From an uncultured Gemmatimonadaceae bacterium (GTDB lineage Bacteria > Gemmatimonadota > Gemmatimonadetes > Gemmatimonadales > Gemmatimonadaceae), in assembly GCA_963761305.1 (NCBI GenBank), contig CAVXGK010000001.1, positions 640,001 through 704,000 of the forward strand: a stretch of 64,000 nucleotides of DNA. Reading direction: 5' to 3'. Numbering within the stretch: position 1 is the stretch's first letter; each line of letters opens with the position of its first letter. Positions 1-64,000 of the stretch are shown here, piece by piece. Both the position numbers and the translations under genes were made by a program. The notes below the pieces were generated by a model. That model had not been told where the DNA came from. It saw only the letters and a list, made by a program, of their open reading frames with translations, and searched no databases.

Positions 1-26
1 CGACGCCAATTCGTCGATTCCAGATT

Positions 27-260
27 TCAACTCGCCACTGCTCGCGGTGAGTCCGGCCTCGCTCGGATTTCACTCATTGCGGCGCGAAATCAGATCGCAC
101 TGGCGTGGCGCGCGCGCAACACCACGCCGTTTTTTTCGCCACCGCACGACAGTCAGTCGTCGCCGCCTCGAGCTCAGCTTTCGACGGATCGCATTCAGTC
201 GCCAACGGACCGACGTCATTCGACGCAGGATCGCTCTCAGCCCGTCTCTCCCCGCCCTCC
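27..260. repeat. Degenerate 21-bp-period repeat tract (TCAG-like core)
   Basis: TCAG at 90, 153, 174, 195 and 237, TCAT at 216, TCAA at 27 and TCCG at 258 are all at multiples of 21 nt. The minus frame reads Arg-rich heptads (LRAILRR MTSVRWR LNAIRRK LSSRRRR LTVVRWR). Confidence 0.55.
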
Positions 261-641
261 GTGTACGACAGCGCGTGGAACTGCCGTCAACTCCCGGCCG
301 CAATCCACATTTCAACACCGAAAGGCGCGACGAACGCGAGTCGGGCGAGCGATGCCCTCCGTGGTGTCGGCTCATATCGGTGCTCGGGGCTCAACGCCTC
401 CTCGATCGCTCGCGCAAGACCGCCGAAAAACGGCTCACGACCGTGCAAAGCCAGCGCCGCACGAGCCAAAGTCCGCGCCGACGCGCCACGAGTCATCAAC
501 GGACCGAGGTAAATGCAACAAGTGTTGCGGAGACGCAGCAAAGGAACGAACTCAGTGAGCTAACGACCGAACTCAGAGACCAAAAGAAAAACTCAGTCGT
601 CAAGCGACCGAGCTGCGGGTCCTCCGACCACCGCGGCAGTG

Positions 642-1133
642 CTAGTCAGGGCCCGGATGCGGCAATTCCCTATGGTCGGCCGGCGGTTCCTCGCGCGCGA
701 CGTCCAGTTGGTGCTCACCCACGCGCCGCCGCGACGTCCGGTGAGCCTCCGCCCGGACGCGCACCTCCTCGAACTGCCGTTGAAGAGCCACCAACTCGTC
801 ATCGCTCAACCCTTCCATGTGCACCAACTCGTTCCGAGCCTGGCGAACGGCGCGAAGCAGCTCGTCGAGCTTGAGCTGCGTCACCTGCGAATCACGGTTC
901 TGAGTGTTCTGAATCACGAACACCATCAGAAAGGTCATGATGGTGGTTCCGGTGTTGATCAGCAGTTGCCAGGCGTTCGAGAAGTGGAAGATCGGCCCGG
1001 CGATTCCCCACGCGACGACCAGCAACAGCGCGGACGCGAACGCCCACGGCGCACCGACCGCGCGCGAGATGCCCTGCGAGAATCGCCGGAACCAGTCGAA
1101 GCGTGGCGAAAGAATCGTCTGCGAATCGCTCAT
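642..1133 (-). CDS. Low-affinity iron permease (Fet4-like) family small membrane protein
   Basis: Motif WQLLINTGTTIMTFLMVFVIQNTQNRD...LKLDEL; two TM segments; ATG at 1133. Confidence 0.85.
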   Translation of the reverse strand: MSDSQTILSPRFDWFRRFSQGISRAVGAPWAFASALLLVVAWGIAGPIFHFSNAWQLLINTGTTIMTFLMVFVIQNTQNRDSQVTQLKLDELLRAVRQARNELVHMEGLSDDELVALQRQFEEVRVRAEAHRTSRRRVGEHQLDVAREEPPADHRELPHPGPD

Positions 1134-1177
1134 GGTCGACGTACTGTGCAAGGATCGTTCGACCCGCCCCGCCCGCG

Positions 1178-1684
1178 TCACTCGGCGAGCGGCCTCGTCT
1201 CTACGGTCACGACCCGCGGCGCGTGCCCCGTCTCCTCGAGAAAGCGCTCGATGCCGGCGCGCTCCATGACGATCGTTTCGGTGTTCACCAGCGGATGGCA
1301 TCGCCACCGAGTCGCGGCCCATACGTCGCGGTCGACGAACAGCTCGACGCCGTGCGCCGTGTCGTTCGCCAGGCCGAACACCGTCACCGAGCCGGGCTCG
1401 ACGCCCAAATGTCGCATCAAACGGTCGGGCGAGCCGAAGCTGAGATGATCGGCGCCGGCAGCGTCCGCGAAGCGTTTGACGTCCACCGCCTTCGCGCACG
1501 TCGTCACGAGCAACAGGTGCCGGCGACCGCGCTTGTCGCGCAGGAACAGGTTCTTCGTCTGTACGGCGTCGCTCGCCGGGATCGCGGCCTCGGCTTCGTC
1601 GCACGTGTGCACGGGCGCGTGGATGTGGCGCTCGTACACGAGTCCGAGCCGATCGAACATCGCGCACAGCTCGTCCGGCGTCAT
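1178..1684 (-). CDS. Prolyl-tRNA editing (YbaK/ProX-type) protein
   Basis: Motifs KNLFLRDK, LSFGSPDRL..HLGVEPGSV and HPLVNT. ATG overlaps the stop of the upstream MFS gene. Confidence 0.85.
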   Translation of the reverse strand: MTPDELCAMFDRLGLVYERHIHAPVHTCDEAEAAIPASDAVQTKNLFLRDKRGRRHLLLVTTCAKAVDVKRFADAAGADHLSFGSPDRLMRHLGVEPGSVTVFGLANDTAHGVELFVDRDVWAATRWRCHPLVNTETIVMERAGIERFLEETGHAPRVVTVETRPLAE

Positions 1685-2940
1685 CACGAGACCGCCCGCG
1701 CCGCGGCCGGCGTTTCGGTCCGCATCGGGCCGAGCGCGATCACCAGAGCGATCGTCGTCAATGCCGCCACGAACGTGACGACGCCGGGCCAAGCCCAGCG
1801 ATCCCAGAACACGCCGCCCGCCGATCCGGCGACGCTAGACCCGATGTAGTAGAAGAACAAGTAGAGCGCCGCCGCCTGCGCCTTGGCGTGGCTCGCGCGC
1901 AGTCCCACCCAACTGCTCGCCACCGAGTGGCCGCCGAAGAATCCGAACGTGACGACCGCGACGCCGGCGATCACGAACGCCAGCGGACGCGTGACGGTTA
2001 GCGCGACGCCGACCAGCATCACCGCCGCCATCCGCGCGAGCATCGTGCTTCGGCCGACGCGATCGGCGCGTGATCCGATCCACGCCGACGCGAAGATGCC
2101 GACCAGATACACGATGAAGATGAACCCGACGGCGGCTTGACTCAGCGAATACGGCTCGCGCAGCAGATGATACGCGACGTAGTTGTAGGTCGTGACGAAG
2201 GCGCCGGAGAACAGAAAACCCAGGGCATACAGCGGAACGAGCCGAGGGTCGCGAAGCTGTTCCCAGAACGTGAGCGACAGCGCGCCGACTCGCAGTGGCC
2301 GTGGTTTGAAGTGCCGCGACGGTGGAAGGCTTCGCCATGCGACGACGGCCGCGACGACGCCCAGAAATCCGATCGCGGCGAGCGCCCAGCGCCACGAGAG
2401 AGCGTCGGTGACGAGCCCCGTGAGCAACCGACCGATCATGCCGCCGAGTCCGTTGCCGCCAACGGCCAGCCCCATGGCCAGCCCGATCGAGTTCGGATGC
2501 ACTTCCTCGCTCAGATACGCCATGGAGAGTGCCGGCAACCCGGCGAACGAGATGCCCGCCAGCGCGCGAAGCAGGAGCAACACGCTCCACCGTGTGGCGA
2601 ACGCGCACCCGATCGTGAGCAGCGCCGAGGCGAGCAGCGACGCGAGCATCAGTGGTACCCGGCCGCGCGCTTCGGAAAACGCGCCGGCGATGATCAACGA
2701 CGGCGCCAGGAAACCCGTCGTCAGCGACAGCGGCAGACTGCTCGCCGCGGCGCTGACGTGGAAATCGCGCGCGAACACCGGCATCAACGGCTGCACGCAA
2801 TACAGCAGCGCGAACGTCGCGAAGCCGGCGGAGAACAGCGCGAGCGTCGTGCGGCGAAACTCCGGTTGTCCGTGCCGAATCAGTTGCGGCGGCGCGGGGA
2901 CCGGGCTCGCTGACGGGGCGGGCGTGGCGGAGGGGAGCAC
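1684..2940 (-). CDS. MFS transporter (YnfM-like)
   Basis: About 12 TM segments; LFSAGFATFALLYCVQPLMP and AYLSEEV motifs. Confidence 0.85.
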   Translation of the reverse strand: MLPSATPAPSASPVPAPPQLIRHGQPEFRRTTLALFSAGFATFALLYCVQPLMPVFARDFHVSAAASSLPLSLTTGFLAPSLIIAGAFSEARGRVPLMLASLLASALLTIGCAFATRWSVLLLLRALAGISFAGLPALSMAYLSEEVHPNSIGLAMGLAVGGNGLGGMIGRLLTGLVTDALSWRWALAAIGFLGVVAAVVAWRSLPPSRHFKPRPLRVGALSLTFWEQLRDPRLVPLYALGFLFSGAFVTTYNYVAYHLLREPYSLSQAAVGFIFIVYLVGIFASAWIGSRADRVGRSTMLARMAAVMLVGVALTVTRPLAFVIAGVAVVTFGFFGGHSVASSWVGLRASHAKAQAAALYLFFYYIGSSVAGSAGGVFWDRWAWPGVVTFVAALTTIALVIALGPMRTETPAAARAVS

Positions 2941-2986
2941 GACGTGAAACTAAGTCGTCGTGCTCCCTCCGCTGCGACCGTCGTGG

Positions 2987-5503
2987 CTACTCGGCCCCGC
3001 CGCCGCCTGTCGCCATGCGGATCTGCGCCATCCGCTCCGGCGACGCCGAGAACAGACCCTCGGGGAAATGCCGGTACTGGAGCATCTGTCCGTAGATCGT
3101 CGCCTGGTCGTAACGGTTCAGGCCGAGGCCGGCGAGAAATTGCAGCCGCAGGTTGCGGTCGTGGTTGATCTGCGCGTCGGCGAGCCACGGACGGAGCATG
3201 GCTTCGTTGCCGGCGAAGGTCGCGAACAGCTCGGTCGCCGAATTCACACCGATCTCGTGGAGCGACTTCGCGACCTGCGCGTACTGCGGACTGGCCAGAC
3301 GCTGCTCGATGTCGTCGACGTTGATGTGCATCGCGCCCATCTGCCCGACGAGCACGAGGTCGTAGCCGGCGCCGTTGTTCGTGTTGCCGAACACCACGCC
3401 GTTCGGGAACGCCTGGAAGAACGTCGCGATCTCGCTCTTCACCGCTTCCGGGCTGCTCTCGTAGAGCTGCACGAAGAGCGTCACCACGCCCCCCGGATTC
3501 AGGTGATCCTTCACGACGTCGAAGAATTCCTTCGTGTAGAGCGTCGCCGCGCCCTTCACCCACGGATCGAGCGGGTCCGACGTCACGGCGTCGAACTTCT
3601 GCTTCGTCGTGAGAATGAAATGCCGCGCGTCGTCGATTTCGACGTGGACCTTGGGATTCGTGACGACGTTGAAATTGTGCGCGCCGAAGTACTTCGACAC
3701 GACCGCCGGCACCAGCGGCTCGATCTCGGCGATCGTCTCGCTCTGAAGCGCGGGGTCGATGCTCACCGCGCCGGCCGTGACGCCCGCGCCGCACCCGATG
3801 ACCAGCACCGAACTCGGATGCGGCGGCAGCAGCGTCGTCAGATGGCCGAGCATTCGCTGTAGCTTCATGTCCTGCGGCTCGCTCGACGCCTGCACTTTGC
3901 CGGCGTTGTGGTAATTCAGCACGCCGTTCGACAACTGCGACACCGCGACCGACGCGGTCATTCCTTCGCCGACGTAGATGAAGTCATTGGCGTTTTCGAG
4001 GCGCGTCGCGAACCAGCGGCCGTAGCCGACGAGAAGCGGGGGCACCGGGGGCACCGACTTCATGAGCAGCAGCGAAATCGCCGCCGTCGCGACGCCGATC
4101 CAGACTCGCCGCGGCGTGGTCCTGAGCTTCGAGACGCCTTCGACGGCGACCGGCACGAGCGTGATCAGCGCGCTCAGTGCCGCGACGGCGATGAGCAGGC
4201 GCTGGGACGTCCGCGTTCCGAGCCACGCGATGATCAACAAGCTCCCGAACAGCGCGCCGACGATCCCACCGATCGTGTTCGCGGCGTACACGCTGCCGAC
4301 GAGGCGGGCGGGATCCTTGGCGCCGCGACCGACTGCCGCCAACGCGAGCGGGAAGCTCGCACCCCAGAGCACGGCCGCCGGGAACACCGACCACACGCAG
4401 CGCACGAGGTCGATTTGGAACGTCGGCGTCGCGTCGACCGCCAGACCCGGACTGACCGGCCAATACGGAAGGATCACGGTCATCGAGTACGCGGCCCACG
4501 CAATCGCTCCCGTGAGCAGCAGCTGACAGACGCCCAACATCACGCGGGGATGCTTGGTCGTGCGAGCGATCGCCGAACCGCCGGTGCTGCCCAGGCCAAG
4601 GCCGAGCAGGAACGCGGCGAGGATCAACGAGAACGTGTACGTCGTGGCGCCGAGCAAGAGCGAGAGAAGACGCGTCCAAACGGCTTCGGCGGCCAGCGCC
4701 GTCGCGCCCGAAAGCGCAATGGCGGCGTACACCGGCCATGCGCCCGGCGCGACCAGCGGGCTGGACTCGGCCTCATCGGGCGAGGCGTCGTCGGCGCCAC
4801 GGTAGACCGTGGCGCGAGCGAGGGCGAGGCTGGTGAATGCGACCAGCACGTCGATGGCCACAGCGACGTAGGTCGCGACAGCCATGTCAAAAACGCGAAG
4901 CAGATAGAACCCGGCGAGGAGGCAGCCGAGCACCGCGCCGGCGATGTTGCCGCCGTAGAAGAACCCGAGCCAGGCCACGCCCTCGGACGTGGTCTCCACC
5001 CATCGGGCGATCGCCGGAAGCGTGGCGCCCATCAGCAGCGTCGGGGGCAACAGACAGAGCGCGCAGAACAGGCCGCGCACCAGCAGATCGGCCGTTCCGT
5101 GCAGGGCGATCGCGAAGTACAGACCGCCGGCGTACGGAAGACCCCACAACACCAGCAGCCCGAATGCGGCGATCGCCAACTCGAGAATCGCGTAGACGCG
5201 CAGCGGGTGTTGTCGTCGCGAGACGAACTTGGCCAGGTACAGACTGCCGATGCACATGCCGCCCATGAACGTGCCTAGCAGCACACCGAGCGACACCGCC
5301 GACGATCCGATGATGAGGCTCAGGAGCTGAAACCAGACGATCTCGTAGATCAACGCCGCGCACCCGCTCCCGATGAACAGGAGGACGACGAGCGGCAGCA
5401 GGCGATTGGCGACTGGCGACCCGCTCCCGACATCCCCGGCCGAGGCTTGGCCAGGACCGGTGTAGGACGCGCGACGCTGTTGTTGTTTGGTGGATGACGA
5501 CAC
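2987..5503 (-). CDS. Fused multi-TM membrane / spermidine-synthase-like (SAM-dependent) protein
   Basis: N-terminal SGCAALIYEIVW membrane domain; C-terminal VLVIGCGAGVT, EIEP, DDARHF and FDAVTSD motifs. Start approximate (GTG 5503). Confidence 0.8.
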   Translation of the reverse strand: MSSSTKQQQRRASYTGPGQASAGDVGSGSPVANRLLPLVVLLFIGSGCAALIYEIVWFQLLSLIIGSSAVSLGVLLGTFMGGMCIGSLYLAKFVSRRQHPLRVYAILELAIAAFGLLVLWGLPYAGGLYFAIALHGTADLLVRGLFCALCLLPPTLLMGATLPAIARWVETTSEGVAWLGFFYGGNIAGAVLGCLLAGFYLLRVFDMAVATYVAVAIDVLVAFTSLALARATVYRGADDASPDEAESSPLVAPGAWPVYAAIALSGATALAAEAVWTRLLSLLLGATTYTFSLILAAFLLGLGLGSTGGSAIARTTKHPRVMLGVCQLLLTGAIAWAAYSMTVILPYWPVSPGLAVDATPTFQIDLVRCVWSVFPAAVLWGASFPLALAAVGRGAKDPARLVGSVYAANTIGGIVGALFGSLLIIAWLGTRTSQRLLIAVAALSALITLVPVAVEGVSKLRTTPRRVWIGVATAAISLLLMKSVPPVPPLLVGYGRWFATRLENANDFIYVGEGMTASVAVSQLSNGVLNYHNAGKVQASSEPQDMKLQRMLGHLTTLLPPHPSSVLVIGCGAGVTAGAVSIDPALQSETIAEIEPLVPAVVSKYFGAHNFNVVTNPKVHVEIDDARHFILTTKQKFDAVTSDPLDPWVKGAATLYTKEFFDVVKDHLNPGGVVTLFVQLYESSPEAVKSEIATFFQAFPNGVVFGNTNNGAGYDLVLVGQMGAMHINVDDIEQRLASPQYAQVAKSLHEIGVNSATELFATFAGNEAMLRPWLADAQINHDRNLRLQFLAGLGLNRYDQATIYGQMLQYRHFPEGLFSASPERMAQIRMATGGGGAE

Positions 5504-5774
5504 GGCGGGAATAGCTCGGAAAAGGGAGAGGAGCCGGCCTTCGGAACTGGCTGCGGCCAGAACCGTTACGCGGTCGGCAGACCCTATGTTGGCAGCGTGC
5601 GCGACGTCAGTCCAGTTGTCGCGCGCCGGGACGACGCAAGGGCCCACAACGGGTGCCGGGTCGCCTGACAAAAAATAGCGTCGGGCGTGAGGACTCGAGG
5701 GCCTCACACCCGACGCTGCGAATCGTTCGGAATCGGAGTCGGCGCCGGCGTTTGAGCCGGCGCGGCCGAGCGAA

Positions 5775-5954
5775 TTAGTTGTTCAATTCGTTGTCGTCCG
5801 CGTCGAAACTGGGCTGCGACCCATCGTCGCGACGTGCGTAGTTCGAACCGGCCTGGGCCGTGTGCTGTTGACGGGTGTGGCGGTCGAGCTGCTCACGCGA
5901 ATCGAAATGCGCGCCGCATTGGTGGCACTCGAAATCCTGATCGTTCTGGGCCAT
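5775..5954 (-). CDS. 59-aa protein with a single classical C2H2 zinc finger
   Basis: FECHQCGAHFDSREQLDRHTRQQH matches F-x-C-x2-C-x3-F-x5-L-x2-H-x4-H; GAGGA RBS upstream of ATG 5954. Confidence 0.7.
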   Translation of the reverse strand: MAQNDQDFECHQCGAHFDSREQLDRHTRQQHTAQAGSNYARRDDGSQPSFDADDNELNN

Positions 5955-6113
5955 GTGCGTGTCCTCGCGGTTGGGGCCGGCCCACACGCGTCGCTCGACG
6001 CGGCGACGCCGCGCCACGTCGCACGCGGTTCGCACGCGGTGTGCCGGACAAACCAACTCGCCCCGGCAATTCGATGCCGGGGCGAGCGGTTGTCACCAAG
6101 ACGGGTGCGCGTC

Positions 6114-7007
6114 CTATCGCTGAACGATGATCAGATACTTCGACGTCGCCCAGAACTTGTCGGCTTCCGCGATCTCGAGCGGCCCGTGGAACTTGGCGCC
6201 GTCGCGCGCCGCGACCTTGGCGTCGTCGAGGCTCTGGCGCGACACGATCTGATATTCGCGCGTCGAATCCGGAAGCGAGATCGAATGCACCGCGCGCGTG
6301 TCGATCGGCGTGAAATCCGTTGGCTTGAGATCGCGGGCCGGCACCAGCGTGCGGCCGAAGCGATGGACCAACAAGTTCGTGCCGCCCTCGCGCGTGATCA
6401 CGCCCTTCTGCAGCAGCTCGTCCTCCGTGCCGACCACATAGTAGGCCTTGGCCGACTCGGTGCGAACCGTCTCGAGATCCTTCCCGAGCTGGTCGATGCG
6501 GCCCTGCAGGAGCACGATCGTCTGCGCCTGCTGGTCGACGCTCGTCATCAGATCGGCGATGTGCTTCACGTCGCCCGCGATCGAATCACGGAGCGCGCGA
6601 TTCTCGTCGGTGAGCTTGCCGTTGGCGGCGAGCAGCTGCTCGTGTTGATGCTTCAGCTCAGTGACCTGGCGCGCCGTGGCGCGCGCCCGTTCGACGAGCG
6701 CGTCGACGCGGCGCAGCATGTCCTTGCGCGCGCGCAGCTGATCCTGGATGCCGCTCTCGGACGTCTTCTTGTTCGAGCTCGCGCTGAGACCCTTCACGCG
6801 CGAGATCGAGCTGTCGATGCGGCCGATGAACAGATTCGCGTCGGCCAGCGTCTGCGACACCGAGTCGCGCTCGGCGGACAGCTTGCCGAGGAGCGCGCGC
6901 TGCTGCGAGACGAGCGCGGTCGCGCTGTCGGCGCGGACGCGTTCGTGCGTGTCGGTGCACGCGGTGGCGAGAAGAACGAGCGAGGGAACAAGAAGGCGGT
7001 TGCGCAT
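6114..7007 (-). CDS. Coiled-coil lipoprotein of unknown function
   Basis: Lipobox LATAC, long heptad region, then a globular C-terminal domain (YYVVGTEDELLQKGVI). Confidence 0.7.
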   Translation of the reverse strand: MRNRLLVPSLVLLATACTDTHERVRADSATALVSQQRALLGKLSAERDSVSQTLADANLFIGRIDSSISRVKGLSASSNKKTSESGIQDQLRARKDMLRRVDALVERARATARQVTELKHQHEQLLAANGKLTDENRALRDSIAGDVKHIADLMTSVDQQAQTIVLLQGRIDQLGKDLETVRTESAKAYYVVGTEDELLQKGVITREGGTNLLVHRFGRTLVPARDLKPTDFTPIDTRAVHSISLPDSTREYQIVSRQSLDDAKVAARDGAKFHGPLEIAEADKFWATSKYLIIVQR

Positions 7008-7160
7008 GAGAATCACACTCGGGTAAACGGCCGCGCGTCCATCGCGCGACCCGAATGAAAGGTGCCCTCGCCGGCCCTCAAACGTGTAGGGCGAGCGGCA
7101 CACCGCCTCTGTGACGAAGCGCACACCGGGCGCGCAACATCAGATTGCTGCTGAGTACCC

Positions 7161-8138
7161 TCAGATCGTTTCCAGATCTTCTAAGTACATCGCCAGCGCG
7201 AAATGGCCCGCGAAACGGGCCCAGTCCGCCGGCGTCGCCTCGTGGTCGGCGTCCTTGACCCGGGGATTCGCGCCGGCGGCGAGCAGCGCGTCGACGACGT
7301 CGCGCGCGTTGCACTTCGCCGCGTAGTGGAGCGGCCGGTCGCCCTGCGGCCCGCAGGACACGTCGACGTCCACGCCCTGCACGATGAGAAAGCTCACCGT
7401 CGCCAGATTGGCCAGCGCCGCCGCGGTGTGCAGCGGCGTTTCGCCGTAGCCGCTCGCCGGATTGAGCCCGTCGCGTCGGGCGCCGAGGATGTCGGCGCGG
7501 CGGGCCGACAGCGCGAGCAGCGCGTCGACGTCGTCGAGGGCGGCGAAGAGCCACGCGTCCGCCTCGCCGCTCCGCTCCATGAGGAATCTTGCAATCGGGC
7601 GCCGTGTGCGGCGTCCGTAGGCCGCGCTGCGGGCCGCCGAGGCGCCGTATTTGTTGAGCGCGTCGAGGTCGGCGCCGTGCGCGACGAGAAAAGCCGCCAC
7701 CTCCACCGTCGCCGCAAAGTGCAGCGGCGGCGCCTGGTTCGCCCGCCGCTCGCGCACCACGCCCGGATCCCGCGCGACGATCTCCGACAACCGCGCGAGG
7801 TCGCCGAGCGCCGCGGCTTCCCACGCGTCCACCTGCGCGCCGTGCGACCGTAGCAGGTCGACCAGCTCGCGCGATTCGCGCCCCGCGGCGAGGAGCATCG
7901 GCGTCCAGCCGTCGTACATGTCGCTCGGATGATTCGGGTCGGCGCCGGCTTCGAGCAGCAGCGACGCGACGTCGGTGCGTCCGTTCTCCACCGCCACGTG
8001 CAGCGCCGTCGGCTCGCCGCCCCAGATCGGGTGCGGCCCGGTCACCCGCGCCAACTCCGGCGAACGCGCCAGCACCCGAGCGGCCGCCGCGCGGTCTCCC
8101 GCGCGCGAGGCGTCGAAGAGTTCGTCGAGCGATTTCAC
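7161..8138 (-). CDS. Ankyrin repeat protein
   Basis: Repeated TALHVAV/TPLHTAA/RPLHYAA..GAD motifs; GGGGAGG RBS before GTG 8138. Confidence 0.85.
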   Translation of the reverse strand: MKSLDELFDASRAGDRAAAARVLARSPELARVTGPHPIWGGEPTALHVAVENGRTDVASLLLEAGADPNHPSDMYDGWTPMLLAAGRESRELVDLLRSHGAQVDAWEAAALGDLARLSEIVARDPGVVRERRANQAPPLHFAATVEVAAFLVAHGADLDALNKYGASAARSAAYGRRTRRPIARFLMERSGEADAWLFAALDDVDALLALSARRADILGARRDGLNPASGYGETPLHTAAALANLATVSFLIVQGVDVDVSCGPQGDRPLHYAAKCNARDVVDALLAAGANPRVKDADHEATPADWARFAGHFALAMYLEDLETI

Positions 8139-8404
8139 GTGTGCCTCCCCTGTTCCGTCACTCGCCCACGCCGAATGCCCCCGACAGTCGACGGCTAACG
8201 TACGATCGCCTTGGACGCGCCGCCATGCGGCTGTGTTCGCCCCTAGATTGCTCGCCGCGAATCCAACGACGTCCCGTCGCGCCGCCGGTAAACCTTCGCC
8301 CCATCCCGCGAGACTAAGCCCAGGAGCCGGTGAAGGATGCTGGGCCGGCAGACGTTGGAATTCGCCAGGCTGTCCCACCACCCTACTCCAGCCCGAGTTT
8401 CGCC

Positions 8405-11400
8405 GTGAGTTTTCGACGTAGCATCATCGCCGCTCTGGCGATGGCGGTCGTTGTCCTCGTGCGTCCCCACATCGCCGCCGCGCAGACCGACGTCGTTCGC
8501 GGCCGTATCATCGGTCCCGACAGCCTCCCGGTCGAGCGCGCGACGATCACCGTCACCTCGCTGACCGGCAACGTCACACGCAGCGCGCGGACCGACAAGA
8601 ACGGCCGCTACACAGTCACCTTTCCCGGCGACGAGGGCGACTATTTCGTCAACGTCGCCGCGCTCGGTTTCGCCGGGCGCCGATTCGAGATCAAGCGGAC
8701 GGGCGATCAGGAGATTTTGATCGCCGACGCCAAGCTTCAGCGAGTCGCCGAGCGGCTCGACGCGGTCAAGGTCAACGCCGACCGGCAACGCGTCGGACGC
8801 AACGACGTGCCCGACATCAGCGGCAGCGAACGCTCCGCGTCAGCGGCGAACGTGTCCGCCGATCAGCTGGGTGATTTGGCCGCCCTCGCCGCCTCGCTTC
8901 CCGGCGTGCAGCTGATTCCCGGCGCCGACGGCAATCCAAACGGGTTCTCCGTGCTCGGCCTCACGCCGGACCAGAATGCGACCACGCTGAATGGGATGAA
9001 CTTCGGCGGATCGAATCTGCCGCGCGACGCGAACGTCAGCACCTCGCTCGTCACGTCGCCGTACGACGTCTCGCGCGGGAACTTCAGCGGCGGCTTGCTC
9101 AATGTTCGGTCGCGTCCCGGCTCGAACTACATCATTCGTACGTCGAGCCTCAACTTCGACGCGCCGCAGATGCAGTGGACGGATCCCGCGGGGCGGCAAC
9201 TCGGCCAGCAGTATCACAACATCTCGGCCGGCGGTCTGTTTTCGGGACCGCTCGAGACCGACAAGTCGTTCTTCTCGATCGCCTATCAGGCCGGGCGGCG
9301 GTCGTCCGACCTTCAGAGCTTGCTCAACACCGACGCCCTCGGGCTTCGCGCCGTCGGGGTCGCGGAAGATTCGGTTCGCAATCTGTTGAACATCCTCGGA
9401 CAGGATCACGTGCCGCCGACCATCGGCGGCGTGCCGGGCGCCCGGCTCAACGACCAAGCGCTCGTCTTCGGCACGTTCGACTGGGCGCCGCCGTCGTCCA
9501 CGACCGGCCAGGCGGTGAACATCACCTTCAACGGCTCGTGGAATCGCCAGGATCCGTCGGGCCTGTCGAGCACCGAGCTCCCGTCCCACGGCGGTGAGCG
9601 CGAGAACTGGTACGGCGGGGTTCAGGCGAAGCACTCGGGCTATTTCGGCTTCGGCGTGCTGAGCGAGACGCAAATCGGCATCAACCGTCTGCGCTTCTAC
9701 GGGAATCCGTTCGTCGACCTGCCCAACGCGTCGGTCCGCGTGACGTCGATGTTCGACGACGGCACGTCGGGCGTGCAGAACCTGTCCTTCGGCGGCAACC
9801 CGACGATGAACGTCAACATGACCACCACGACGGCGCAGGCGATGAACACGCTGTCGTGGTTCAGCGAGAACAACAAGCATCGGCTGAAATTCACGACCGA
9901 GTTGCGGCACGACGAGTACGAGCAGGATCTCAGCACCAACGAGCTCGGCACGTTCAGCTTCAACTCGCTGAGCGATCTCGCCGCCGGGACGCCGGCGTCT
10001 TTCACGCGCCAACTCACGCCGCGCGCGCGCAGCGACGGACAATATGTGCTGGGCACGTCGCTCGGCGATTCATATCGTCCGACCGACGATCTCCAAGTCC
10101 AGTATGGCGTTCGCCTCGACGGCAACCGGTTCGGGTCGACGCCCGAATTCAACCCGGCGGTCGAGCAGGCATTCGGCCTTCGCAACGACTACGTGCCGAG
10201 CAAGATTTACGCGAGCCCGCGCGTCGGCTTCTCGTGGACGTACGGCACGGCGCCGCAGGTCGCCGCGTTCCAGGGTGCGGCGCGCGGCCCGCGCGCGGTG
10301 ATTCGCGGCGGCGTCGGTCTCTTTCAGAACACGCCGAACGCGCAGTCGATCGGCACGGCGCTCGACAACACCGGGCTCCCGTCGGCGGTGCAGCAGCTCG
10401 CCTGCGTCGGCATCGCGACGCCGACGCCGGACTGGCTCGCCTACGCGACGAGTATCGGCTCGATTCCCACGCAGTGCGCGGACGGCACGACGGGGACCGT
10501 GTTCGCCAGCACGGCGCCGAACGTCGCGCTGTTCGACAAGAGCTACTCGGCGCCCAAGGCCCTCCGCTCGAACCTGCAGTGGAACGGCTCGATTCTCGAC
10601 AACATGTTCCTCGCCTCGGTCGACGCGACGTACTCGTTGAACCTCGACCAGCCGAGCACGTTCGACCTGAACTTCAATCCGGTGGAGCAGTTCGCGCTGG
10701 CCAACGAGGGTGGCCGGCCGGTGTACGCGCGCACGTCCGGCATCGTGCCGATCAGCGGCGCCATCGCCGCGGGCGAGTCGCGCCTGGATCCCGCGTTCAC
10801 GCACGTGAGCGAGCTGCGCTCCGACATGGAGTCGGACGCGCGCCAGCTCACCTTCCAGCTCCGGCCGTCGTCGTTCAACTCGAACTATTCGTGGAGCCTG
10901 TCGTACGTGTACGCGAACGCGCGCGATCGTGTGCGCGGCTTCTCGAACACGGACGGCGATCCGCGCACCGCATCGTGGGCGCGGTCGAGCTTCGACTCAC
11001 GCCACCAGATCGTCTACGGCCTGACCTACAACGCGTTCGATTTCATTCGCCTGTCGTGGAACGGCTCGTTCCGGTCTGGCACGCCGTACACGCCGCTCGT
11101 CAGCGGTGACATCAACGGCGACGGCTACTCCAACGATCGCGCATTCATCTTCGACCCGACCAAAACGGCCGACACCGCGCTCGCCGCGGGCATGCGTACG
11201 CTCCTCGCGACCGGCTCGCGCTCGGCGCGCGACTGCCTCCTGAGTCAGTTGAACACCGTGGCCGGACGCAACACCTGCCAGGGTCCGTGGACGTCGACCG
11301 CGTTCCTCAATTTCTCGTTCAACCCGGCCAAGGTGCGCATGCCGCAGCGCGCCAACATCTCCTTCCAGATCTCGAATCCGCTGGCCGCGGCCGACGTGAT

Positions 11401-12145
11401 CATGCACGGCGAAGATCACCTGCACGGCTGGGGTCAGCCGTTCATCCCGACGTCGCAGCTGCTGTTCGTACGCGGGTTCGATCCCGTCAGCCAGACGTAC
11501 AAGTACGACGTCAACCCGCGGTTCGGCGCGACGGCGCTGTCGCAGTCGTCCATTCGCGCGCCGGTCACGCTGACCGCGTTGCTGCGCGTCGACGTCGGAC
11601 CGGCGCGTGAGCGCCAGGATCTCACGCAGTTGCTCGACCGCGGCCGCACGACCGACGGTACGAAGGCCCCCGAGGCGCTGCTCCGTGCCTACTATGGATC
11701 GGGCGGCGTCATGAATCCGATGGCCCAGATTCTCCGGCAGGCCGACACGCTCGCTCTCGGGGAAAACCAAGCGGACAGTATCGCGATCCTGAATCGCCAA
11801 TACACCATTTCACTCGACTCGATCTGGTCGCCGGTGGTGAAATACCTCGCCACGCTGCCGGAGCGATACGACCAGACGGCGGCGTACGACCGCTACAAGG
11901 CCGCGCGCGAGGCGTCCGTCGATGCGCTGATCCGCCTGGCGCCGACCGTTCGCGGACTCCTCACGAGCGAACAGATGCGCAAGCTCCCGGCCTTCGTCGG
12001 CCCCTATCTCGACACGCGCTACCTCGCATCAGTCCGCTCCGGCACGACCGGCACCGGCCTCGGCATGATCATGCTGCCTGGCGGCGGTGCGGTTCCGGCC
12101 GGCGGCGGTGGCGTGCAGGTGATCATCAAGTCCGGAACACCGTGA
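8405..12145 (+). CDS. TonB-dependent-receptor-like (Oar-type) outer-membrane protein with N-terminal carboxypeptidase-regulatory-like domain and C-terminal helical extension
   Basis: Signal peptide; RGRIIG..TDKNGRY domain; plug-like NATTLNG..YDVSRGNFSGG; beta-strand-rich body; SPRVGFSW and DINGDG motifs. Confidence 0.75.
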   Translation: MSFRRSIIAALAMAVVVLVRPHIAAAQTDVVRGRIIGPDSLPVERATITVTSLTGNVTRSARTDKNGRYTVTFPGDEGDYFVNVAALGFAGRRFEIKRTGDQEILIADAKLQRVAERLDAVKVNADRQRVGRNDVPDISGSERSASAANVSADQLGDLAALAASLPGVQLIPGADGNPNGFSVLGLTPDQNATTLNGMNFGGSNLPRDANVSTSLVTSPYDVSRGNFSGGLLNVRSRPGSNYIIRTSSLNFDAPQMQWTDPAGRQLGQQYHNISAGGLFSGPLETDKSFFSIAYQAGRRSSDLQSLLNTDALGLRAVGVAEDSVRNLLNILGQDHVPPTIGGVPGARLNDQALVFGTFDWAPPSSTTGQAVNITFNGSWNRQDPSGLSSTELPSHGGERENWYGGVQAKHSGYFGFGVLSETQIGINRLRFYGNPFVDLPNASVRVTSMFDDGTSGVQNLSFGGNPTMNVNMTTTTAQAMNTLSWFSENNKHRLKFTTELRHDEYEQDLSTNELGTFSFNSLSDLAAGTPASFTRQLTPRARSDGQYVLGTSLGDSYRPTDDLQVQYGVRLDGNRFGSTPEFNPAVEQAFGLRNDYVPSKIYASPRVGFSWTYGTAPQVAAFQGAARGPRAVIRGGVGLFQNTPNAQSIGTALDNTGLPSAVQQLACVGIATPTPDWLAYATSIGSIPTQCADGTTGTVFASTAPNVALFDKSYSAPKALRSNLQWNGSILDNMFLASVDATYSLNLDQPSTFDLNFNPVEQFALANEGGRPVYARTSGIVPISGAIAAGESRLDPAFTHVSELRSDMESDARQLTFQLRPSSFNSNYSWSLSYVYANARDRVRGFSNTDGDPRTASWARSSFDSRHQIVYGLTYNAFDFIRLSWNGSFRSGTPYTPLVSGDINGDGYSNDRAFIFDPTKTADTALAAGMRTLLATGSRSARDCLLSQLNTVAGRNTCQGPWTSTAFLNFSFNPAKVRMPQRANISFQISNPLAAADVIMHGEDHLHGWGQPFIPTSQLLFVRGFDPVSQTYKYDVNPRFGATALSQSSIRAPVTLTALLRVDVGPARERQDLTQLLDRGRTTDGTKAPEALLRAYYGSGGVMNPMAQILRQADTLALGENQADSIAILNRQYTISLDSIWSPVVKYLATLPERYDQTAAYDRYKAAREASVDALIRLAPTVRGLLTSEQMRKLPAFVGPYLDTRYLASVRSGTTGTGLGMIMLPGGGAVPAGGGGVQVIIKSGTP

Positions 12146-12168
12146 TTCTCGCTCATTCCATAACTCTT

Positions 12169-13476
12169 ATGCGTACACACATCCTGTCGTTCGTCGCACT
12201 CGTCCCCGCCGCGCTCGCCGCGCAGACGCCGGCCGTTCGCCTGATCAACGCCCCCGACGCCTCGTCCAAGCCGGAGTTCTCGATGGTCGCCGCGGTGCGC
12301 CAGCTCGCCGGCGGCCGGCTGCTCGTGAACGACATCAACAATCGGCAGCTGACGATTCTCGATCCCGGACTCGGCAACGCGTTCCTGCTCGCGGACTCCA
12401 CGAGCGGCCGCGCCAATTCGTACGGAACCCGACCCGGTGGACTCATTCGCTATGTGGGCGACTCGACGCTGTTCGTGGACCCGGCCGGCTTGTCGATGTT
12501 CGTGATCGACCCGGCTGGCAAGATCGCGCGCGTGGCCTCGGTGCCGCGGTCGCAGGACGCCCCCAGTCTCGGCAACAACCTGCTCGGTACGCCGGGCGTC
12601 GACGCCGCCGGGCGTCTGGTCTATCGCAGCGCGGGACTCCGCCTCACCCAACAAGGCGGAAAAGGCGCTGGCGGAATGGTCGCGCCCGACTTTCCCGATT
12701 CCACGGCGATCGTTCGCGTCGATCTTGCCACGCGCAAAGTCGACACGGCGGCATATTACAAGATTCCGAAAACGAAAATGAACATTGTGCAGTCCGACAA
12801 GGGCGTCACGATGACGAGCGAACTGAATCCGATGCCGATCGTCGACGACTGGGCCGTGCTGTCGAACGGGTCGATCGCGATCGTGCGCGGCCAGGACTAC
12901 CATGTCGACATCCTCCACGCCGACGGAACGACGGCGTCGGCGGCGAAGATTCCGTTCGATTGGCAGCGTCTCAGCGACGAAGAGAAGGTCGCCGTCATCG
13001 ATTCGGCGAAGGTTGCGTTGGATCGTGCCCGCGCCGCCGGCCCCGGTGACGGGAATGCCGTCATCGCCGGCGGCGGACGCGGCGCCGGCGGTCCCGGCGG
13101 AATGGTGGTCATGAGCTTCCGAACAACCACCGACGGCGGCGGAGACGGCGGCGGTGTCGGTTCGAAGGTCGCGAGCATGGGCGGCGGCATGACGCCCTCG
13201 TTCGTGAGTGCCAGCGAGCTCCCCGACTATCGCCCCGCATTCAACCAAGGCGCCGCGCGCGCCGACGAAGATGGCAACGTCTGGGTGCGCACGAGCGCCA
13301 TTCGCGCCGGCGCCATCGGCGGGGTGATCTACGACGTGATCAACGGCCAGGGCGCGCTCATCGATCGCGTGCAGCTGCCGTCCGGTCGCACGATCGCCGG
13401 CTTCGGCAAGGGTGGCATCGTCTTCATGGTCGCGCGAGACAAGACCGGCGCCTGGATCGAGCGCACGCATCGGTAG
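12169..13476 (+). CDS. Secreted beta-propeller-like hypothetical protein
   Basis: Signal peptide (ALAAQ); repeated beta-blade-like motifs (LLVND, LFVD, DWAV, ADEDGNVWVR, YDVIN); Gly-rich insert. Lies 23 bp after the barrel gene. Confidence 0.7.
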   Translation: MRTHILSFVALVPAALAAQTPAVRLINAPDASSKPEFSMVAAVRQLAGGRLLVNDINNRQLTILDPGLGNAFLLADSTSGRANSYGTRPGGLIRYVGDSTLFVDPAGLSMFVIDPAGKIARVASVPRSQDAPSLGNNLLGTPGVDAAGRLVYRSAGLRLTQQGGKGAGGMVAPDFPDSTAIVRVDLATRKVDTAAYYKIPKTKMNIVQSDKGVTMTSELNPMPIVDDWAVLSNGSIAIVRGQDYHVDILHADGTTASAAKIPFDWQRLSDEEKVAVIDSAKVALDRARAAGPGDGNAVIAGGGRGAGGPGGMVVMSFRTTTDGGGDGGGVGSKVASMGGGMTPSFVSASELPDYRPAFNQGAARADEDGNVWVRTSAIRAGAIGGVIYDVINGQGALIDRVQLPSGRTIAGFGKGGIVFMVARDKTGAWIERTHR

Positions 13477-13498
13477 CCGAATCGACTCTCGGTTGTTG

Positions 13499-13541
13499 AA
13501 ACAACGCGGGGACTGTCGCCACGACGGTCCCCGTCGTTTTT
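13499..13541. terminator. Probable bidirectional intrinsic terminator
   Basis: Stem CGGGGACTGTCG/CGACGGTCCCCG flanked by an A-rich tract and a T-tract, between convergent genes. Confidence 0.7.
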
Positions 13542-13544
13542 CCG

Positions 13545-13608
13545 GTCCACCGGTCCACCCGTCCACCCGTCCACCCGTCCACCCGTCCACCCGTCCACCC
13601 GTCCACCC
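13545..13608. repeat. Tandem repeat (GTCCACCC) x8
   Basis: Eight contiguous 8-bp units; the first has one mismatch. Confidence 0.95.
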
Positions 13609-13611
13609 ACC

Positions 13612-14556
13612 TCACGCGAACAACCCAACCTGTCCACCGGTGTGCCAGAACAGCACCGTCTGGTCCGGTGTGAACCGCTCGTCGCGCACGTACGAGATGA
13701 GCGCGCCCAGCGCTTTCGCCGTATACGTGTGATCGACGAAGAGCGCTTCCGTCCGCGCCGCCAGCGACTGCGCTTCGCGCGATGCGTTCGTCGGAATGCC
13801 GTAGCCGTCACCGACCCACGAGTCGTCGACCTCGATCTCTCCATCGAACGACTCGAGTCCGCCGATGCCGCGAACGATCGCCAAGACGCCGTTGCGGATC
13901 TTTTCCGCTGAGTCGTCGGCGCTCACCGCGATGACGCGAGTCGGAAGCCCGAACCGCGCCACGCCCGCGATGAGACCAGCCTGCGTGCCGCCCGACGACC
14001 CCGCGTGCACGATCACGTCCGGCAGAATCGCTTGCGCGAGCATCTCTTCGATCGCCGCCACGAATCCGAGCGCGCCGACGACGGTCGATGCACCGAGCGG
14101 AATGAAGAACGGACGTCGCCCCTCATCCCGCAGGCGACGCATCACTCGCTCACCCGCGCCCGCGCGCGCTTCGCGTGACGCGATGTACTCGATCTCGGCC
14201 CCGAGCAGCCGGTCGAGGAGCGCGTTCGCCGACGGATGCGGCGGCGGCGTGCCGTTGATGATGAGTACGCACCGGAGCCCGAGTGACGCCGCGGCAGCCG
14301 CCGTGGCGCGCGCGTGATTCGACTGCACGCCGCCGACCGTCACGAGCGTGTCCGCGCCGCGCGCAACCGCCTCCGCCAGGACGAATTCCAGCTTCCGCAC
14401 CTTGTTGCCGCCGAAGCCGAACGGAATCGAATCGTCGCGCTTCACGAGCAGCGTGGGTCCGCCGCCGAGCGCGGCGCGAAGGCGCGGCACCTCTTGCACC
14501 GGCGTGGGACCCGACAACAACGACACGCGCGGTTGAACGAGGCTCGACGTCGTCAC
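13612..14556 (-). CDS. D-cysteine desulfhydrase / ACC deaminase family PLP enzyme
   Basis: Motifs KRDD..GGNKVRKLE, SNHARATA, SSGGTQAG, YTAKAL and FWHTGG. GTG overlaps the upstream TGA. Confidence 0.85.
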   Translation of the reverse strand: MTTSSLVQPRVSLLSGPTPVQEVPRLRAALGGGPTLLVKRDDSIPFGFGGNKVRKLEFVLAEAVARGADTLVTVGGVQSNHARATAAAAASLGLRCVLIINGTPPPHPSANALLDRLLGAEIEYIASREARAGAGERVMRRLRDEGRRPFFIPLGASTVVGALGFVAAIEEMLAQAILPDVIVHAGSSGGTQAGLIAGVARFGLPTRVIAVSADDSAEKIRNGVLAIVRGIGGLESFDGEIEVDDSWVGDGYGIPTNASREAQSLAARTEALFVDHTYTAKALGALISYVRDERFTPDQTVLFWHTGGQVGLFA

Positions 14557-15527
14557 TCCTCCGCCGACGGCGCGCCGCCGGTCCGCGCCACCTGATCCGC
14601 CTTGATCTTGCCCGCGTCGAACCGCCGCGCGCTGCCCAGCATCTTCTCGATCGTTTCGTCGAAGTCGGCCGTCGGCTTGCGCTGAAAGCGCAGCGGGTTG
14701 ATCCGCGCGACGACGAACGCTTTGAGATACGGACTCTCGAGTCCCTTGGTCTTGAGGTTCGCCACGATTTCGTTCACGAGCTCGTTCAGCTCGAGCAGCT
14801 TGGACGCGCGTTCGCGCCGCGTCTCGAGCGCCGCCGTCAGCTTCGACGCGAGAAACTTGTCGCATCGCTTGAGAATCGGGTGATACGCGCCGCCCGAGAA
14901 TCGCCCGTTCTCCATGTAGCAGAAGCCGAGCGTGAGAAGCGCCGGTTCCTCGAACTCGGTCGTGAACTCCTTCTCCGGCCGGTTGTCGATCGCCGCCAGG
15001 CCTTCGGCGAGCCGCGCCACTTCGAGCGCGCGCTCACGAAGGTTGTGCGCCTTCTCGGTATTGAGAATCAGGATGCGGTGCGCCACTTCCGGTTCCGGGA
15101 CCACGATCGCGATGATCGACTTCGCGCCGAGCTGCCGCATCGCCCCGAGCCGATGATATCCGTTCGGCGACCAGTACTTTCCCTCGGGACCGGGCACGGC
15201 GATCACCGGATCGAGGTAACGGTCGAGTTGATCGATCGCCTTCGCCACGCGCTCGACGTGCGCCTCGGACAGATCGCGCTGATACGGCGTCGGTTCGACT
15301 TTGTCGATCGGCAGCGCCGCAAGAATTTGCCAGTTCGAGCCGAGCGGATCGCGATACGTCGCGAGCACCGACCCGCCGTCGGACTCGATCGTCTTGCCGA
15401 GCGATTCGACCGACGCGGGCGGCGAGACCGACGTCAGCCGGCGAGCGTCCAGCCCGCGCGACGCGGCAGGGGCAGCCGCCGCCTTCTTTCTGGTTCGCTT
15501 CTTGGTCGCGGGCTTGGTCGCGGGCAT
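14553..15527 (-). CDS. ParB N-terminal (ParB/Srx) domain protein with Lys-rich N-tail
   Basis: PTPYQRDLS..LDPVI..NGYHRL (GxxR) motif; N-terminal PATKPATKKRTRKK. Confidence 0.75.
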   Translation of the reverse strand: MPATKPATKKRTRKKAAAAPAASRGLDARRLTSVSPPASVESLGKTIESDGGSVLATYRDPLGSNWQILAALPIDKVEPTPYQRDLSEAHVERVAKAIDQLDRYLDPVIAVPGPEGKYWSPNGYHRLGAMRQLGAKSIIAIVVPEPEVAHRILILNTEKAHNLRERALEVARLAEGLAAIDNRPEKEFTTEFEEPALLTLGFCYMENGRFSGGAYHPILKRCDKFLASKLTAALETRRERASKLLELNELVNEIVANLKTKGLESPYLKAFVVARINPLRFQRKPTADFDETIEKMLGSARRFDAGKIKADQVARTGGAPSAEE

Positions 15528-15676
15528 TGTCCGGCGAAAGCTAGGTCCACCCCGATCGCTCACGCCAGCCGCCGTGGTTCTGAAGAATGATGTGACGTAC
15601 ACCCGGAGCGGTCGCGCCCGCCAACGCATATTTTCCTCGCAGACGCCGCGCCCTTACTCCCTCCCACCGTCGCGCC

Positions 15677-17728
15677 ATGCGCCTTCGCCCACTCGTCGCG
15701 CTTCTCCTCGCCGCACGACCGCTCGCTCTCGCCGCACAGACGCGCGGAATCACGCCGCAGGACTACTTCTCGTTCGAGCTCGTGGCCGATCCGCACATCT
15801 CGCTGGACGGCTCGCGCGTCGTGTACATCGTGTCGCGCGTCGACCGTACGCAGAATCGGCGGATCTCCTCGGTGTGGATCGCGCCCACCGACGGCAGCGC
15901 GCCCGCGCACGTGCTCCTCGACGAAGCCTGGGCCCCGAGCGCACCGCGTTGGTCGCCCGACGGATCGGCCGTCGAATTCATCTCAGCGCGCGCGTCGACG
16001 GATACGAGCTCCGCTACCGGGCGCCGCCCGAGCGCGGCTCGCCCGCAGCTCTGGATTGTGTCCCTCGCCGGCGGCGCCCCGCGCAAAGTGACGAGCGTCA
16101 TGAACGGCGTATCCAACTGCGTGCCGTCGCCGACGGGCGGTCGCGTCGCGTGCTTGAGCCGCACCGGCCCGAGCGACAAGAAGCCCGCCACCGCGCAGAG
16201 CGACGTCCGCCATTATTCGCATCTTTCATACAAGTTCAACGACACCGGCTGGTACGACGACAAGAGATCTCACATCTGGATGGTCGACCTCGCGAGCGGC
16301 GCGGCGCATCAGATCACCGACGGCGACGATTGGAACGACACCGATCCACAATGGGCGCCGGACGGGACACGCCTGGCGTTCGTCTCCGATCGCACGGGAC
16401 ACGAATACGACGGCGGCCGCAACACCGACGTCTGGATTGTGAGCGCCGACGGTGGCGGACTGACGAAAGTCTCCGCCTCCGAGGGTCCGGACAACGCGCC
16501 GCGCTGGTCGCCCGACGGCAAGTCGATCGCCTACGTGACCGCGGCCGCCGAGGAAGCGCCGCCGCAGATCATGATCGCGCCGGCTGGCGGCGGCGTCACC
16601 ATGGCGCCGTATCCCTCGCTCGATCTGATCCCGACCGATCTCCAATGGTCGGGCGACGGCCGCGCGCTCTACTTCGACACCGGCGTCAAGGGCGAGTATC
16701 AGATTTTCCGCATCGAAATCGCCGAACACCGTCTGATGCAGGTCACCGCCGGCTCGCGTGCCGTGCGGAGCCCGAGCATCGCCGCCAACGGCCACATGGT
16801 CTACCTCGTGAACGACTTCACGCACATGGACGACGTGTACTCGTCGGCCATCGACTCGTTGCGGGAACGAAAGCTCTCGAACCACAACGCCGCGCTCTGG
16901 TCGTCACTCGCGCTCGCGCCGGTGCAACGGATGACCTACAAAGGCGCCGACGGCTGGCCGGTCGACGGATTCCTCGTCAAGCCGCTCAACTGGCAGCCGG
17001 GTCGCTCCTATCCGCTCGTGCTCAGCATCCACGGCGGACCCGCCGGCCAGTACGGCGTCGACTGGTTCCACGAATTCCAGGTGTATGCCGCGCACGGATG
17101 GGGCGTGTTCTTCACCAACCCGCGCGGCTCGACGGGCTACGGCCGCGTGTTCCAGCGCGGCATCGAGAACGAGTGGGGCGGCAAGGACTACATCGACATC
17201 ATGAACGGGTTGGACGCCGCGATCGCCGCGAATCCGTGGATCGACACGACCAAGATCGGCGTCACCGGCGGCAGCTACGGCGGGTACATGACGAATTGGA
17301 TCGTGGGCCACACGGGTCGCTTCAAGGCCGCGGTCACGCTCCGCGGCATCTCCAACTTCATCAGCGACGACGGCACGCGCGACGGCGCGTACGGCCACAG
17401 CGACGACTTCGGGGGCGACATCTTCCAGCAGCACGATCTCTATTGGGATCGCTCGCCGCTCAAGCATGTCAAGAACGTCACCACGCCGATTCTCATTCTG
17501 CATTCGGACAACGACTACCGCGTGCCGATCGAACAGGGCGAGCAGTGGTTCCGCGCGCTCAAGCACTACGGCAAGACCGCGGAGATCGTCTTCTTCCCGC
17601 GCGAGAATCACAACCTCACGCGCACCGGCGAACCTCGCCACCTAGTCGAGAGTCTCGACTGGCAGCTCTACTGGTTCGACAAGTATCTCGACGGAAAGAC
17701 GAGTCTCGTCGCGCCAGACTGGCGTTAG
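15677..17728 (+). CDS. S9 family (acylaminoacyl/dipeptidyl) serine peptidase
   Basis: Signal peptide; WSPDG propeller repeats; HGGP, GGSYGG, D-x-R-V and ENH triad motifs. Confidence 0.92.
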   Translation: MRLRPLVALLLAARPLALAAQTRGITPQDYFSFELVADPHISLDGSRVVYIVSRVDRTQNRRISSVWIAPTDGSAPAHVLLDEAWAPSAPRWSPDGSAVEFISARASTDTSSATGRRPSAARPQLWIVSLAGGAPRKVTSVMNGVSNCVPSPTGGRVACLSRTGPSDKKPATAQSDVRHYSHLSYKFNDTGWYDDKRSHIWMVDLASGAAHQITDGDDWNDTDPQWAPDGTRLAFVSDRTGHEYDGGRNTDVWIVSADGGGLTKVSASEGPDNAPRWSPDGKSIAYVTAAAEEAPPQIMIAPAGGGVTMAPYPSLDLIPTDLQWSGDGRALYFDTGVKGEYQIFRIEIAEHRLMQVTAGSRAVRSPSIAANGHMVYLVNDFTHMDDVYSSAIDSLRERKLSNHNAALWSSLALAPVQRMTYKGADGWPVDGFLVKPLNWQPGRSYPLVLSIHGGPAGQYGVDWFHEFQVYAAHGWGVFFTNPRGSTGYGRVFQRGIENEWGGKDYIDIMNGLDAAIAANPWIDTTKIGVTGGSYGGYMTNWIVGHTGRFKAAVTLRGISNFISDDGTRDGAYGHSDDFGGDIFQQHDLYWDRSPLKHVKNVTTPILILHSDNDYRVPIEQGEQWFRALKHYGKTAEIVFFPRENHNLTRTGEPRHLVESLDWQLYWFDKYLDGKTSLVAPDWR

Positions 17729-17755
17729 TTCGCATCGCCGAACAAGACCTGCTTA

Positions 17756-17973
17756 ACGCAGAGACGCAGAGAACGCAGAGAACGGCCGCAGAAGAAGTTC
17801 CGTCGCGCCACGAGCGGGATGTTTTTGTGAAAGCCGCTCGGGATGCTCAAACCCGCAGAGAAGGCTTCGGCGACGCGAGAGGCATCCCGAGCGGCAGTTC
17901 CCCCACAAAATCCCGGCTCGTGGCGCACCGGGACTCGGTTGTCGTTCTCTCTGCCTTCTCTGCGCTTCTGCGT
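17756..17973. repeat. ~220-bp nested imperfect palindrome (REP/MITE-like or structured RNA)
   Basis: Three nested inverted pairs: 17756-17783/17944-17973, 17805-17829/17904-17926, and a perfect 14-bp pair 17833-17846/17882-17895. Confidence 0.75.
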
Positions 17974-18023
17974 CGAGCAGTTGCAGTTCAGTCGGTTGCA
18001 GTCGGCGGATCGGCCGGGCGGTG

Positions 18024-20366
18024 CTACATCCGGAACAGGTACGAGTACTTGAGGAAGAAGTAGTCCGACGTGCGCTGGATCGGCACGAAGTTGAATCGCT
18101 GCGTCGCGTCGGGCAGACCGGTCCCCGCATTGCCGTATCCGACGTAGAGAACCGTCCCCGGACGCGGCGTGTAGGAGAACAGGTAGTCGCCGCGCAACGC
18201 GCGGGACCGCGTCGCGAGCGCCGGCGCGCCATTGATCAGCAGCGGATAGTTCGTCCGCGTCTCGTCGCGCAGGTCGTTCGTCTCGCCGAAGTCGTACTCG
18301 CCGACCACGCGAAGGAAGATCGACCGTGTGAGCTGGTACTCGACCTTGAGCCGCGGGATCGCGTTGCGGGCGACGAGCGACCCGTCCGTGCGCCGCCAGA
18401 AATCCTGATACGAGTACGACCCATCGACGCGCGCGCGATCGCTCGGCCGCATGCTCACGGTGAGCGTCGCGAGGTTGATGTTCGCCTGCGCCCACTCGTA
18501 GAAGTTCTCGTCCTGGCCGCCGACATAGAGCAGACTGGCGTTGAACATCTTCCATTGCGGCGTGGCCAGCGTGAACACGTAGTCGCGGTTGAAGATTCGC
18601 CCCACGCCCGTGAACGGAAGCGTGTCGCCGGCCGGCGAGAGGATTCGATAGTTGGCGTAGAGCGTCGAGTCCCACCCGAACGTCTCCCAGTACACGCCGA
18701 GGCCCACGTTCCAGCCGCCGCGGAACGCCGCCGTCCCGCTCGTGTGGAACTTTTTGTCCTGCGCGTCGCCGCCACGCATGAAGTGCGAGTACTCCCACGT
18801 GTCGTCGTAGTTAACCAGGCCGGTGATCGCCTCGAGTTTCGACCCGCGCTCGGCGAACCACGTGTAGCGTTCTTCGGCGAGCCCATGCACGATGCCCGCG
18901 CGCGAGATGAATCCGCTGCCGGCACGGAAATCGTCGCTGATGCCGTCCAGCAGGTACCGGAAGCCGTACTCCTTTCCGTTGCGTACGACGGCGCCGGTCC
19001 ACAACGGCGCGTTGCGCACCACGTTCTGCGTCTTGTCGAAGCTCTCGGCGTACTGGAAAATCGCGTTGTACGCGCCGCCGAACGCGACTCGGCCGTCGAC
19101 ATCGGCGACGCGGTTGTAGTCGCCGCCGAGTACGCGGTCGGTATACGCTACGCCGACGCGCGACTGGTCGCCGAAGTCGTGCTGCGCGCGCATGATGTCG
19201 TAGACGGCGCGGTCCCGGTCATTCGGCGATAGACTCGGATTGTCGGCCGCAGAGAGGAAGCCCACGCTCGTGCCGTCGACTTTGCCGGCGAGCTTCACCG
19301 CGGCGTCGGGCTGCTCGATGTCGCGGGTGTAGATCAGCGTGTGCGGGACGCTAAACGCCTCGAGTCCCTCGATGAAGAACGGCCGCTTCTCGGGAAAAAA
19401 CAGCGCGCGCCGCGGATCGATCACGAACTGCCCGGCATCCGATTCCACCTCGGCGAAATCGGGGTGCGCCGTGCCGGTCATCGTCAGCGTGTTCGTCAGG
19501 CCCCACCGCGCCGTGCCGCCCAGCTGCGGCGTCTCAGCGTGGTAACCCCAGCCCGTTGCCGCCGGCGCGCCGTTCACGTGCTGCGTCAACACCGGATTGA
19601 TGTCGAGCACAACCCCACGGTCGAGTCCCGTCAGTCCTTCGAGCGTTCCCGACTGCGCGAGAAACGACGAGTTGGCCCGCACGGCCGGCGCCCAACTGTC
19701 TTCATACCCGGAATGCTGCACCTCCCGCACGACGTTCAGATCCCACGTCTGCTGCACCGCCGATTGATACTTGAGACTCTTGAACGGAATTCGCATTTCG
19801 ACTTCGTAGCCGTACTCGGTGACGCGCCCCTTCGACTCGAACACGAAGTCCTGGCTCAGGTCCGCCGACGCGCGCCCCGCGAGCGTCGGCGTCCAACTGC
19901 CTCGCGCGCCCAGCCCGTTTTCGACGAGCATCCCGTCCATCTGCACGCCAAGCGGATTCACCGCGAACACGTACGCCTGCCGCTGGTCGTGGAACGTGCC
20001 GATGAGCAACTGCACATTGTCGTCGGCCGAGATCTTGTCGCGGTCGGCGAGCGTCGCGTGCACGGCACCGTGCGACTCGTAGGCGCGAATGCCCACGTAG
20101 AGGGCCGTCGGCGAATACCAGAGCAACACCTGCGTGGAATCCGCGGCCGGCACGCCGTCTTGCGGCGAGAACTGCGAGAAGCCGGCGAGCACCGCGGCCG
20201 CCTTCCACACGGGTTCGTCGAGCAGCCCGTCGATCGTCACCGTCGCCGCGTCGGTCTCGACGCGAGGGATGTGGACGTGCAGCTGGTTCTCGCGTCCCAC
20301 GTACGTCGCGGGTGGCGTCGGCCCGCCGGAGGCGAGCGCGTGGCAGAAAGCGAGGCAGGTGAGCAT
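18024..20366 (-). CDS. CBM9-like / DUF5916 outer-membrane protein
   Basis: IDGLLDEPVW..EMRIPFKSL CBM9-like domain; PDFAEVESD..FFPEKRPFFIEG; C-terminal YSYLF beta-strand. Confidence 0.82.
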   Translation of the reverse strand: MLTCLAFCHALASGGPTPPATYVGRENQLHVHIPRVETDAATVTIDGLLDEPVWKAAAVLAGFSQFSPQDGVPAADSTQVLLWYSPTALYVGIRAYESHGAVHATLADRDKISADDNVQLLIGTFHDQRQAYVFAVNPLGVQMDGMLVENGLGARGSWTPTLAGRASADLSQDFVFESKGRVTEYGYEVEMRIPFKSLKYQSAVQQTWDLNVVREVQHSGYEDSWAPAVRANSSFLAQSGTLEGLTGLDRGVVLDINPVLTQHVNGAPAATGWGYHAETPQLGGTARWGLTNTLTMTGTAHPDFAEVESDAGQFVIDPRRALFFPEKRPFFIEGLEAFSVPHTLIYTRDIEQPDAAVKLAGKVDGTSVGFLSAADNPSLSPNDRDRAVYDIMRAQHDFGDQSRVGVAYTDRVLGGDYNRVADVDGRVAFGGAYNAIFQYAESFDKTQNVVRNAPLWTGAVVRNGKEYGFRYLLDGISDDFRAGSGFISRAGIVHGLAEERYTWFAERGSKLEAITGLVNYDDTWEYSHFMRGGDAQDKKFHTSGTAAFRGGWNVGLGVYWETFGWDSTLYANYRILSPAGDTLPFTGVGRIFNRDYVFTLATPQWKMFNASLLYVGGQDENFYEWAQANINLATLTVSMRPSDRARVDGSYSYQDFWRRTDGSLVARNAIPRLKVEYQLTRSIFLRVVGEYDFGETNDLRDETRTNYPLLINGAPALATRSRALRGDYLFSYTPRPGTVLYVGYGNAGTGLPDATQRFNFVPIQRTSDYFFLKYSYLFRM

Positions 20367-20447
20367 GTGTCGAACTTGGAGTTCGGGATGCGACTTCGCT
20401 AACTCACCGCGTTCGAATCATGTAAGGATTCGTGCGAGGCCACTGCG

Positions 20448-22643
20448 TTAGAACCGCACCGTGCGGTAGACCGCGCTGACGTCGCCCGTCTGTCGCGGGA
20501 CGACGTACGACGGGCGCGGCGGCACGACCACCGACGCCGGCAGGCCCGGCCGCCGCGCCACCATCGCCAGATCGAAATGCGCGCCGGGCGGCACGGCGAT
20601 GGAGAACACCGCGCCGCTGTCGGGGACGTTCCAGAAGGTCCAGCTCCACGTGCGACCGTGGAATCGGAATCGTGTCGTGTCGACGACGCGGGCGTCGATC
20701 GCCGTGCGAACGACCGGCGCGCCGGTCGCGCGCAATGAGAGTGCGGTCGTTCCCGGCGGCGCGTTGACGCGCACGATGACTCGACGCGCGCCATCGATCA
20801 GCGTGTCGAGCAAAAGCCTCGCTGTTGGCGGTTCGAGACTGGCCCGCGCTTGCGGCTTGGCCGAGAAAAGCGCGCCGCGGCGAAGCGAGAGCGCCCACTC
20901 GGGCGGCGTCGCGAGCGGCGGACCAATCACTCGCTCAGCCCAGGCGCTGGATCCGTCGATGGAACCGAGCAAGGCGTCTCCGCCGTCGGCGTTTTGCGCG
21001 AACACAAGCGCGCTCGGCAACGGCGTGCTCGCGCTCGGCCCGGAGGTCGTCGCGCCGATGATCGCGAACACCACCGCCGCACCGGCGAATGCCGCCGGCA
21101 GCGGCCAGGACCGCCGTCGCCCACCGGCGGCACGCATGACCAGAGGCGCGGCAAGCCAGACGACCAACGCGGTCACGACCGCGAGCGCTGCCGAACCGGG
21201 ACCGGCGACGCCCAGCATGATCGCCGCGATCGTGTACGCGAGCCCGGCCAGCATGAGCAGGGCGACGGCCGCGGCAATCCACCACGCGATCTCGCGACCG
21301 GAACGCGCGGCGATCAGCGCGAACAGCAGCGGCCACGTGAACAGATAGCTCGTTCCGGGCGCGATGAAGCTCGTCACGATCGCGAGCACGAGCCACACGA
21401 CCAGCGCCCCCGCGTGGATCTCGGGCGACCAGCGAGTCGCCCCCGCATAGAGGAGAAGGTTGATCGCCACGATGGCGAGAGCGAGCGCCGCGGCGAACGT
21501 TCCGCTCCACGCCGCCGGTCCGTGCAGCCGCACCATCCATCCGAGCGCGCCGGACACCGCGAGCGCGACGATCATGGCCAGCGCGCCGACGGCGACGCCC
21601 TTCACGTCGCGCCGTACGACGATCACCGTCAACATGAGCGCGACCAACGCGAGTGGAATGGCGAAGCCCACGGGATATACCACCAGTCCGAGCAACGGCA
21701 GATCGAAGAACACCGCGTCGCCGGTCTTCGGACGCGGCAGATCCTCGCTGGCGACCTTGCGCGTGACGGCAAGCATCTGCAGACCGAGGTGTTGCACGCT
21801 CCTCGGATCGAGATGTGCGGCGTCATCGCTCGCCGTGTGATAGCGCTGCACTCCATCGACGAACGCGAAGTTCATCGCCGGCACGCGCAGCGCGAGGAGC
21901 TCCGACAGGTCGGTGTCGTTGGGAAGCGCGTGATAGATGGTCGTGAAGACGGAGCCGGCGGTCACGTCGCCGGCGGCGCGCAGCGCGGTGACCGCATCTC
22001 TGTTGCCTTCGCCCGTCTCGAACATGTAGGCGCGTCCGGTCGTGCCGCGGACGTCGAAGTTCAAGATGAACGCCACGTCCTTCGCCCACGGATGCTCGCG
22101 CACGAACGCCGCCGCGCCGAGCAATCCTGCCTCTTCGCCGTCGGTGAACAGCGCGATGACGTCGTGCGCCAACGGCTCTTTGCGCGCTCTGAGCGCGCGC
22201 AGCGTCTCGAGGAGCGCCACGCATCCGGCGCCGTCGTCGGCTGCCGCCGGTCCGGCTTCGACGCCGTCGTAGTGGACGACGAGCAGCACCGCTTTGCCGG
22301 TCGCGCTCGTTCCGGGCAACCAGGCGAGAATGTTCTGCACGCGGCCCGCGTCCTGTTCGCGCGTGCCGACGGCCGTGGCCGTTTGCAGTTGTGGCTTGAT
22401 GCCCAACGCGACGAGCCGGCCCATGATGTAGTCGCGGACGCGATCGTGATCCGCCATCCCGATCGCGTGGGGACGCGCGGCGATGGCCTCGATGTCGTGC
22501 ATCGCGCGCTCGGCGGAGAATACAGTGTCCGGCGCGGTTGCCGGAACGACCGACGGCGGACGCGTGACGCGCGCCACCGCAAACGCGCACAGGGCGGCCA
22601 GGCCGATCAGCGTGCCGACGCGAAGAGGGATTGACCTATCCAT
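20448..22643 (-). CDS. Membrane-bound M28 family metallopeptidase
   Basis: Motifs HYD, AADDG, DGEEAGLLGA, NDTD and YHT, followed by multiple TM helices. Confidence 0.88.
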   Translation of the reverse strand: MDRSIPLRVGTLIGLAALCAFAVARVTRPPSVVPATAPDTVFSAERAMHDIEAIAARPHAIGMADHDRVRDYIMGRLVALGIKPQLQTATAVGTREQDAGRVQNILAWLPGTSATGKAVLLVVHYDGVEAGPAAADDGAGCVALLETLRALRARKEPLAHDVIALFTDGEEAGLLGAAAFVREHPWAKDVAFILNFDVRGTTGRAYMFETGEGNRDAVTALRAAGDVTAGSVFTTIYHALPNDTDLSELLALRVPAMNFAFVDGVQRYHTASDDAAHLDPRSVQHLGLQMLAVTRKVASEDLPRPKTGDAVFFDLPLLGLVVYPVGFAIPLALVALMLTVIVVRRDVKGVAVGALAMIVALAVSGALGWMVRLHGPAAWSGTFAAALALAIVAINLLLYAGATRWSPEIHAGALVVWLVLAIVTSFIAPGTSYLFTWPLLFALIAARSGREIAWWIAAAVALLMLAGLAYTIAAIMLGVAGPGSAALAVVTALVVWLAAPLVMRAAGGRRRSWPLPAAFAGAAVVFAIIGATTSGPSASTPLPSALVFAQNADGGDALLGSIDGSSAWAERVIGPPLATPPEWALSLRRGALFSAKPQARASLEPPTARLLLDTLIDGARRVIVRVNAPPGTTALSLRATGAPVVRTAIDARVVDTTRFRFHGRTWSWTFWNVPDSGAVFSIAVPPGAHFDLAMVARRPGLPASVVVPPRPSYVVPRQTGDVSAVYRTVRF

Positions 22644-22736
22644 AGATTGCTTCAGGTGGCGGCGGGTGCGGCGGGTCCTTGCGCTTGTCGGTCAACGCAT
22701 CATTGTACATCGACGCACTTCCATTCTGGAGCAGCG

Positions 22737-23138
22737 ATGGCCGACGCAGCACACCACGACGACGCCAAGACCGTTCTCGTGGTGGACGACCACGAAACGA
22801 CGCGACAAACCATCGCTCGCATGCTCGAAGCGGGTGGCTTCGCCGTGCGCACGGCGCGCAGCGGGCCCGAGGCGCTCGAGATGTTGGCCTCCGGTCGCGA
22901 CGAGATCGATCTCGTGCTCTCCGACGTCACCATGCCGGGCATGACCGGCATCGATTTGTCGTACCACATTCGCGATCAGTATCCCGAGATGCCGGTCGCC
23001 ATCGTCTCGGGCGACGTGAGCGAGCTGGAACGGAGCATCATCGGTCGCGCGGAAGTGCCCTTCATCAAGAAGCCGTTCCACGCCGAGTCGTTGTACAGCG
23101 CGGTACGCGAAGCGATGCGCCGCCACGCGTCCGACTGA
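22737..23138 (+). CDS. Single-domain response regulator (REC)
   Basis: Motifs VLVVDD, DLVLSDVTMPGMTG, IVSG and KKPF. Confidence 0.9.
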   Translation: MADAAHHDDAKTVLVVDDHETTRQTIARMLEAGGFAVRTARSGPEALEMLASGRDEIDLVLSDVTMPGMTGIDLSYHIRDQYPEMPVAIVSGDVSELERSIIGRAEVPFIKKPFHAESLYSAVREAMRRHASD

Positions 23139-23165
23139 CGTCGAACGCGCCCGCGGGCGGCAACG

Positions 23166-23660
23166 CTACGGCTTGACGAACGTTTGCTTCCCCGAGAACG
23201 ACTGTCCGGCGACTGACGCGTCGTTCGTGATCACGAGCGTCTTCTTGTCGGCCGAGAGCGAGTAACGCTCGGTTCCGGAAAACGGCGAGCCGCCGAAGTC
23301 AGCCGACGTCTTGATCACGAGGACGTCGTCGCTCCACGCGGCGGTCGAGTTGAAATCGACGTTCGTGCCGTTGGCGTTCACCGTGTTTTTCGACGGCGAT
23401 CCGTCGAGCGCGTACGTCGACGTGCCCGAGCGCGTCATGCCCATCGCCGTCGTCGTACGATCGATGGTCATCGACTTGTCGGTCTGCGTCACCTTGAGCG
23501 TCGCCGATGTCGGCACCATCGGACCTTCGCTCTTGGCGACGTCGAGCGTCCACGTGCCCGAAAAATCCGGGTGCGCTCGTGCGCGCGCCGTCGGCCCCGG
23601 AATGGCGGCGAGGGTTGTCAGCATGAACATCCCGGCCATCCAGGGAACAACGCGTCGCAT
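23166..23660 (-). CDS. Secreted beta-rich (lipocalin-like) hypothetical protein
   Basis: Signal peptide; PDFSGTWTLD..YALDG..LSADKKTL motifs; AGGAG RBS. Confidence 0.75.
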   Translation of the reverse strand: MRRVVPWMAGMFMLTTLAAIPGPTARARAHPDFSGTWTLDVAKSEGPMVPTSATLKVTQTDKSMTIDRTTTAMGMTRSGTSTYALDGSPSKNTVNANGTNVDFNSTAAWSDDVLVIKTSADFGGSPFSGTERYSLSADKKTLVITNDASVAGQSFSGKQTFVKP

Positions 23661-23698
23661 CGGGTCTCCTGAGGAGAGGTGGGCCTGCGAATCGATTC

Positions 23699-25021
23699 CT
23701 ATTTCTTCTTCGCCGGCTTGGCCGCCGGCTTGGCCGCCGCTTTGCTCGCGCCCTTCGGCGCGTCGCGCAGCACCATGTTCTGGCCCTCGTAGGCGAATTT
23801 CACGTTCGCGCTCTGCTCGATCTGGTGGATCGCCACCATGTTCGAATCGAGCGACGCGTCAATCGAGGTCGGTCGGTCGAGCAGCGGTGCGTCCGGCACC
23901 TTGAGGTCGGAGTTGAGCCACCGGCCGACGGTCGCAACCGCTTGCCGCAACGGCTTCTGCCTTACGACGAGCCGGTGATCCAGCCAACTGAACGATTCAG
24001 CCTTGCCGTCGTCACTGAGCGCGTGGATCCCGGTCTTGTCGGCGACCATCGCCTGCCCGGCGGCGACCACGCTGGTCAGTTTCCCGGACTTGATAGTAAC
24101 CGATCCTTCCTGTACGAGGACTTTGGCAGAGCTGTCTTCCGGGTAGGCCGAAACCGCGAACTTGGTCCCGGTGGCGATGAACTGCGTGTGGTTCGCCACG
24201 ACACGCAACGGCATCTTCTGGCCGGGCGCCACGTCGAACGAGGCCGTGCCCTCGACGCGAATCGCTCGCAGCGTCGTCGGAAAACCTTCGGGTTTGAAGA
24301 TTTTGGTCTCGGGACCGAATTGCACAGCCGAACCGTCTTCCAGCTTTGTGCTGCCAATTTGCCCCGCGCTCGAGGAGATCGGCTGAAGGTTCGGCGCCGC
24401 CACTGAGGCGAGCACCGCGTCGTCTTCACCGAGGCCGCTCAGGTAGCGCACTCCCCCGATCGCGATCACGAGGGCCACGACGCCGGTGATGACCGGCACC
24501 GTCCAGTTGCGCTTTTGCGACATGTCCTTCACGCGCGACGCAGCGTCGTGCCGGCCGGCCGACGCGGCCGCCTGATGCGCGGCGGCGGTGTTTCCTTCAC
24601 CGCGGATCGTGCGCGTGATGCGTGACCACGCCTCCTCGGCATCCGCCTGCGGCGACGCCGCGTGCGTGCCGGTCATCGTCACCTCGTCACGCGACGACGA
24701 ACCACCGAAACGCTGCGCGGCGACTCGCCGGCTCAATGCGCGGGCCGAGCCGTGCGTGACTTCGTCCGCCAACACCTTTTTGAACTGCGCGAGCGACGTC
24801 AGCGTCGCGCGCTGCTGCCACACGTTGACGAAGGCCGTCTCGACGACGCGCGGTGCAAGCGTCGGAGCATCCTTCAGCTTCTCGTGCGCCATCGCCATGG
24901 CGCCGGCGAACTCCGCGTCGAACGCGCGCCGCAGTGCCGTCTCGTCCCGCAAATAGTTCGATGACGATGGAGCGGACTTCACGGACGAGGGGGTATCGGT
25001 GCGGGCATCCTGCGACGCCAT
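23699..25021 (-). CDS. FecR-domain membrane protein with N-terminal ECF-sigma region-2-like domain
   Basis: One TM segment; FecR motifs LEDGSAVQFGPET, EGTASFDV, TGTKFAV and VQEGSV. The N-terminus resembles ECF region 2. GGAGG RBS. Confidence 0.75.
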   Translation of the reverse strand: MASQDARTDTPSSVKSAPSSSNYLRDETALRRAFDAEFAGAMAMAHEKLKDAPTLAPRVVETAFVNVWQQRATLTSLAQFKKVLADEVTHGSARALSRRVAAQRFGGSSSRDEVTMTGTHAASPQADAEEAWSRITRTIRGEGNTAAAHQAAASAGRHDAASRVKDMSQKRNWTVPVITGVVALVIAIGGVRYLSGLGEDDAVLASVAAPNLQPISSSAGQIGSTKLEDGSAVQFGPETKIFKPEGFPTTLRAIRVEGTASFDVAPGQKMPLRVVANHTQFIATGTKFAVSAYPEDSSAKVLVQEGSVTIKSGKLTSVVAAGQAMVADKTGIHALSDDGKAESFSWLDHRLVVRQKPLRQAVATVGRWLNSDLKVPDAPLLDRPTSIDASLDSNMVAIHQIEQSANVKFAYEGQNMVLRDAPKGASKAAAKPAAKPAKKK

Positions 25022-25316
25022 GCTGCCTCCAAGGCGGTTGGCCGTTAGATGATGTGGCTGCGAGACATATATCATGGCGTCGGGGCGGGCGCGTGCAAGA
25101 GGTGATGGCCGTTTGGTGGCGTGATCGCGCGCCTTGTTTTGGATGGGTCTCGCACAGTCGGTGCACTCCGCGTGCGCCTCGATGGCGACACGATCCGCGA
25201 TAGGTCGCGACGTTTCCGAGCCCGATTCCGGCCCGACTCACCTCGCAGGGACGCTACGACTCGAACCTTGCGCGATCTGGGCGAGGAACAGAGTCGATGC
25301 GTCGTGTCGCAACCGG

Positions 25317-25334
25317 TGATGCTTGAGTGCAACA
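25317..25334. promoter_or_regulatory. Candidate enhancer (UAS) site for a sigma54 activator
   Basis: TGATGCTTGAGTGCAACA, a near-palindromic 18-mer 96 bp upstream of a -24/-12 element. Confidence 0.55.
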
Positions 25335-25430
25335 GTTAGCCCCCTCTCTCGCAATCTGCCGATACGCGGCCGAATCCATAAGGCATTGTATGGAACGAAC
25401 ATAGGCGACGTGACGAGCGGGCCCGGCCTG

Positions 25431-25446
25431 TGGCACGTCCGCTGCT
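25431..25446 (+). promoter_or_regulatory. sigma54 -24/-12 promoter of the STAS gene
   Basis: TGGCACGTCCGCTGCT, close to consensus TGGCACG-N4-TTGCW. Confidence 0.7.
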
Positions 25447-25506
25447 ATCCCCTCGTGGCTTCACAAGGCAATGCGCGACGGATGTCGGCGTCGGCGCGGA
25501 GGTCTC

Positions 25507-25812
25507 ATGGAAACGGCCCTTAGTAAGACGTTGATTCCCTGTACGATCGAGCTGCGTCACGAGATGGCGATGTCTGGCCCGCGTTCGGTGCGTACGTCGA
25601 TCATGACGGCGCTCGGCAAGGGTGATCGGCACGTCGTGGTGGATTGCTGCGGCTGGGAGCAGTTGGATTTGGTGGTCTTGAGCACCCTCGTGCAGGGCGC
25701 CAAGGCGTGTGCCGCGTTCGGAGCGTCGTTCGAGCTGGTGAACCTTGCTGGCCATGTCCATGATGACATCGTCGCGCTCCGTCTGGAACGCCGGCTAGGA
25801 CTGATCGCGTAG
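25507..25812 (+). CDS. STAS domain protein (anti-anti-sigma-like)
   Basis: VVVDCCGWEQLD..LSTLV..FELVNL..LRLERRL pattern; GGAGG RBS. Confidence 0.7.
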   Translation: METALSKTLIPCTIELRHEMAMSGPRSVRTSIMTALGKGDRHVVVDCCGWEQLDLVVLSTLVQGAKACAAFGASFELVNLAGHVHDDIVALRLERRLGLIA

Positions 25813-25816
25813 GTTG

Positions 25817-25857
25817 TGTTGCATGGGGACCACAGATACTGAGGATCGCCGGCAACA
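25817..25857. promoter_or_regulatory. Tandem candidate enhancer sites upstream of the PEP-CTERM gene
   Basis: TGTTGCATGGGGACCACA (25817-25834) and TGAGGATCGCCGGCAACA (25840-25857). Confidence 0.6.
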
Positions 25858-25954
25858 TTGGCATCAAATGTTTCAATTGAATTGGCGAGGGCGTTTTTTG
25901 CGTAAACTGCTTTGCAACAACGTTTTAGTACCATGTAAAGCTTGTTGGGAAGCG

Positions 25955-25970
25955 TGGTATGGCCCCTGCG
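25955..25970 (+). promoter_or_regulatory. sigma54 -24/-12 promoter of the PEP-CTERM gene
   Basis: TGGTATGGCCCCTGCG (GG-N10-GC), preceded by an AT-rich spacer. Confidence 0.62.
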
Positions 25971-26036
25971 ATAGCGGGCCCAAGGATTGAGCGCCGGTGG
26001 ACGCCGCGCTCTGAAGGCGAACCTGAGTCTGGAGGA

Positions 26037-26663
26037 ATGATGAGAGTGCGTAACCTCGCGTGTGCCGTGATGATCGGTACCGCGGCAGTTTCGTTGGCGT
26101 CGGCGCCAGCATCGGCACAGCTGGTCACATTTTCGACGTCAGGCGCGTTCAGCCAAGGGTCCTGTGGACCGTCTCTATGCGTCTTCGGTGGTTATGTGCT
26201 GACGTACGTTCCGGAATTCAACGTCCAGTGGCAACAGCCAAGCGACATCAGCCTGGGCGACTTCGCGGCCACCTGCTTCTCTGCCCCGTGCTCCGGCGGG
26301 AACATCCTCTCCGGCTCGACGTTCATGCTGACCATCAACGAGAGCGGCCCGACCCCTGGCTCCGCGTCGATTTCCGGTCTGCTAGGCTGGGACGCGTCCA
26401 CCAACACGCTGTCGTGGAACCCGAACACGAGTACCGTGACCATCGGGGGCACCACGTACACGCTGGACGAAGACAATACCGGCTGCGCGTTCCAGAACTC
26501 GCAGTGCGTCGACATTTCGACGCCCCACGTCAATGGGATTCCACTCTTCACGAACATCACAGATCCCGTCACCGCCACGCCCGAACCGGCGACGATCGCC
26601 CTCATGGCCACCGGCCTTGTCGGCCTGATTCCCGTCGCCCGGCGCCGTCGCAAGAACGCCTAG
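26037..26663 (+). CDS. PEP-CTERM sorting-domain surface protein
   Basis: Signal peptide (ASAQ); C-terminal TPEPATIALMATGLVGLIPVARRRRK; GGAGG RBS (start ATG 26037 or 26040). Confidence 0.9.
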   Translation: MMRVRNLACAVMIGTAAVSLASAPASAQLVTFSTSGAFSQGSCGPSLCVFGGYVLTYVPEFNVQWQQPSDISLGDFAATCFSAPCSGGNILSGSTFMLTINESGPTPGSASISGLLGWDASTNTLSWNPNTSTVTIGGTTYTLDEDNTGCAFQNSQCVDISTPHVNGIPLFTNITDPVTATPEPATIALMATGLVGLIPVARRRRKNA

Positions 26664-26712
26664 ACCTTACCTCGCTCCAGTTCACGGGCAGGTAACGGCG
26701 TCCACCGTAGAC

Positions 26713-26758
26713 ACCGCGGGAGTCGCTGCTCAAGCAGCGACTCCCGCGGTCTTTTTTT
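26713..26758 (+). terminator. Intrinsic terminator
   Basis: Perfect 17-bp stem ACCGCGGGAGTCGCTGC/GCAGCGACTCCCGCGGT followed by T7. Confidence 0.9.
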
Positions 26759-26834
26759 GCGTTTGCGGTTCTCTTGCGTCGAAAAGACGAGCCCGCTCCA
26801 CCGCCTCTCAACTCCACGACAAGGGTTTTTCTTC

Positions 26835-27371
26835 GTGCCTCAACTCTCGAACGAGTTCGTTCGCCGAATCCAGGTCCCTGTCTACCTCATTGTCGCGTAT
26901 CTGAGCATCGGGTCGATCATCGAGCTCCTGGTGGCCGGCTGGCCGCTCCATCTCCATGACGTGAATTTCCGGCTTGGATTGCTGAATTCCGCCGCCGCCG
27001 CCACAGGGACTGAGTTGCTCGCGCTGCTCCTTCTCGTGGTGATGGGTCAGCTCGCCATGTCGAGCGGGGCGCTTTGGGCCGGCTTCTGGTACTGCCTCCT
27101 CGTTGCGCTGGCGTACATCGCCGCCGCCGGCACCTTCGTGCTCGATGCCCTTCAGCTTCGCGGCCGGGTCCCCGCCGCCGAGGTGACGCGATTCGACGTC
27201 ACGATCGCGTGGGCGCTCGGGCGCTTCGCGGCCGCCGAGATCGTGTGCCTGTTCCTCGCGGCGTGCGCGATGTATGCCGCTCGCTCACTCCGGCGTGAGT
27301 CCCCGCGCGACAGCGCCAACAGGCTGGTGGTCGGCGTCCCCGGTGCCAGCACGACGCCCGTCCCGCACTGA
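26835..27371 (+). CDS. Four-TM hypothetical membrane protein
   Basis: Four hydrophobic segments; GTG start approximate. Confidence 0.7.
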   Translation: MPQLSNEFVRRIQVPVYLIVAYLSIGSIIELLVAGWPLHLHDVNFRLGLLNSAAAATGTELLALLLLVVMGQLAMSSGALWAGFWYCLLVALAYIAAAGTFVLDALQLRGRVPAAEVTRFDVTIAWALGRFAAAEIVCLFLAACAMYAARSLRRESPRDSANRLVVGVPGASTTPVPH

Positions 27372-27395
27372 CGCCACGCCGAAGCCAACGGCGCC

Positions 27396-28328
27396 TCAGG
27401 GCGCCAACGTCGGATCGTAGCTGGTGACGAACTCGATGAACTTCGAAACGTCCACCATGTCTCGCCCGACGAATCGCACCGTGTGCGAGTCGATGCGTTG
27501 TACGTTCGGCAAGTACCCGAGCAGCTCGACCGGACGATAGTTCTTGAACGACACGTCGAGCGTGATGGGATGAGTCATCGCGTAGGGCTTCATCTCTCCG
27601 CGCCGTTTGACCGCGGTCGCGGCGTGCTCGCGAATCAAACGTCGCGCCGTTTCCGGCGTCATCGTCCCCGTCGAGTGGAAGCCGATCGCCCGCTTCACCG
27701 CGACGCCCTCGATCGGGCCCAGTCGCGCCTTCGTCTCGGCCACGATCGCGTCGTCACCGGTCAGCATCACGACGGGAACACCGTACTGCGCGGCGATCGC
27801 GGCGTTGATTCCCGCCTCGGACATCGAGACCCCGTTCAGCGAGATGCGGGTCAGCAGCGCGCTCGAGATCGTGTGTGCACGCACGCCGGTGGTGCTCGAT
27901 GTCGAGGCGTGGTAGCCGATGAAAATCACCGCCGCGAACGTCGAATCGATCCCCTCCATCATGCCGAGTGGCCGAGGAAATGATCGGATGATGGTTACCG
28001 GAATGTCGGTCGGGAATCGATCGATCAAGAGCGATTCGCCGTTGCCATGCGAATCGCTCACCACGAACTCGGTGGCCCCCGCATCGCGAGCTCCCTGGAT
28101 CGCCGCCAGCACTTCACCAGTCATCCAGTCGCGCGCCCGCTCGTACTCGAAGTTTCCGGGCCCCAGCTGGTCCACCGACGCCACGCCCGTGATGCCTTCC
28201 ATGTCCGCCGAGATGTAGACCTTGAGCGGGGCGGTGGGTCGCTGCGCCTGCGCGGTGACCGCACTCGCGACCAAGGCAATCGCCACCAATCCAAACGCGG
28301 TGGGGCCGGCGTGTCGGGCGCGCCTCAC
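27396..28328 (-). CDS. dppA: M55 family D-aminopeptidase with signal peptide
   Basis: Motifs YISADMEG, DSHG, IGYHA, AHT, SEAGINA and GDD. GTG overlaps the upstream stop. Confidence 0.88.
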   Translation of the reverse strand: MRRARHAGPTAFGLVAIALVASAVTAQAQRPTAPLKVYISADMEGITGVASVDQLGPGNFEYERARDWMTGEVLAAIQGARDAGATEFVVSDSHGNGESLLIDRFPTDIPVTIIRSFPRPLGMMEGIDSTFAAVIFIGYHASTSSTTGVRAHTISSALLTRISLNGVSMSEAGINAAIAAQYGVPVVMLTGDDAIVAETKARLGPIEGVAVKRAIGFHSTGTMTPETARRLIREHAATAVKRRGEMKPYAMTHPITLDVSFKNYRPVELLGYLPNVQRIDSHTVRFVGRDMVDVSKFIEFVTSYDPTLAP

Positions 28329-29668
28329 TGGGCGACCTCCACGTTCGGCTCGTCGACTTCCTGCCACACTCGCCCCGGCCGCGTTTCAGGCAGCGCGAAG
28401 GTCCCGATCACGACCGTCAGCAGCGACACGCCGATCGGGAACCACAGACCGGCGAGCTTGTTCCCGGTCGCGGCGACGATCGACGTCGCGATCAGCGGCA
28501 TGAATCCGCCAAACCAGCCGTTTCCGAAATGGTAGGGGAGCGAGAGCGACGTATACCGGATTCTCGCCGGGAAGCTCTCGACGAGGAACGCCGCGATCGG
28601 TCCGTAGACCATCGTCACGTAGAACACCTGCACGAACACGAGGAACACCAGCATCGGCACATTGAGCGGCTGCGCCGCCGAGATCATCGCCTTGTAGATC
28701 GGGATGTACGTCAACGCGGCGACGAGGCACCCGGCCATGATGATTCTCTTGCGGCCGATGCGGTCCGAGAGCGAACCGAAAACGACGAAGAACGGCGTCG
28801 CCAACACGAGCGCGATCGCCACGATGATGTACGCCGTGTCGATCGGAATCTTGAGAATCGTCTGCAGGAAGATGAGCGCGTAGAACTGGCCGGTGTACCA
28901 CACGACCGCTTGTCCCGCCGTGGCGCCGAACAGCACGAGCAGGAAGAAGCGCCAGCGCTCGAGCGTCCCATAGCTGTCGGCGATCGGCGCCGTGGACGTC
29001 TTCCCGGCCGCCTTGAGCTGCGCGAACACCGGCGACTCGGCCATACGCGCACGGATGTAGTACGAGACGATCACCAGCATCGACGACAGCAGGAACGGAA
29101 TCCGCCAGCCCCACGCCTTGAAATCCGCATCGCTCATCGAGTGCTTCGTCACGAGAATCACGATCAGCGACACAAAAAATCCGAGCGTCGCCGTCGTCTG
29201 GATGAACGACGTGTAGTAGCCGCGCTTGTCGTCCGGCGAGTGTTCGGCGACGTAGATCGCCGCGCCGCCGTATTCACCGCCGAGGGCCAGCCCCTGAAGC
29301 AGGCGAAGCGTCACCAGCAGAATCGGCGCGAAGATTCCGAGCGTCCCGTAGCCCGGGAGCAGACCGATCGCGGCCGTCGCGCCGCCCATGATGAGCAATG
29401 TCATCATGAACGCGTACTTCCGTCCAACGAGGTCCCCGATGCGGCCGAACACCAAGGCACCGAACGGGCGCACGGCGAAGCCCGCGGCGAACGTCGCGAG
29501 CCACTTCAGCAGCGAGACCGTCGCATTCGCCTCGGGATAGAAAACCGCCGAGAGCACCGCCGCGAGACTGCCGAAGATGTAGAAGTCGTACCACTCGATG
29601 ACCGTGCCGGCCGACGACGCGGCGATCACGCCCCAAATCCCGCGCGTCTGTGCGTTGGATGTTGTCAT
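28325..29668 (-). CDS. MFS metabolite:H+ symporter (MHS family)
   Basis: Motifs GTVIEWYDFYIFG, GDLVGRK, GGEYGGA and WGWRIPFL. Confidence 0.92.
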   Translation of the reverse strand: MTTSNAQTRGIWGVIAASSAGTVIEWYDFYIFGSLAAVLSAVFYPEANATVSLLKWLATFAAGFAVRPFGALVFGRIGDLVGRKYAFMMTLLIMGGATAAIGLLPGYGTLGIFAPILLVTLRLLQGLALGGEYGGAAIYVAEHSPDDKRGYYTSFIQTTATLGFFVSLIVILVTKHSMSDADFKAWGWRIPFLLSSMLVIVSYYIRARMAESPVFAQLKAAGKTSTAPIADSYGTLERWRFFLLVLFGATAGQAVVWYTGQFYALIFLQTILKIPIDTAYIIVAIALVLATPFFVVFGSLSDRIGRKRIIMAGCLVAALTYIPIYKAMISAAQPLNVPMLVFLVFVQVFYVTMVYGPIAAFLVESFPARIRYTSLSLPYHFGNGWFGGFMPLIATSIVAATGNKLAGLWFPIGVSLLTVVIGTFALPETRPGRVWQEVDEPNVEVAQ

Positions 29669-29723
29669 GCGCACAATACTGCGTTCTGTGAGCCGCTTTG
29701 ACGAGAGCGGCCGCCCGCCAGGT

Positions 29724-30662
29724 TCAGGGCTCGAACGCCTTGTCGGTGGACATCGCCAGCCACGCCCGTGCCGTTCGCTCGGTCGGCAGCCACGATGTCG
29801 GGTACGCCGGCAGCGCGCCCGCGTTCGCCGCACGAACGGAATTCGTATGCGCGTCGCCGACGAACCCCGACGCCTCGGCGAGCGGGCGAAGTCCCTCCTC
29901 TCCCATTCGCAGCGGAATCACGTCGTCGAAGAACATGATCGACAGGTCGCGAGAGCGCCCCACGATGTGCGCGGCGTTCGGCTCGGGCGCGAGCGCCCAG
30001 AGCGCGCCGCCGCGACGATTCAAATCGAACAAGCCCGTGATCGTGTTCACGCGCGATTCGAGATCCTTGCCGCCGATGAACAGCAGCGCGGGAATCGCTC
30101 GCGTCGCGCGAGGCGTGAGCGCGGTGTAGTAGATGCCGCCCTTGTTGACGACGAACGCGAGCACGCGCTCCGGCTTCCACGCCGCGAACTCGTAGTTGAA
30201 CTGTCCGCCGGCCGACATGCCCCAGAACAACAACGGCTCGCTCGTGAGCTCGGGGTGTTTCGAGCGTTCGGCGAGGTGCCCGAGCGCGTCGAGCAGCGCC
30301 TGGCCGCTACCGCGCGAGACGTTCACGTAGTCTTCGAGGAAATTCTGGTCGTGCGGCTTGTCGGTGAACCGGCAGGCGAGCAAGGCCAATCGCTGTTTCG
30401 TCGCGAAGGCCTGCCACACGGAATCCTCGGCCATGGCGCGGCCGTCGCCGTTCGAGCCCGGCACCAGCACCATCGTGCCTCGAAGCGTGGCCACCCCTGG
30501 CGGCGCCCAAAAACGGAATTGAGCCTTGTCGAAGTTCGCTCCGGGAGGGATCGTGTCCTCGAGCGTGGAAGTGCTCGGCGCTTGGGCCTCGATGGCGCGA
30601 TTCGCGGCGGAGAAAACGAGGAAGCCGGCGGCAAGCGCGCCAAATCTGCGGAGTCGAGTCAT
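29724..30662 (-). CDS. Secreted alpha/beta-hydrolase-like protein
   Basis: Signal peptide; nucleophile elbow WGMSAGG; candidate Asp (GGKD) and His (AAH). Confidence 0.65.
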   Translation of the reverse strand: MTRLRRFGALAAGFLVFSAANRAIEAQAPSTSTLEDTIPPGANFDKAQFRFWAPPGVATLRGTMVLVPGSNGDGRAMAEDSVWQAFATKQRLALLACRFTDKPHDQNFLEDYVNVSRGSGQALLDALGHLAERSKHPELTSEPLLFWGMSAGGQFNYEFAAWKPERVLAFVVNKGGIYYTALTPRATRAIPALLFIGGKDLESRVNTITGLFDLNRRGGALWALAPEPNAAHIVGRSRDLSIMFFDDVIPLRMGEEGLRPLAEASGFVGDAHTNSVRAANAGALPAYPTSWLPTERTARAWLAMSTDKAFEP

Positions 30663-30744
30663 CGGGATTGTCAGCGGAAGAGGGCGATCGGTAATTGTCA
30701 GTGGCGCGCGCGGCGCGCGCCAGAGGCACAGAGGAGAATAGAGC

Positions 30745-31656
30745 ATGCGTGTCGTGGTCGTCACATCGGCGTTGGTCGCGGCGCTGACTGGCGCGAGAGG
30801 GTGGCACACATCCGCGCCGCCGCGGACGCGCGTCGTCATGCTCGGCACGGGAACGCCCAATGCCGACCCGGAGCGATCGGGCCCAGCCGTGGCGATCGTC
30901 GTCGGGGACGACGCATATCTCGTGGACGCGGGCCCCGGCGTGGTGCGGCGGGCCGCGCAGGCCGCGCGCGATGACACGATCCCGGCGCTGGCGCCGCGAC
31001 GGCTGCGACGCGTGTTCATTACGCACCTGCACTCCGACCACACGACCGGGCTTCCCGATCTCATTCTCACGCCGTGGGTACTCGAACGCAGCGACCCACT
31101 CGAGGTCTATGGTCCGCGCGGCACGAAGCGAATGGTCGATCTGCTCGAGCAGGCCTATTCGGAAGACATCCAGATCAGGCTCACCGGCGGTGAACCGGCC
31201 AACAAGACCGGATACGCAGCCCTGGCGCACGACGTCGCGCCGGGCGTCGTCTACCGCGACAGCAACGTGACCGTGACCGCGTTCGAGGTTTCACACGGCA
31301 AGTGGGAGCAGGCGTTCGGCTATCGATTCCAGACGCGAGACCGGACGATCGTCCTTTCCGGGGACACGTCGCCGAATGACGCGATCGTCCGCGAGTGCAA
31401 CGGCTGCGACGTCCTCGTGCACGAGGTGTACTCGGCCGAGCAGTTCACGCACCGGACGCCCGTCTGGCAGCGCTATCATGCGGCGTATCATACGTCGACC
31501 GAGCAGCTGGCCGACATCGCCACTCGCGCTCGCCCCAAGCTGCTGGTCCTGTATCATCAGCTCTATTGGGGCGACGACGACGCGGCGCTGATTCGCCAGG
31601 TTCGCGCCAAATATCACGGCCGCGTGGTGTCGGCTCATGACCTCGGCGTGTATTGA
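30745..31656 (+). CDS. MBL-fold metallohydrolase (RNase Z/arylsulfatase-like)
   Basis: Motifs LGTGTP, VDAG, THLHSDH, SGDT, VHE and YHT. Confidence 0.88.
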   Translation: MRVVVVTSALVAALTGARGWHTSAPPRTRVVMLGTGTPNADPERSGPAVAIVVGDDAYLVDAGPGVVRRAAQAARDDTIPALAPRRLRRVFITHLHSDHTTGLPDLILTPWVLERSDPLEVYGPRGTKRMVDLLEQAYSEDIQIRLTGGEPANKTGYAALAHDVAPGVVYRDSNVTVTAFEVSHGKWEQAFGYRFQTRDRTIVLSGDTSPNDAIVRECNGCDVLVHEVYSAEQFTHRTPVWQRYHAAYHTSTEQLADIATRARPKLLVLYHQLYWGDDDAALIRQVRAKYHGRVVSAHDLGVY

Positions 31657-31743
31657 TCGCATCGGGCCCCGCGCACATCGGCGCTTGCTCCCCGGTCAGG
31701 CGCCGGCAGATTACGGTCGACGTTACACCAGGACGGAGGCGCG

Positions 31744-32955
31744 ATGATCAGTCGCCGGGAATTCGTGAAGACGACCGCCGCCGCGGGCGGCGCCTTGAGT
31801 CTGTCGGCGCCGCTCGCATCGGCGCTCGAGCTGACGACGCGAAACGCGGCCGGGCCGCGGCGCGTCGAACGCGCCGCGGCGTCGTTGAACATCCTGATCC
31901 TCGGCGGCACCGGCTTCACCGGTCCCGAGCAGGTCGAGTATGCGATCGCGCGAGGACATCGCGTGACACTCTTCAATCGCGGCAAGACGCGCCCCGGCCT
32001 CTTCAGAGGAAAAATCGCCGAAGAACTCACCGGTGATCTCAACAGCGACACGAGCGCCCTGAAAGACAAGACGTTCGACGTCGTCATCGACAATCCGACG
32101 ACGCTTCCACTCTGGGTAAAGAACGGCGCGCAATACCTCAAGGGAAACACCAAGCACTACATCTTCATCTCGACGACGTCGGTCTATCGGGATGAGAGCC
32201 AGATCGGTATCGACGAGGATAGTCCCACGGTGCCGATGCCCGCCGGCCTCGATCCATATCAGCCGGACCAGCGCAACCCGGCGCAGCTGGCAGCATCGGC
32301 CAACCCGGCGAACTACGGCGCGTTCAAGGCTCGCGCCGAAGTCGAAGTGCAGAGTCAATATCCGGGCATCAACACGATCATCCGGCCCTGCCTCATCGTC
32401 GGCCCCCTCGACCGGACGGATCGTTTCACGTATTGGCCCGCGCGCATCGACAAGGGTGGCGAGGTGCTCGCCCCGGACAAGCCCGAGGATCCCTGCCAGT
32501 TCATCGACTCGCGCGACCTGGCGGAATGGACGATTCGGATGGCGGAAGCACGCCAGTTTGGCACGTTCAACGCCATCGGGCCCGAGAAACCGCTGACCAT
32601 CGCCGAGATGCTCTATGGCGTGAAGGCGATCACGACGGCCGGCGCGCAGTTCACGTGGGTGCCGTGGGAGTTCTTGCGCGACCACGGTGTTCGTCCGTGG
32701 CGCCACATGACGGTGTGGCAACCGCCCTACGGCGCAACGGCCGGCTATCAGCGGCGCAACGCATCGAAGGCGATCGCCAACGGCTTGACCTTTCGGCCAC
32801 TCGCCGTGACCGCCAAGGACACGCTAGACTGGCACAAGACGCGTCCCGAGAAGGACCAACTGGCGACGCTCAACGGTGAAATCAACGGACTGCCAATGAC
32901 GAAAGAGGCGGAAGTGCTCGCGGCATGGAAAGCCGCACGTGCCGGAGACGCCTGA
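31744..32955 (+). CDS. Tat-signal NAD-dependent epimerase/dehydratase (atypical SDR)
   Basis: SRREFVK twin-arginine motif; GGTGFTG Rossmann motif; YGAFK. Confidence 0.85.
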   Translation: MISRREFVKTTAAAGGALSLSAPLASALELTTRNAAGPRRVERAAASLNILILGGTGFTGPEQVEYAIARGHRVTLFNRGKTRPGLFRGKIAEELTGDLNSDTSALKDKTFDVVIDNPTTLPLWVKNGAQYLKGNTKHYIFISTTSVYRDESQIGIDEDSPTVPMPAGLDPYQPDQRNPAQLAASANPANYGAFKARAEVEVQSQYPGINTIIRPCLIVGPLDRTDRFTYWPARIDKGGEVLAPDKPEDPCQFIDSRDLAEWTIRMAEARQFGTFNAIGPEKPLTIAEMLYGVKAITTAGAQFTWVPWEFLRDHGVRPWRHMTVWQPPYGATAGYQRRNASKAIANGLTFRPLAVTAKDTLDWHKTRPEKDQLATLNGEINGLPMTKEAEVLAAWKAARAGDA

Positions 32956-33341
32956 TGGCGGTTCCCGGATTCGTCAAAAACCACAAGCTGGCGTCCGCGC
33001 TCACGATCGTGATCGTCGTCCCGATCGTGGCCGTGACCGTGTGGACCTTGGCAGCGCTGAACTACACGTATTCGAGCGGCGAGCGCGCCGGGTTCCTTCA
33101 AAAAATCTCGAAGAAGGGGTGGATCTGCAAAACGTGGGAAGGCGAGATTCAGCTCAGCGCCATCCCTGGATCAGTCCCGGAGAAGTTCGACTTCACGGTT
33201 CGGTCGGATTCCATCGCCGCCGTGTTGAACAAGATGAACGGCGAACGCGTCGTCCTGAACTACGAGCAACACAAAGGTCTGCCGACGTCGTGCTTCGGCG
33301 AAACCGAATATTTTGTGACGGGAGCGCGACCCGTTCAGTGA
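32955..33341 (+). CDS. Membrane-anchored hypothetical protein
   Basis: One TM segment, then YSSGERAG..KKGWICKTWEGE with two Cys; coupled to the upstream stop (TGATG). Confidence 0.75.
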   Translation: MAVPGFVKNHKLASALTIVIVVPIVAVTVWTLAALNYTYSSGERAGFLQKISKKGWICKTWEGEIQLSAIPGSVPEKFDFTVRSDSIAAVLNKMNGERVVLNYEQHKGLPTSCFGETEYFVTGARPVQ

Positions 33342-33350
33342 GCGGGTCGC

Positions 33351-34778
33351 TCAGTTCCTCGCGAAGAGGAACTCCTGAATTTTTCCGTCCGGCGTTCGGT
33401 ACATCAGGCCGCGCGACGTCGCCTTGCCGACATCGAATACGACGGTCGCGACCTCCATGCCGCCGCGCTCGGACGTTCCGGCGACATGGATGTTGGTGAT
33501 TTTGCCCAGCGCGTTGAGCGCCGACTGTCCCTTTCGCACCTTGTCGGCGCTCAGGAAGTCGTTGAAGTCCTCGCCGAGTGTCGATCGGTCGACCGTGCCG
33601 CGTTCGAGCTCCATGAGGAATTTCGTCGCGGCGTCGAGGGCGGTGCGCCCCGCCACCGCCGGAACGTCGGGACTCCTGGGCATCAGCTTGGCGAGGAGCT
33701 CCTGATTCAGCGCGCCGATCGGCGAGAAATCCGTGTTGGAGAGCAGCACGACCGCCGAGTGGGTCGCCGGAATCACCGTGTTCGACGCCACGAACCCGCT
33801 CACCGCTCCCCCGTGTGACAGCACCACCGCCGGACCGCGGTCGTTGATCCCCTCACCGCATCCGTAACCGCTCGAGCGGCCGTCGGTCAGGCGCTGCGGT
33901 GTGACCATCACCTTGTAAGAGTCCTGCGATATGAGCTTGTGATCGATCAGCGCCAGGTCCCACGTCAGCAGGTCCGACGGCGTCGACCAGATGGCGCCGG
34001 CGGCGCCGGCCCAGCCGGCGGCCTCGGGCTCGACGGAGATCGGTTCGGACAAGCCGAACGACGTGTACCCTTTCGCCATGTCCGGGCGGCCGGCGGGTTC
34101 GAACGCCGTGCGGGTGAGCTTCAGCGGCGTCAGGATTCGATCCGACAGGAATTTCGCGTACGGCTCGCCGCTCACTTTCCCGATGACGCCGCCGAGGATG
34201 AGAAAACCGGTATTGCTGTACGAGTATCGCGAGCGCGGCTCGAAATCCAGCGGGCGCGTTGCGTATTCGTCGATGATCGCGTCGGCCGGTTGCGCCTTCT
34301 GCATCTCGCGATCCACGAAATCGAGCGGATAGTAGTCGCGATAGCCGGAGAGGTGCCCGCCGAGATCGATGAGCGTGATGTCCTTGGCGCGCGTGAGCCG
34401 CGGATAGTACTTCACGACGGGGTCGGTCAACGACAGCCGGTGCTCCTCGGCCAGCATGAGCAGGAGCGAGCAGGTGAACTGCTTGGTCACCGATCCGATG
34501 GCGAACATCGTGCGCGGCGTCACGGTGTCCTTCGTCGCGCGGTCCCGGACGCCGTAACCCTTGGCGAGGATCACGCGGCCGTTCTGCATCACCCCGACCG
34601 ACAGGCCGACGATTCCCTTCTCGGCCACGGCGCGCCGCACGATGCTGTCGATCTGCGTCGCACTGACGTCCTGCGCGCCGAGCGGCACGGCGAAAGGCGC
34701 GGCGAGGGCGCCGACGATGACCGAGCGAATCGCAAAACGGCGCGTCGCGACACGCGCCCGGCCCGTCGCGGCCATCAA
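33351..34778 (-). CDS. Beta-lactamase-family serine hydrolase
   Basis: SVTK (SxxK), YSN and HGG motifs; signal peptide. Confidence 0.9.
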   Translation of the reverse strand: MMAATGRARVATRRFAIRSVIVGALAAPFAVPLGAQDVSATQIDSIVRRAVAEKGIVGLSVGVMQNGRVILAKGYGVRDRATKDTVTPRTMFAIGSVTKQFTCSLLLMLAEEHRLSLTDPVVKYYPRLTRAKDITLIDLGGHLSGYRDYYPLDFVDREMQKAQPADAIIDEYATRPLDFEPRSRYSYSNTGFLILGGVIGKVSGEPYAKFLSDRILTPLKLTRTAFEPAGRPDMAKGYTSFGLSEPISVEPEAAGWAGAAGAIWSTPSDLLTWDLALIDHKLISQDSYKVMVTPQRLTDGRSSGYGCGEGINDRGPAVVLSHGGAVSGFVASNTVIPATHSAVVLLSNTDFSPIGALNQELLAKLMPRSPDVPAVAGRTALDAATKFLMELERGTVDRSTLGEDFNDFLSADKVRKGQSALNALGKITNIHVAGTSERGGMEVATVVFDVGKATSRGLMYRTPDGKIQEFLFARN

Positions 34779-35014
34779 CGGCGCGACTTGAGAAGATTCC
34801 CGATCCAGAGCAGCACGACCGCGCCGACCGACGCGAACACGATCGACCCGATGATGCCGGTGGCGTAGATGCCCAGCAGTCCGAACAGGAAACGGCCGAC
34901 GACGCCGCCCGCGATCCCGAGGATGAGATCCATGAAGAGGCCGTAGCCAGATCCCTTCATGAACTGCCCGGCGATGAACCCCGCGACGATTCCAACGATG
35001 ATGGCGATGATCAT
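34775..35014 (-). CDS. GlsB/YeaQ/YmgE (transglycosylase-associated) small membrane protein
   Basis: GIVAGFIA..G.GL..DLILGIAGGVVG..GAVVLL pattern. Confidence 0.9.
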   Translation of the reverse strand: MIIAIIVGIVAGFIAGQFMKGSGYGLFMDLILGIAGGVVGRFLFGLLGIYATGIIGSIVFASVGAVVLLWIGNLLKSRR

Positions 35015-35048
35015 GGCGCTCTAATTGAATGGTTCGAGGGTTGGCGCG

Positions 35049-36131
35049 CTACTCGCCTTTCAACTTCGTGAACTTGTCGTCGACGTCAGCCGAGACCAGC
35101 AGCGAATCGGAGATGCCGGCGATCTCCTCCGCTTCGCGCCACGCCGCCTCGAGGGACGCGAGCTCGCCGTGAAGCGCCGCCCGCTCGGCCTCTTCGTGGA
35201 GGGCCATCTCCAGCGCCAGACGCTGCACCGGATCGAGGGCAAAGATGCCGGTGTTCCAGTTGTTGGCGGAGTTCTTTTTCACGAACCGCGAGATGCGCCG
35301 TCCCGAACCGCGCGGCGTCCAGTCGCCGACGTCGGTCAAGCCGACGCGCGTGAGCACCCGCGACATCGAGGCGATGCGCTCCAAGAACTGCTCCGAGCCG
35401 CCGGCGTTCTCGATCTTCGACACCGCTTCGGCCACCGTTTTCTTCGAGCCGCCGAAACGATTCGCGGCGGGAATGATGCGCGACGCGACGTGCATCGCCT
35501 GTTCACCCTCGAACCGGGCCTGGCCGTTCTTGTAGCGAAGCGTTATCGCGAGCGGGGAGGTCTCGCCGCGCTCGATCGACGTCTCGAGCAGGTGGCGTCG
35601 CCGAACTTCCATCGGGTTGCCATTTGGGCCTTTGATGCGAGCGACGATCTGTTCCGATCTGCCGCGCACGAGGCCTTTCCCGGCGTTGCCGATCATCCAC
35701 GCGAAGCTGCCCACGCCGACGCCGACCATCGCGCCGCCCGCTATGACCGCCCCCAGCGCGCCCAGCCCCGCACCAACGATCGCGATCTGACGCACGCGGC
35801 GGCGCCCGAACTGGTCGCCATACCGCCACGCCGCGAATTCCGGTCGCAGCGGTTCGCCGATCCGAACGATCGTCGTTCCGTCGCGCATCTTCGCGAGACC
35901 GATGTTGTCGGTCGCCACGCGGCGGCGTGTGTCCCGGTACAACCGCTCGGCCTCTTCGATCGCCTCCCAGCGCTCCTCGAGGGGCGACAGGTTCCAGCGC
36001 TCGCAGTGGCGGCAGACCACCCACAGTCGGCCCTTCGCAGCATCGAACGCGAGGCGCCGGCCAACCGGGAACGTCTCGAACGTCTCGTTGCGGCCCAGGT
36101 CTTTCTGGCAGAAGAGACAGGTCGCGTACAT
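35049..36131 (-). CDS. Hypothetical protein with N-terminal CxxC..CxxC zinc ribbon and glycine-zipper-like membrane segment
   Basis: CLFC and CRHC pairs; central Gly-rich hydrophobic stretch; acidic helical C-terminus. Confidence 0.75.
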   Translation of the reverse strand: MYATCLFCQKDLGRNETFETFPVGRRLAFDAAKGRLWVVCRHCERWNLSPLEERWEAIEEAERLYRDTRRRVATDNIGLAKMRDGTTIVRIGEPLRPEFAAWRYGDQFGRRRVRQIAIVGAGLGALGAVIAGGAMVGVGVGSFAWMIGNAGKGLVRGRSEQIVARIKGPNGNPMEVRRRHLLETSIERGETSPLAITLRYKNGQARFEGEQAMHVASRIIPAANRFGGSKKTVAEAVSKIENAGGSEQFLERIASMSRVLTRVGLTDVGDWTPRGSGRRISRFVKKNSANNWNTGIFALDPVQRLALEMALHEEAERAALHGELASLEAAWREAEEIAGISDSLLVSADVDDKFTKLKGE

Positions 36132-36237
36132 AGCTCGGTGAAACCTATCGCGGGAACGGCCACCGAAGTTTCAATCAAGCAACGAGGCGGTAGACCAGTA
36201 GTGGCCTGCCGCCTCGCAGTCGACCGTGGAGAAACGC

Positions 36238-38151
36238 TTAGCGCACGTGCACCGGCACCGTGATGGTGGCTGGCGGCGGCGGAAAGTTGGGCGGCGGTGG
36301 CGGCGAGCCCGGCGGTGGCAGGAACGGCCCGAACCTGAGCGACATCTCTCCCGCCTTCTCCGGCGTGAACTCGAAGTCGTAGATCTCGCCGGGATCAAAG
36401 AGCAGTTTCGCCGCGCGGTTCGTCGCCTGCCCGGCCGGCAGGGTGGCTCCGTCCTTGGCGACCGCACGCCACTGGGCCAGCGCCTTGCCGTCATTGAGAC
36501 TCACCAACAGCGGTCCGTCGTCGCTGATGTTGATGAGGCGGAAGCGGTACCGGGTCCCTGCCTTGAGCGTCATCGGGCCCGGCTGTTTCTGCCCGTTCAT
36601 GAGATAGTCCGGAAACGGACCGACGACGACGTTGGTCGCGGGCCCGGCAACGCCAAACATGAGCACTCGATCGGTCTCGGGATCGTATTTCTGACCGGAG
36701 TCGAGCACGATGATCGGTCCGTAAAGTCCGGCCGTAATCTGTGTCGCCTCGTCGAAGTGCGAGTGATACATGAACGTTCCGGCGCGCGGCGGCGTGAATC
36801 GAACGGTGATCGAGTCGCCGGGAGGCACCGAAGGCAGCATGTGTCCGGTCGTTCCGGACCAATCGGGCACGCCGTCCGGATAGCTCTCCAGCTCGATGCC
36901 GTGCCAATGCACGGCCGCGCGTTCGTGCGCGCGGTTCACGAGCGTAATCGCAACCGGCTGATTTCGTTGGAGCACAAGCGCCGGTCCGGGCACCGGCATC
37001 GCCGACGAGTTGGCATCGTCCGGTGTTCCGCCCATCACGAACGAGAAGCCGGGGTGCTTCCCGTAGACGTTCGCCTTCTCTCGAATCGTCAACCGAATCG
37101 CGCGCGCGTTCGTCGGCGCGGTAGGCTGCGGGCCTCGCGGCGCGACGGTAAGGCCGAGCACGAGGCCGAACATCTGGTGCGGCCGGTCGGACATGTGGTG
37201 CGACAACATCGACGCGTCGAGCATGCCCTTGTCGGTATCGAGCTCAGCGTCCTGCGACAGGTGCGATGCGTAGTGGCAGTGGAAGATCCAGTTGCCGGGA
37301 CGCGACGGCAGCCACGCCAACGAAATCGTCTCGAACGGGTTCACGATCTGCGTCACCGCCATCCGTTGATCGGCCGTGCGGAACAGCGAGTCGGTGACGC
37401 CATTGCCCTTCGACGTCAGGCGGAAGTAGAACCCGTGCAGGTGCATCGGGTGATCGGCTTCCGTCAGGTTGATCACACGCCACCGCACGGAATCGCCCTG
37501 CGTGAGATCGATGCGCTCGGTGTGCGGCCACGAAAGCCCGTTGATCGCCATCGTCGAGCGGCCAAGTCCGGTCTTGCTCGTCGAGTCTACCGTGAACCAC
37601 CACGAGATCACGAACACGCGGTCCGTCGGCGTCGCGTTCGGCGGATCGACGACAACCGCGCCGTTGAGCTCGAAGTCACCGTCCGGCCGAGTTCCGAACG
37701 GTCCCACACCGCGGCGGCCGACGTAGTAGTAGGTGCCGGGAGTCGCCGCGGTGAACGAGACATTCACGCGACCGTTCGCAGGCACGATCACGCTGTCCGA
37801 CATGCCGCGCGTCTTCCCCAAGCCCGAAACGATCAGCGGCTTGGCGAGCGTGTTGTGAATCGTCGCGCGCACTTCGGTGCCGACAGGCACCCGGATCAAC
37901 GGCCCGGGATTCGTGAGCGGCTTTCCTTCCTCGGCGAACGCGGCGACCGGAATGGCTCGGCCATTCTCACCCTCGGGGCGCCACAGACCTTCGCGCGCCT
38001 CGAGCTTGACGGTGAACACTTTTCCGGCGAGGGATCCGGCGACATGCCGGTTGTCGTTCGCCGCGATGGATTCCGGCGCCCGCGACATAGCGGACGTGAC
38101 GGCCAGCAGCGCAAGAAACGGGGTGAGCCGGTACAGCGTGGTTCTCAGCAT
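36238..38151 (-). CDS. Multicopper oxidase-domain protein (atypical domain order)
   Basis: HPMHLHG and WIFHCHYASH come first, followed by VHWHG and MYHSH; signal peptide; Pro-rich tail. Confidence 0.85.
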   Translation of the reverse strand: MLRTTLYRLTPFLALLAVTSAMSRAPESIAANDNRHVAGSLAGKVFTVKLEAREGLWRPEGENGRAIPVAAFAEEGKPLTNPGPLIRVPVGTEVRATIHNTLAKPLIVSGLGKTRGMSDSVIVPANGRVNVSFTAATPGTYYYVGRRGVGPFGTRPDGDFELNGAVVVDPPNATPTDRVFVISWWFTVDSTSKTGLGRSTMAINGLSWPHTERIDLTQGDSVRWRVINLTEADHPMHLHGFYFRLTSKGNGVTDSLFRTADQRMAVTQIVNPFETISLAWLPSRPGNWIFHCHYASHLSQDAELDTDKGMLDASMLSHHMSDRPHQMFGLVLGLTVAPRGPQPTAPTNARAIRLTIREKANVYGKHPGFSFVMGGTPDDANSSAMPVPGPALVLQRNQPVAITLVNRAHERAAVHWHGIELESYPDGVPDWSGTTGHMLPSVPPGDSITVRFTPPRAGTFMYHSHFDEATQITAGLYGPIIVLDSGQKYDPETDRVLMFGVAGPATNVVVGPFPDYLMNGQKQPGPMTLKAGTRYRFRLINISDDGPLLVSLNDGKALAQWRAVAKDGATLPAGQATNRAAKLLFDPGEIYDFEFTPEKAGEMSLRFGPFLPPPGSPPPPPNFPPPPATITVPVHVR

Positions 38152-38427
38152 GATCGATCTCGCGCCTGTGGACAGGGGGACGAGCGCGGGGGGGGAGCCG
38201 CGTGAACGTATTTGGATTCAGGCGGCCACGCCAGTCGAGATCGGCGCTCCCGCGCGATACGAAGCTAGCTCGCGCGAACTGGCCGTACCCCGGTTCGACC
38301 CGTCTCGCGAACGGACCGACCCTCGGCCGACGTTCGAGTTTTGTGAAGTTTGTCGAGGTCCGGTATGGCCACTGGCACCGGCTCGCGGTCGCCGCGCAAA
38401 TACACGCATCCACTTTCCGGAGTCCGC

Positions 38428-39030
38428 GTGTCCACCACCTCTCGTATCGCGCGTCGGCGAATCACCCTAGTCGTCTCCGCCGCCGCCGTCCTCGCGATCG
38501 CCGTTCCGTCGAGCGTTCGCGCGCAACAACAGCAAGCGGAACAGGTCCTCGACGTCAAATCAGCGACGCACCTGCGCGCCGAGTACCTCGCGGACCTCGA
38601 CACGCTGCACGACAAGTTCGTCCAGCTGGCGAAGGCGATCCCGGCCGACAAGTACGAGTGGCGTCCGTCCGCCGATGTTCGCACGGTGGCACAAGTGCTC
38701 ATGCACGTCGCAACGGAGTACTACTTCTACACGCCGAGGTCGATCGGCGGGCAGCCGCCGGCCGACTACGGCACGCCGCGCGAAAAGAACGAAGCGCTCG
38801 AGAAGGTCACCGCCAAGGCGGAGGTGATCGATCACCTCGAAAAATCGTGGGCGCACGCCAAATCCCAGTTCGCCGCATCCGACGCTGTCAAGCTCACCGG
38901 CAGCTACCAGCCGTGGAACATGCCGCTCGATCGCGCCGCGTTCAGCATGGACGGCGACCTGCACGAGCACCTCGGCCAGCTGATCGCGTATGCGCGATCA
39001 GTTGGCGTGAAGCCCCCGTGGACGAAGTAG
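38428..39030 (+). CDS. DinB family protein with signal peptide
   Basis: WRPSADVRTVAQVLMH and HEHLGQLIAYAR motifs; GGAG RBS. Confidence 0.85.
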   Translation: MSTTSRIARRRITLVVSAAAVLAIAVPSSVRAQQQQAEQVLDVKSATHLRAEYLADLDTLHDKFVQLAKAIPADKYEWRPSADVRTVAQVLMHVATEYYFYTPRSIGGQPPADYGTPREKNEALEKVTAKAEVIDHLEKSWAHAKSQFAASDAVKLTGSYQPWNMPLDRAAFSMDGDLHEHLGQLIAYARSVGVKPPWTK

Positions 39031-39032
39031 TG

Positions 39033-40556
39033 CTACTTCGCGAGTAGGCGATCCGTGAGCGCGTCGACGATGCGCTTCACGTCGGCGTTGTCGTCGGTCG
39101 TCAACACGACGATGGTCGCGTGCCGGTCGGGCAGGCGCACGAACGCCGAGCGCTTGCCTCCGGCCACCGCAAACGCCGAAAGACGAGCCGCACCGGCACG
39201 GTTGTCGGTCTCCCAGCCGGCTGAGAGATCCACCGTGTGCGACGCGCCGCCGTCGCCCGTCGTCGTGTCGCGCGCGAACGTTCGAGGATTCTCATAGCCG
39301 AGCGATACGCGATAGAGCTCGTCGGCATCCGATTGAACCTGGCCGTCGCGGCCTATCGTCGTCTTGTGCAGGCCGACGGGTGTCGCGAACCGGCGCGTGA
39401 AACAGTTCTGAAGCGCCGTCGGCGGCGTCTGATTCGCCGCGCCACCGCGCCCGCCGCGTCCGCGATTGCCCGAATCGGCCGGCATCTGCGCGCATAGCGC
39501 CGTGAACACGCGCGCAATCTCGCCGAGCTGGAACTGTGGCACCGTCGTCGTCGGCATGTACTTGGCCTGATCCGCGATCCCGTACGATCGGTCGACGAAT
39601 ACCTTGCCGTCCTGGGCGACCAGCACCGTCGCGCCCCCCGCGGACGGATCGGCGAACGGCTTGAACAGCGAGTCGATGAAGGCGACCGACAACTTCGATT
39701 CGCTCGCCGCACGATGCATCACTTGCCGCGTCGCGAGGTTGTAGCGATCGCCCGGATACAGCGTGAGGAACGGCTTGCCTCGATCTGTCGCGTCCTTACC
39801 GCCATAGACGAACGCCTTGTCGCGTCCGATGATCGTCGCCGTGTCGCCCCTCACGACCCACGCCGTGCCTTCGTCCTCCGACATACCGAGGAGGTTCGGG
39901 TACTTCGGCATGATCGAGTCGGCGAGATCGGCGAGACGCTCGCGCGCGACCACGTGCTGGTCGATCCCGACGCCGCGAAGGAATGCGAAACCCTTCTCGT
40001 AACCGGGAGAATCCATGACGAAGTTGTCGTTCGACGGCGCGCCGCGGACGAGGAAATCGCCGAGGATCGATGCGCCCGCCGACGATCCGCCGATGACGCC
40101 GCCGCGCGCGAGCACGTCGTGGAAGCCGGCCTCCGTCTTCGTACCGGCGTACGAGTCGACGAGGTGAAACTGGCGCCCACCCTCGAACCACACACCGCCT
40201 GCCTTCTTCAAGATCGCGGCAAAGCTGTCGGAGTCGGCGAGCTTCTTGTTGTTCGTGTGCAGCACGTAGACGTTCTTCGCGCCCGCCTGCTTCCAACCTC
40301 GAGTTCCCGGCGCGTCCTGCGTGTACGCCGTGTCCCCTCCGGCCGTCGGAACATCCACGATCAAGGCGTCAGGTCCGCCCGCCGCTTTGATGAACGCCGA
40401 ATAGACCTCGGGCCCCATGGCCCCGCCGCCGACGACGATGACCGTGCCGTGCTCCGGACCGACACGCGTCGTCGAGCCCTGTTGAGAAGGCGATCGGCCC
40501 TGCGCGACAAGCGCGGCCGGAATCACTACGAGCGAGAACGAGATCAAGCGGCGCAT
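39033..40556 (-). CDS. Cyanophycinase (S51)-like peptidase fused to a degenerate beta-lactamase-like domain
   Basis: Motifs VVGGG, PTA, GGRQ, GSSAGA and IDQH; C-terminal GATVLVAQDGKV..FQLGEIARVFT. Confidence 0.82.
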   Translation of the reverse strand: MRRLISFSLVVIPAALVAQGRSPSQQGSTTRVGPEHGTVIVVGGGAMGPEVYSAFIKAAGGPDALIVDVPTAGGDTAYTQDAPGTRGWKQAGAKNVYVLHTNNKKLADSDSFAAILKKAGGVWFEGGRQFHLVDSYAGTKTEAGFHDVLARGGVIGGSSAGASILGDFLVRGAPSNDNFVMDSPGYEKGFAFLRGVGIDQHVVARERLADLADSIMPKYPNLLGMSEDEGTAWVVRGDTATIIGRDKAFVYGGKDATDRGKPFLTLYPGDRYNLATRQVMHRAASESKLSVAFIDSLFKPFADPSAGGATVLVAQDGKVFVDRSYGIADQAKYMPTTTVPQFQLGEIARVFTALCAQMPADSGNRGRGGRGGAANQTPPTALQNCFTRRFATPVGLHKTTIGRDGQVQSDADELYRVSLGYENPRTFARDTTTGDGGASHTVDLSAGWETDNRAGAARLSAFAVAGGKRSAFVRLPDRHATIVVLTTDDNADVKRIVDALTDRLLAK

Positions 40557-40664
40557 GGAGCTCCTCGGCTATCGAATTTCGGAAAATGAAGATACACGGC
40601 AGTCGCCCCACCGCGATTTCGAGCGGGTTTTGCCCGACGGGGCGACGACCGTTTGATTTACGGA

Positions 40665-41765
40665 ATGCCTCGCTACCTCGTTTACGCGCAGGATCAGTTC
40701 GGTACCCCTTCGGCCAAGACCGCGCACTCGGTGATCCGTTATTCGGCCGCCCACGTGGCTGCCGTGCTCGACCGCAGCCGCGCCGGGGCGCGTGTTCACG
40801 ACGTGCTCGGATTTGGGGGTGCCATCCCGATCGTCGATACGGTCGCCGACGGTGTGATTTGCGGCGCGGACGCCCTGCTGGTGGGGATCGCGCTCGTGGG
40901 CGACGGCCTGCCTGCTGAGCTTCGCCTCGCGATCGCGCAGGCGATGGAGCACCGCCTGGAGATCTGGAACGGGCTTCACGGGTTCGTGTCCGACGACCCG
41001 GAGCTCGGCCCGCTCGCCGCGCGTCTTGGGGTTCGGGTGCACGACGTCCGACGTCCGCCCGAGGACTTGCCGGTGGGAGCGGGCCGGGTTCGAGAGCTCG
41101 ACCAGACCGTCGTGCTGGCGGTGGGGACCGACGCCAACATCGGCAAGATGACGGTGATGCTTCAGTTGCGCGACGTGCTCGCGTCGCGGGGCGTGCGCGC
41201 CGCATTCGCGCCAACCGGCCAGACGGGGATCTTCATCGAGGGTTGGGGCATTTGTGTCGACGCGGTGATCGCCGATTTCATCGCCGGCGCGGCGGAGGCG
41301 GTGACGATTCGTGCCGCTCGCGACGCCGACATCATTCTCGTCGAAGGTCAGGGCTCCATTCTCCATCCAGGCTACTCGGGCGTGTCACTCGGGCTCCTTC
41401 ACGGCAGCCTGCCGCACGCTCTGATCGCGTGTCACCAGCCAAGTCGCACGACGTTCCGGCACAACCCGTGGCTGTCGATTCCGCCGCTCACGTCGGTAAT
41501 CGCGCTGCACGAAGCCATCGCGAACCCGCTGCGACGGACGAAGACGATCGGGATTTCGCTGAACACGGCCGACCTGAGCGACCGCGACGCTCGCGCGGCG
41601 ATCGATCGGGCGTCGGCTGAGACCGGCCTTCCCGCCGTGGATCCAGTGCGCTTCGATCCCGCGCCCCTCGTGGACGCGGTCATCGCGTTCGACACACAGC
41701 GTCGGGCCGGCCAGCCGCCCTCGCAAAGCAACGGCGCGCATGGCGCGAAGCGAGTCGTCTCTTGA
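40665..41765 (+). CDS. DUF1611 domain protein (DgcN-like P-loop protein)
   Basis: Motifs AKTA, NGLH, VGTDANIGKMT, TGQTG, DFIAGAAE and VEGQGS. Confidence 0.88.
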   Translation: MPRYLVYAQDQFGTPSAKTAHSVIRYSAAHVAAVLDRSRAGARVHDVLGFGGAIPIVDTVADGVICGADALLVGIALVGDGLPAELRLAIAQAMEHRLEIWNGLHGFVSDDPELGPLAARLGVRVHDVRRPPEDLPVGAGRVRELDQTVVLAVGTDANIGKMTVMLQLRDVLASRGVRAAFAPTGQTGIFIEGWGICVDAVIADFIAGAAEAVTIRAARDADIILVEGQGSILHPGYSGVSLGLLHGSLPHALIACHQPSRTTFRHNPWLSIPPLTSVIALHEAIANPLRRTKTIGISLNTADLSDRDARAAIDRASAETGLPAVDPVRFDPAPLVDAVIAFDTQRRAGQPPSQSNGAHGAKRVVS

Positions 41766-42379
41766 ACAACGCTCGCCGTTTTGTGCTCATCGCCGCGTGC
41801 GTGTTCGGGGCATCGTGTGGCCATCGCGACTCACTGGCCGGTCTTCACGGCGTGCTGCTCACGCCGCCGCAGGCCAAGCCTGACTTCGTGTTGACCGATA
41901 CACAAGGCCGCCCCTTCGACTTCCGCACCGAGACCCGCGGCGTGGCCACGCTGCTCTACTTCGGCTACACGAACTGTCCGGATGTTTGTCCGACGCACAT
42001 GGCGAACATCGCCGCCGCGCTGCGACGGCTTCCGGCCGCTGATCAAGCTCGCGTGCGGGTGGTGTTCGTGACGACGGACCCCGCCCGCGACACCGCCGCG
42101 CGCCTCCGCGGCTGGCTGAACAACTTCGACAGGCGCTTCGTGGGGCTCAGCGGCTCAGCCGACTCGGTGAATGCGATTCAGCAGCGGCTCGGTCTTCCGC
42201 CGGCGACGATGGAGATGATCGATGCCAAGGGGAGCGGCCCGCGCGCCGCCTACGGAATGGGCCACGCCGCTCAGGTCCTCGCGTTCACCCCCGACGACAG
42301 TCTCCGCGCCGAATACCCGAACGGGTTCAACGTCGACGATTGGGCAAACGACATTCCAAAACTCATAAGGCGGCGGTAA
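41762..42379 (+). CDS. SCO1/SenC family copper chaperone lipoprotein
   Basis: FGYTNCPDVCP, DPARD and conserved His (MGH); lipobox GASC. Confidence 0.92.
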   Translation: MNNARRFVLIAACVFGASCGHRDSLAGLHGVLLTPPQAKPDFVLTDTQGRPFDFRTETRGVATLLYFGYTNCPDVCPTHMANIAAALRRLPAADQARVRVVFVTTDPARDTAARLRGWLNNFDRRFVGLSGSADSVNAIQQRLGLPPATMEMIDAKGSGPRAAYGMGHAAQVLAFTPDDSLRAEYPNGFNVDDWANDIPKLIRRR

Positions 42380-43376
42380 GAGACGCCAGGAGCGCGAAGG
42401 TCGCGAGCCAGTGCTCTCCCGCGTAGTCTCCCGCGACGTGCGGCAGGCTGGCTGCCATGTGCCGCTCGGCCGTCTCGAGCGCGAGGGTGCGGCGTGGATC
42501 GTCGGCGGGCCATCGCGCGGCGAGACTTCTCCAGCACCACGCTCGGCTCAGATTGAGGCCGTCGAGATGCGCGATCTTGCCGTCGGACCGGTCACTGACG
42601 CTCGCGGGCTCGAACAGGGTGCGCGGATGACGATTCGCGATGCGCGGAAGAAAGCGGTCCATCCATCCGGTCCACTCCGAGCGCGGCATCAAGCGGCCCA
42701 TACACTCGGCCTCGATCAGCGCCGACGACAGAAAGTCGTCGCCGCCGGGCTCCCACGCCTGGCAGTCGGCATCCTCGCCGTACCAGACGAGGGCGCGATC
42801 GCGCAGCAGCGACATGAGCGAGTCATCGCGCACGACCTCCGCGTACTCGTGCGCCAGCGCCATCGCGAACGCCGTGTTGAAGTGCGTGCCGACGCGAATC
42901 GGGTACGTCGCTCGCGGCAGAAACGCACGAAAGCGATCGGCAAAAGCGCGCCCCAAGGGCGCGATCGCCTCGGACCAGCGGCGACCGCTCGGCGTCTCGT
43001 GTCGCCGAAGTTCGGCGGTGAGCATCAGCAGCCATGCCCAGCCGTACGGTCGCTCGAAGGTGCCTCGAGCGGGATCGCGCAGGTAGTCCGCTTCGCCGGC
43101 GACGGTTTCCAGCGTGAGCCGCCGGTCGAAAAGCGACTCGATGAGGCGGCGTCCCTTCAGATCCGGGAAGAGTCGCAGCACCGTCGCGAGCAGCCAGTAT
43201 CCGTGAACGTTCGAGTGCCAGTCGAAGCTGCCGTAGAAGACGGGATGAAGGTCGCGCGGCGAGCGCACATCGTCCGCACTGCGGAGCACGTGGTCGAGCT
43301 TGTTCGGATATTCGCGCTCGACATGCGCGAGGGCGATGCTCGCGAAGCCCGACGCGGTGGATCGGTCGAGAGTCAT
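42363..43376 (-). CDS. DUF2891 family protein
   Basis: Motifs REYPNK, HPVFYGSFDWHS, FERPYGWAW, HLDGLNLSRAW and GEHWLATF. Confidence 0.88.
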   Translation of the reverse strand: MTLDRSTASGFASIALAHVEREYPNKLDHVLRSADDVRSPRDLHPVFYGSFDWHSNVHGYWLLATVLRLFPDLKGRRLIESLFDRRLTLETVAGEADYLRDPARGTFERPYGWAWLLMLTAELRRHETPSGRRWSEAIAPLGRAFADRFRAFLPRATYPIRVGTHFNTAFAMALAHEYAEVVRDDSLMSLLRDRALVWYGEDADCQAWEPGGDDFLSSALIEAECMGRLMPRSEWTGWMDRFLPRIANRHPRTLFEPASVSDRSDGKIAHLDGLNLSRAWCWRSLAARWPADDPRRTLALETAERHMAASLPHVAGDYAGEHWLATFALLASLTAAL

Positions 43377-44326
43377 CGGAACACGAAGGCGTACATGATT
43401 GCGGTGTTGGCGGCGAGCAGCAGCAGCGCCGTGGGAATCTGCACTTTGATCACCGCGTGCTGATCGGGCAGTTCGAGCAGCGCGACGGGGACGATGTTGA
43501 AGTTGGCGGCCATCGGCGTGGTGAGCGTCCCGCAAAATCCCGAGAGCATGCCGACGGCCGCCATCACGACGACGTCGCCGCCAAAGCGGTGTACGATGAG
43601 CGGCAGGCCGATGCCGGCGGTCATCACCGGAAATGCCGCGAACGCGTTCCCCATGATGGCCGTGAAGACCGCCATGCCGATTGTATACGTCGCGACGACG
43701 ACGAGCGGTGAATTCAGGGGAATCCATCGCTCGATCAGCTTGGCGACGATCGGGCCGACACCGGCCAGCGCGAACATCGCGCCGAGGGCGGCGAGCATCT
43801 GCGGCAGCACGGCCGCCCAACTCACCGCGTCCAACAGACGTCGTGCTTCGACGATCGGCACCGACAGCCTCGGGCGGATCATCGCCATGCCGACCACCAG
43901 CGCCGCGAGGATGCCGAGCGCCAGCGCGACGAGCGTGACCTGGCGCGCGTCGACGAGCGGATTCCGGTGCCACGTCAGCCCCTTGAGACCGAACGTTCCG
44001 GCCAACGCGATCGCCGGGATCGTCAGCGCCGGAATGAACAGACGATTTCCCCAGTGGCGGGCGCTCGCCTCGCGCTCCGCCGGACCGGCCGCCTCGGTCG
44101 GTGGCGCGCCGAGTCCTCGGAACGCCGCGACGAAAACCATCAACAGCACGAGCACACCGTTCACCACGTCGGGTAGTTTCGTTCCGACGAGAAACGTGAT
44201 CGCGTAGGCGCCCCAGAAGACGGCGTTGCTGAATCGTCGCCGGCTCGCGCGATCCCGCGCGCAGACGACTGCCACGCCGGCAAGCATCGCGCCCATCAGC
44301 ACGTACACGAACTCGAGCGAAATCAC
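43373..44326 (-). CDS. DUF979 membrane protein (putative 5-oxoproline transporter subunit)
   Basis: Motifs LPQMLAALG, MGNAFAAFPV and GFCGTLTTPMAANFNIVP. Confidence 0.88.
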   Translation of the reverse strand: MISLEFVYVLMGAMLAGVAVVCARDRASRRRFSNAVFWGAYAITFLVGTKLPDVVNGVLVLLMVFVAAFRGLGAPPTEAAGPAEREASARHWGNRLFIPALTIPAIALAGTFGLKGLTWHRNPLVDARQVTLVALALGILAALVVGMAMIRPRLSVPIVEARRLLDAVSWAAVLPQMLAALGAMFALAGVGPIVAKLIERWIPLNSPLVVVATYTIGMAVFTAIMGNAFAAFPVMTAGIGLPLIVHRFGGDVVVMAAVGMLSGFCGTLTTPMAANFNIVPVALLELPDQHAVIKVQIPTALLLLAANTAIMYAFVFR

Positions 44327-45015
44327 GTCGGCGTTTCACCGGTCGCGTCGCGCGCCGCATCACGATTCAGCGAGCGATCGAACAGGAGAAGGCGCGCGCC
44401 GTGAATCACGAAGGCGCAGATCGCCGTGGGAACCGCCCACGCGGCGAGACTCGTCGCTTGCACGTGAACGCTGTTCTGCTCGAGATAGCTGCGAATCAGC
44501 AGAATCGACCCGATGGCGATGAAGATGTCCTCGCCGAAGAACACGCCGATGTTGTCGGCGGCGGCGGCGTGCGCGCGAATGCGGTTGCGCGTTCTATCCG
44601 ACAGCACGCCGAAACGGTTCTCGGCCGCGGCCTCGCTCATCGGCGCGATGAGCGGCCGCACCATCTGCGCATGTCCGCCGAGCGACGTGAGGCCGAGCGC
44701 CGCCGTGATCTGCCGCAGCGCGAGATAGGCGAGCAGCAAGCGCCCCGTCGTCGCGACCTTCATGCGCGAGATGAGTGCGCGCGCCTGCTCCTTGAGCCCG
44801 GCGCGCTCCAGCATTCCGATGACCGGAAGCGCCAACCACACGATCGCCACCGAGCGACTGTCGACGAACGCCTTGCCGAACGCCGCGACGACTTCGACGA
44901 TCGACTTGTGGGCGGCAAGTCCGGTGGCGAGGGCCGCGACGGTGACGACGAGAACCGGGTTCACGCGAAGCGCGAACCCGGCGACGACGACCAGAATGCC
45001 GATGAGTGGAAGCAG
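44323..45015 (-). CDS. DUF969 membrane protein (putative 5-oxoproline transporter subunit)
   Basis: Motifs LERAGLKEQA, LGGHAQMVRPLIAPM and FFGEDIF. The family-like N-terminus extends to CTG 45015; the first canonical start is GTG 44964. Confidence 0.85.
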   Translation of the reverse strand: MLPLIGILVVVAGFALRVNPVLVVTVAALATGLAAHKSIVEVVAAFGKAFVDSRSVAIVWLALPVIGMLERAGLKEQARALISRMKVATTGRLLLAYLALRQITAALGLTSLGGHAQMVRPLIAPMSEAAAENRFGVLSDRTRNRIRAHAAAADNIGVFFGEDIFIAIGSILLIRSYLEQNSVHVQATSLAAWAVPTAICAFVIHGARLLLFDRSLNRDAARDATGETPT

Positions 45016-45071
45016 GCGGCGCGCGGAAGAAGACGCCTGAAGCTACGCGTCCCCCGCGCGACGCACTACGG

Positions 45072-46016
45072 CTACATCTGCTCGATCGAGTAGCCTTTCG
45101 CCTTCAACATCGCGACGACGCCCTGCTTGCCGACGAGGTGGCCGGCGCCGACGACGACGAGCGCATCGTCGCGTCCCCGAATCATCGCTTCGATTTTTGG
45201 TACCCAAGCGCGGTTCCGGCTGCCGATCATCGCGTCGTACAACGCGGACGCATCGCCCAGCTGAGAGTTGAGCAGACTGTCCAGACCCGCCGCGTCACCG
45301 TGACTCCAGGCGTCGCGAATCGCCGCGAGCTGCTTGGCGGCGACGTCGGGGGCGTCGCTCTGGAGGAGCATGCGTTCCTGATCGGCCGGCGCCAACCCGT
45401 CGAGCAAGCCCAGTTGAAAGTCGACGCTCTCGAGGCCGAGCACCGGTTTCGCGGCCTGTTTTGCACGCGAATTCAGCTGCATGTCGACGCCGTACTGCGA
45501 TTGGAAGTTCAGTTTCTGCATCGCCACCTGCGCCATGAGCATCGACACGAGCCACGGCTTGAAGCCGTTCACCTGATCGATCGACAGGCCGTACATGTGT
45601 AGCACGGAGTCGACCTTGGCCGCGGCGGCCGGCGACAACGAGCCGCGCAGCGTCTTGCCGTCGGCGAATCGTCCGCGCGCCAACAGCTCCGGACCGCGCA
45701 TCATCGCCGAGTCGAGACTCGTCTCGAGCGTGAGCGACCGCGCGTGCGCGAACGCCGAATCGACTTCGGGCGGAAGCGTCGCCGCGTCAGCCGACAGCAG
45801 GTGAACGGACCCGAGCAGATAGACCGTGGCGCCCTCCGGACCGCGCACTCGATAGAGAATGTGCTTGGACGCCGGCGACGCGATGGCCGGCGAACCGTGA
45901 CCGGTGGCGACCGCGGACGCGACCTGTGCGTTCGAAGCCTGCGAGACGCCAGCGAGGGCCGCGCCGCTCGTGAGAGCGAGCCTGACCAGGATTCTTATGG
46001 TATTCATGGTATTCAT
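45072..46016 (-). CDS. TraB/GumN family protein
   Basis: Motifs YLLGSVH, KPW, GVD, GLES..Q, RNRAW and VVGAGHL; signal peptide. Confidence 0.9.
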   Translation of the reverse strand: MNTMNTIRILVRLALTSGAALAGVSQASNAQVASAVATGHGSPAIASPASKHILYRVRGPEGATVYLLGSVHLLSADAATLPPEVDSAFAHARSLTLETSLDSAMMRGPELLARGRFADGKTLRGSLSPAAAAKVDSVLHMYGLSIDQVNGFKPWLVSMLMAQVAMQKLNFQSQYGVDMQLNSRAKQAAKPVLGLESVDFQLGLLDGLAPADQERMLLQSDAPDVAAKQLAAIRDAWSHGDAAGLDSLLNSQLGDASALYDAMIGSRNRAWVPKIEAMIRGRDDALVVVGAGHLVGKQGVVAMLKAKGYSIEQM

Positions 46017-46121
46017 GGACGATGCGCCGCCGCGGGCGGTTACGGCGCGGACGGGCATGCTGCGGCGCGACCGTCAGGCGGGCGTCATGCCGGCACAACT
46101 GTTACAAATTGTGCCAGTGCC

Positions 46122-47849
46122 CTACTTCGCTTTGATCTTCGCCCAGGTATCGCGCAGCGTGACCGTCCGATTGAACACCAGCGCGCCGGCTGACGAATCG
46201 GGGTCCATCGCGAAGTAGCCCGTTCGCTCGAACTGATAGCGCGACTCGGCCGGATCCTGCGCCACGCTTGGCTCGATCTTAGCGCCTCGAACGACGACGA
46301 GCGACTCGCGGTTCACGACGCTGAGAAAATCCTTGCCTTCCTCGACGTCGTCCGGATCGGGAACGGTGAACAGCTTGTCGTACAGACGGAGCTCACAGTC
46401 GAGCGCGTGCGCGGCCGACGCCCAGTGGATTGTCCCCTGCACTTTGCGGCCGTCCGGCGCGTCGCCGCCCTTCGTCGCCGGATCGTACGTGCAGCGCAGC
46501 TCGACGACGGCGCCCGACGCATCCTTGGTGACGTCGGTGCACGTCACGAAGTAGCCGTAACGCAGGCGAACCTCCCGGCCCGGCGCCAGCCGGAAGAATT
46601 TCTTCGGCGGGTCTTCCATGAAATCGTCGCGCTCGATGTACAGCTCGCGCGAGAACGGGATTCTCCGCGACCCGGTCTTCGGCACGTCGTGCGGATAATA
46701 CGACGCGTCGAGCCACTCGGTCTGTGCGTCCGGATAGTTCGTGATCACGACCTTGAGCGGATTCACGACGCACATCACGCGGGGCACGCGCATGTTGAGA
46801 TCGTCGCGCACGGCCGCTTCCAGCGTCGCGAGCTCGGTGCGTTGCGGTTTGCGGGTGACACCGGCGGTCTCGACGAATGCGCGCAATCCCTCGGGCGTCA
46901 CGCCGCGGCGGCGCAGACCGGAGATCGTCGGCATCCGCGGATCGTCCCATCCCGTCACGATGCCGTCGTTCACCAGGCGAAGCAGCTTGCGTTTGCTCAT
47001 GACCGTGTACTCGAGCGAGAGCCGCGAGAACTCCGTCTGTTCCGGCGGGCGCGCGAATCCGCACTCGTGCACCAGCCATTTGTAGATGTCGTTGTTGTCC
47101 TTGAACTCGAGCGAACAGAGCGAGTGCGTGATGTTCTCGATCGCGTCGGACAACGGGTGCGCGAAGTCGTAAAGCGGGTAGATGCACCACGCGTCGCCCT
47201 GACGATAGTGATGCGCGTGCTTGATGCGCAGCAGAATCGGATCGCGCATCAACATGTTCGGATGCGCCATGTCGATCTTGCCGCGGAGGACGTGCGCGCC
47301 GTCCGGAAACTCGCCGGCCTTCATGCGGCGGAGGAGGTCGAGATTCTCCTCGGCCGACCGGTTCCGGTGCGGGCTGTTGGTGCCCGGCGTGGTGACCGTG
47401 CCCCGCGTCTCGCGAATCTCGACGTCGCTCTGCGAATCGACGTACGCGCTGCCCTTCTTCACGAGCAGCTCACCGAACTGATACAGCTCCTCGAAATAGT
47501 CGCTGGCGTAGAGCTCCGCGTCCCACTCGAAACCGAGCCATCGGATGTCGTTCTTGAACGCTTCGACGTACTTGACGTCCTCGGCCGCCGGATTCGTGTC
47601 GTCGAACCGGAGATTGCACCGCCCGCCGAATTCGCGCGCCACGCCGAAGTTCACGCAGATCGCCTTGACGTGGCCGATGTGCGGAAAGCCGTTCGGCTCG
47701 GGCGGAAAGCGCGTCGCGATCCCGCGGCCGAACCGGTTGGTCGCCACGTCCTCGGCGACCATGTCGCGGATGAAATCGCGGCGCGGCGGAGCCGGCGGCG
47801 TCGGATGAACGTCGGCCGTTGGCGGCTGAGTAATCGGAGGGTTCGGCAC
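46122..47849 (-). CDS. glnS: Glutaminyl-tRNA synthetase
   Basis: Motifs TRFPPEPNG, HIGH, LRFDDTNP, MSKRKL, WDDPRMPT and YQFER. Start approximate. Confidence 0.96.
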   Translation of the reverse strand: MPNPPITQPPTADVHPTPPAPPRRDFIRDMVAEDVATNRFGRGIATRFPPEPNGFPHIGHVKAICVNFGVAREFGGRCNLRFDDTNPAAEDVKYVEAFKNDIRWLGFEWDAELYASDYFEELYQFGELLVKKGSAYVDSQSDVEIRETRGTVTTPGTNSPHRNRSAEENLDLLRRMKAGEFPDGAHVLRGKIDMAHPNMLMRDPILLRIKHAHHYRQGDAWCIYPLYDFAHPLSDAIENITHSLCSLEFKDNNDIYKWLVHECGFARPPEQTEFSRLSLEYTVMSKRKLLRLVNDGIVTGWDDPRMPTISGLRRRGVTPEGLRAFVETAGVTRKPQRTELATLEAAVRDDLNMRVPRVMCVVNPLKVVITNYPDAQTEWLDASYYPHDVPKTGSRRIPFSRELYIERDDFMEDPPKKFFRLAPGREVRLRYGYFVTCTDVTKDASGAVVELRCTYDPATKGGDAPDGRKVQGTIHWASAAHALDCELRLYDKLFTVPDPDDVEEGKDFLSVVNRESLVVVRGAKIEPSVAQDPAESRYQFERTGYFAMDPDSSAGALVFNRTVTLRDTWAKIKAK

Positions 47850-47946
47850 GACGGATCGGGGCGGTGGCGGCGTTCGCGCGAGGCGACGAAGGCGAACCCG
47901 AAAGATACAACCCGACTTCGCGGCGCCGTCGGCGGCGCCGTTCGAG

Positions 47947-49005
47947 CTACGCCTGGGGCAACTCGAGGCGGAACGAGAACCGCGTGCCCTCTTCGACCGC
48001 CGTGTCGACGAGCAGCGAGCTACCCATCTTCTCGAGCAGGTTGCGGCAGATGGCGAGCCCGAGTCCCGCGCTCGAGAAGCGCATGCCGACCGAGCCCGGT
48101 CGGAATCCGTCGAACAGCATCGCCAGGACATTGTCCGGAATGCCGCGGCCGGTGTCCTCGATCCAGAATTCCACCATGGTCGGCGAGTGCTCGGTGCAGC
48201 CGACCGATACCGAACCGTGCTCGGTGTAGCGCAGCGCGTTCGTGGACAAGTTCAACAGCACGCGGCTCAGCGCGGACGGATAGCCCTGCCGGCCGTCGAC
48301 CTGCGGGAACGTCGTGTTGAGCACGAGGTTCTTCTCTTCGGCGAGCGGGCGAACGATGGCACACACGCCGAGCAGAACTTCGGTGATCGAGAACGGCGTC
48401 CGCCGACCGTCGACCAGGCGATCGCCGTTGATGGCGTCCACGACGTCGGACGCGAGCGTGCTGAGGCCGAGCGCGGCGCCGTAGACGAGACCGAGCTGAC
48501 GCTCCTGCACCTGCGTCACCGTACCGCTCTGACCGCGGCGAATCGTGTCCACGAGGAAGAGGATCGAACCCAGCGGCGAGCGCATGTCGTGCGCCATTTC
48601 GACCACGGCGCGGAGCGCGTCCGGGCTCGACAGCCGCTCGGTGAATTCGTTGGCCACCGGCGGCGCTTGCCTGGACGCGAGCTCTTCGAGCGCCGAGAGA
48701 ACGCGCGCCAGGTCACGACCGTCGATCGGCGCCGTTTCAGCAGCAGCGCGCTGGAGAACCCGCGCGCGGAATGCGTTGATGTGATCGCGGCTCAGGCCCG
48801 AGACGAGGATCGACATGCCGTTGCCGGATTCGGTGCTGAGGCGCGCCGCGAGCTCGCGCAGCCGCAGGCGCAGCTCCGCCAACGCGGTGTCCGGCATCGG
48901 GCCAAGCTCCTCGACGGCGGCTTCGGCCGCGTTGGCGAGGAGCCAACGCAGCGGCGCAGCATCGACGCGGCCGCTGGCTTCCGGTCTGGAAACCGCCGCG
49001 CTCAA
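47947..49005 (-). CDS. Cytoplasmic sensor histidine kinase
   Basis: H-box AHDMRSPL, N-box NLSTNALRY, DTGRGI and GLGL; no TM segment. Start uncertain. Confidence 0.88.
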   Translation of the reverse strand: MSAAVSRPEASGRVDAAPLRWLLANAAEAAVEELGPMPDTALAELRLRLRELAARLSTESGNGMSILVSGLSRDHINAFRARVLQRAAAETAPIDGRDLARVLSALEELASRQAPPVANEFTERLSSPDALRAVVEMAHDMRSPLGSILFLVDTIRRGQSGTVTQVQERQLGLVYGAALGLSTLASDVVDAINGDRLVDGRRTPFSITEVLLGVCAIVRPLAEEKNLVLNTTFPQVDGRQGYPSALSRVLLNLSTNALRYTEHGSVSVGCTEHSPTMVEFWIEDTGRGIPDNVLAMLFDGFRPGSVGMRFSSAGLGLAICRNLLEKMGSSLLVDTAVEEGTRFSFRLELPQA

Positions 49006-49086
49006 GCCGGCATCCGCGTGTCGTGGCCCGCGAAGGCGTCGGGCGTGGGAACGGCTCTCACGAGAGATAGGTCAAGAACCTCTGTC

Positions 49087-50661
49087 TCAAGTCTGCGACG
49101 AGTTCATGCCATCACGGCGGAACCCGTGCCGCTCGAGCAGCCGATACAGCGTCGTGCGATCGACATTCGCGAGCCGCGCCGCTCGCGACATGTTGCCTGC
49201 AGCGCGCGCCACCAACCTAGTCACGTACTCCTTCTCGAACGTGGCCAGCACCTGTTCCTTCGCCGTGTGGTACGCGTCGTTGTGCAACGCGGTCATGTTC
49301 ATCGTTTCAGCGGGCTGAGTCCAATCCTGGTGGACGGGGATCTCGCCTGGCTGGATTTCCGAACCCGGCTGGGCCAGCACGACCACGTGCTCGATGACGT
49401 TCTGAAGCTCGCGAACATTCCCGCGCCACGGCCGCGACATGAGGAAGTCGAACGCCGCGTCGCCGAAGTGAGGGGGTTCGTCCTTCGCCGGATGATGGCG
49501 CACCCAAAAACGTTCCAGGAAGAACGTCGCGAGAATGGGAACGTCCTCGACACGATCGCGTAACGGCGGAAGCGTGATCGGGAAGACGTTGAGCCGGAAG
49601 TACAGGTCCTCGCGCAGATGGCGGCTGCGAATCGCTTCGCCCGGATCGCGGTTCGTCGCCGAGATGAAACGGACGTCGACGACCGCATCCTGCTGTTCGC
49701 TGCCCACGCGGCGCAGCACACCGTCCTGCACGACGCGCAACAGCTTCGCCTGCAACGGCACAGTCATCTCGGTCAGCTCGTCGAGGAAGAACGTGCCGCC
49801 GTTCGCCATCTCGAGCAGTCCGATCTTGTCGCGATCGGCGCCCGTGAACGCGCCCTTGCGGTGGCCGAACATCTCGGACTCGAGGAGATGTTCCGGTAGC
49901 GCCGCGCAGTTGAGCGGCACGAGGGGTTGCGCCGCGCGGTTGCTGTGCCGGTGCACGAACTGCGCGATCATTTCCTTCCCCGTTCCGCTTTCGCCGACGA
50001 GCATGACCGACGCATTGGTCGTCGCGACCTTGCGCGCGAGATCGACCACGCGGCGAAACGCCGACGACGTGCCGAGCAGTGTGAGCTTGTCGCTGTTCCC
50101 ATTGCGCTTCCGCGACTCGACCTGCGTCGATTCACGGTCGCGGGTCGCGAGCACCGCGTGCGCCGCTCGGCCGAGCAGCACCTGCAGGTGCGTTCCGGAA
50201 AACGGCTTCGGCAGGTAGTCCCACGCGCCGCTGCGAAGCGCCTCCATGCTCGAGGCGACGCTCGGATTGCCCGTCATCACCAGCACGATGGTGCCGGGAC
50301 GAATCGTGAGAACGGCTTTGAGGATCTCCAGGCCGGGAACCGGCGTCATGTAGAGATCCACCATCACAATGTCGTAGTGCGCGCGCCGAACCATGTCGAG
50401 CGCTTCGTCGCCACGACCGCACGTGGTGACGCTGTAGCCTTCCACCTGGAGGACGCTCGCGCAGCCCTCGCGAAGCGTCCGGTCGTCGTCGACGATCAGG
50501 ATGCGGATGGTGCCGCGGTCCTCGACGGAGATACCGGCTCCGTCCGCCAACCCTGGTTGTTCCTCCGAGTTCACGATGGGCATTTCAGACTCGACGGCAG
50601 CAGGCGCCGAGGACGGCGTAGAAGGCAAGTACACGTTGAAGTCGCTGTACTTCGTCTTCAT
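49087..50661 (-). CDS. sigma54-dependent response regulator (REC-AAA+-Fis HTH, NtrC family)
   Basis: REC (IVDDD, DLYM, KPF); GESGTGKE; ESEMFGH..GAFTGA; LDE; WRGNVREL; HTH NMSRAARLANVDRTTLYR. Confidence 0.95.
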   Translation of the reverse strand: MKTKYSDFNVYLPSTPSSAPAAVESEMPIVNSEEQPGLADGAGISVEDRGTIRILIVDDDRTLREGCASVLQVEGYSVTTCGRGDEALDMVRRAHYDIVMVDLYMTPVPGLEILKAVLTIRPGTIVLVMTGNPSVASSMEALRSGAWDYLPKPFSGTHLQVLLGRAAHAVLATRDRESTQVESRKRNGNSDKLTLLGTSSAFRRVVDLARKVATTNASVMLVGESGTGKEMIAQFVHRHSNRAAQPLVPLNCAALPEHLLESEMFGHRKGAFTGADRDKIGLLEMANGGTFFLDELTEMTVPLQAKLLRVVQDGVLRRVGSEQQDAVVDVRFISATNRDPGEAIRSRHLREDLYFRLNVFPITLPPLRDRVEDVPILATFFLERFWVRHHPAKDEPPHFGDAAFDFLMSRPWRGNVRELQNVIEHVVVLAQPGSEIQPGEIPVHQDWTQPAETMNMTALHNDAYHTAKEQVLATFEKEYVTRLVARAAGNMSRAARLANVDRTTLYRLLERHGFRRDGMNSSQT

Positions 50662-50677
50662 CGGGGAGGCCGAATGC

Positions 50678-50695
50678 TGTGGAGACTGCGCAACA
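50678..50695. promoter_or_regulatory. Candidate activator-binding site just upstream of the activator's own start
   Basis: TGTGGAGACTGCGCAACA (reverse complement TGTTGCGCAGTCTCCACA); weaker copy at 50871-50888. Confidence 0.55.
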
Positions 50696-50950
50696 GGATT
50701 GGTGCATGAGTGACGCGGCTCACAAAATGGCGTTGATGGATCCCCTGTCAAGCCTTGACAGAGTATCGGCCCGCATGGCGCGATGATACACCGACATGGG
50801 CCAAGTTGTCCTATCGCCAACAACGTGCATGCCACACCCCAAGCGGACACCCGTCGGCACGTGTCGGTTGCGTAGCGCTTGCGCCACACCGAGCCGCGTA
50901 ACCGACCGGGCTGTTGTCGGTTCCGCGGCTGGCAGCCTTCAAAAGCTATT

Positions 50951-51913
50951 TTATACGGTTATTCGATCGTAATTCAAAGGCGCTCGGTCAAGAACCGGCG
51001 TCCGTACATGGTCGAGGGCGACCTCGGCCCGGCGAAGGAGCTCGGTCGGCTCCAATCCCGCCGCGGACAGGTCGGCGATGGCGCAGTAGCCGGCACTCAA
51101 CGAGGCGACATGGCGGCCCGCACCGATGTTCCCGGTTCGCTCCAGGCTCGCGGACAAGCGGTTCACGAACTGCTCGGCACCGCCGGCGTCGGTGTCGGGC
51201 GCCAAAATGGCGAGCCGCGAACTGCCGAGGTACCCCAACACGTCCGACCGGCGACTCTGCTCCCGGCAGACGTCCAGGATCTGCAGCAACGCGTCGTGGC
51301 CGACGATCTCGCGCGTGATCTCCTCACTCGCGTACTCGCCGCTGGACCAGACCCGCATCTCGCCGCCCGGGTTCGGCCGGACCGCGACGCACGCCAGCGG
51401 CTCGTGGTTCCGAATGGCCCGCGCGCCGAGATGTCGTACCCACTGCTCGAGACCATGGCTGCTATACACCCCCGTGGCCGCGTCGAGCAGTCCGCCGCCG
51501 CGCGCATCCCGCACGGAATCCGCCGCGCGGACGAACGTCGCAAGCTTGAGCATCAGCGTTTCGACATCGAACGGCTGGCTGCAATACTCCCACGCGCCCG
51601 CCGCGAACGCCGCCGTGCCGGCGCGATACCCGCCGGCCACGGAGCTGGTCACGATGATCGGCGTCGAATGATCGAATAGCGGGTCGTCCCGCAGGGCCCG
51701 GCAGACCTCGACGCCGCCCATGTCGGTCGTAGCCGCATCGAGGAACAGCGCGTCGAGGGGCGTGCGTCGCGCGAGCTCCAAGGCCCGCCGACCGCGTTCG
51801 ACGCGCACGACGCTGTAACCGTTCAACTCGAGAACGCTCTCGAGCGAACGACCAGCCCATTCGCCGTCACTGGCGATCAACACCAGGCGTCCGCGCTTCT
51901 GTGGCTCGGCCAT
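50951..51913 (-). CDS. Atypical REC + degenerate GGDEF protein
   Basis: REC-like N-terminus; LLDAATGVYS linker; RRSD I-site; GGDEF replaced by GSSRL. Confidence 0.8.
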   Translation of the reverse strand: MAEPQKRGRLVLIASDGEWAGRSLESVLELNGYSVVRVERGRRALELARRTPLDALFLDAATTDMGGVEVCRALRDDPLFDHSTPIIVTSSVAGGYRAGTAAFAAGAWEYCSQPFDVETLMLKLATFVRAADSVRDARGGGLLDAATGVYSSHGLEQWVRHLGARAIRNHEPLACVAVRPNPGGEMRVWSSGEYASEEITREIVGHDALLQILDVCREQSRRSDVLGYLGSSRLAILAPDTDAGGAEQFVNRLSASLERTGNIGAGRHVASLSAGYCAIADLSAAGLEPTELLRRAEVALDHVRTPVLDRAPLNYDRITV

Positions 51914-52148
51914 TTGGGTTCTTGAACGTTCGGAGTCTGACCGCGAAATCGAATGCTGGGTGCATCGTTTCGTTACAGCGCTCGTCGTCCGCCATCGCTC
52001 CCCAACGTCCGAAGAGCGAATCAAAATGATGAAGCCGCTAGCAATCGTCACCGCCAAAACATGGTTCCAGCGCGCGAATCAGTAGCAGCCTCTTCAATGA
52101 ACCCGAGTCATCCGAGCCCAGTGTGGCCGTCGAGCGGCCACGCGAAAA

Positions 52149-52164
52149 GGCATCTTCCGTTCCG
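52149..52164 (-). promoter_or_regulatory. Candidate sigma54 -24/-12 promoter of the REC-GGDEF gene
   Basis: Minus strand CGGAACGGAAGATGCC (GG-N10-GC), 94 bp from motif TGTCGCGGCGGCGCGTCA (52259-52276). Confidence 0.45.
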
Positions 52165-52317
52165 GCATAGAATTGCCGGGGTTGTCGCTTAACCGATTCA
52201 TTACTAACAGTTTGGCCTGCGGCAAGCAAGCAGACCACCGACCCTCACCGGATCGAACTGTCGCGGCGGCGCGTCAATAGTGTCGTTTCCGGCCGCCAAG
52301 TAACCGGTCAGCGCACG

Positions 52318-55300
52318 CTACGGTGTCAGCGAGATTTGGAGGCCGAAGCTGCGAACCGTGGGCAACTGGCCAAGCTCGACACCCTGGAAGCTCGTCGAGC
52401 TCAGAGCGGTCTCCGGGTCGATGTTTGGCGCCTTGCTCCACATCGCCAAGTTCCGGCCGATCAGCGACACGCGGACGCTCTGGCCCGAGAGCGGCGTGAC
52501 CGCTCGGAGCGGCCACGAGAAGCTGACCCGAAGATCCCTCAGCTTCACGAAGCTCGCGTCGTAGACCCACGCCTCTTGGATCGGGGCCAGGGCCTGGTAA
52601 TACGCCTGGGTTGTCGCGCGAACAGTATTCGCCTTTCCGGTCGCGGCATCGACGCCGGCGAACGCTTGGCCACTGTCGGGACGCGACGCGGTCTCGGCGA
52701 AGGTGCCGGTCGTCATTCCGACCAGGTTCGTTGTGCTGAAAATGCTGCCACCCATCCTCGCGTCGACGAGCCCGGACACGTCAAACCATCCGACGTGCAG
52801 GTTCGAGGAAACGCCGCCGGTCCAACTCGGCGCCATCACACCGAGCACTCGTTGCTGCCCGTCCGACACCGGCAGCCCGTTTTGCAGAATCATCGCGCCC
52901 GACGCGTCGCGTTTGAACCCGCTGCCCACCAACGCGCCGAGCGCGTAGCCCTTGCGTGCCTCGACGGTGAGTCCGTAGACCGACGGACCAAGCGGAATCG
53001 CCGTCGCACCGTTGCTCAAGTCGTCGAGCGAATTCGTGTTCTTCGCCCATCGCGCGTCGACGGTCCAGAGCGTGCCGCTCGACGTACGGAGCGGAACCAG
53101 CGAGGCCTGCAGCTCGATGCCCTTGTTCGACAGCGTGCCAAGGTTGCTCGCCAGAATCGACGTCGAACCCGCCACCGCGCCGAGAATGACGCCGGTGGTC
53201 TGATCGTCATACAGCGTCACGTCGACGCCGAGCCGATTGCGCATGAACGACAGCGCTCCGCCGATCTCGAGCGACGTCGTGATCTCGGGGCTCAACCCGG
53301 CGCTCGCCGCGACCGTGGCAGCGGAATCAGCTGCCGGTATGAAGACGTTGTTGAGCAGCAGTGGTGATACTTCGTTCCCGGTCCGCGACCAGCCGGCGTG
53401 CACGATCGCCGAGTTCAGATTGTCGCCGTGAACCCCGGCGGCGCGCGCGAGATCGATCCGACCGACGACTGACGGGTAGAAAGCCGAGTTGCTTCCCGAT
53501 GCAAGGAGCGAATACCACTCGTTGCGCGCCGTCGCGGTGAGTGACGTATAGCTGTTCACCGCCCACTCGCCAGTCGCGAGAACGGAGTTCGTGGAAGTGT
53601 TGCTGTTCAAGATCGCCGGCGTGCCGGCGGTCGCCGTGCCGGTGTCGGGATGCTGGTCGGAACCGGCGGTGGACACGTTGAAGTTGCTGGATCGGTGCGA
53701 ATAGCCGCCCGTGAGTTTGAACGAGCTCGTCGATGCACCGGTTGCCGGATGGCCACCGAGGTCCGCCGAGAGCAGCAGATCTGCGTTCGTCTCCGACGCC
53801 GTGATATCCTGTCGCTGGAATCCACCCTTCGAGAAATCGCCGCGACCGTCCTCGAACGGGAACCCGCCCATCCATGACGACGCGATGTCGAAATTCCGCG
53901 ACTGGTCGTGGTGATCGGTTCCGAGGCGAGCCAGTGCGGTGAGATCGGGCGTCAACACGTACGACGCCGAACCGGCGGCGATCCAGCGCGTCCGGTCGTC
54001 GCGATTGCTGTTCTCCTGCTGCGCGAAGTACGGATTGTTGATTCCCGAGTAGATCCAGTTGATCTCGTTCAGGAAGGGGTCGTCCGTCGTGGTGTGTGCC
54101 TTCAGCGCGCTGAAGTCGACCTGCCGTCCGGTCTGCGCGAAGTCGGCGATCGAGTTCGACAAGTCGTAGCCCGTCGCGGGACGGTCCTCCGCGACATCGC
54201 TGTTCACCTGGACGTGGGCGTCCACACTGAGCGACGACGTCGGCTCGGCGCCGGCGCGTAGCGACGCGCCCTGTCGAGTCAGCGAGCTTCCGGGAACGAA
54301 ACCGCTGGAACTCCGCCTGTCGATCGACAACCGATAGTTCTCGTTCGCGCCGGCCTGCTGCGCGGCGGCGATCGTCGTCAGCGTCAATCCGCTGCCGAAG
54401 AAATCCGCGACATTGTTCGGCCGAGGGAGCCACAGACGCACGTCGCCGAGCCGCGGAACGGTGAGGCTCGCCTGAGCGATCGCCTGGCCCGACAGCGCCG
54501 GCCCCCAGTTCTGCGCGACCCCGTCATTGGTGCCGCCGCCCGCCCCGTCGAAGAACGAATACTGACCGTTCAGCCCTTGGCCATAAGCATTCTGAAATGA
54601 CGGCAGCCTGAGCGCCGTCTCGCTCGACGCGGTTTGGCTCGCCGAGACCTCGAACCCGGAGAATCCGCTCCCGCCGCGCGTGGTAATGAGGATCACGCCA
54701 TTCGCGCCCCTCCCGCCCCAGATCGCGGCAGCGGGTCCCCGCAGAACCTGCACGGACGCAATCTCCCCCGGTTCGATGCTCTGAATCGGATTGCCGTAGT
54801 CGAAGCCGCCCGTTCCGAACGGCTGCCCCGGCGCCACGAAGCTCGTGTTCTCGATGGGTACACCGTCGACCACAAAAAGCGGCTGCGTGTTGCCGAGGAC
54901 CGAGCGATAGCCGCGCAGAATTGCGACGGACGATCCGCCGACAGCCGATCCGCTCGTCACGTCGAGCCCGACGACGCGCCCCGCGAGAGCGCTCACCACG
55001 TCCGTGGGTCCCGGCAACTGCTCGAAGGCGGTGCTGTCGAGCGTAGGGCGCGGGGCGATAACGGCCGCTCGCGGCCCTGGCGCGGTGGCGTTCTGCCCGG
55101 CCGACTGCGGGTCGACCGTTCCACGCGAATCGCCGACCGGGAAAAGCTCGAAGTCCTGGGTCAGCGTCCCGCCCGTCAGCACGATGGGAATGCTCGCCGG
55201 ATTATAGCGCACCTGCCTGGCCTCGAGCGCCACCGTCTGCCCCCGCACACTCGATGACCGCACGATGAACGTGAAGCGGCCGTCCGCGTTGGTCGTCGTG

Positions 55301-55476
55301 CCGATCCCCAACTCGCGAATTCGCACCGTCGCCCCCTGCACGGGCCGGCCGCCCGCCGAGACGTGCCCCGTGATGGACTCTGGCTCCTGCGCGAGCGCCG
55401 ACGGCGCGGCGCGGTGCGCCACGGATGCGAGCGCCAGAAACAAGGCGAAGGACTTCCAACCGCGGAGGACCGTCAT
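52318..55476 (-). CDS. SusC/RagA-type TonB-linked outer-membrane protein
   Basis: Motifs QPLFVVDGVP, GANGVILITT, FQNAYGQG, FYPSV, YDASFVKLR and IDPE. Confidence 0.88.
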   Translation of the reverse strand: MTVLRGWKSFALFLALASVAHRAAPSALAQEPESITGHVSAGGRPVQGATVRIRELGIGTTTNADGRFTFIVRSSSVRGQTVALEARQVRYNPASIPIVLTGGTLTQDFELFPVGDSRGTVDPQSAGQNATAPGPRAAVIAPRPTLDSTAFEQLPGPTDVVSALAGRVVGLDVTSGSAVGGSSVAILRGYRSVLGNTQPLFVVDGVPIENTSFVAPGQPFGTGGFDYGNPIQSIEPGEIASVQVLRGPAAAIWGGRGANGVILITTRGGSGFSGFEVSASQTASSETALRLPSFQNAYGQGLNGQYSFFDGAGGGTNDGVAQNWGPALSGQAIAQASLTVPRLGDVRLWLPRPNNVADFFGSGLTLTTIAAAQQAGANENYRLSIDRRSSSGFVPGSSLTRQGASLRAGAEPTSSLSVDAHVQVNSDVAEDRPATGYDLSNSIADFAQTGRQVDFSALKAHTTTDDPFLNEINWIYSGINNPYFAQQENSNRDDRTRWIAAGSASYVLTPDLTALARLGTDHHDQSRNFDIASSWMGGFPFEDGRGDFSKGGFQRQDITASETNADLLLSADLGGHPATGASTSSFKLTGGYSHRSSNFNVSTAGSDQHPDTGTATAGTPAILNSNTSTNSVLATGEWAVNSYTSLTATARNEWYSLLASGSNSAFYPSVVGRIDLARAAGVHGDNLNSAIVHAGWSRTGNEVSPLLLNNVFIPAADSAATVAASAGLSPEITTSLEIGGALSFMRNRLGVDVTLYDDQTTGVILGAVAGSTSILASNLGTLSNKGIELQASLVPLRTSSGTLWTVDARWAKNTNSLDDLSNGATAIPLGPSVYGLTVEARKGYALGALVGSGFKRDASGAMILQNGLPVSDGQQRVLGVMAPSWTGGVSSNLHVGWFDVSGLVDARMGGSIFSTTNLVGMTTGTFAETASRPDSGQAFAGVDAATGKANTVRATTQAYYQALAPIQEAWVYDASFVKLRDLRVSFSWPLRAVTPLSGQSVRVSLIGRNLAMWSKAPNIDPETALSSTSFQGVELGQLPTVRSFGLQISLTP

Positions 55477-55551
55477 GAGACCTCTAGAAATTAGAAGCTG
55501 TCGAAGGCGGCCATTCAGACGGGCGACGCCGCCGGGCCCCGACCAGATGGA

Positions 55552-57591
55552 CTACGGCGTGACTCCCAGGATGACGAAGCGCGGAATGCTCCGCGTCGCC
55601 ACCGTCTTATCACCCAACTCGCCGGCCAAGTTGTCCCCCCAACACGCGAGCGATCCATCCGTCGTGAGACCGCAGGAGTGCGCGACCCCCGTGAAGATGG
55701 ACTTGAACTTGAGTCCGCCGACGACCGGCGTCGGGTCGGTACGACTGACGTTCGTGCTGTCGCCGAGCTGGCCGAACTGGTTGTTCCCCCAGCAATACGC
55801 CGACCCATCGCCCGTCAGCGCGCACGCGTGCCCGCTGCCGACCGCCAACGACACGAAAACCGGGGCACCGACGTACTGGTGCGGAACCGCGACCGCGCCG
55901 ATTCCCTGCACCGCGCCCCAGCAGTATGCCTGTCCGCTGGTCGTCAGCCCGCACGTCCACGGATCTCCGCCGCCGATGGCCTGGAAAGACAGACCGCCGG
56001 CGACGAGCGTCGGCGCCACGCGGTTGATCCCCGTGCCGTCTCCGAGCTGCCCGAATTGGTTCGATCCCCAGCACAGCGCGTCGTGCGACACCGTGAGCGC
56101 ACACGCGTGGTTCAGACCCGCGGCAATGGTGGAGAACTTGAAGCCGCCGAACACCGCCGTCGGAGCGAATCGCGAGGTTGTGTCGCCGCGCGTCCCGAGC
56201 TGACCGAGCTGGTTCGATCCCCAGCAGTACGCGTCCTGAGTCGTCGTGATCGCGCAGGTGTGCGAAGCACCGGGGGCGACCTGCGCCCACGCGAGCGCGC
56301 TGGGAAGCTGCGTCGGCACGGTCGCGAGCCCGGCGTTCTTGCCGGTCGTGTCGACGAGCGCGTTGATGCCCCAACACGAGATCGTATTGCCGGTCGCGAC
56401 GCCGCAGAAGTGCGTGGAGCTTCCGGCGATCGACTGCAGGGAAACGGCCGCTCCAACCTGGGTCGGGGTCGACTTGTTGACCGTGTCGCCGCCGCCGATC
56501 TGCGGCTCCTGGCCCATGCAACTCGGCACGCCGCCGGCGTCGAGACCGCACGTCGAGAAACCGCCGAGCGCCACGTGCACGGGAGTGTAGTGGATCGCCG
56601 TCCCCGTGCTGGTCGCCTGAAGCTTGAGCGTTCCACTTTCGACACGCGCTATGAGATTTTGAACGCCAGAGATGTCACCAAGCGTCCAGGTCCCGGGCGA
56701 AGCGACGCCGTCGGCTCCAGTGGACACCGTTGGAAACGGCACCCTGCCGCCACCCGTCGCCGAGAACGTGATCGGCACGCCGGCCCGCGGTTTTCCGAGG
56801 GAATCGACGAGTTTCACGGACGGCGCAATCGGGAGGTCGGAAAGGATCTGACCCGTTTGATGGTCGCCGGCTATCGCGGCGAGCGCTGCGTAGGACGTCA
56901 CTCCGAACGACACCGGGTTGCCGCCGACGAACGCGAGAGGCTGATTCGTCGTGTCGACGACCGCCGCCGTGATCGAGTTGAAGTTCGGGTTCGCGCCGAG
57001 CGTCCATTGTGTCGCCGCCAATCCGTTGGAGCTCGACGTCGTCACGGTCTGCGAAACCGAACCACCGCCGCCCGTCACCGCGAACAACACACGCGCCCCG
57101 CCAACCGGCGCGCCGGACTTGTTCGTGACGAACACGCGAATCGAGTCGGAGACGATCGCCCCCGGCGTCGCCGCGTTGGGCGGCGTCCAGGCGAACCGCG
57201 CGATGGTGGCGGCGCCGTTCCAAACCACGACGACCGTCACCGGCTTCGAGGTAAATCCGAGCGTCGAAGCAGTGACGACCGTCGCTCCGGTATCGACAGC
57301 CGTCAAGACGCCCTTGGAGTCAAAGGTCGCGGCGTTGTCGTTGCTGCTCTGCCAGACCACCGGCACGCTGATCGCGCGATCGAGTTGATCGTTCACGACG
57401 GCGGAGAACTGTTGTCGAGTCCCACGCTCGAGTGTCGCCGAAGGCGGGTCGATCGTGATCGAACCGACTTTCTGCACCTGCGTCAACGTGCCGTCGCTGC
57501 TGCACGAGAGGCACGCCAGCGCGCACACGATTGTGGCGCCAAGCGCGATGAGCGAACCAACCCCTTTTTCGCGTGTTCTACCCGGCTGCAA
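55552..57591 (-). CDS. Ig-like (Big) + RCC1-repeat lipoprotein
   Basis: Lipobox LSC; VVWQSSN Ig domain; repeated HxC.L..G.AYCWGxNxxGQLG. Start uncertain. Confidence 0.88.
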   Translation of the reverse strand: MQPGRTREKGVGSLIALGATIVCALACLSCSSDGTLTQVQKVGSITIDPPSATLERGTRQQFSAVVNDQLDRAISVPVVWQSSNDNAATFDSKGVLTAVDTGATVVTASTLGFTSKPVTVVVVWNGAATIARFAWTPPNAATPGAIVSDSIRVFVTNKSGAPVGGARVLFAVTGGGGSVSQTVTTSSSNGLAATQWTLGANPNFNSITAAVVDTTNQPLAFVGGNPVSFGVTSYAALAAIAGDHQTGQILSDLPIAPSVKLVDSLGKPRAGVPITFSATGGGRVPFPTVSTGADGVASPGTWTLGDISGVQNLIARVESGTLKLQATSTGTAIHYTPVHVALGGFSTCGLDAGGVPSCMGQEPQIGGGDTVNKSTPTQVGAAVSLQSIAGSSTHFCGVATGNTISCWGINALVDTTGKNAGLATVPTQLPSALAWAQVAPGASHTCAITTTQDAYCWGSNQLGQLGTRGDTTSRFAPTAVFGGFKFSTIAAGLNHACALTVSHDALCWGSNQFGQLGDGTGINRVAPTLVAGGLSFQAIGGGDPWTCGLTTSGQAYCWGAVQGIGAVAVPHQYVGAPVFVSLAVGSGHACALTGDGSAYCWGNNQFGQLGDSTNVSRTDPTPVVGGLKFKSIFTGVAHSCGLTTDGSLACWGDNLAGELGDKTVATRSIPRFVILGVTP

Positions 57592-57799
57592 GCGGCGTTT
57601 CCGTTTCGGAGATGTTGGTGAGGCTCGGCTGGGACGCGGCGAGTTACGTGATTATCACTGCAAAGGGACGATCGACGCACAGCGTGGCGACATCACGAGG
57701 GCAGCACGCGAGAAATCTGCCGTTCTGGCCGAACAGTATTGCGCCGCCCAATAACCGGCAACTTGCGATTTCGTTAAGCTCGCTAACCGAACCTTGACC

Positions 57800-57838
57800 T
57801 GTTGCGCGTATCCCGTGACCCGTTGCCGGGTTGCAACA
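57800..57838. promoter_or_regulatory. Tandem candidate enhancer sites upstream of wza-wzc
   Basis: TGTTGCGCGTATCCCGTG (57800-57817) and CGTTGCCGGGTTGCAACA (57821-57838). Confidence 0.55.
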
Positions 57839-57930
57839 ACACTCGTCCGGACACATACTTGCCCTCTCCGCTAAACCACGCTAGCCGGGGTCGCGCCGTC
57901 CCGTGCTTCGGGATCGTCTCAATCCGACGG

Positions 57931-57946
57931 TGGTACGGTGAGTGCT
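57931..57946 (+). promoter_or_regulatory. sigma54 -24/-12 promoter of the EPS export genes
   Basis: TGGTACGGTGAGTGCT (GG-N10-GC). Confidence 0.62.
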
Positions 57947-58030
57947 AGTCCTCAGGGACCGCAAAACGTTGCACGGTCTAACCGCCGGAGAGGGCCGAAA
58001 CCCACCGATGCATCCAAACAACGCGACTTC

Positions 58031-58807
58031 ATGTCCTGCCATCCAGCAATGCTAAGGGTTGTCGTCGGAACGACTGTCGGCCTGTTAGCGCTCGGCAATC
58101 CTTGCCGAGCGCAGGACGGCGCTGCGAATCCGCCGACCCGGCGGGAGTTCGAAAGTCGCGCGGAACTCGAGGCTCAGGCGAAGACGGCGGAGGCCCAACA
58201 TCGAACCGGCGAAGCTTGGCTGCTTCGCCAGCGGTTAGAAAAAGGCGACTTCCAGGACGGCGATCGCATTGTCATCGTGATGCAAGGCAACGCGTTGATG
58301 CCAAAGGATTTCACAGGTATTCCGGACACGAACATCGTTCGCGCGGGGCGCCGACTCCAGTTCCAGCGGATGGCAGACCTCAGCCTGGACGGCGTGCTTC
58401 GCTCGGAGCTCAACGACAAGTTGACCGAGTATTTCTCGGTTTATTTCAGATCGCCCTCGGTAAGGAGCACACCCCTCCTGCGGATTGCGGTGCTCGGCAC
58501 CGTGGGTAAGCCGGGGTATGTCTATACCCTTGCCGACGCCCCCCTGAGTGATCTCATCATGCAGGCGGGAGGACCAGGCAGCAGCGCGAACATGGCCGGA
58601 ATTGAGATTCGACGAGGCGCCGATGTGATCTGGAACGATCAGGACACCCGCGCCGCGTTGGCCGACGGCATGTCTCTCGACCGTTTACATCTGCGCGCCG
58701 GGGACGAGGTCTTCATTCCGGCGCAGCGAGACATATCGTGGCTGGCTGTTATTTCGGTAGCGGTCTCGACTGCCGCATTTCTGATTACGATTTTGCACTT
58801 CAGGTAA
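58031..58807 (+). CDS. Polysaccharide export protein (Wza/SLBB-domain)
   Basis: Motifs FQDGDRI, IAVLGTVGKPG, LIMQAGG and LRAGDEVFIP; C-terminal amphipathic helix. Confidence 0.8.
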   Translation: MSCHPAMLRVVVGTTVGLLALGNPCRAQDGAANPPTRREFESRAELEAQAKTAEAQHRTGEAWLLRQRLEKGDFQDGDRIVIVMQGNALMPKDFTGIPDTNIVRAGRRLQFQRMADLSLDGVLRSELNDKLTEYFSVYFRSPSVRSTPLLRIAVLGTVGKPGYVYTLADAPLSDLIMQAGGPGSSANMAGIEIRRGADVIWNDQDTRAALADGMSLDRLHLRAGDEVFIPAQRDISWLAVISVAVSTAAFLITILHFR

Positions 58808-58842
58808 ATAATCTTTCCGACGGGGTCGATCCTTAGTTTCCG

Positions 58843-61254
58843 ATGACTCGCCGCCTTTCCGATAATTCCATGTCCGACGAAGCCGCCCCACTGCAACTCG
58901 TTCACTCGCCGGAATCGACCGCGATCGAGCTGTCGGATCACGCGCCGTCGCTGTCGGCTTTGCCAAGTCAGCCGTTTGAACGCGCGCGCGGCGCGCTCCG
59001 GCGATACAAGTGGCTGATGTTGGTGGTGGTCGTGTTGGCGGTTGGAGGCGGCTTTGCCGCGACGCGGTTCGTGAAGCCGCTGTACGACGTCAGCGCGACA
59101 ATCTTGATTCAGTCCGAGACGCCGATGTCGAGGAACGGCGGCGCGTTCAAGGCCGAAGAGCTTTTGAGCTCCGGCGCGTGGGTCGATCTCCTCAAGAGCC
59201 CGCGGGTCGCCGACGCCGTGGTGAAGAACCTGGGACTCTATGTCCGACCCGACAACCCAGGCGATTCGACGGCGATGCGCGGATTCGCCATCGCCGAGCG
59301 TTTTGCCAAGGGCCGGTACCAATTGGCTATCGATCGCGATCGGAAGACGTGGCGGCTTCAGCTGGCCTCAGGCAATGCCGTCGACAGCGGCACGGTCAGC
59401 GACTCGGTCGGAAGGGCTCTCGGCTTCAAGTGGCTCCTTCCCGCCGTCCTGTTCGACGGATCCGGCACGAAGAAGGTGCCGTTCACGGTATCGACGCCGC
59501 GCGAGACGGCGCTGGACTACATTGGCCGCCTCAGCGCGACGCTGCCCGACCGCGGCACGTTCATGACGCTTACGATGCGCGACGACGATCCGCAGTTGAG
59601 CGCGCGGACGATGAACGCATGGATGCATGAATACGTCGACGTCGCGGAGCAGCTCAAAAAGCAGAACGTCGTCGAGTACTCGGCGATCCTGTCCGGACAG
59701 TTGGCGACCGCCGAGAAGAGCCTGCACGACGCCGAGAACGCGCTCGAAGCGTTTCGGGTCCAGACGATCACCATCACGCCCCCCGCCGGGGCCCTCCAGC
59801 CCGGTGTCGCCGAGACGACCGACCCGGCAATCAAGAACTACTTCACACGGAAATTCGAGTACGACGATCTCAAACACGACCGCGAGGCGCTCGAGAGGAT
59901 TCTCTCGAATCCGTCGGACAGCGTGTCCGTCGAGGCGGCGCTGCTGATTCCAAGCGTGAGCCAGAGCCCGAGTGCCGGGGCGCTTCGCGACGCGTTCAAT
60001 GATCTGAACAAATCTCAGGCGGCACTCGCGACGGCACGGCAGGCCTACACGGACGAATACGCCACCGTCAAGGATCTCAAGGCCAACATCGAACAGATTC
60101 AGACGCAAACAATTCCGCGTCTGGCGCAGGCGCTGTTGACCCAGCTCAGGGACCGCGAAGGGCAGTTCCAGCAGCGCATCAGCGGCGAATCGCAAGAGCT
60201 GCAGAAAATCCCGGAGCGCACGATCGAGGAAATGCGGCTCAGCCGCCAGGTGGCTGTCCAGGAACAGGTATACAACACGGTCAAGACGACGTACACGCAA
60301 GCGCAAATGTCCGAGGCGAGCACGACACCCGACGTCCGGATTCTGGACACGGCCATCGCCCCGTTGTATCCGTCGAAGAACACGAAGCCGCGCCTGATGG
60401 CGATGGCGCTGCTGGCCGGCATTGGCGGTGCGATCGCCCTCGCGCTCTTGCTCGACACCTTCGATCGCCGCATTCGCTATCCGGAACAGGTGACGAATGA
60501 GCTCGGGCTCAACATCGCCGCGGCGATTCCGAAGTTCCCGCGGGGAACGGTGAACACGCGCTCGCCGGAGCAGATCGCACATCTCGTCGAGGCTTTCCGC
60601 TCGCTCCGAATGCACGTCCGGCACGCCGGCCTCACTCCTATCACACTCGCCATCTCCAGCCCCCAACCTGGCGACGGGAAATCGTTCGTGTCGGCGAACC
60701 TCGCGATGTCGTTCGCGGACGCCGGCTACCGGACGATTCTCGTCGACGGCGATACGCGGCGAGGCATGGCGCACGAAGTATTCGGCTTGTCGATGGACAA
60801 CGGACTCACTGACTACCTGTCAGGGTCGGCCGACGTCTCGCAGATCATCAGGCCGACCGCGCACGAACGTCTCGCCTTCGCACCGTGCGGCCGGCGGCGA
60901 CCCAACAGCCCGGAACTGCTCACCTCGTCGGCGCTACCGAGGCTCGTGGCCGAGCTTCGAAATCGGTACGACGTCGTGTTGTTCGACACGCCGCCGCTGA
61001 ACGCAGGCATCGATGCCTACGCCATCAGCTCGGCCGTCGCCAACATGGTTGTGGTCCTTCGTGCAGGCAAAACCGAACGGCGCCTCGCCGCCGCGAAACT
61101 CTTGCTGGCTGACCGGCTGCCGATCAACATCCTCGGCGCGGTACTCAACGCGGTGCAGCTCGACGGCGAATTCCAGTACTATGGCTACGCGTCCGGTTAC
61201 GACTACACGGATGATGAATCGACGTCGGATTCCACGTCACTCCAAAAAACATGA
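58843..61254 (+). CDS. wzc: Polysaccharide co-polymerase / tyrosine autokinase
   Basis: Two TM segments with coiled coil; EAFRSLR; Walker A PGDGKS; VDGD; FDTPP; Tyr cluster QYYGYASGYDY. Confidence 0.92.
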   Translation: MTRRLSDNSMSDEAAPLQLVHSPESTAIELSDHAPSLSALPSQPFERARGALRRYKWLMLVVVVLAVGGGFAATRFVKPLYDVSATILIQSETPMSRNGGAFKAEELLSSGAWVDLLKSPRVADAVVKNLGLYVRPDNPGDSTAMRGFAIAERFAKGRYQLAIDRDRKTWRLQLASGNAVDSGTVSDSVGRALGFKWLLPAVLFDGSGTKKVPFTVSTPRETALDYIGRLSATLPDRGTFMTLTMRDDDPQLSARTMNAWMHEYVDVAEQLKKQNVVEYSAILSGQLATAEKSLHDAENALEAFRVQTITITPPAGALQPGVAETTDPAIKNYFTRKFEYDDLKHDREALERILSNPSDSVSVEAALLIPSVSQSPSAGALRDAFNDLNKSQAALATARQAYTDEYATVKDLKANIEQIQTQTIPRLAQALLTQLRDREGQFQQRISGESQELQKIPERTIEEMRLSRQVAVQEQVYNTVKTTYTQAQMSEASTTPDVRILDTAIAPLYPSKNTKPRLMAMALLAGIGGAIALALLLDTFDRRIRYPEQVTNELGLNIAAAIPKFPRGTVNTRSPEQIAHLVEAFRSLRMHVRHAGLTPITLAISSPQPGDGKSFVSANLAMSFADAGYRTILVDGDTRRGMAHEVFGLSMDNGLTDYLSGSADVSQIIRPTAHERLAFAPCGRRRPNSPELLTSSALPRLVAELRNRYDVVLFDTPPLNAGIDAYAISSAVANMVVVLRAGKTERRLAAAKLLLADRLPINILGAVLNAVQLDGEFQYYGYASGYDYTDDESTSDSTSLQKT

Positions 61255-61363
61255 CGAGCGCCGCGGGCGAAACGAGCTCGTTGGCCCACGTTGTGAATCA
61301 GATGCAGGACCCTGGTGGTCCTGCATTTTTTTGTGGCTTGGCAGGCGAACTTGCGTACGCTTT

Positions 61364-61401
61364 TGTTGCAGCAAAACAAAACCTGTGGGACGGTCGCAAC
61401 A
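61364..61401. promoter_or_regulatory. Tandem candidate enhancer sites upstream of the priming glycosyltransferase
   Basis: TGTTGCAGCAAAACAAAA (61364-61381) and TGTGGGACGGTCGCAACA (61384-61401). A degenerate -24/-12 element GAGCACGCAGGGTGCA lies at 61497-61512. Confidence 0.5.
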
Positions 61402-61601
61402 CGTTCCGTCACTCGACGAAGCATGGTAGGCGCGTCTGTTTTAGCTAAACTACTATGCGTTATTGACTTACGATTGTTGACGCCGTGACGACGCGCGAGC
61501 ACGCAGGGTGCATGAGGTTCCTGGACCGTTGCCCTTGACGAAGGAGTCGGGGGGGTTTGACTTCTTGTTCTCAGACGATCGTCTGGAGGGATTTTCCCCC
61601 C

Positions 61602-62432
61602 ATGCAGGGTTTGCAGGCAACCTTTTCTCGTCCTTTGGGTGTGCGACCTGCTGCTCCGGCCGACGCCGCGCACGGGCGCACGAGTTCGATGCGCCCAGCT
61701 CTCGTCCTCGATAGGGAGCGCACTATTACGTCGACAGCGTACGCCGACGTCGGTTTCGCTCTTGGATCGCAAGGCGAGGTCGCTCCTCGCGAACGCGACG
61801 AGGTCATGTCGCGCGCTCTGAACGTGGTGATCGCGGGACTCGCGCTCATCGTCTTGGCTCCGTTGATCGGGCTCATCGCGTTGGCGGTCAGGCTGACGTC
61901 GCGCGGTCCCGTGCTCTACTCCCAGATCCGAGTCGGCGTGGACCGCCGATGGCGCTTCGCGCGGAATTGTGACCGGCGTCTCTATGACTACGGCGGCCGC
62001 TTGTTCACGATGTACAAGTTCCGCACGATGCAGGTCAATGCCGAGCCCGACGGCCGCGCGGTGTGGGCGTCCAAGCTGGATCCGCGTGTGACGCTCATCG
62101 GGCGTTTCCTGCGCGGCACGCGTCTCGACGAGCTGCCGCAGCTGTGGAACGTCCTTCGCGGCGACATGAATATCGTAGGCCCGCGGCCGGAGCGCCCGAC
62201 GATCTTCGCCGAGCTCCGTCGCCACATTCCTGAGTACCAGCAGCGCCAGCGCGTCAAACCGGGCATCACCGGGTGGGCGCAGGTCAACCAGTCGTACGAC
62301 GCGTGCCTCGACGACGTGCGGCAGAAGGTGCAGCTCGACCTCGAGTACGTGCGCCGGCAGGGCATCATGGAAGACCTTCGCATCATGTCGATGACGGTCC
62401 CCGTTATTCTCTTCCGAAAGGGCGGTTGGTAG
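61602..62432 (+). CDS. Priming sugar (polyprenyl-phosphate hexose-1-P) transferase
   Basis: Motifs KFRTM, DPRVT, LDELPQLWNVLRGDMNIVGPRPE and KPGITGWAQV. Start uncertain. Confidence 0.92.
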   Translation: MQGLQATFSRPLGVRPAAPADAAHGRTSSMRPALVLDRERTITSTAYADVGFALGSQGEVAPRERDEVMSRALNVVIAGLALIVLAPLIGLIALAVRLTSRGPVLYSQIRVGVDRRWRFARNCDRRLYDYGGRLFTMYKFRTMQVNAEPDGRAVWASKLDPRVTLIGRFLRGTRLDELPQLWNVLRGDMNIVGPRPERPTIFAELRRHIPEYQQRQRVKPGITGWAQVNQSYDACLDDVRQKVQLDLEYVRRQGIMEDLRIMSMTVPVILFRKGGW

Positions 62433-62456
62433 GTAGCCAGCTTAGTGGGGGAAGCA

Positions 62457-62490
62457 CAAACGGCCGGCCTCGAACGAGGCCGGCCGTTTG
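62457..62490. terminator. Bidirectional terminator hairpin
   Basis: Perfect inverted repeat CAAACGGCCGGCCTCG/CGAGGCCGGCCGTTTG between convergent genes. Confidence 0.85.
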
Positions 62491-62501
62491 TTTACCGGAC
62501 G

Positions 62502-63107
62502 TCAGCCGGTCGCTCGGCGCGGGCGAACGCGTACAATCAGGGCGTCGACGCCAGACGAGACGCGATCGTAGATCGCCGCTATCGCGTCAGCATCGAGCGT
62601 GTACGGGTCGGGAATCGACGGTCCGAGCGGCTGCCGCTTCTCGACGCCACCGAGCAGAATCGTTTTACGAGCCGACCGCGGAAACCGTGCGACGACCTCA
62701 GCTTCGTTTCGGTAATCCATGACGCAGATCAGATCGGCCCGATTGACCATCAATCGGCTGATCATCTGAGATCTGTGGGTCGCGAGCGAGATGCCGAGCC
62801 GAGTACCGGCGGCGACGGCACGGGGATCGGCAGCGCGTCCATTGGTCGTCCAGGTGCCCGCTGACGCGACTGCGAACTCTGGGCTCGCCGATCCCAGACG
62901 CGCGCGAAAGAGCTCGGCCGCCACGGGGCTGCGCATGACATTCCCGTGACAGATGAACAGAAACGAACGCGGCGACCGACCTAGCTTGCTCCGGTCGGAA
63001 CGAAGCCCGAGCCAGCGCGCGACTCGCAGGCGCACGTACGTGAGCAGCATGACCGGCGGCATCCCCTCGCAATCCCTGATCGCGCCGACGATGAAGTTCG
63101 GCAGCAC
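62502..63107 (-). CDS. Low-molecular-weight protein tyrosine phosphatase (Wzb-like)
   Basis: P-loop CHGNVMRS; SAG, ADLICVMD and IPDPY motifs. Start uncertain. Confidence 0.85.
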   Translation of the reverse strand: MLPNFIVGAIRDCEGMPPVMLLTYVRLRVARWLGLRSDRSKLGRSPRSFLFICHGNVMRSPVAAELFRARLGSASPEFAVASAGTWTTNGRAADPRAVAAGTRLGISLATHRSQMISRLMVNRADLICVMDYRNEAEVVARFPRSARKTILLGGVEKRQPLGPSIPDPYTLDADAIAAIYDRVSSGVDALIVRVRPRRATG

Positions 63108-63207
63108 GCGTTTGAGGCGAGCGCGGAGGTCTGAGCGATTCGACTGAATCGAGGTGGTCGGAGGGGGGACTGCGACGGTGTTGGCGACTCCGGGATGGTA
63201 TTCTCCG

Positions 63208-64000
63208 TCAAACGGTAGGGGCGACGACCTCTCGTCGCGTCGGCTCCCAGATCTTGTCTTCGCGAGCGCGCAGGAGTCGAGCGACGGCGTGAACGACGGC
63301 AACGTTAGCTGCGATTCCGAAGGCTATCACGCTGATCGGTCGAGGCATCGGCCTTGCTTCCGGCCAGAGCGCGCCCACCGCGGCGACGATCCCCACGAGC
63401 AACGCGCCGGCGGCGAGCCAAGCGGCCCACGCGTGCGTGGGTGCGAGAGTCAACAACGCGAAAAACGCCGGAATCCCACAGACCGGGACGAGCCAGCGGC
63501 ACACCTTGTGACTGATCAGCTTCCAGGCGAACGAACCGTAGCGCATCGGGTCCATCATGAAGCGCACGCGGTACAACGTCTCCATGCCCCGCGAAATCGT
63601 CCGGACTTTTCGAACGTACTCGCGGCGGAGCGAGGGCGTTCGAGGAACGTAGGCGATGGCGTCGTACACCGAGACGGACCTGAAGCCGTGCTCGCGCGCG
63701 GTCAACGGCGCAGAGAAGTCGCGACTGAGGTCCGCCGGAATGGGGAGTCTGTGAAGCTCGCTTCGAATCGCATAGCAGCAGCCCGATGCGCCGACGATTC
63801 CGCCGGCCCGCGTCTCGAGATCGCGCAACCGCATCTCGTAGCCGACATACCCGGCCTCCACGGAGTTGGCGGAGGCGTGGGCCACGGCGGTGCTGACGTC
63901 GCGCCCCGAGGCGACGCCCACGCCGGGATCCTCGAGGCTCGCCACAAGCTGTCGGACCGCGCTTCGGTGCAGCCGAGTCGATGCGTCCGAATTGACGACG
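63208..64000 (-). CDS. Family 2 glycosyltransferase (5' part outside the window)
   Basis: NSDAS, GASGCCYAIR, DF, RKVR and SHKVCRW motifs with C-terminal TM segments; the frame is open to the window edge. Confidence 0.85.
   Translation of the reverse strand, partial: VVNSDASTRLHRSAVRQLVASLEDPGVGVASGRDVSTAVAHASANSVEAGYVGYEMRLRDLETRAGGIVGASGCCYAIRSELHRLPIPADLSRDFSAPLTAREHGFRSVSVYDAIAYVPRTPSLRREYVRKVRTISRGMETLYRVRFMMDPMRYGSFAWKLISHKVCRWLVPVCGIPAFFALLTLAPTHAWAAWLAAGALLVGIVAAVGALWPEARPMPRPISVIAFGIAANVAVVHAVARLLRAREDKIWEPTRREVVAPTV

Follow-up and report, generated by a model that had tools for sequence, protein, structure and literature searches.

The locus and its elements

The DNA analysed here, a stretch of 64,000 nucleotides referred to as the window, comes from a Gemmatimonadaceae genome that is 93% complete. 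The genes relevant to this work are the following:

25507..25812, plus strand: single-domain STAS protein of 101 aa (Pfam STAS)
26037..26663, plus strand: PEP-CTERM surface protein (PF07589 and TIGR02595 over cut-off; start at 26037 or 26040)
47947..48897, minus strand: soluble histidine kinase of 316 aa with a helical N-terminal domain and an invariant H103
49087..50661, minus strand: NtrC-family sigma54 activator, REC-AAA+-HTH, 524 aa (GAFTGA or GSFTGA in 80/80 orthologues)
50951..51913, minus strand: atypical receiver and degenerate GGDEF with an intact RxxD I-site (R221-D224), predicted c-di-GMP receptor
58031..58807, plus strand: Wza-like polysaccharide export protein with SLBB domains (start at 58031 or 58049)
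58843..61254, plus strand: Wzc-type chain-length/tyrosine kinase
61602..62432, plus strand: WcaJ-type priming glycosyltransferase (PF02397)

Intergenic DNA in this region contains copies of an 18-bp motif, the candidate enhancer (UAS), listed here without strand and with scores from an independent matrix (see below):

25317..25334: UAS for the STAS gene, 16.9 bits, kept in close relatives
25817..25857: paired UAS on the PEP-CTERM side (25817-25834 and 25840-25857), 15.0 and 10.6 bits, conserved
50678..50695: UAS in the activator's own leader, 14.4 bits, kept across three families
50871..50888: second UAS upstream of the activator, 13.3 bits, kept in the genus
52259..52276: UAS for the REC-GGDEF gene, 10.6 bits, conserved
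57800..57838: wza-wzc UAS, with the decayed 57800 (0.1 bits) and the good 57821-57838 (13.3 bits), both good in relatives, which carry a good site at the position matching 57800
61364..61401: paired UAS for wcaJ (61364-61381 and 61384-61401), 11.4 and 12.3 bits, conserved

The -24/-12 elements that go with them are:

25431..25446, plus strand: canonical, TGGCAC-N6-TGC, 96 bp from the UAS, conserved; predicted +1 at 25457
25955..25970, plus strand: canonical, 97 bp from the nearer UAS, conserved; predicted +1 at 25981
52149..52164, minus strand: CGGAAC-N6-TGC, 94 bp from the UAS, 10.5 bits; predicted +1 at 52138
57931..57946, plus strand: canonical, 92 bp from the UAS, conserved; predicted +1 at 57957
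61497..61512, plus strand: non-canonical, AG for GG, 95 bp from the UAS; predicted +1 at 61523

All ten 18-mers and all five -24/-12-like elements listed in the first-pass annotation were found where it had placed them, and its five gaps (96, 97, 94 between 52259 and 52164, 92 and 95 bp) are right. Sites 50678 and 50871 have no -24/-12 partner and are more likely to be autoregulatory. The genome encodes RpoN with a canonical RpoN box. The activator combines REC, AAA+ with GAFTGA and a Fis-type HTH, as NtrC-type enhancer-binding proteins do, and the catalytic motifs of both activator and kinase are intact. An Rfam search of the window gave no match, and the matches in a plasmid collection were generic activators only, with less than 60% identity. 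Contigs of one soil RNA run, with 6% of words shared, gave no information on transcription starts.

Occurrence and spacing of the 18-bp motif

In the first-pass annotation the motif was written as TGTTGC-N6-(GCAACA|NCCACA). Three of the ten sites (25817, 50678 and 61384) fit this literal form and the other seven do not; the perfect repeat TGTTGC-N6-GCAACA is absent from the whole genome, and the true consensus is looser, YGTDG-N8-CHACR. With an independent matrix, trained on 176 sites in 72 activator-upstream regions of relatives only, nine of the ten sites scored 10.6-16.9 bits; the tenth, 57800, is by its sequence a decayed half-site. The anticipated enrichment of the motif was borne out against shuffled DNA, with 11 sites above 10.5 bits in the 6,149 bp of window intergenic DNA and a mean of 0.68 (maximum 4) in 300 shuffles, but not against coding DNA: at lower thresholds, genome-wide, the motif is no commoner in intergenic than in coding sequence.

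In close relatives both the UAS and the -24/-12 elements form conserved islands within otherwise diverged spacers, and de novo EM on the upstream sequences of relatives, after removal of duplicates, recovered the same motif ahead of the activator (n=61) and of wza (n=29). An element of about 730 bp, present in five to six copies in the genome, carries high-scoring 18-mers, so that the motif might be regarded as the relic end of a mobile repeat, or else as a product of chance. We consider this very improbable in view of the shuffle tests, the conservation in diverged spacers, the de novo recovery across families and the absence of the regulatory regions from the BLAST matches of the repeat.

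Pairs of UAS and promoter 90-99 bp apart occurred four times in the 6 kb of window intergenic DNA (shuffled mean 0.007), in agreement with the proposed co-occurrence, and twice in the other 704 kb; the promoter cut was 6 bits, and the AG promoter, which at 5.9 bits just misses it, is outside this count. The expected genome-wide peak at about 95 bp was not seen outside the window. The claim of a fixed distance is correct for the five window cases (92-97 bp) but fails as a general rule. In relatives the spacing varies between about 60 and 190 bp and is commonest near 94, 19 of 109 pairs lying at 92-99 bp and 54 at 60-125 bp, and this spread rules out a fixed 92-97 bp rule. No helical phasing could be established: for a period of 10.5 bp, Rayleigh's R was 0.14 with the 109 pairs and 0.07 with distinct values; 13 PEP-CTERM gaps grouped post hoc showed a peak at 10.5 bp (R=0.56, p ~0.017). 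Over 61 genomes a strict composite pattern matched 12 times, less often than its reversed control (27 times), and never in the source genome. Strong sites ahead of two glycosyltransferase genes on contig C2 have no -24/-12 element by the pattern used, and in the source genome the EPS island together with the PEP-CTERM/STAS locus contains most of the regulon.

Two tentative IHF-like sites lie at these positions:

25915..25927, plus strand: in the spacer, 7/9 matches to the IHF consensus
52190..52202, minus strand: 8/9 matches to the IHF consensus, conserved

Agreement with the IHF consensus at seven or more of its nine positions was seen in 34 of 109 linked promoters; the corresponding figures were 12/67 for other sigma54 promoters and 28/417 for unlinked elements. 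A single HU/IHF gene was found, and possible IHF sites in the spacers are offered as a lead only.

Conservation in relatives and the first G of the -24 element

The matrix trained on the window was applied to 76 of 80 related loci, and sites above 12 bits were counted per upstream region. Such sites preceded the activator in 37/72 cases, wza in 24/31, the REC-GGDEF gene in 36/57, wcaJ in 14/42 and wzc in 9/37, compared with about 1 in shuffles; they preceded the operon-internal kinase in 1/67 and the 63208-type gene in 0/15. Divergent gene pairs have common upstream DNA, and the counts per gene overlap; p-values are overstated because the relatives are not independent. The cluster itself is co-conserved yet rearranged, with the kinase at 71 of the 80 activator loci, REC-GGDEF at 65, wzc and wcaJ at 42 each and wza at 35. 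Motif sites gathered near the activator were also found in further families of this class (G092, G198, G175 and G128), and in G110, G145 and G136 there are UAS clusters with no -24/-12 element by the pattern used.

The source genome has a PEP-CTERM/exosortase system, with three PEP-CTERM genes and an exosortase gene (C1:118944-119696). Among dispersed PEP-CTERM genes the motif was present in 19 of 59 upstream regions, in 12 of 23 genomes (shuffled mean 1.7), and 12 of the 19 also have a -24/-12 element downstream; the other 40 genes have no motif. In 7 of the 23 exosortase-bearing genomes, no more than 10 kb separates the exosortase gene from an activator copy. Membership of the STAS gene is narrow: out of 151 genomes in the order, 2 have a homologue. 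The first-pass proposal of a sigma54 regulon in which one enhancer ties together EPS export and priming, PEP-CTERM, STAS and probable c-di-GMP receptor genes is supported by motif placement and conservation. Judged from sequence, this surface-matrix regulon is real and apparently undescribed.

Four of the five window promoters contain GG-N10-GC; 61497 has AG, which is kept in five close relatives. The core of the 52149 element is kept in three close relatives but not in L034. In relatives the first G of the -24 element is often A, C or T beside a UAS, with the second G and the spacing kept. For elements 55-125 bp from a UAS, a spacer of 6 was found 39 times with GG and 22 times with AG, and spacers of 4, 5, 7 and 8 were found 6, 4, 4 and 2 times and 2 times each, respectively. 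Because the spacer-6 counts far exceed the others, the UAS-linked elements at this distance are specific for sigma54 spacing.

The first G is absent from 48 of the 87 elements near a UAS, a genome-wide excess was seen only for the GG class (71 vs 17; AG 15 vs 12-21), and the AG-class logo resembles a palindrome (TAGCACg...gGTGCA). These findings would suit a reading in which the downstream elements, especially those with AG, CG or TG, are pseudo-palindromes GCAC-N5-GTGC of a second protein and transcription depends on sigma70, as at the VpsR/FleQ biofilm promoters. This appears quite unlikely to us, since GAFTGA or GSFTGA is intact in all 80 activators, the second G and exact sigma54 spacing are required near a UAS, and orthologous promoters switch between GG and non-GG forms. 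At the wcaJ promoter GG is found in G067, CG in G038, G092 and G032, TG in G198 and AG in the source genome; the wza promoter has GG in the source genome and AG in many relatives. Moreover, the available part of PMC7910581 reports characterised Myxococcus xanthus sigma54 promoters with one-base departures in GG or GC.

The presumed regulator and related systems

We regard the neighbouring NtrC-family activator (49087-50661) and the co-conserved soluble kinase as the most likely controllers of the regulon. It is quite probable, on the comparative evidence, that the 18-bp inverted repeat is the binding site of this activator, dimers of which would occupy single sites or pairs 20-23 bp apart. The soluble kinase encoded behind the activator is predicted to phosphorylate it; the phosphorylated activator would then oligomerise, reach sigma54 polymerase by DNA looping over a downstream distance of about 60-190 bp (roughly 95 in the source genome) and open the promoters of the polysaccharide export and priming, PEP-CTERM, STAS and predicted c-di-GMP receptor genes. 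Leader sites, mostly lacking a -24/-12 element, would provide autoregulation of the activator, probably negative. Promoters without the first G of the -24 GG may bind sigma54 weakly and lean harder on activation, and the REC-GGDEF protein could add a c-di-GMP feedback arm, most plausibly acting on the polysaccharide machinery or the kinase.

Alternatively, the motif could be bound by another factor, either one of the genome's ten further sigma54 activators or an unrelated regulator, with the adjacent activator merely a member of the regulon. Although the activator leader has sites, no more than 3 of 72 relatives have a strict -24/-12 element there, 22 strict matches occurred in 20 genomes without the activator, and G003 has a strong UAS and a -24/-12 element ahead of a PEP-CTERM gene, with the activator not found in that assembly, which is 93% complete but fragmented into 410 contigs. 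We nevertheless think this unlikely. Strict matches are denser in 20 activator-bearing genomes than in the 20 without (0.80 vs 0.35 per Mb; 63 vs 22 matches; reversed control 118 vs 95) and gather near the activator, as do all five in G089 and all four in G119. In addition, the HTH is almost unchanged in relatives that keep the motif (signature in 77 of 80 orthologues), and the other sigma54 activators of the genome lack strong upstream sites, one of ten scoring above 10.5 (10.8 vs 14.4 for this activator).

The predicted receptor resembles PleD, WspR and DgcR in its REC-GGDEF fold, and its RxxD aligns with the PleD I-site; it differs from PleD in that the receiver lysine is replaced (TKP in PleD, SQP here) and GGDEF is lost. 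Among the 144 of 150 representative relatives with both columns covered, RxxD is kept in all and GGDEF in none. PopA and PelD are receptors with a degenerate GGDEF, and retention of RxxD with loss of GG(D/E)EF, found here too, makes this protein a probable c-di-GMP receptor. The predicted complex of the kinase dimer with it scored 0.30 (mark 0.32), and resemblance of the kinase to RsbRD_N (0.78) is a weak lead only. After Walker A the activator reads EMIAQ, which differs from the ExxxR of FleQ-type receptors. EpsI/Nla24 of M. xanthus is likewise an NtrC-like regulator needed for EPS and tied to c-di-GMP; according to the available part of PMC4877007 EpsI itself binds c-di-GMP, whereas here a separate, co-regulated REC/degenerate-GGDEF protein has the predicted site.

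The suggested link to PrsK/PrsR did not hold: all three Prs models stayed under cut-off, the kinase is soluble and the box differs. With the PrsR model TIGR02915 (cut-off 502.6) the activator scored 366.9 bits, below five paralogues, and the best score in the genome was 406. Nothing in this 93% complete genome exceeded the cut-off of PrsK (TIGR02916, 300; best 95.6, adjacent kinase 34.4) or PrsT (TIGR02917, 312.2; best 128.4). The system shares with PrsK/PrsR/PrsT (PMC1569441; Aquincola pepA, PMC9850573) an NtrC-like activator and adjoining kinase beside EPS genes, an enhancer and -24/-12 element before PEP-CTERM genes, and an exosortase. It differs in its 18-nt box YGTDG-N8-CHACR with a spacing mode near 94, in a kinase without membrane sensor, and in having EPS export genes rather than PEP-CTERM genes as constant targets. 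The published PEP-CTERM box, in the available part of PMC1569441, has 17 nt, ends in TTTACA, has a spacer of 62.8 +/- 10.6 nt and is given for Proteobacteria only; of the 59 PEP-CTERM upstream regions compared for this ending, 3 contain TTTACA/TGTAAA.

To judge from the available parts of PMC10162802 and PMC4517449, SypG of Vibrio fischeri is also a sigma54 activator in a polysaccharide locus with several enhancer-dependent promoters, and syp includes a single-domain STAS gene; unlike here, the SypG UAS is TTCTCANNNTGMDWN and SypG is driven by a membrane phosphorelay. The activator C-terminus described here was found in 92 of 161 sampled genomes of the phylum. To our knowledge, the SypG system has no PEP-CTERM arm.

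Somewhat more speculatively, the Gemmatimonadia may possess a matrix switch that is peculiar to their lineage and convergent with PrsKR, having one activator with its own 18-bp enhancer, a cytoplasmic kinase, a relaxed first -24 G (conserved AG, CG or TG) and an induced, dedicated REC-GGDEF c-di-GMP receptor, devoid of catalytic activity, that acts back on the system. Haft 2006 (PMC1569441) noted that further regulators and motifs were still to be discovered, and the present analysis would supply a pair of that kind for a widespread phylum whose transcriptional regulation is almost undescribed, the Gemmatimonadota being abundant, little-studied soil bacteria. Besides naming an activator and a kinase, it provides a binding matrix and predicts five start sites. 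Conserved non-GG promoters would escape the usual sigma54 scans and could serve as a natural experiment on the importance of the first -24 G, and the co-regulated RxxD family is a candidate new c-di-GMP effector in Wzx/Wzy-type polysaccharide control.

Genes of the region and predicted signalling proteins

The window corresponds to C1:640001-704000 of the genome under study (G000, with contigs C1 and C2), which is 5.2 Mb long and 93% complete. Genes were called with a custom codon model and annotated with Pfam and NCBIfam, yielding the following features (window coordinates):

25507-25812, STAS gene
26037-26663, PEP-CTERM gene
47947-48897, soluble histidine kinase
49087-50661, REC-AAA+-HTH activator (NtrC family)
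50951-51913, REC-degenerate GGDEF gene

Genes for a SusC-like receptor, an RCC1 protein, Wza-like, Wzc and WcaJ proteins and a low-molecular-weight phosphatase were also annotated, and glycosyltransferase-like genes, recognized from gene calls and N-terminal sequences rather than Pfam, run on for about 50 kb beyond the window end. The genome contains one canonical RpoN, 11 sigma54 activators, three PEP-CTERM genes and one exosortase, 570 kb away. The closest named relatives of the activator are Gemmatimonadaceae/Gemmatimonadales MAGs.

The kinase has a kinase fold with an all-helical, soluble N-terminus, an invariant H103 and intact ATP-binding motifs; resemblance of the N-terminus to RsbRD_N is a weak lead only. 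The REC-GGDEF fold resembles DgcR/WspR/PleD, and its RxxD, which aligns with the I-site of PleD, occurs in all 144 aligned representatives, GG(D/E)EF in none of them. In the receiver, D59 is kept and the conserved lysine is replaced. The protein is a predicted c-di-GMP receptor, a reading that follows from established GGDEF biochemistry.

Some further genes deserve mention. Behind the PEP-CTERM gene, 26835-27371 (+) encodes a 178-aa membrane protein that falls in large, unnamed clusters of Gemmatimonadota proteins, in one of which HpsJ accounts for 24% of members (score 0.92); a homologue sits within the activator cluster of another Gemmatimonadota genome (G047), and the protein is possibly part of the matrix system. 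Inside the EPS island, gene calls at C1:715745-724101 (loci L194 and L195) gave two 1340-aa genes with N-termini resembling NRPS condensation modules, alongside a phosphopantetheinyl-transferase-like gene (from its N-terminal sequence). The 93% complete genome yielded a single HU/IHF-family gene (C2:821294-821578), unusual in a sigma54-rich organism.

Enhancer sites and their conservation

All ten 18-bp enhancer sites listed in the first-pass annotation were found at their positions, but its literal consensus, TGTTGC-N6-(GCAACA/NCCACA), fits only three of them. Because circularity was to be avoided, an independent matrix was trained on relatives only (176 sites from 72 activator-upstream regions, seed TGT.G-N8-C.ACA); its consensus is YGTDG-N8-CHACR. 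Nine of the ten window sites scored 10.6-16.9 bits, the one at 57800 only 0.1. With a sigma54 matrix built from 63 elements of the genome that lie outside this region, the five window promoters scored 12.5, 11.5, 10.5, 11.5 and 5.9. The proposed excess over shuffled DNA was borne out, with 11 enhancer sites in window intergenic DNA against a shuffled mean of 0.68. Co-occurrence with sigma54 elements at about 95 bp held in the window (four pairs spaced 90-99 bp apart, against a shuffled mean of 0.007) but not beyond it: the other 704 kb of intergenic DNA contained two such pairs, and no 95-bp peak was detected genome-wide outside the window. The clearest additional canonical pair, at C1:745380 close to the distal end of the EPS island, has a gap of 74 bp.

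In close relatives, the enhancer and the -24/-12 element of the STAS, PEP-CTERM, wza and wcaJ promoters form conserved islands within diverged spacers; both elements of the REC-GGDEF promoter are likewise conserved in three close relatives, but not in one relative locus (L034). Among 80 activator loci, genes within 10 kb of the activator included the kinase (71), REC-GGDEF (65), wzc (42), wcaJ (42) and wza (35), in several different arrangements. When the matrix trained on window sites was applied to 76 of the 80, a set cleared of one duplicate and three near-identical relatives, the motif was found upstream of the activator in 37/72, wza in 24/31, REC-GGDEF in 36/57, wcaJ in 14/42, wzc in 9/37 and RCC1 in 6/10 cases, and upstream of the kinase in 1/67, SusC in 0/10 and the gene of the type at 63208 in 0/15, with about 1 in shuffled controls. 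These counts overlap, because RCC1 and wza, and divergent pairs generally, have common upstream DNA. De novo discovery (EM) in relatives also returned the motif as top result for the activator and wza upstream sets; for REC-GGDEF the top result was a promoter-like element, cCGCA.GagtccTgc. Among non-syntenic PEP-CTERM genes (68 parsed, 59 with at least 270 bp upstream), 19 of the 59 upstream regions, from 12 of 23 genomes, carried the motif (shuffled mean 1.7, maximum 6).

Activator clusters are duplicated in G092 (L226), G089 (L235), G037, G039, G041 and G059; each copy in G092 has its own enhancer sites, and G089 has three REC-GGDEF copies.

Overall, a sigma54 regulon predicted to govern PEP-CTERM proteins and surface polysaccharide in Gemmatimonadia is judged to be real and is well supported by these data. 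Its predicted mode of working is like those of PrsK/PrsR (PMC1569441, PMC9850573), SypG (PMC10162802) and EpsI/Nla24 (PMC4877007). Identity with PrsK/PrsR was rejected because all three Prs family models stay below their cut-offs and the box departs from the published text description. The regulon has apparently not been described before: no description was found in the mostly open-access literature on Gemmatimonad PEP-CTERM, sigma54/EBP/EPS and the motif halves, where supplementary regulon tables could list such sites, nor was a Gemmatimonadota RpoN regulon found in the literature searched. In the parts covered, PMC12316311 does not mention Gemmatimonadota and the Gemmatimonad PEP-CTERM paper PMC11406998 is without promoter analysis.

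Candidate binding protein, spacing and promoter variants

The activator C-terminal region was present in 92 of 161 sampled phylum genomes (including one unpublished, G196), mostly in two families of the order (21/33 and 64/78 genomes). Activator orthologues kept the HTH signature in 77/80 and GAFTGA/GSFTGA in 80/80 cases. Strict palindromes numbered 63 in 20 genomes with the activator (0.80 per Mb), often grouped around it, versus 22 in the 20 that lack it (0.35 per Mb; Mann-Whitney p=0.006, a significance inflated by relatedness), and only one of ten paralogous sigma54 activators of G000 had an upstream enhancer scoring >10.5. Against the activator as the binder, one genome (G003) has an enhancer and promoter composite and no detected activator, and the strict form of the composite gave fewer matches than its reversed control (12 vs 27), although several of the matches sit on activator or PEP-CTERM contigs. 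In the activator's own leader, a strict -24/-12 element occurred in only 3/72. A strict sigma70-like pattern was found upstream of the proximal enhancer site in 5/72 leaders, so autoregulation can only be presumed to be negative.

The enhancer-promoter distance had been proposed to be fixed. About 95 bp is indeed common to the five promoters of this genome, but of the 109 pairs in 174 loci only 19 fell in the range of 92-99 bp, while 54 fell in that of 60-125 bp. Gaps were 67 to 192 bp in 12 PEP-CTERM pairs and 59-119 bp in other families of the class. A spacing of about 95 bp is a mode, not a law.

Genome-wide, an excess over spacing controls was limited to GG-type elements (71 vs 17 and 17), AG-type elements numbering 15 vs 12 and 21. 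The 71 upstream GG-type elements (17 expected; consensus YGGCAY-N6-TGC) point to a large canonical sigma54 regulon; many of these elements precede genes for small secreted or stress-type proteins. Near the enhancer (elements 55-125 bp away; 914 oriented sites, 194 loci, leaving out own-genome, most near-identical and pattern-selected loci and keeping six PEP-CTERM loci of close relatives), the sigma54 spacing was enriched whichever base stood at -25. Counts for spacer 6 versus 4/5/7/8 were 39 vs 6/4/4/2 for G, 22 vs 2/2/2/2 for A, 16 vs 4/9/6/4 for C and 10 vs 2/4/5/5 for T. Elements keeping the first G without the second were not enriched in these 194 loci (8 vs 7 and 9). Orthologous promoter positions switch between GG and non-GG forms, which argues that both belong to one promoter class. 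Sigma54 promoters with single-base departures are already known (PMC7910581); a regulon-wide conserved departure of this kind was not found in the literature searched.

Further strong sites and a repeat in the genome

At C2:2551575 and 2552807 (L197), the duplicated promoter regions of two glycosyltransferase-like genes in a second polysaccharide locus contain very strong enhancer sites, scoring 18.3 and 16.9 bits; a standard -24/-12 element was found in neither. A strong site at C2:21591 (L199; 17.5 bits), between a glycosyltransferase-like gene and an apparent Flp/Tad pilus cluster (N-terminal sequences), could bring adhesion pili into the regulon. At C2:1912436-1912805 (L200), a 12.3-bit site precedes two tandem 54-55 aa proteins, barely more than a signal peptide and a PEP-CTERM tail; G003, G004 and G025 encode comparable mini-proteins.

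A repeat of about 730 bp, intergenic by gene calls, is present in 5-6 copies (68-81% identity):

C1:639870-640580 (window 1-580)
C2:655493-656216
C2:2439917-2440665
C2:235210-235521
C2:1335625-1336192
C2:589208-589261

An Rfam search of the window, including the copy at 1-580, gave no match. The repeat contains enhancer-like 18-mers about 420 bp apart, which inflates motif counts. It may represent a gene missed in calling, a structured RNA or a non-autonomous mobile element.
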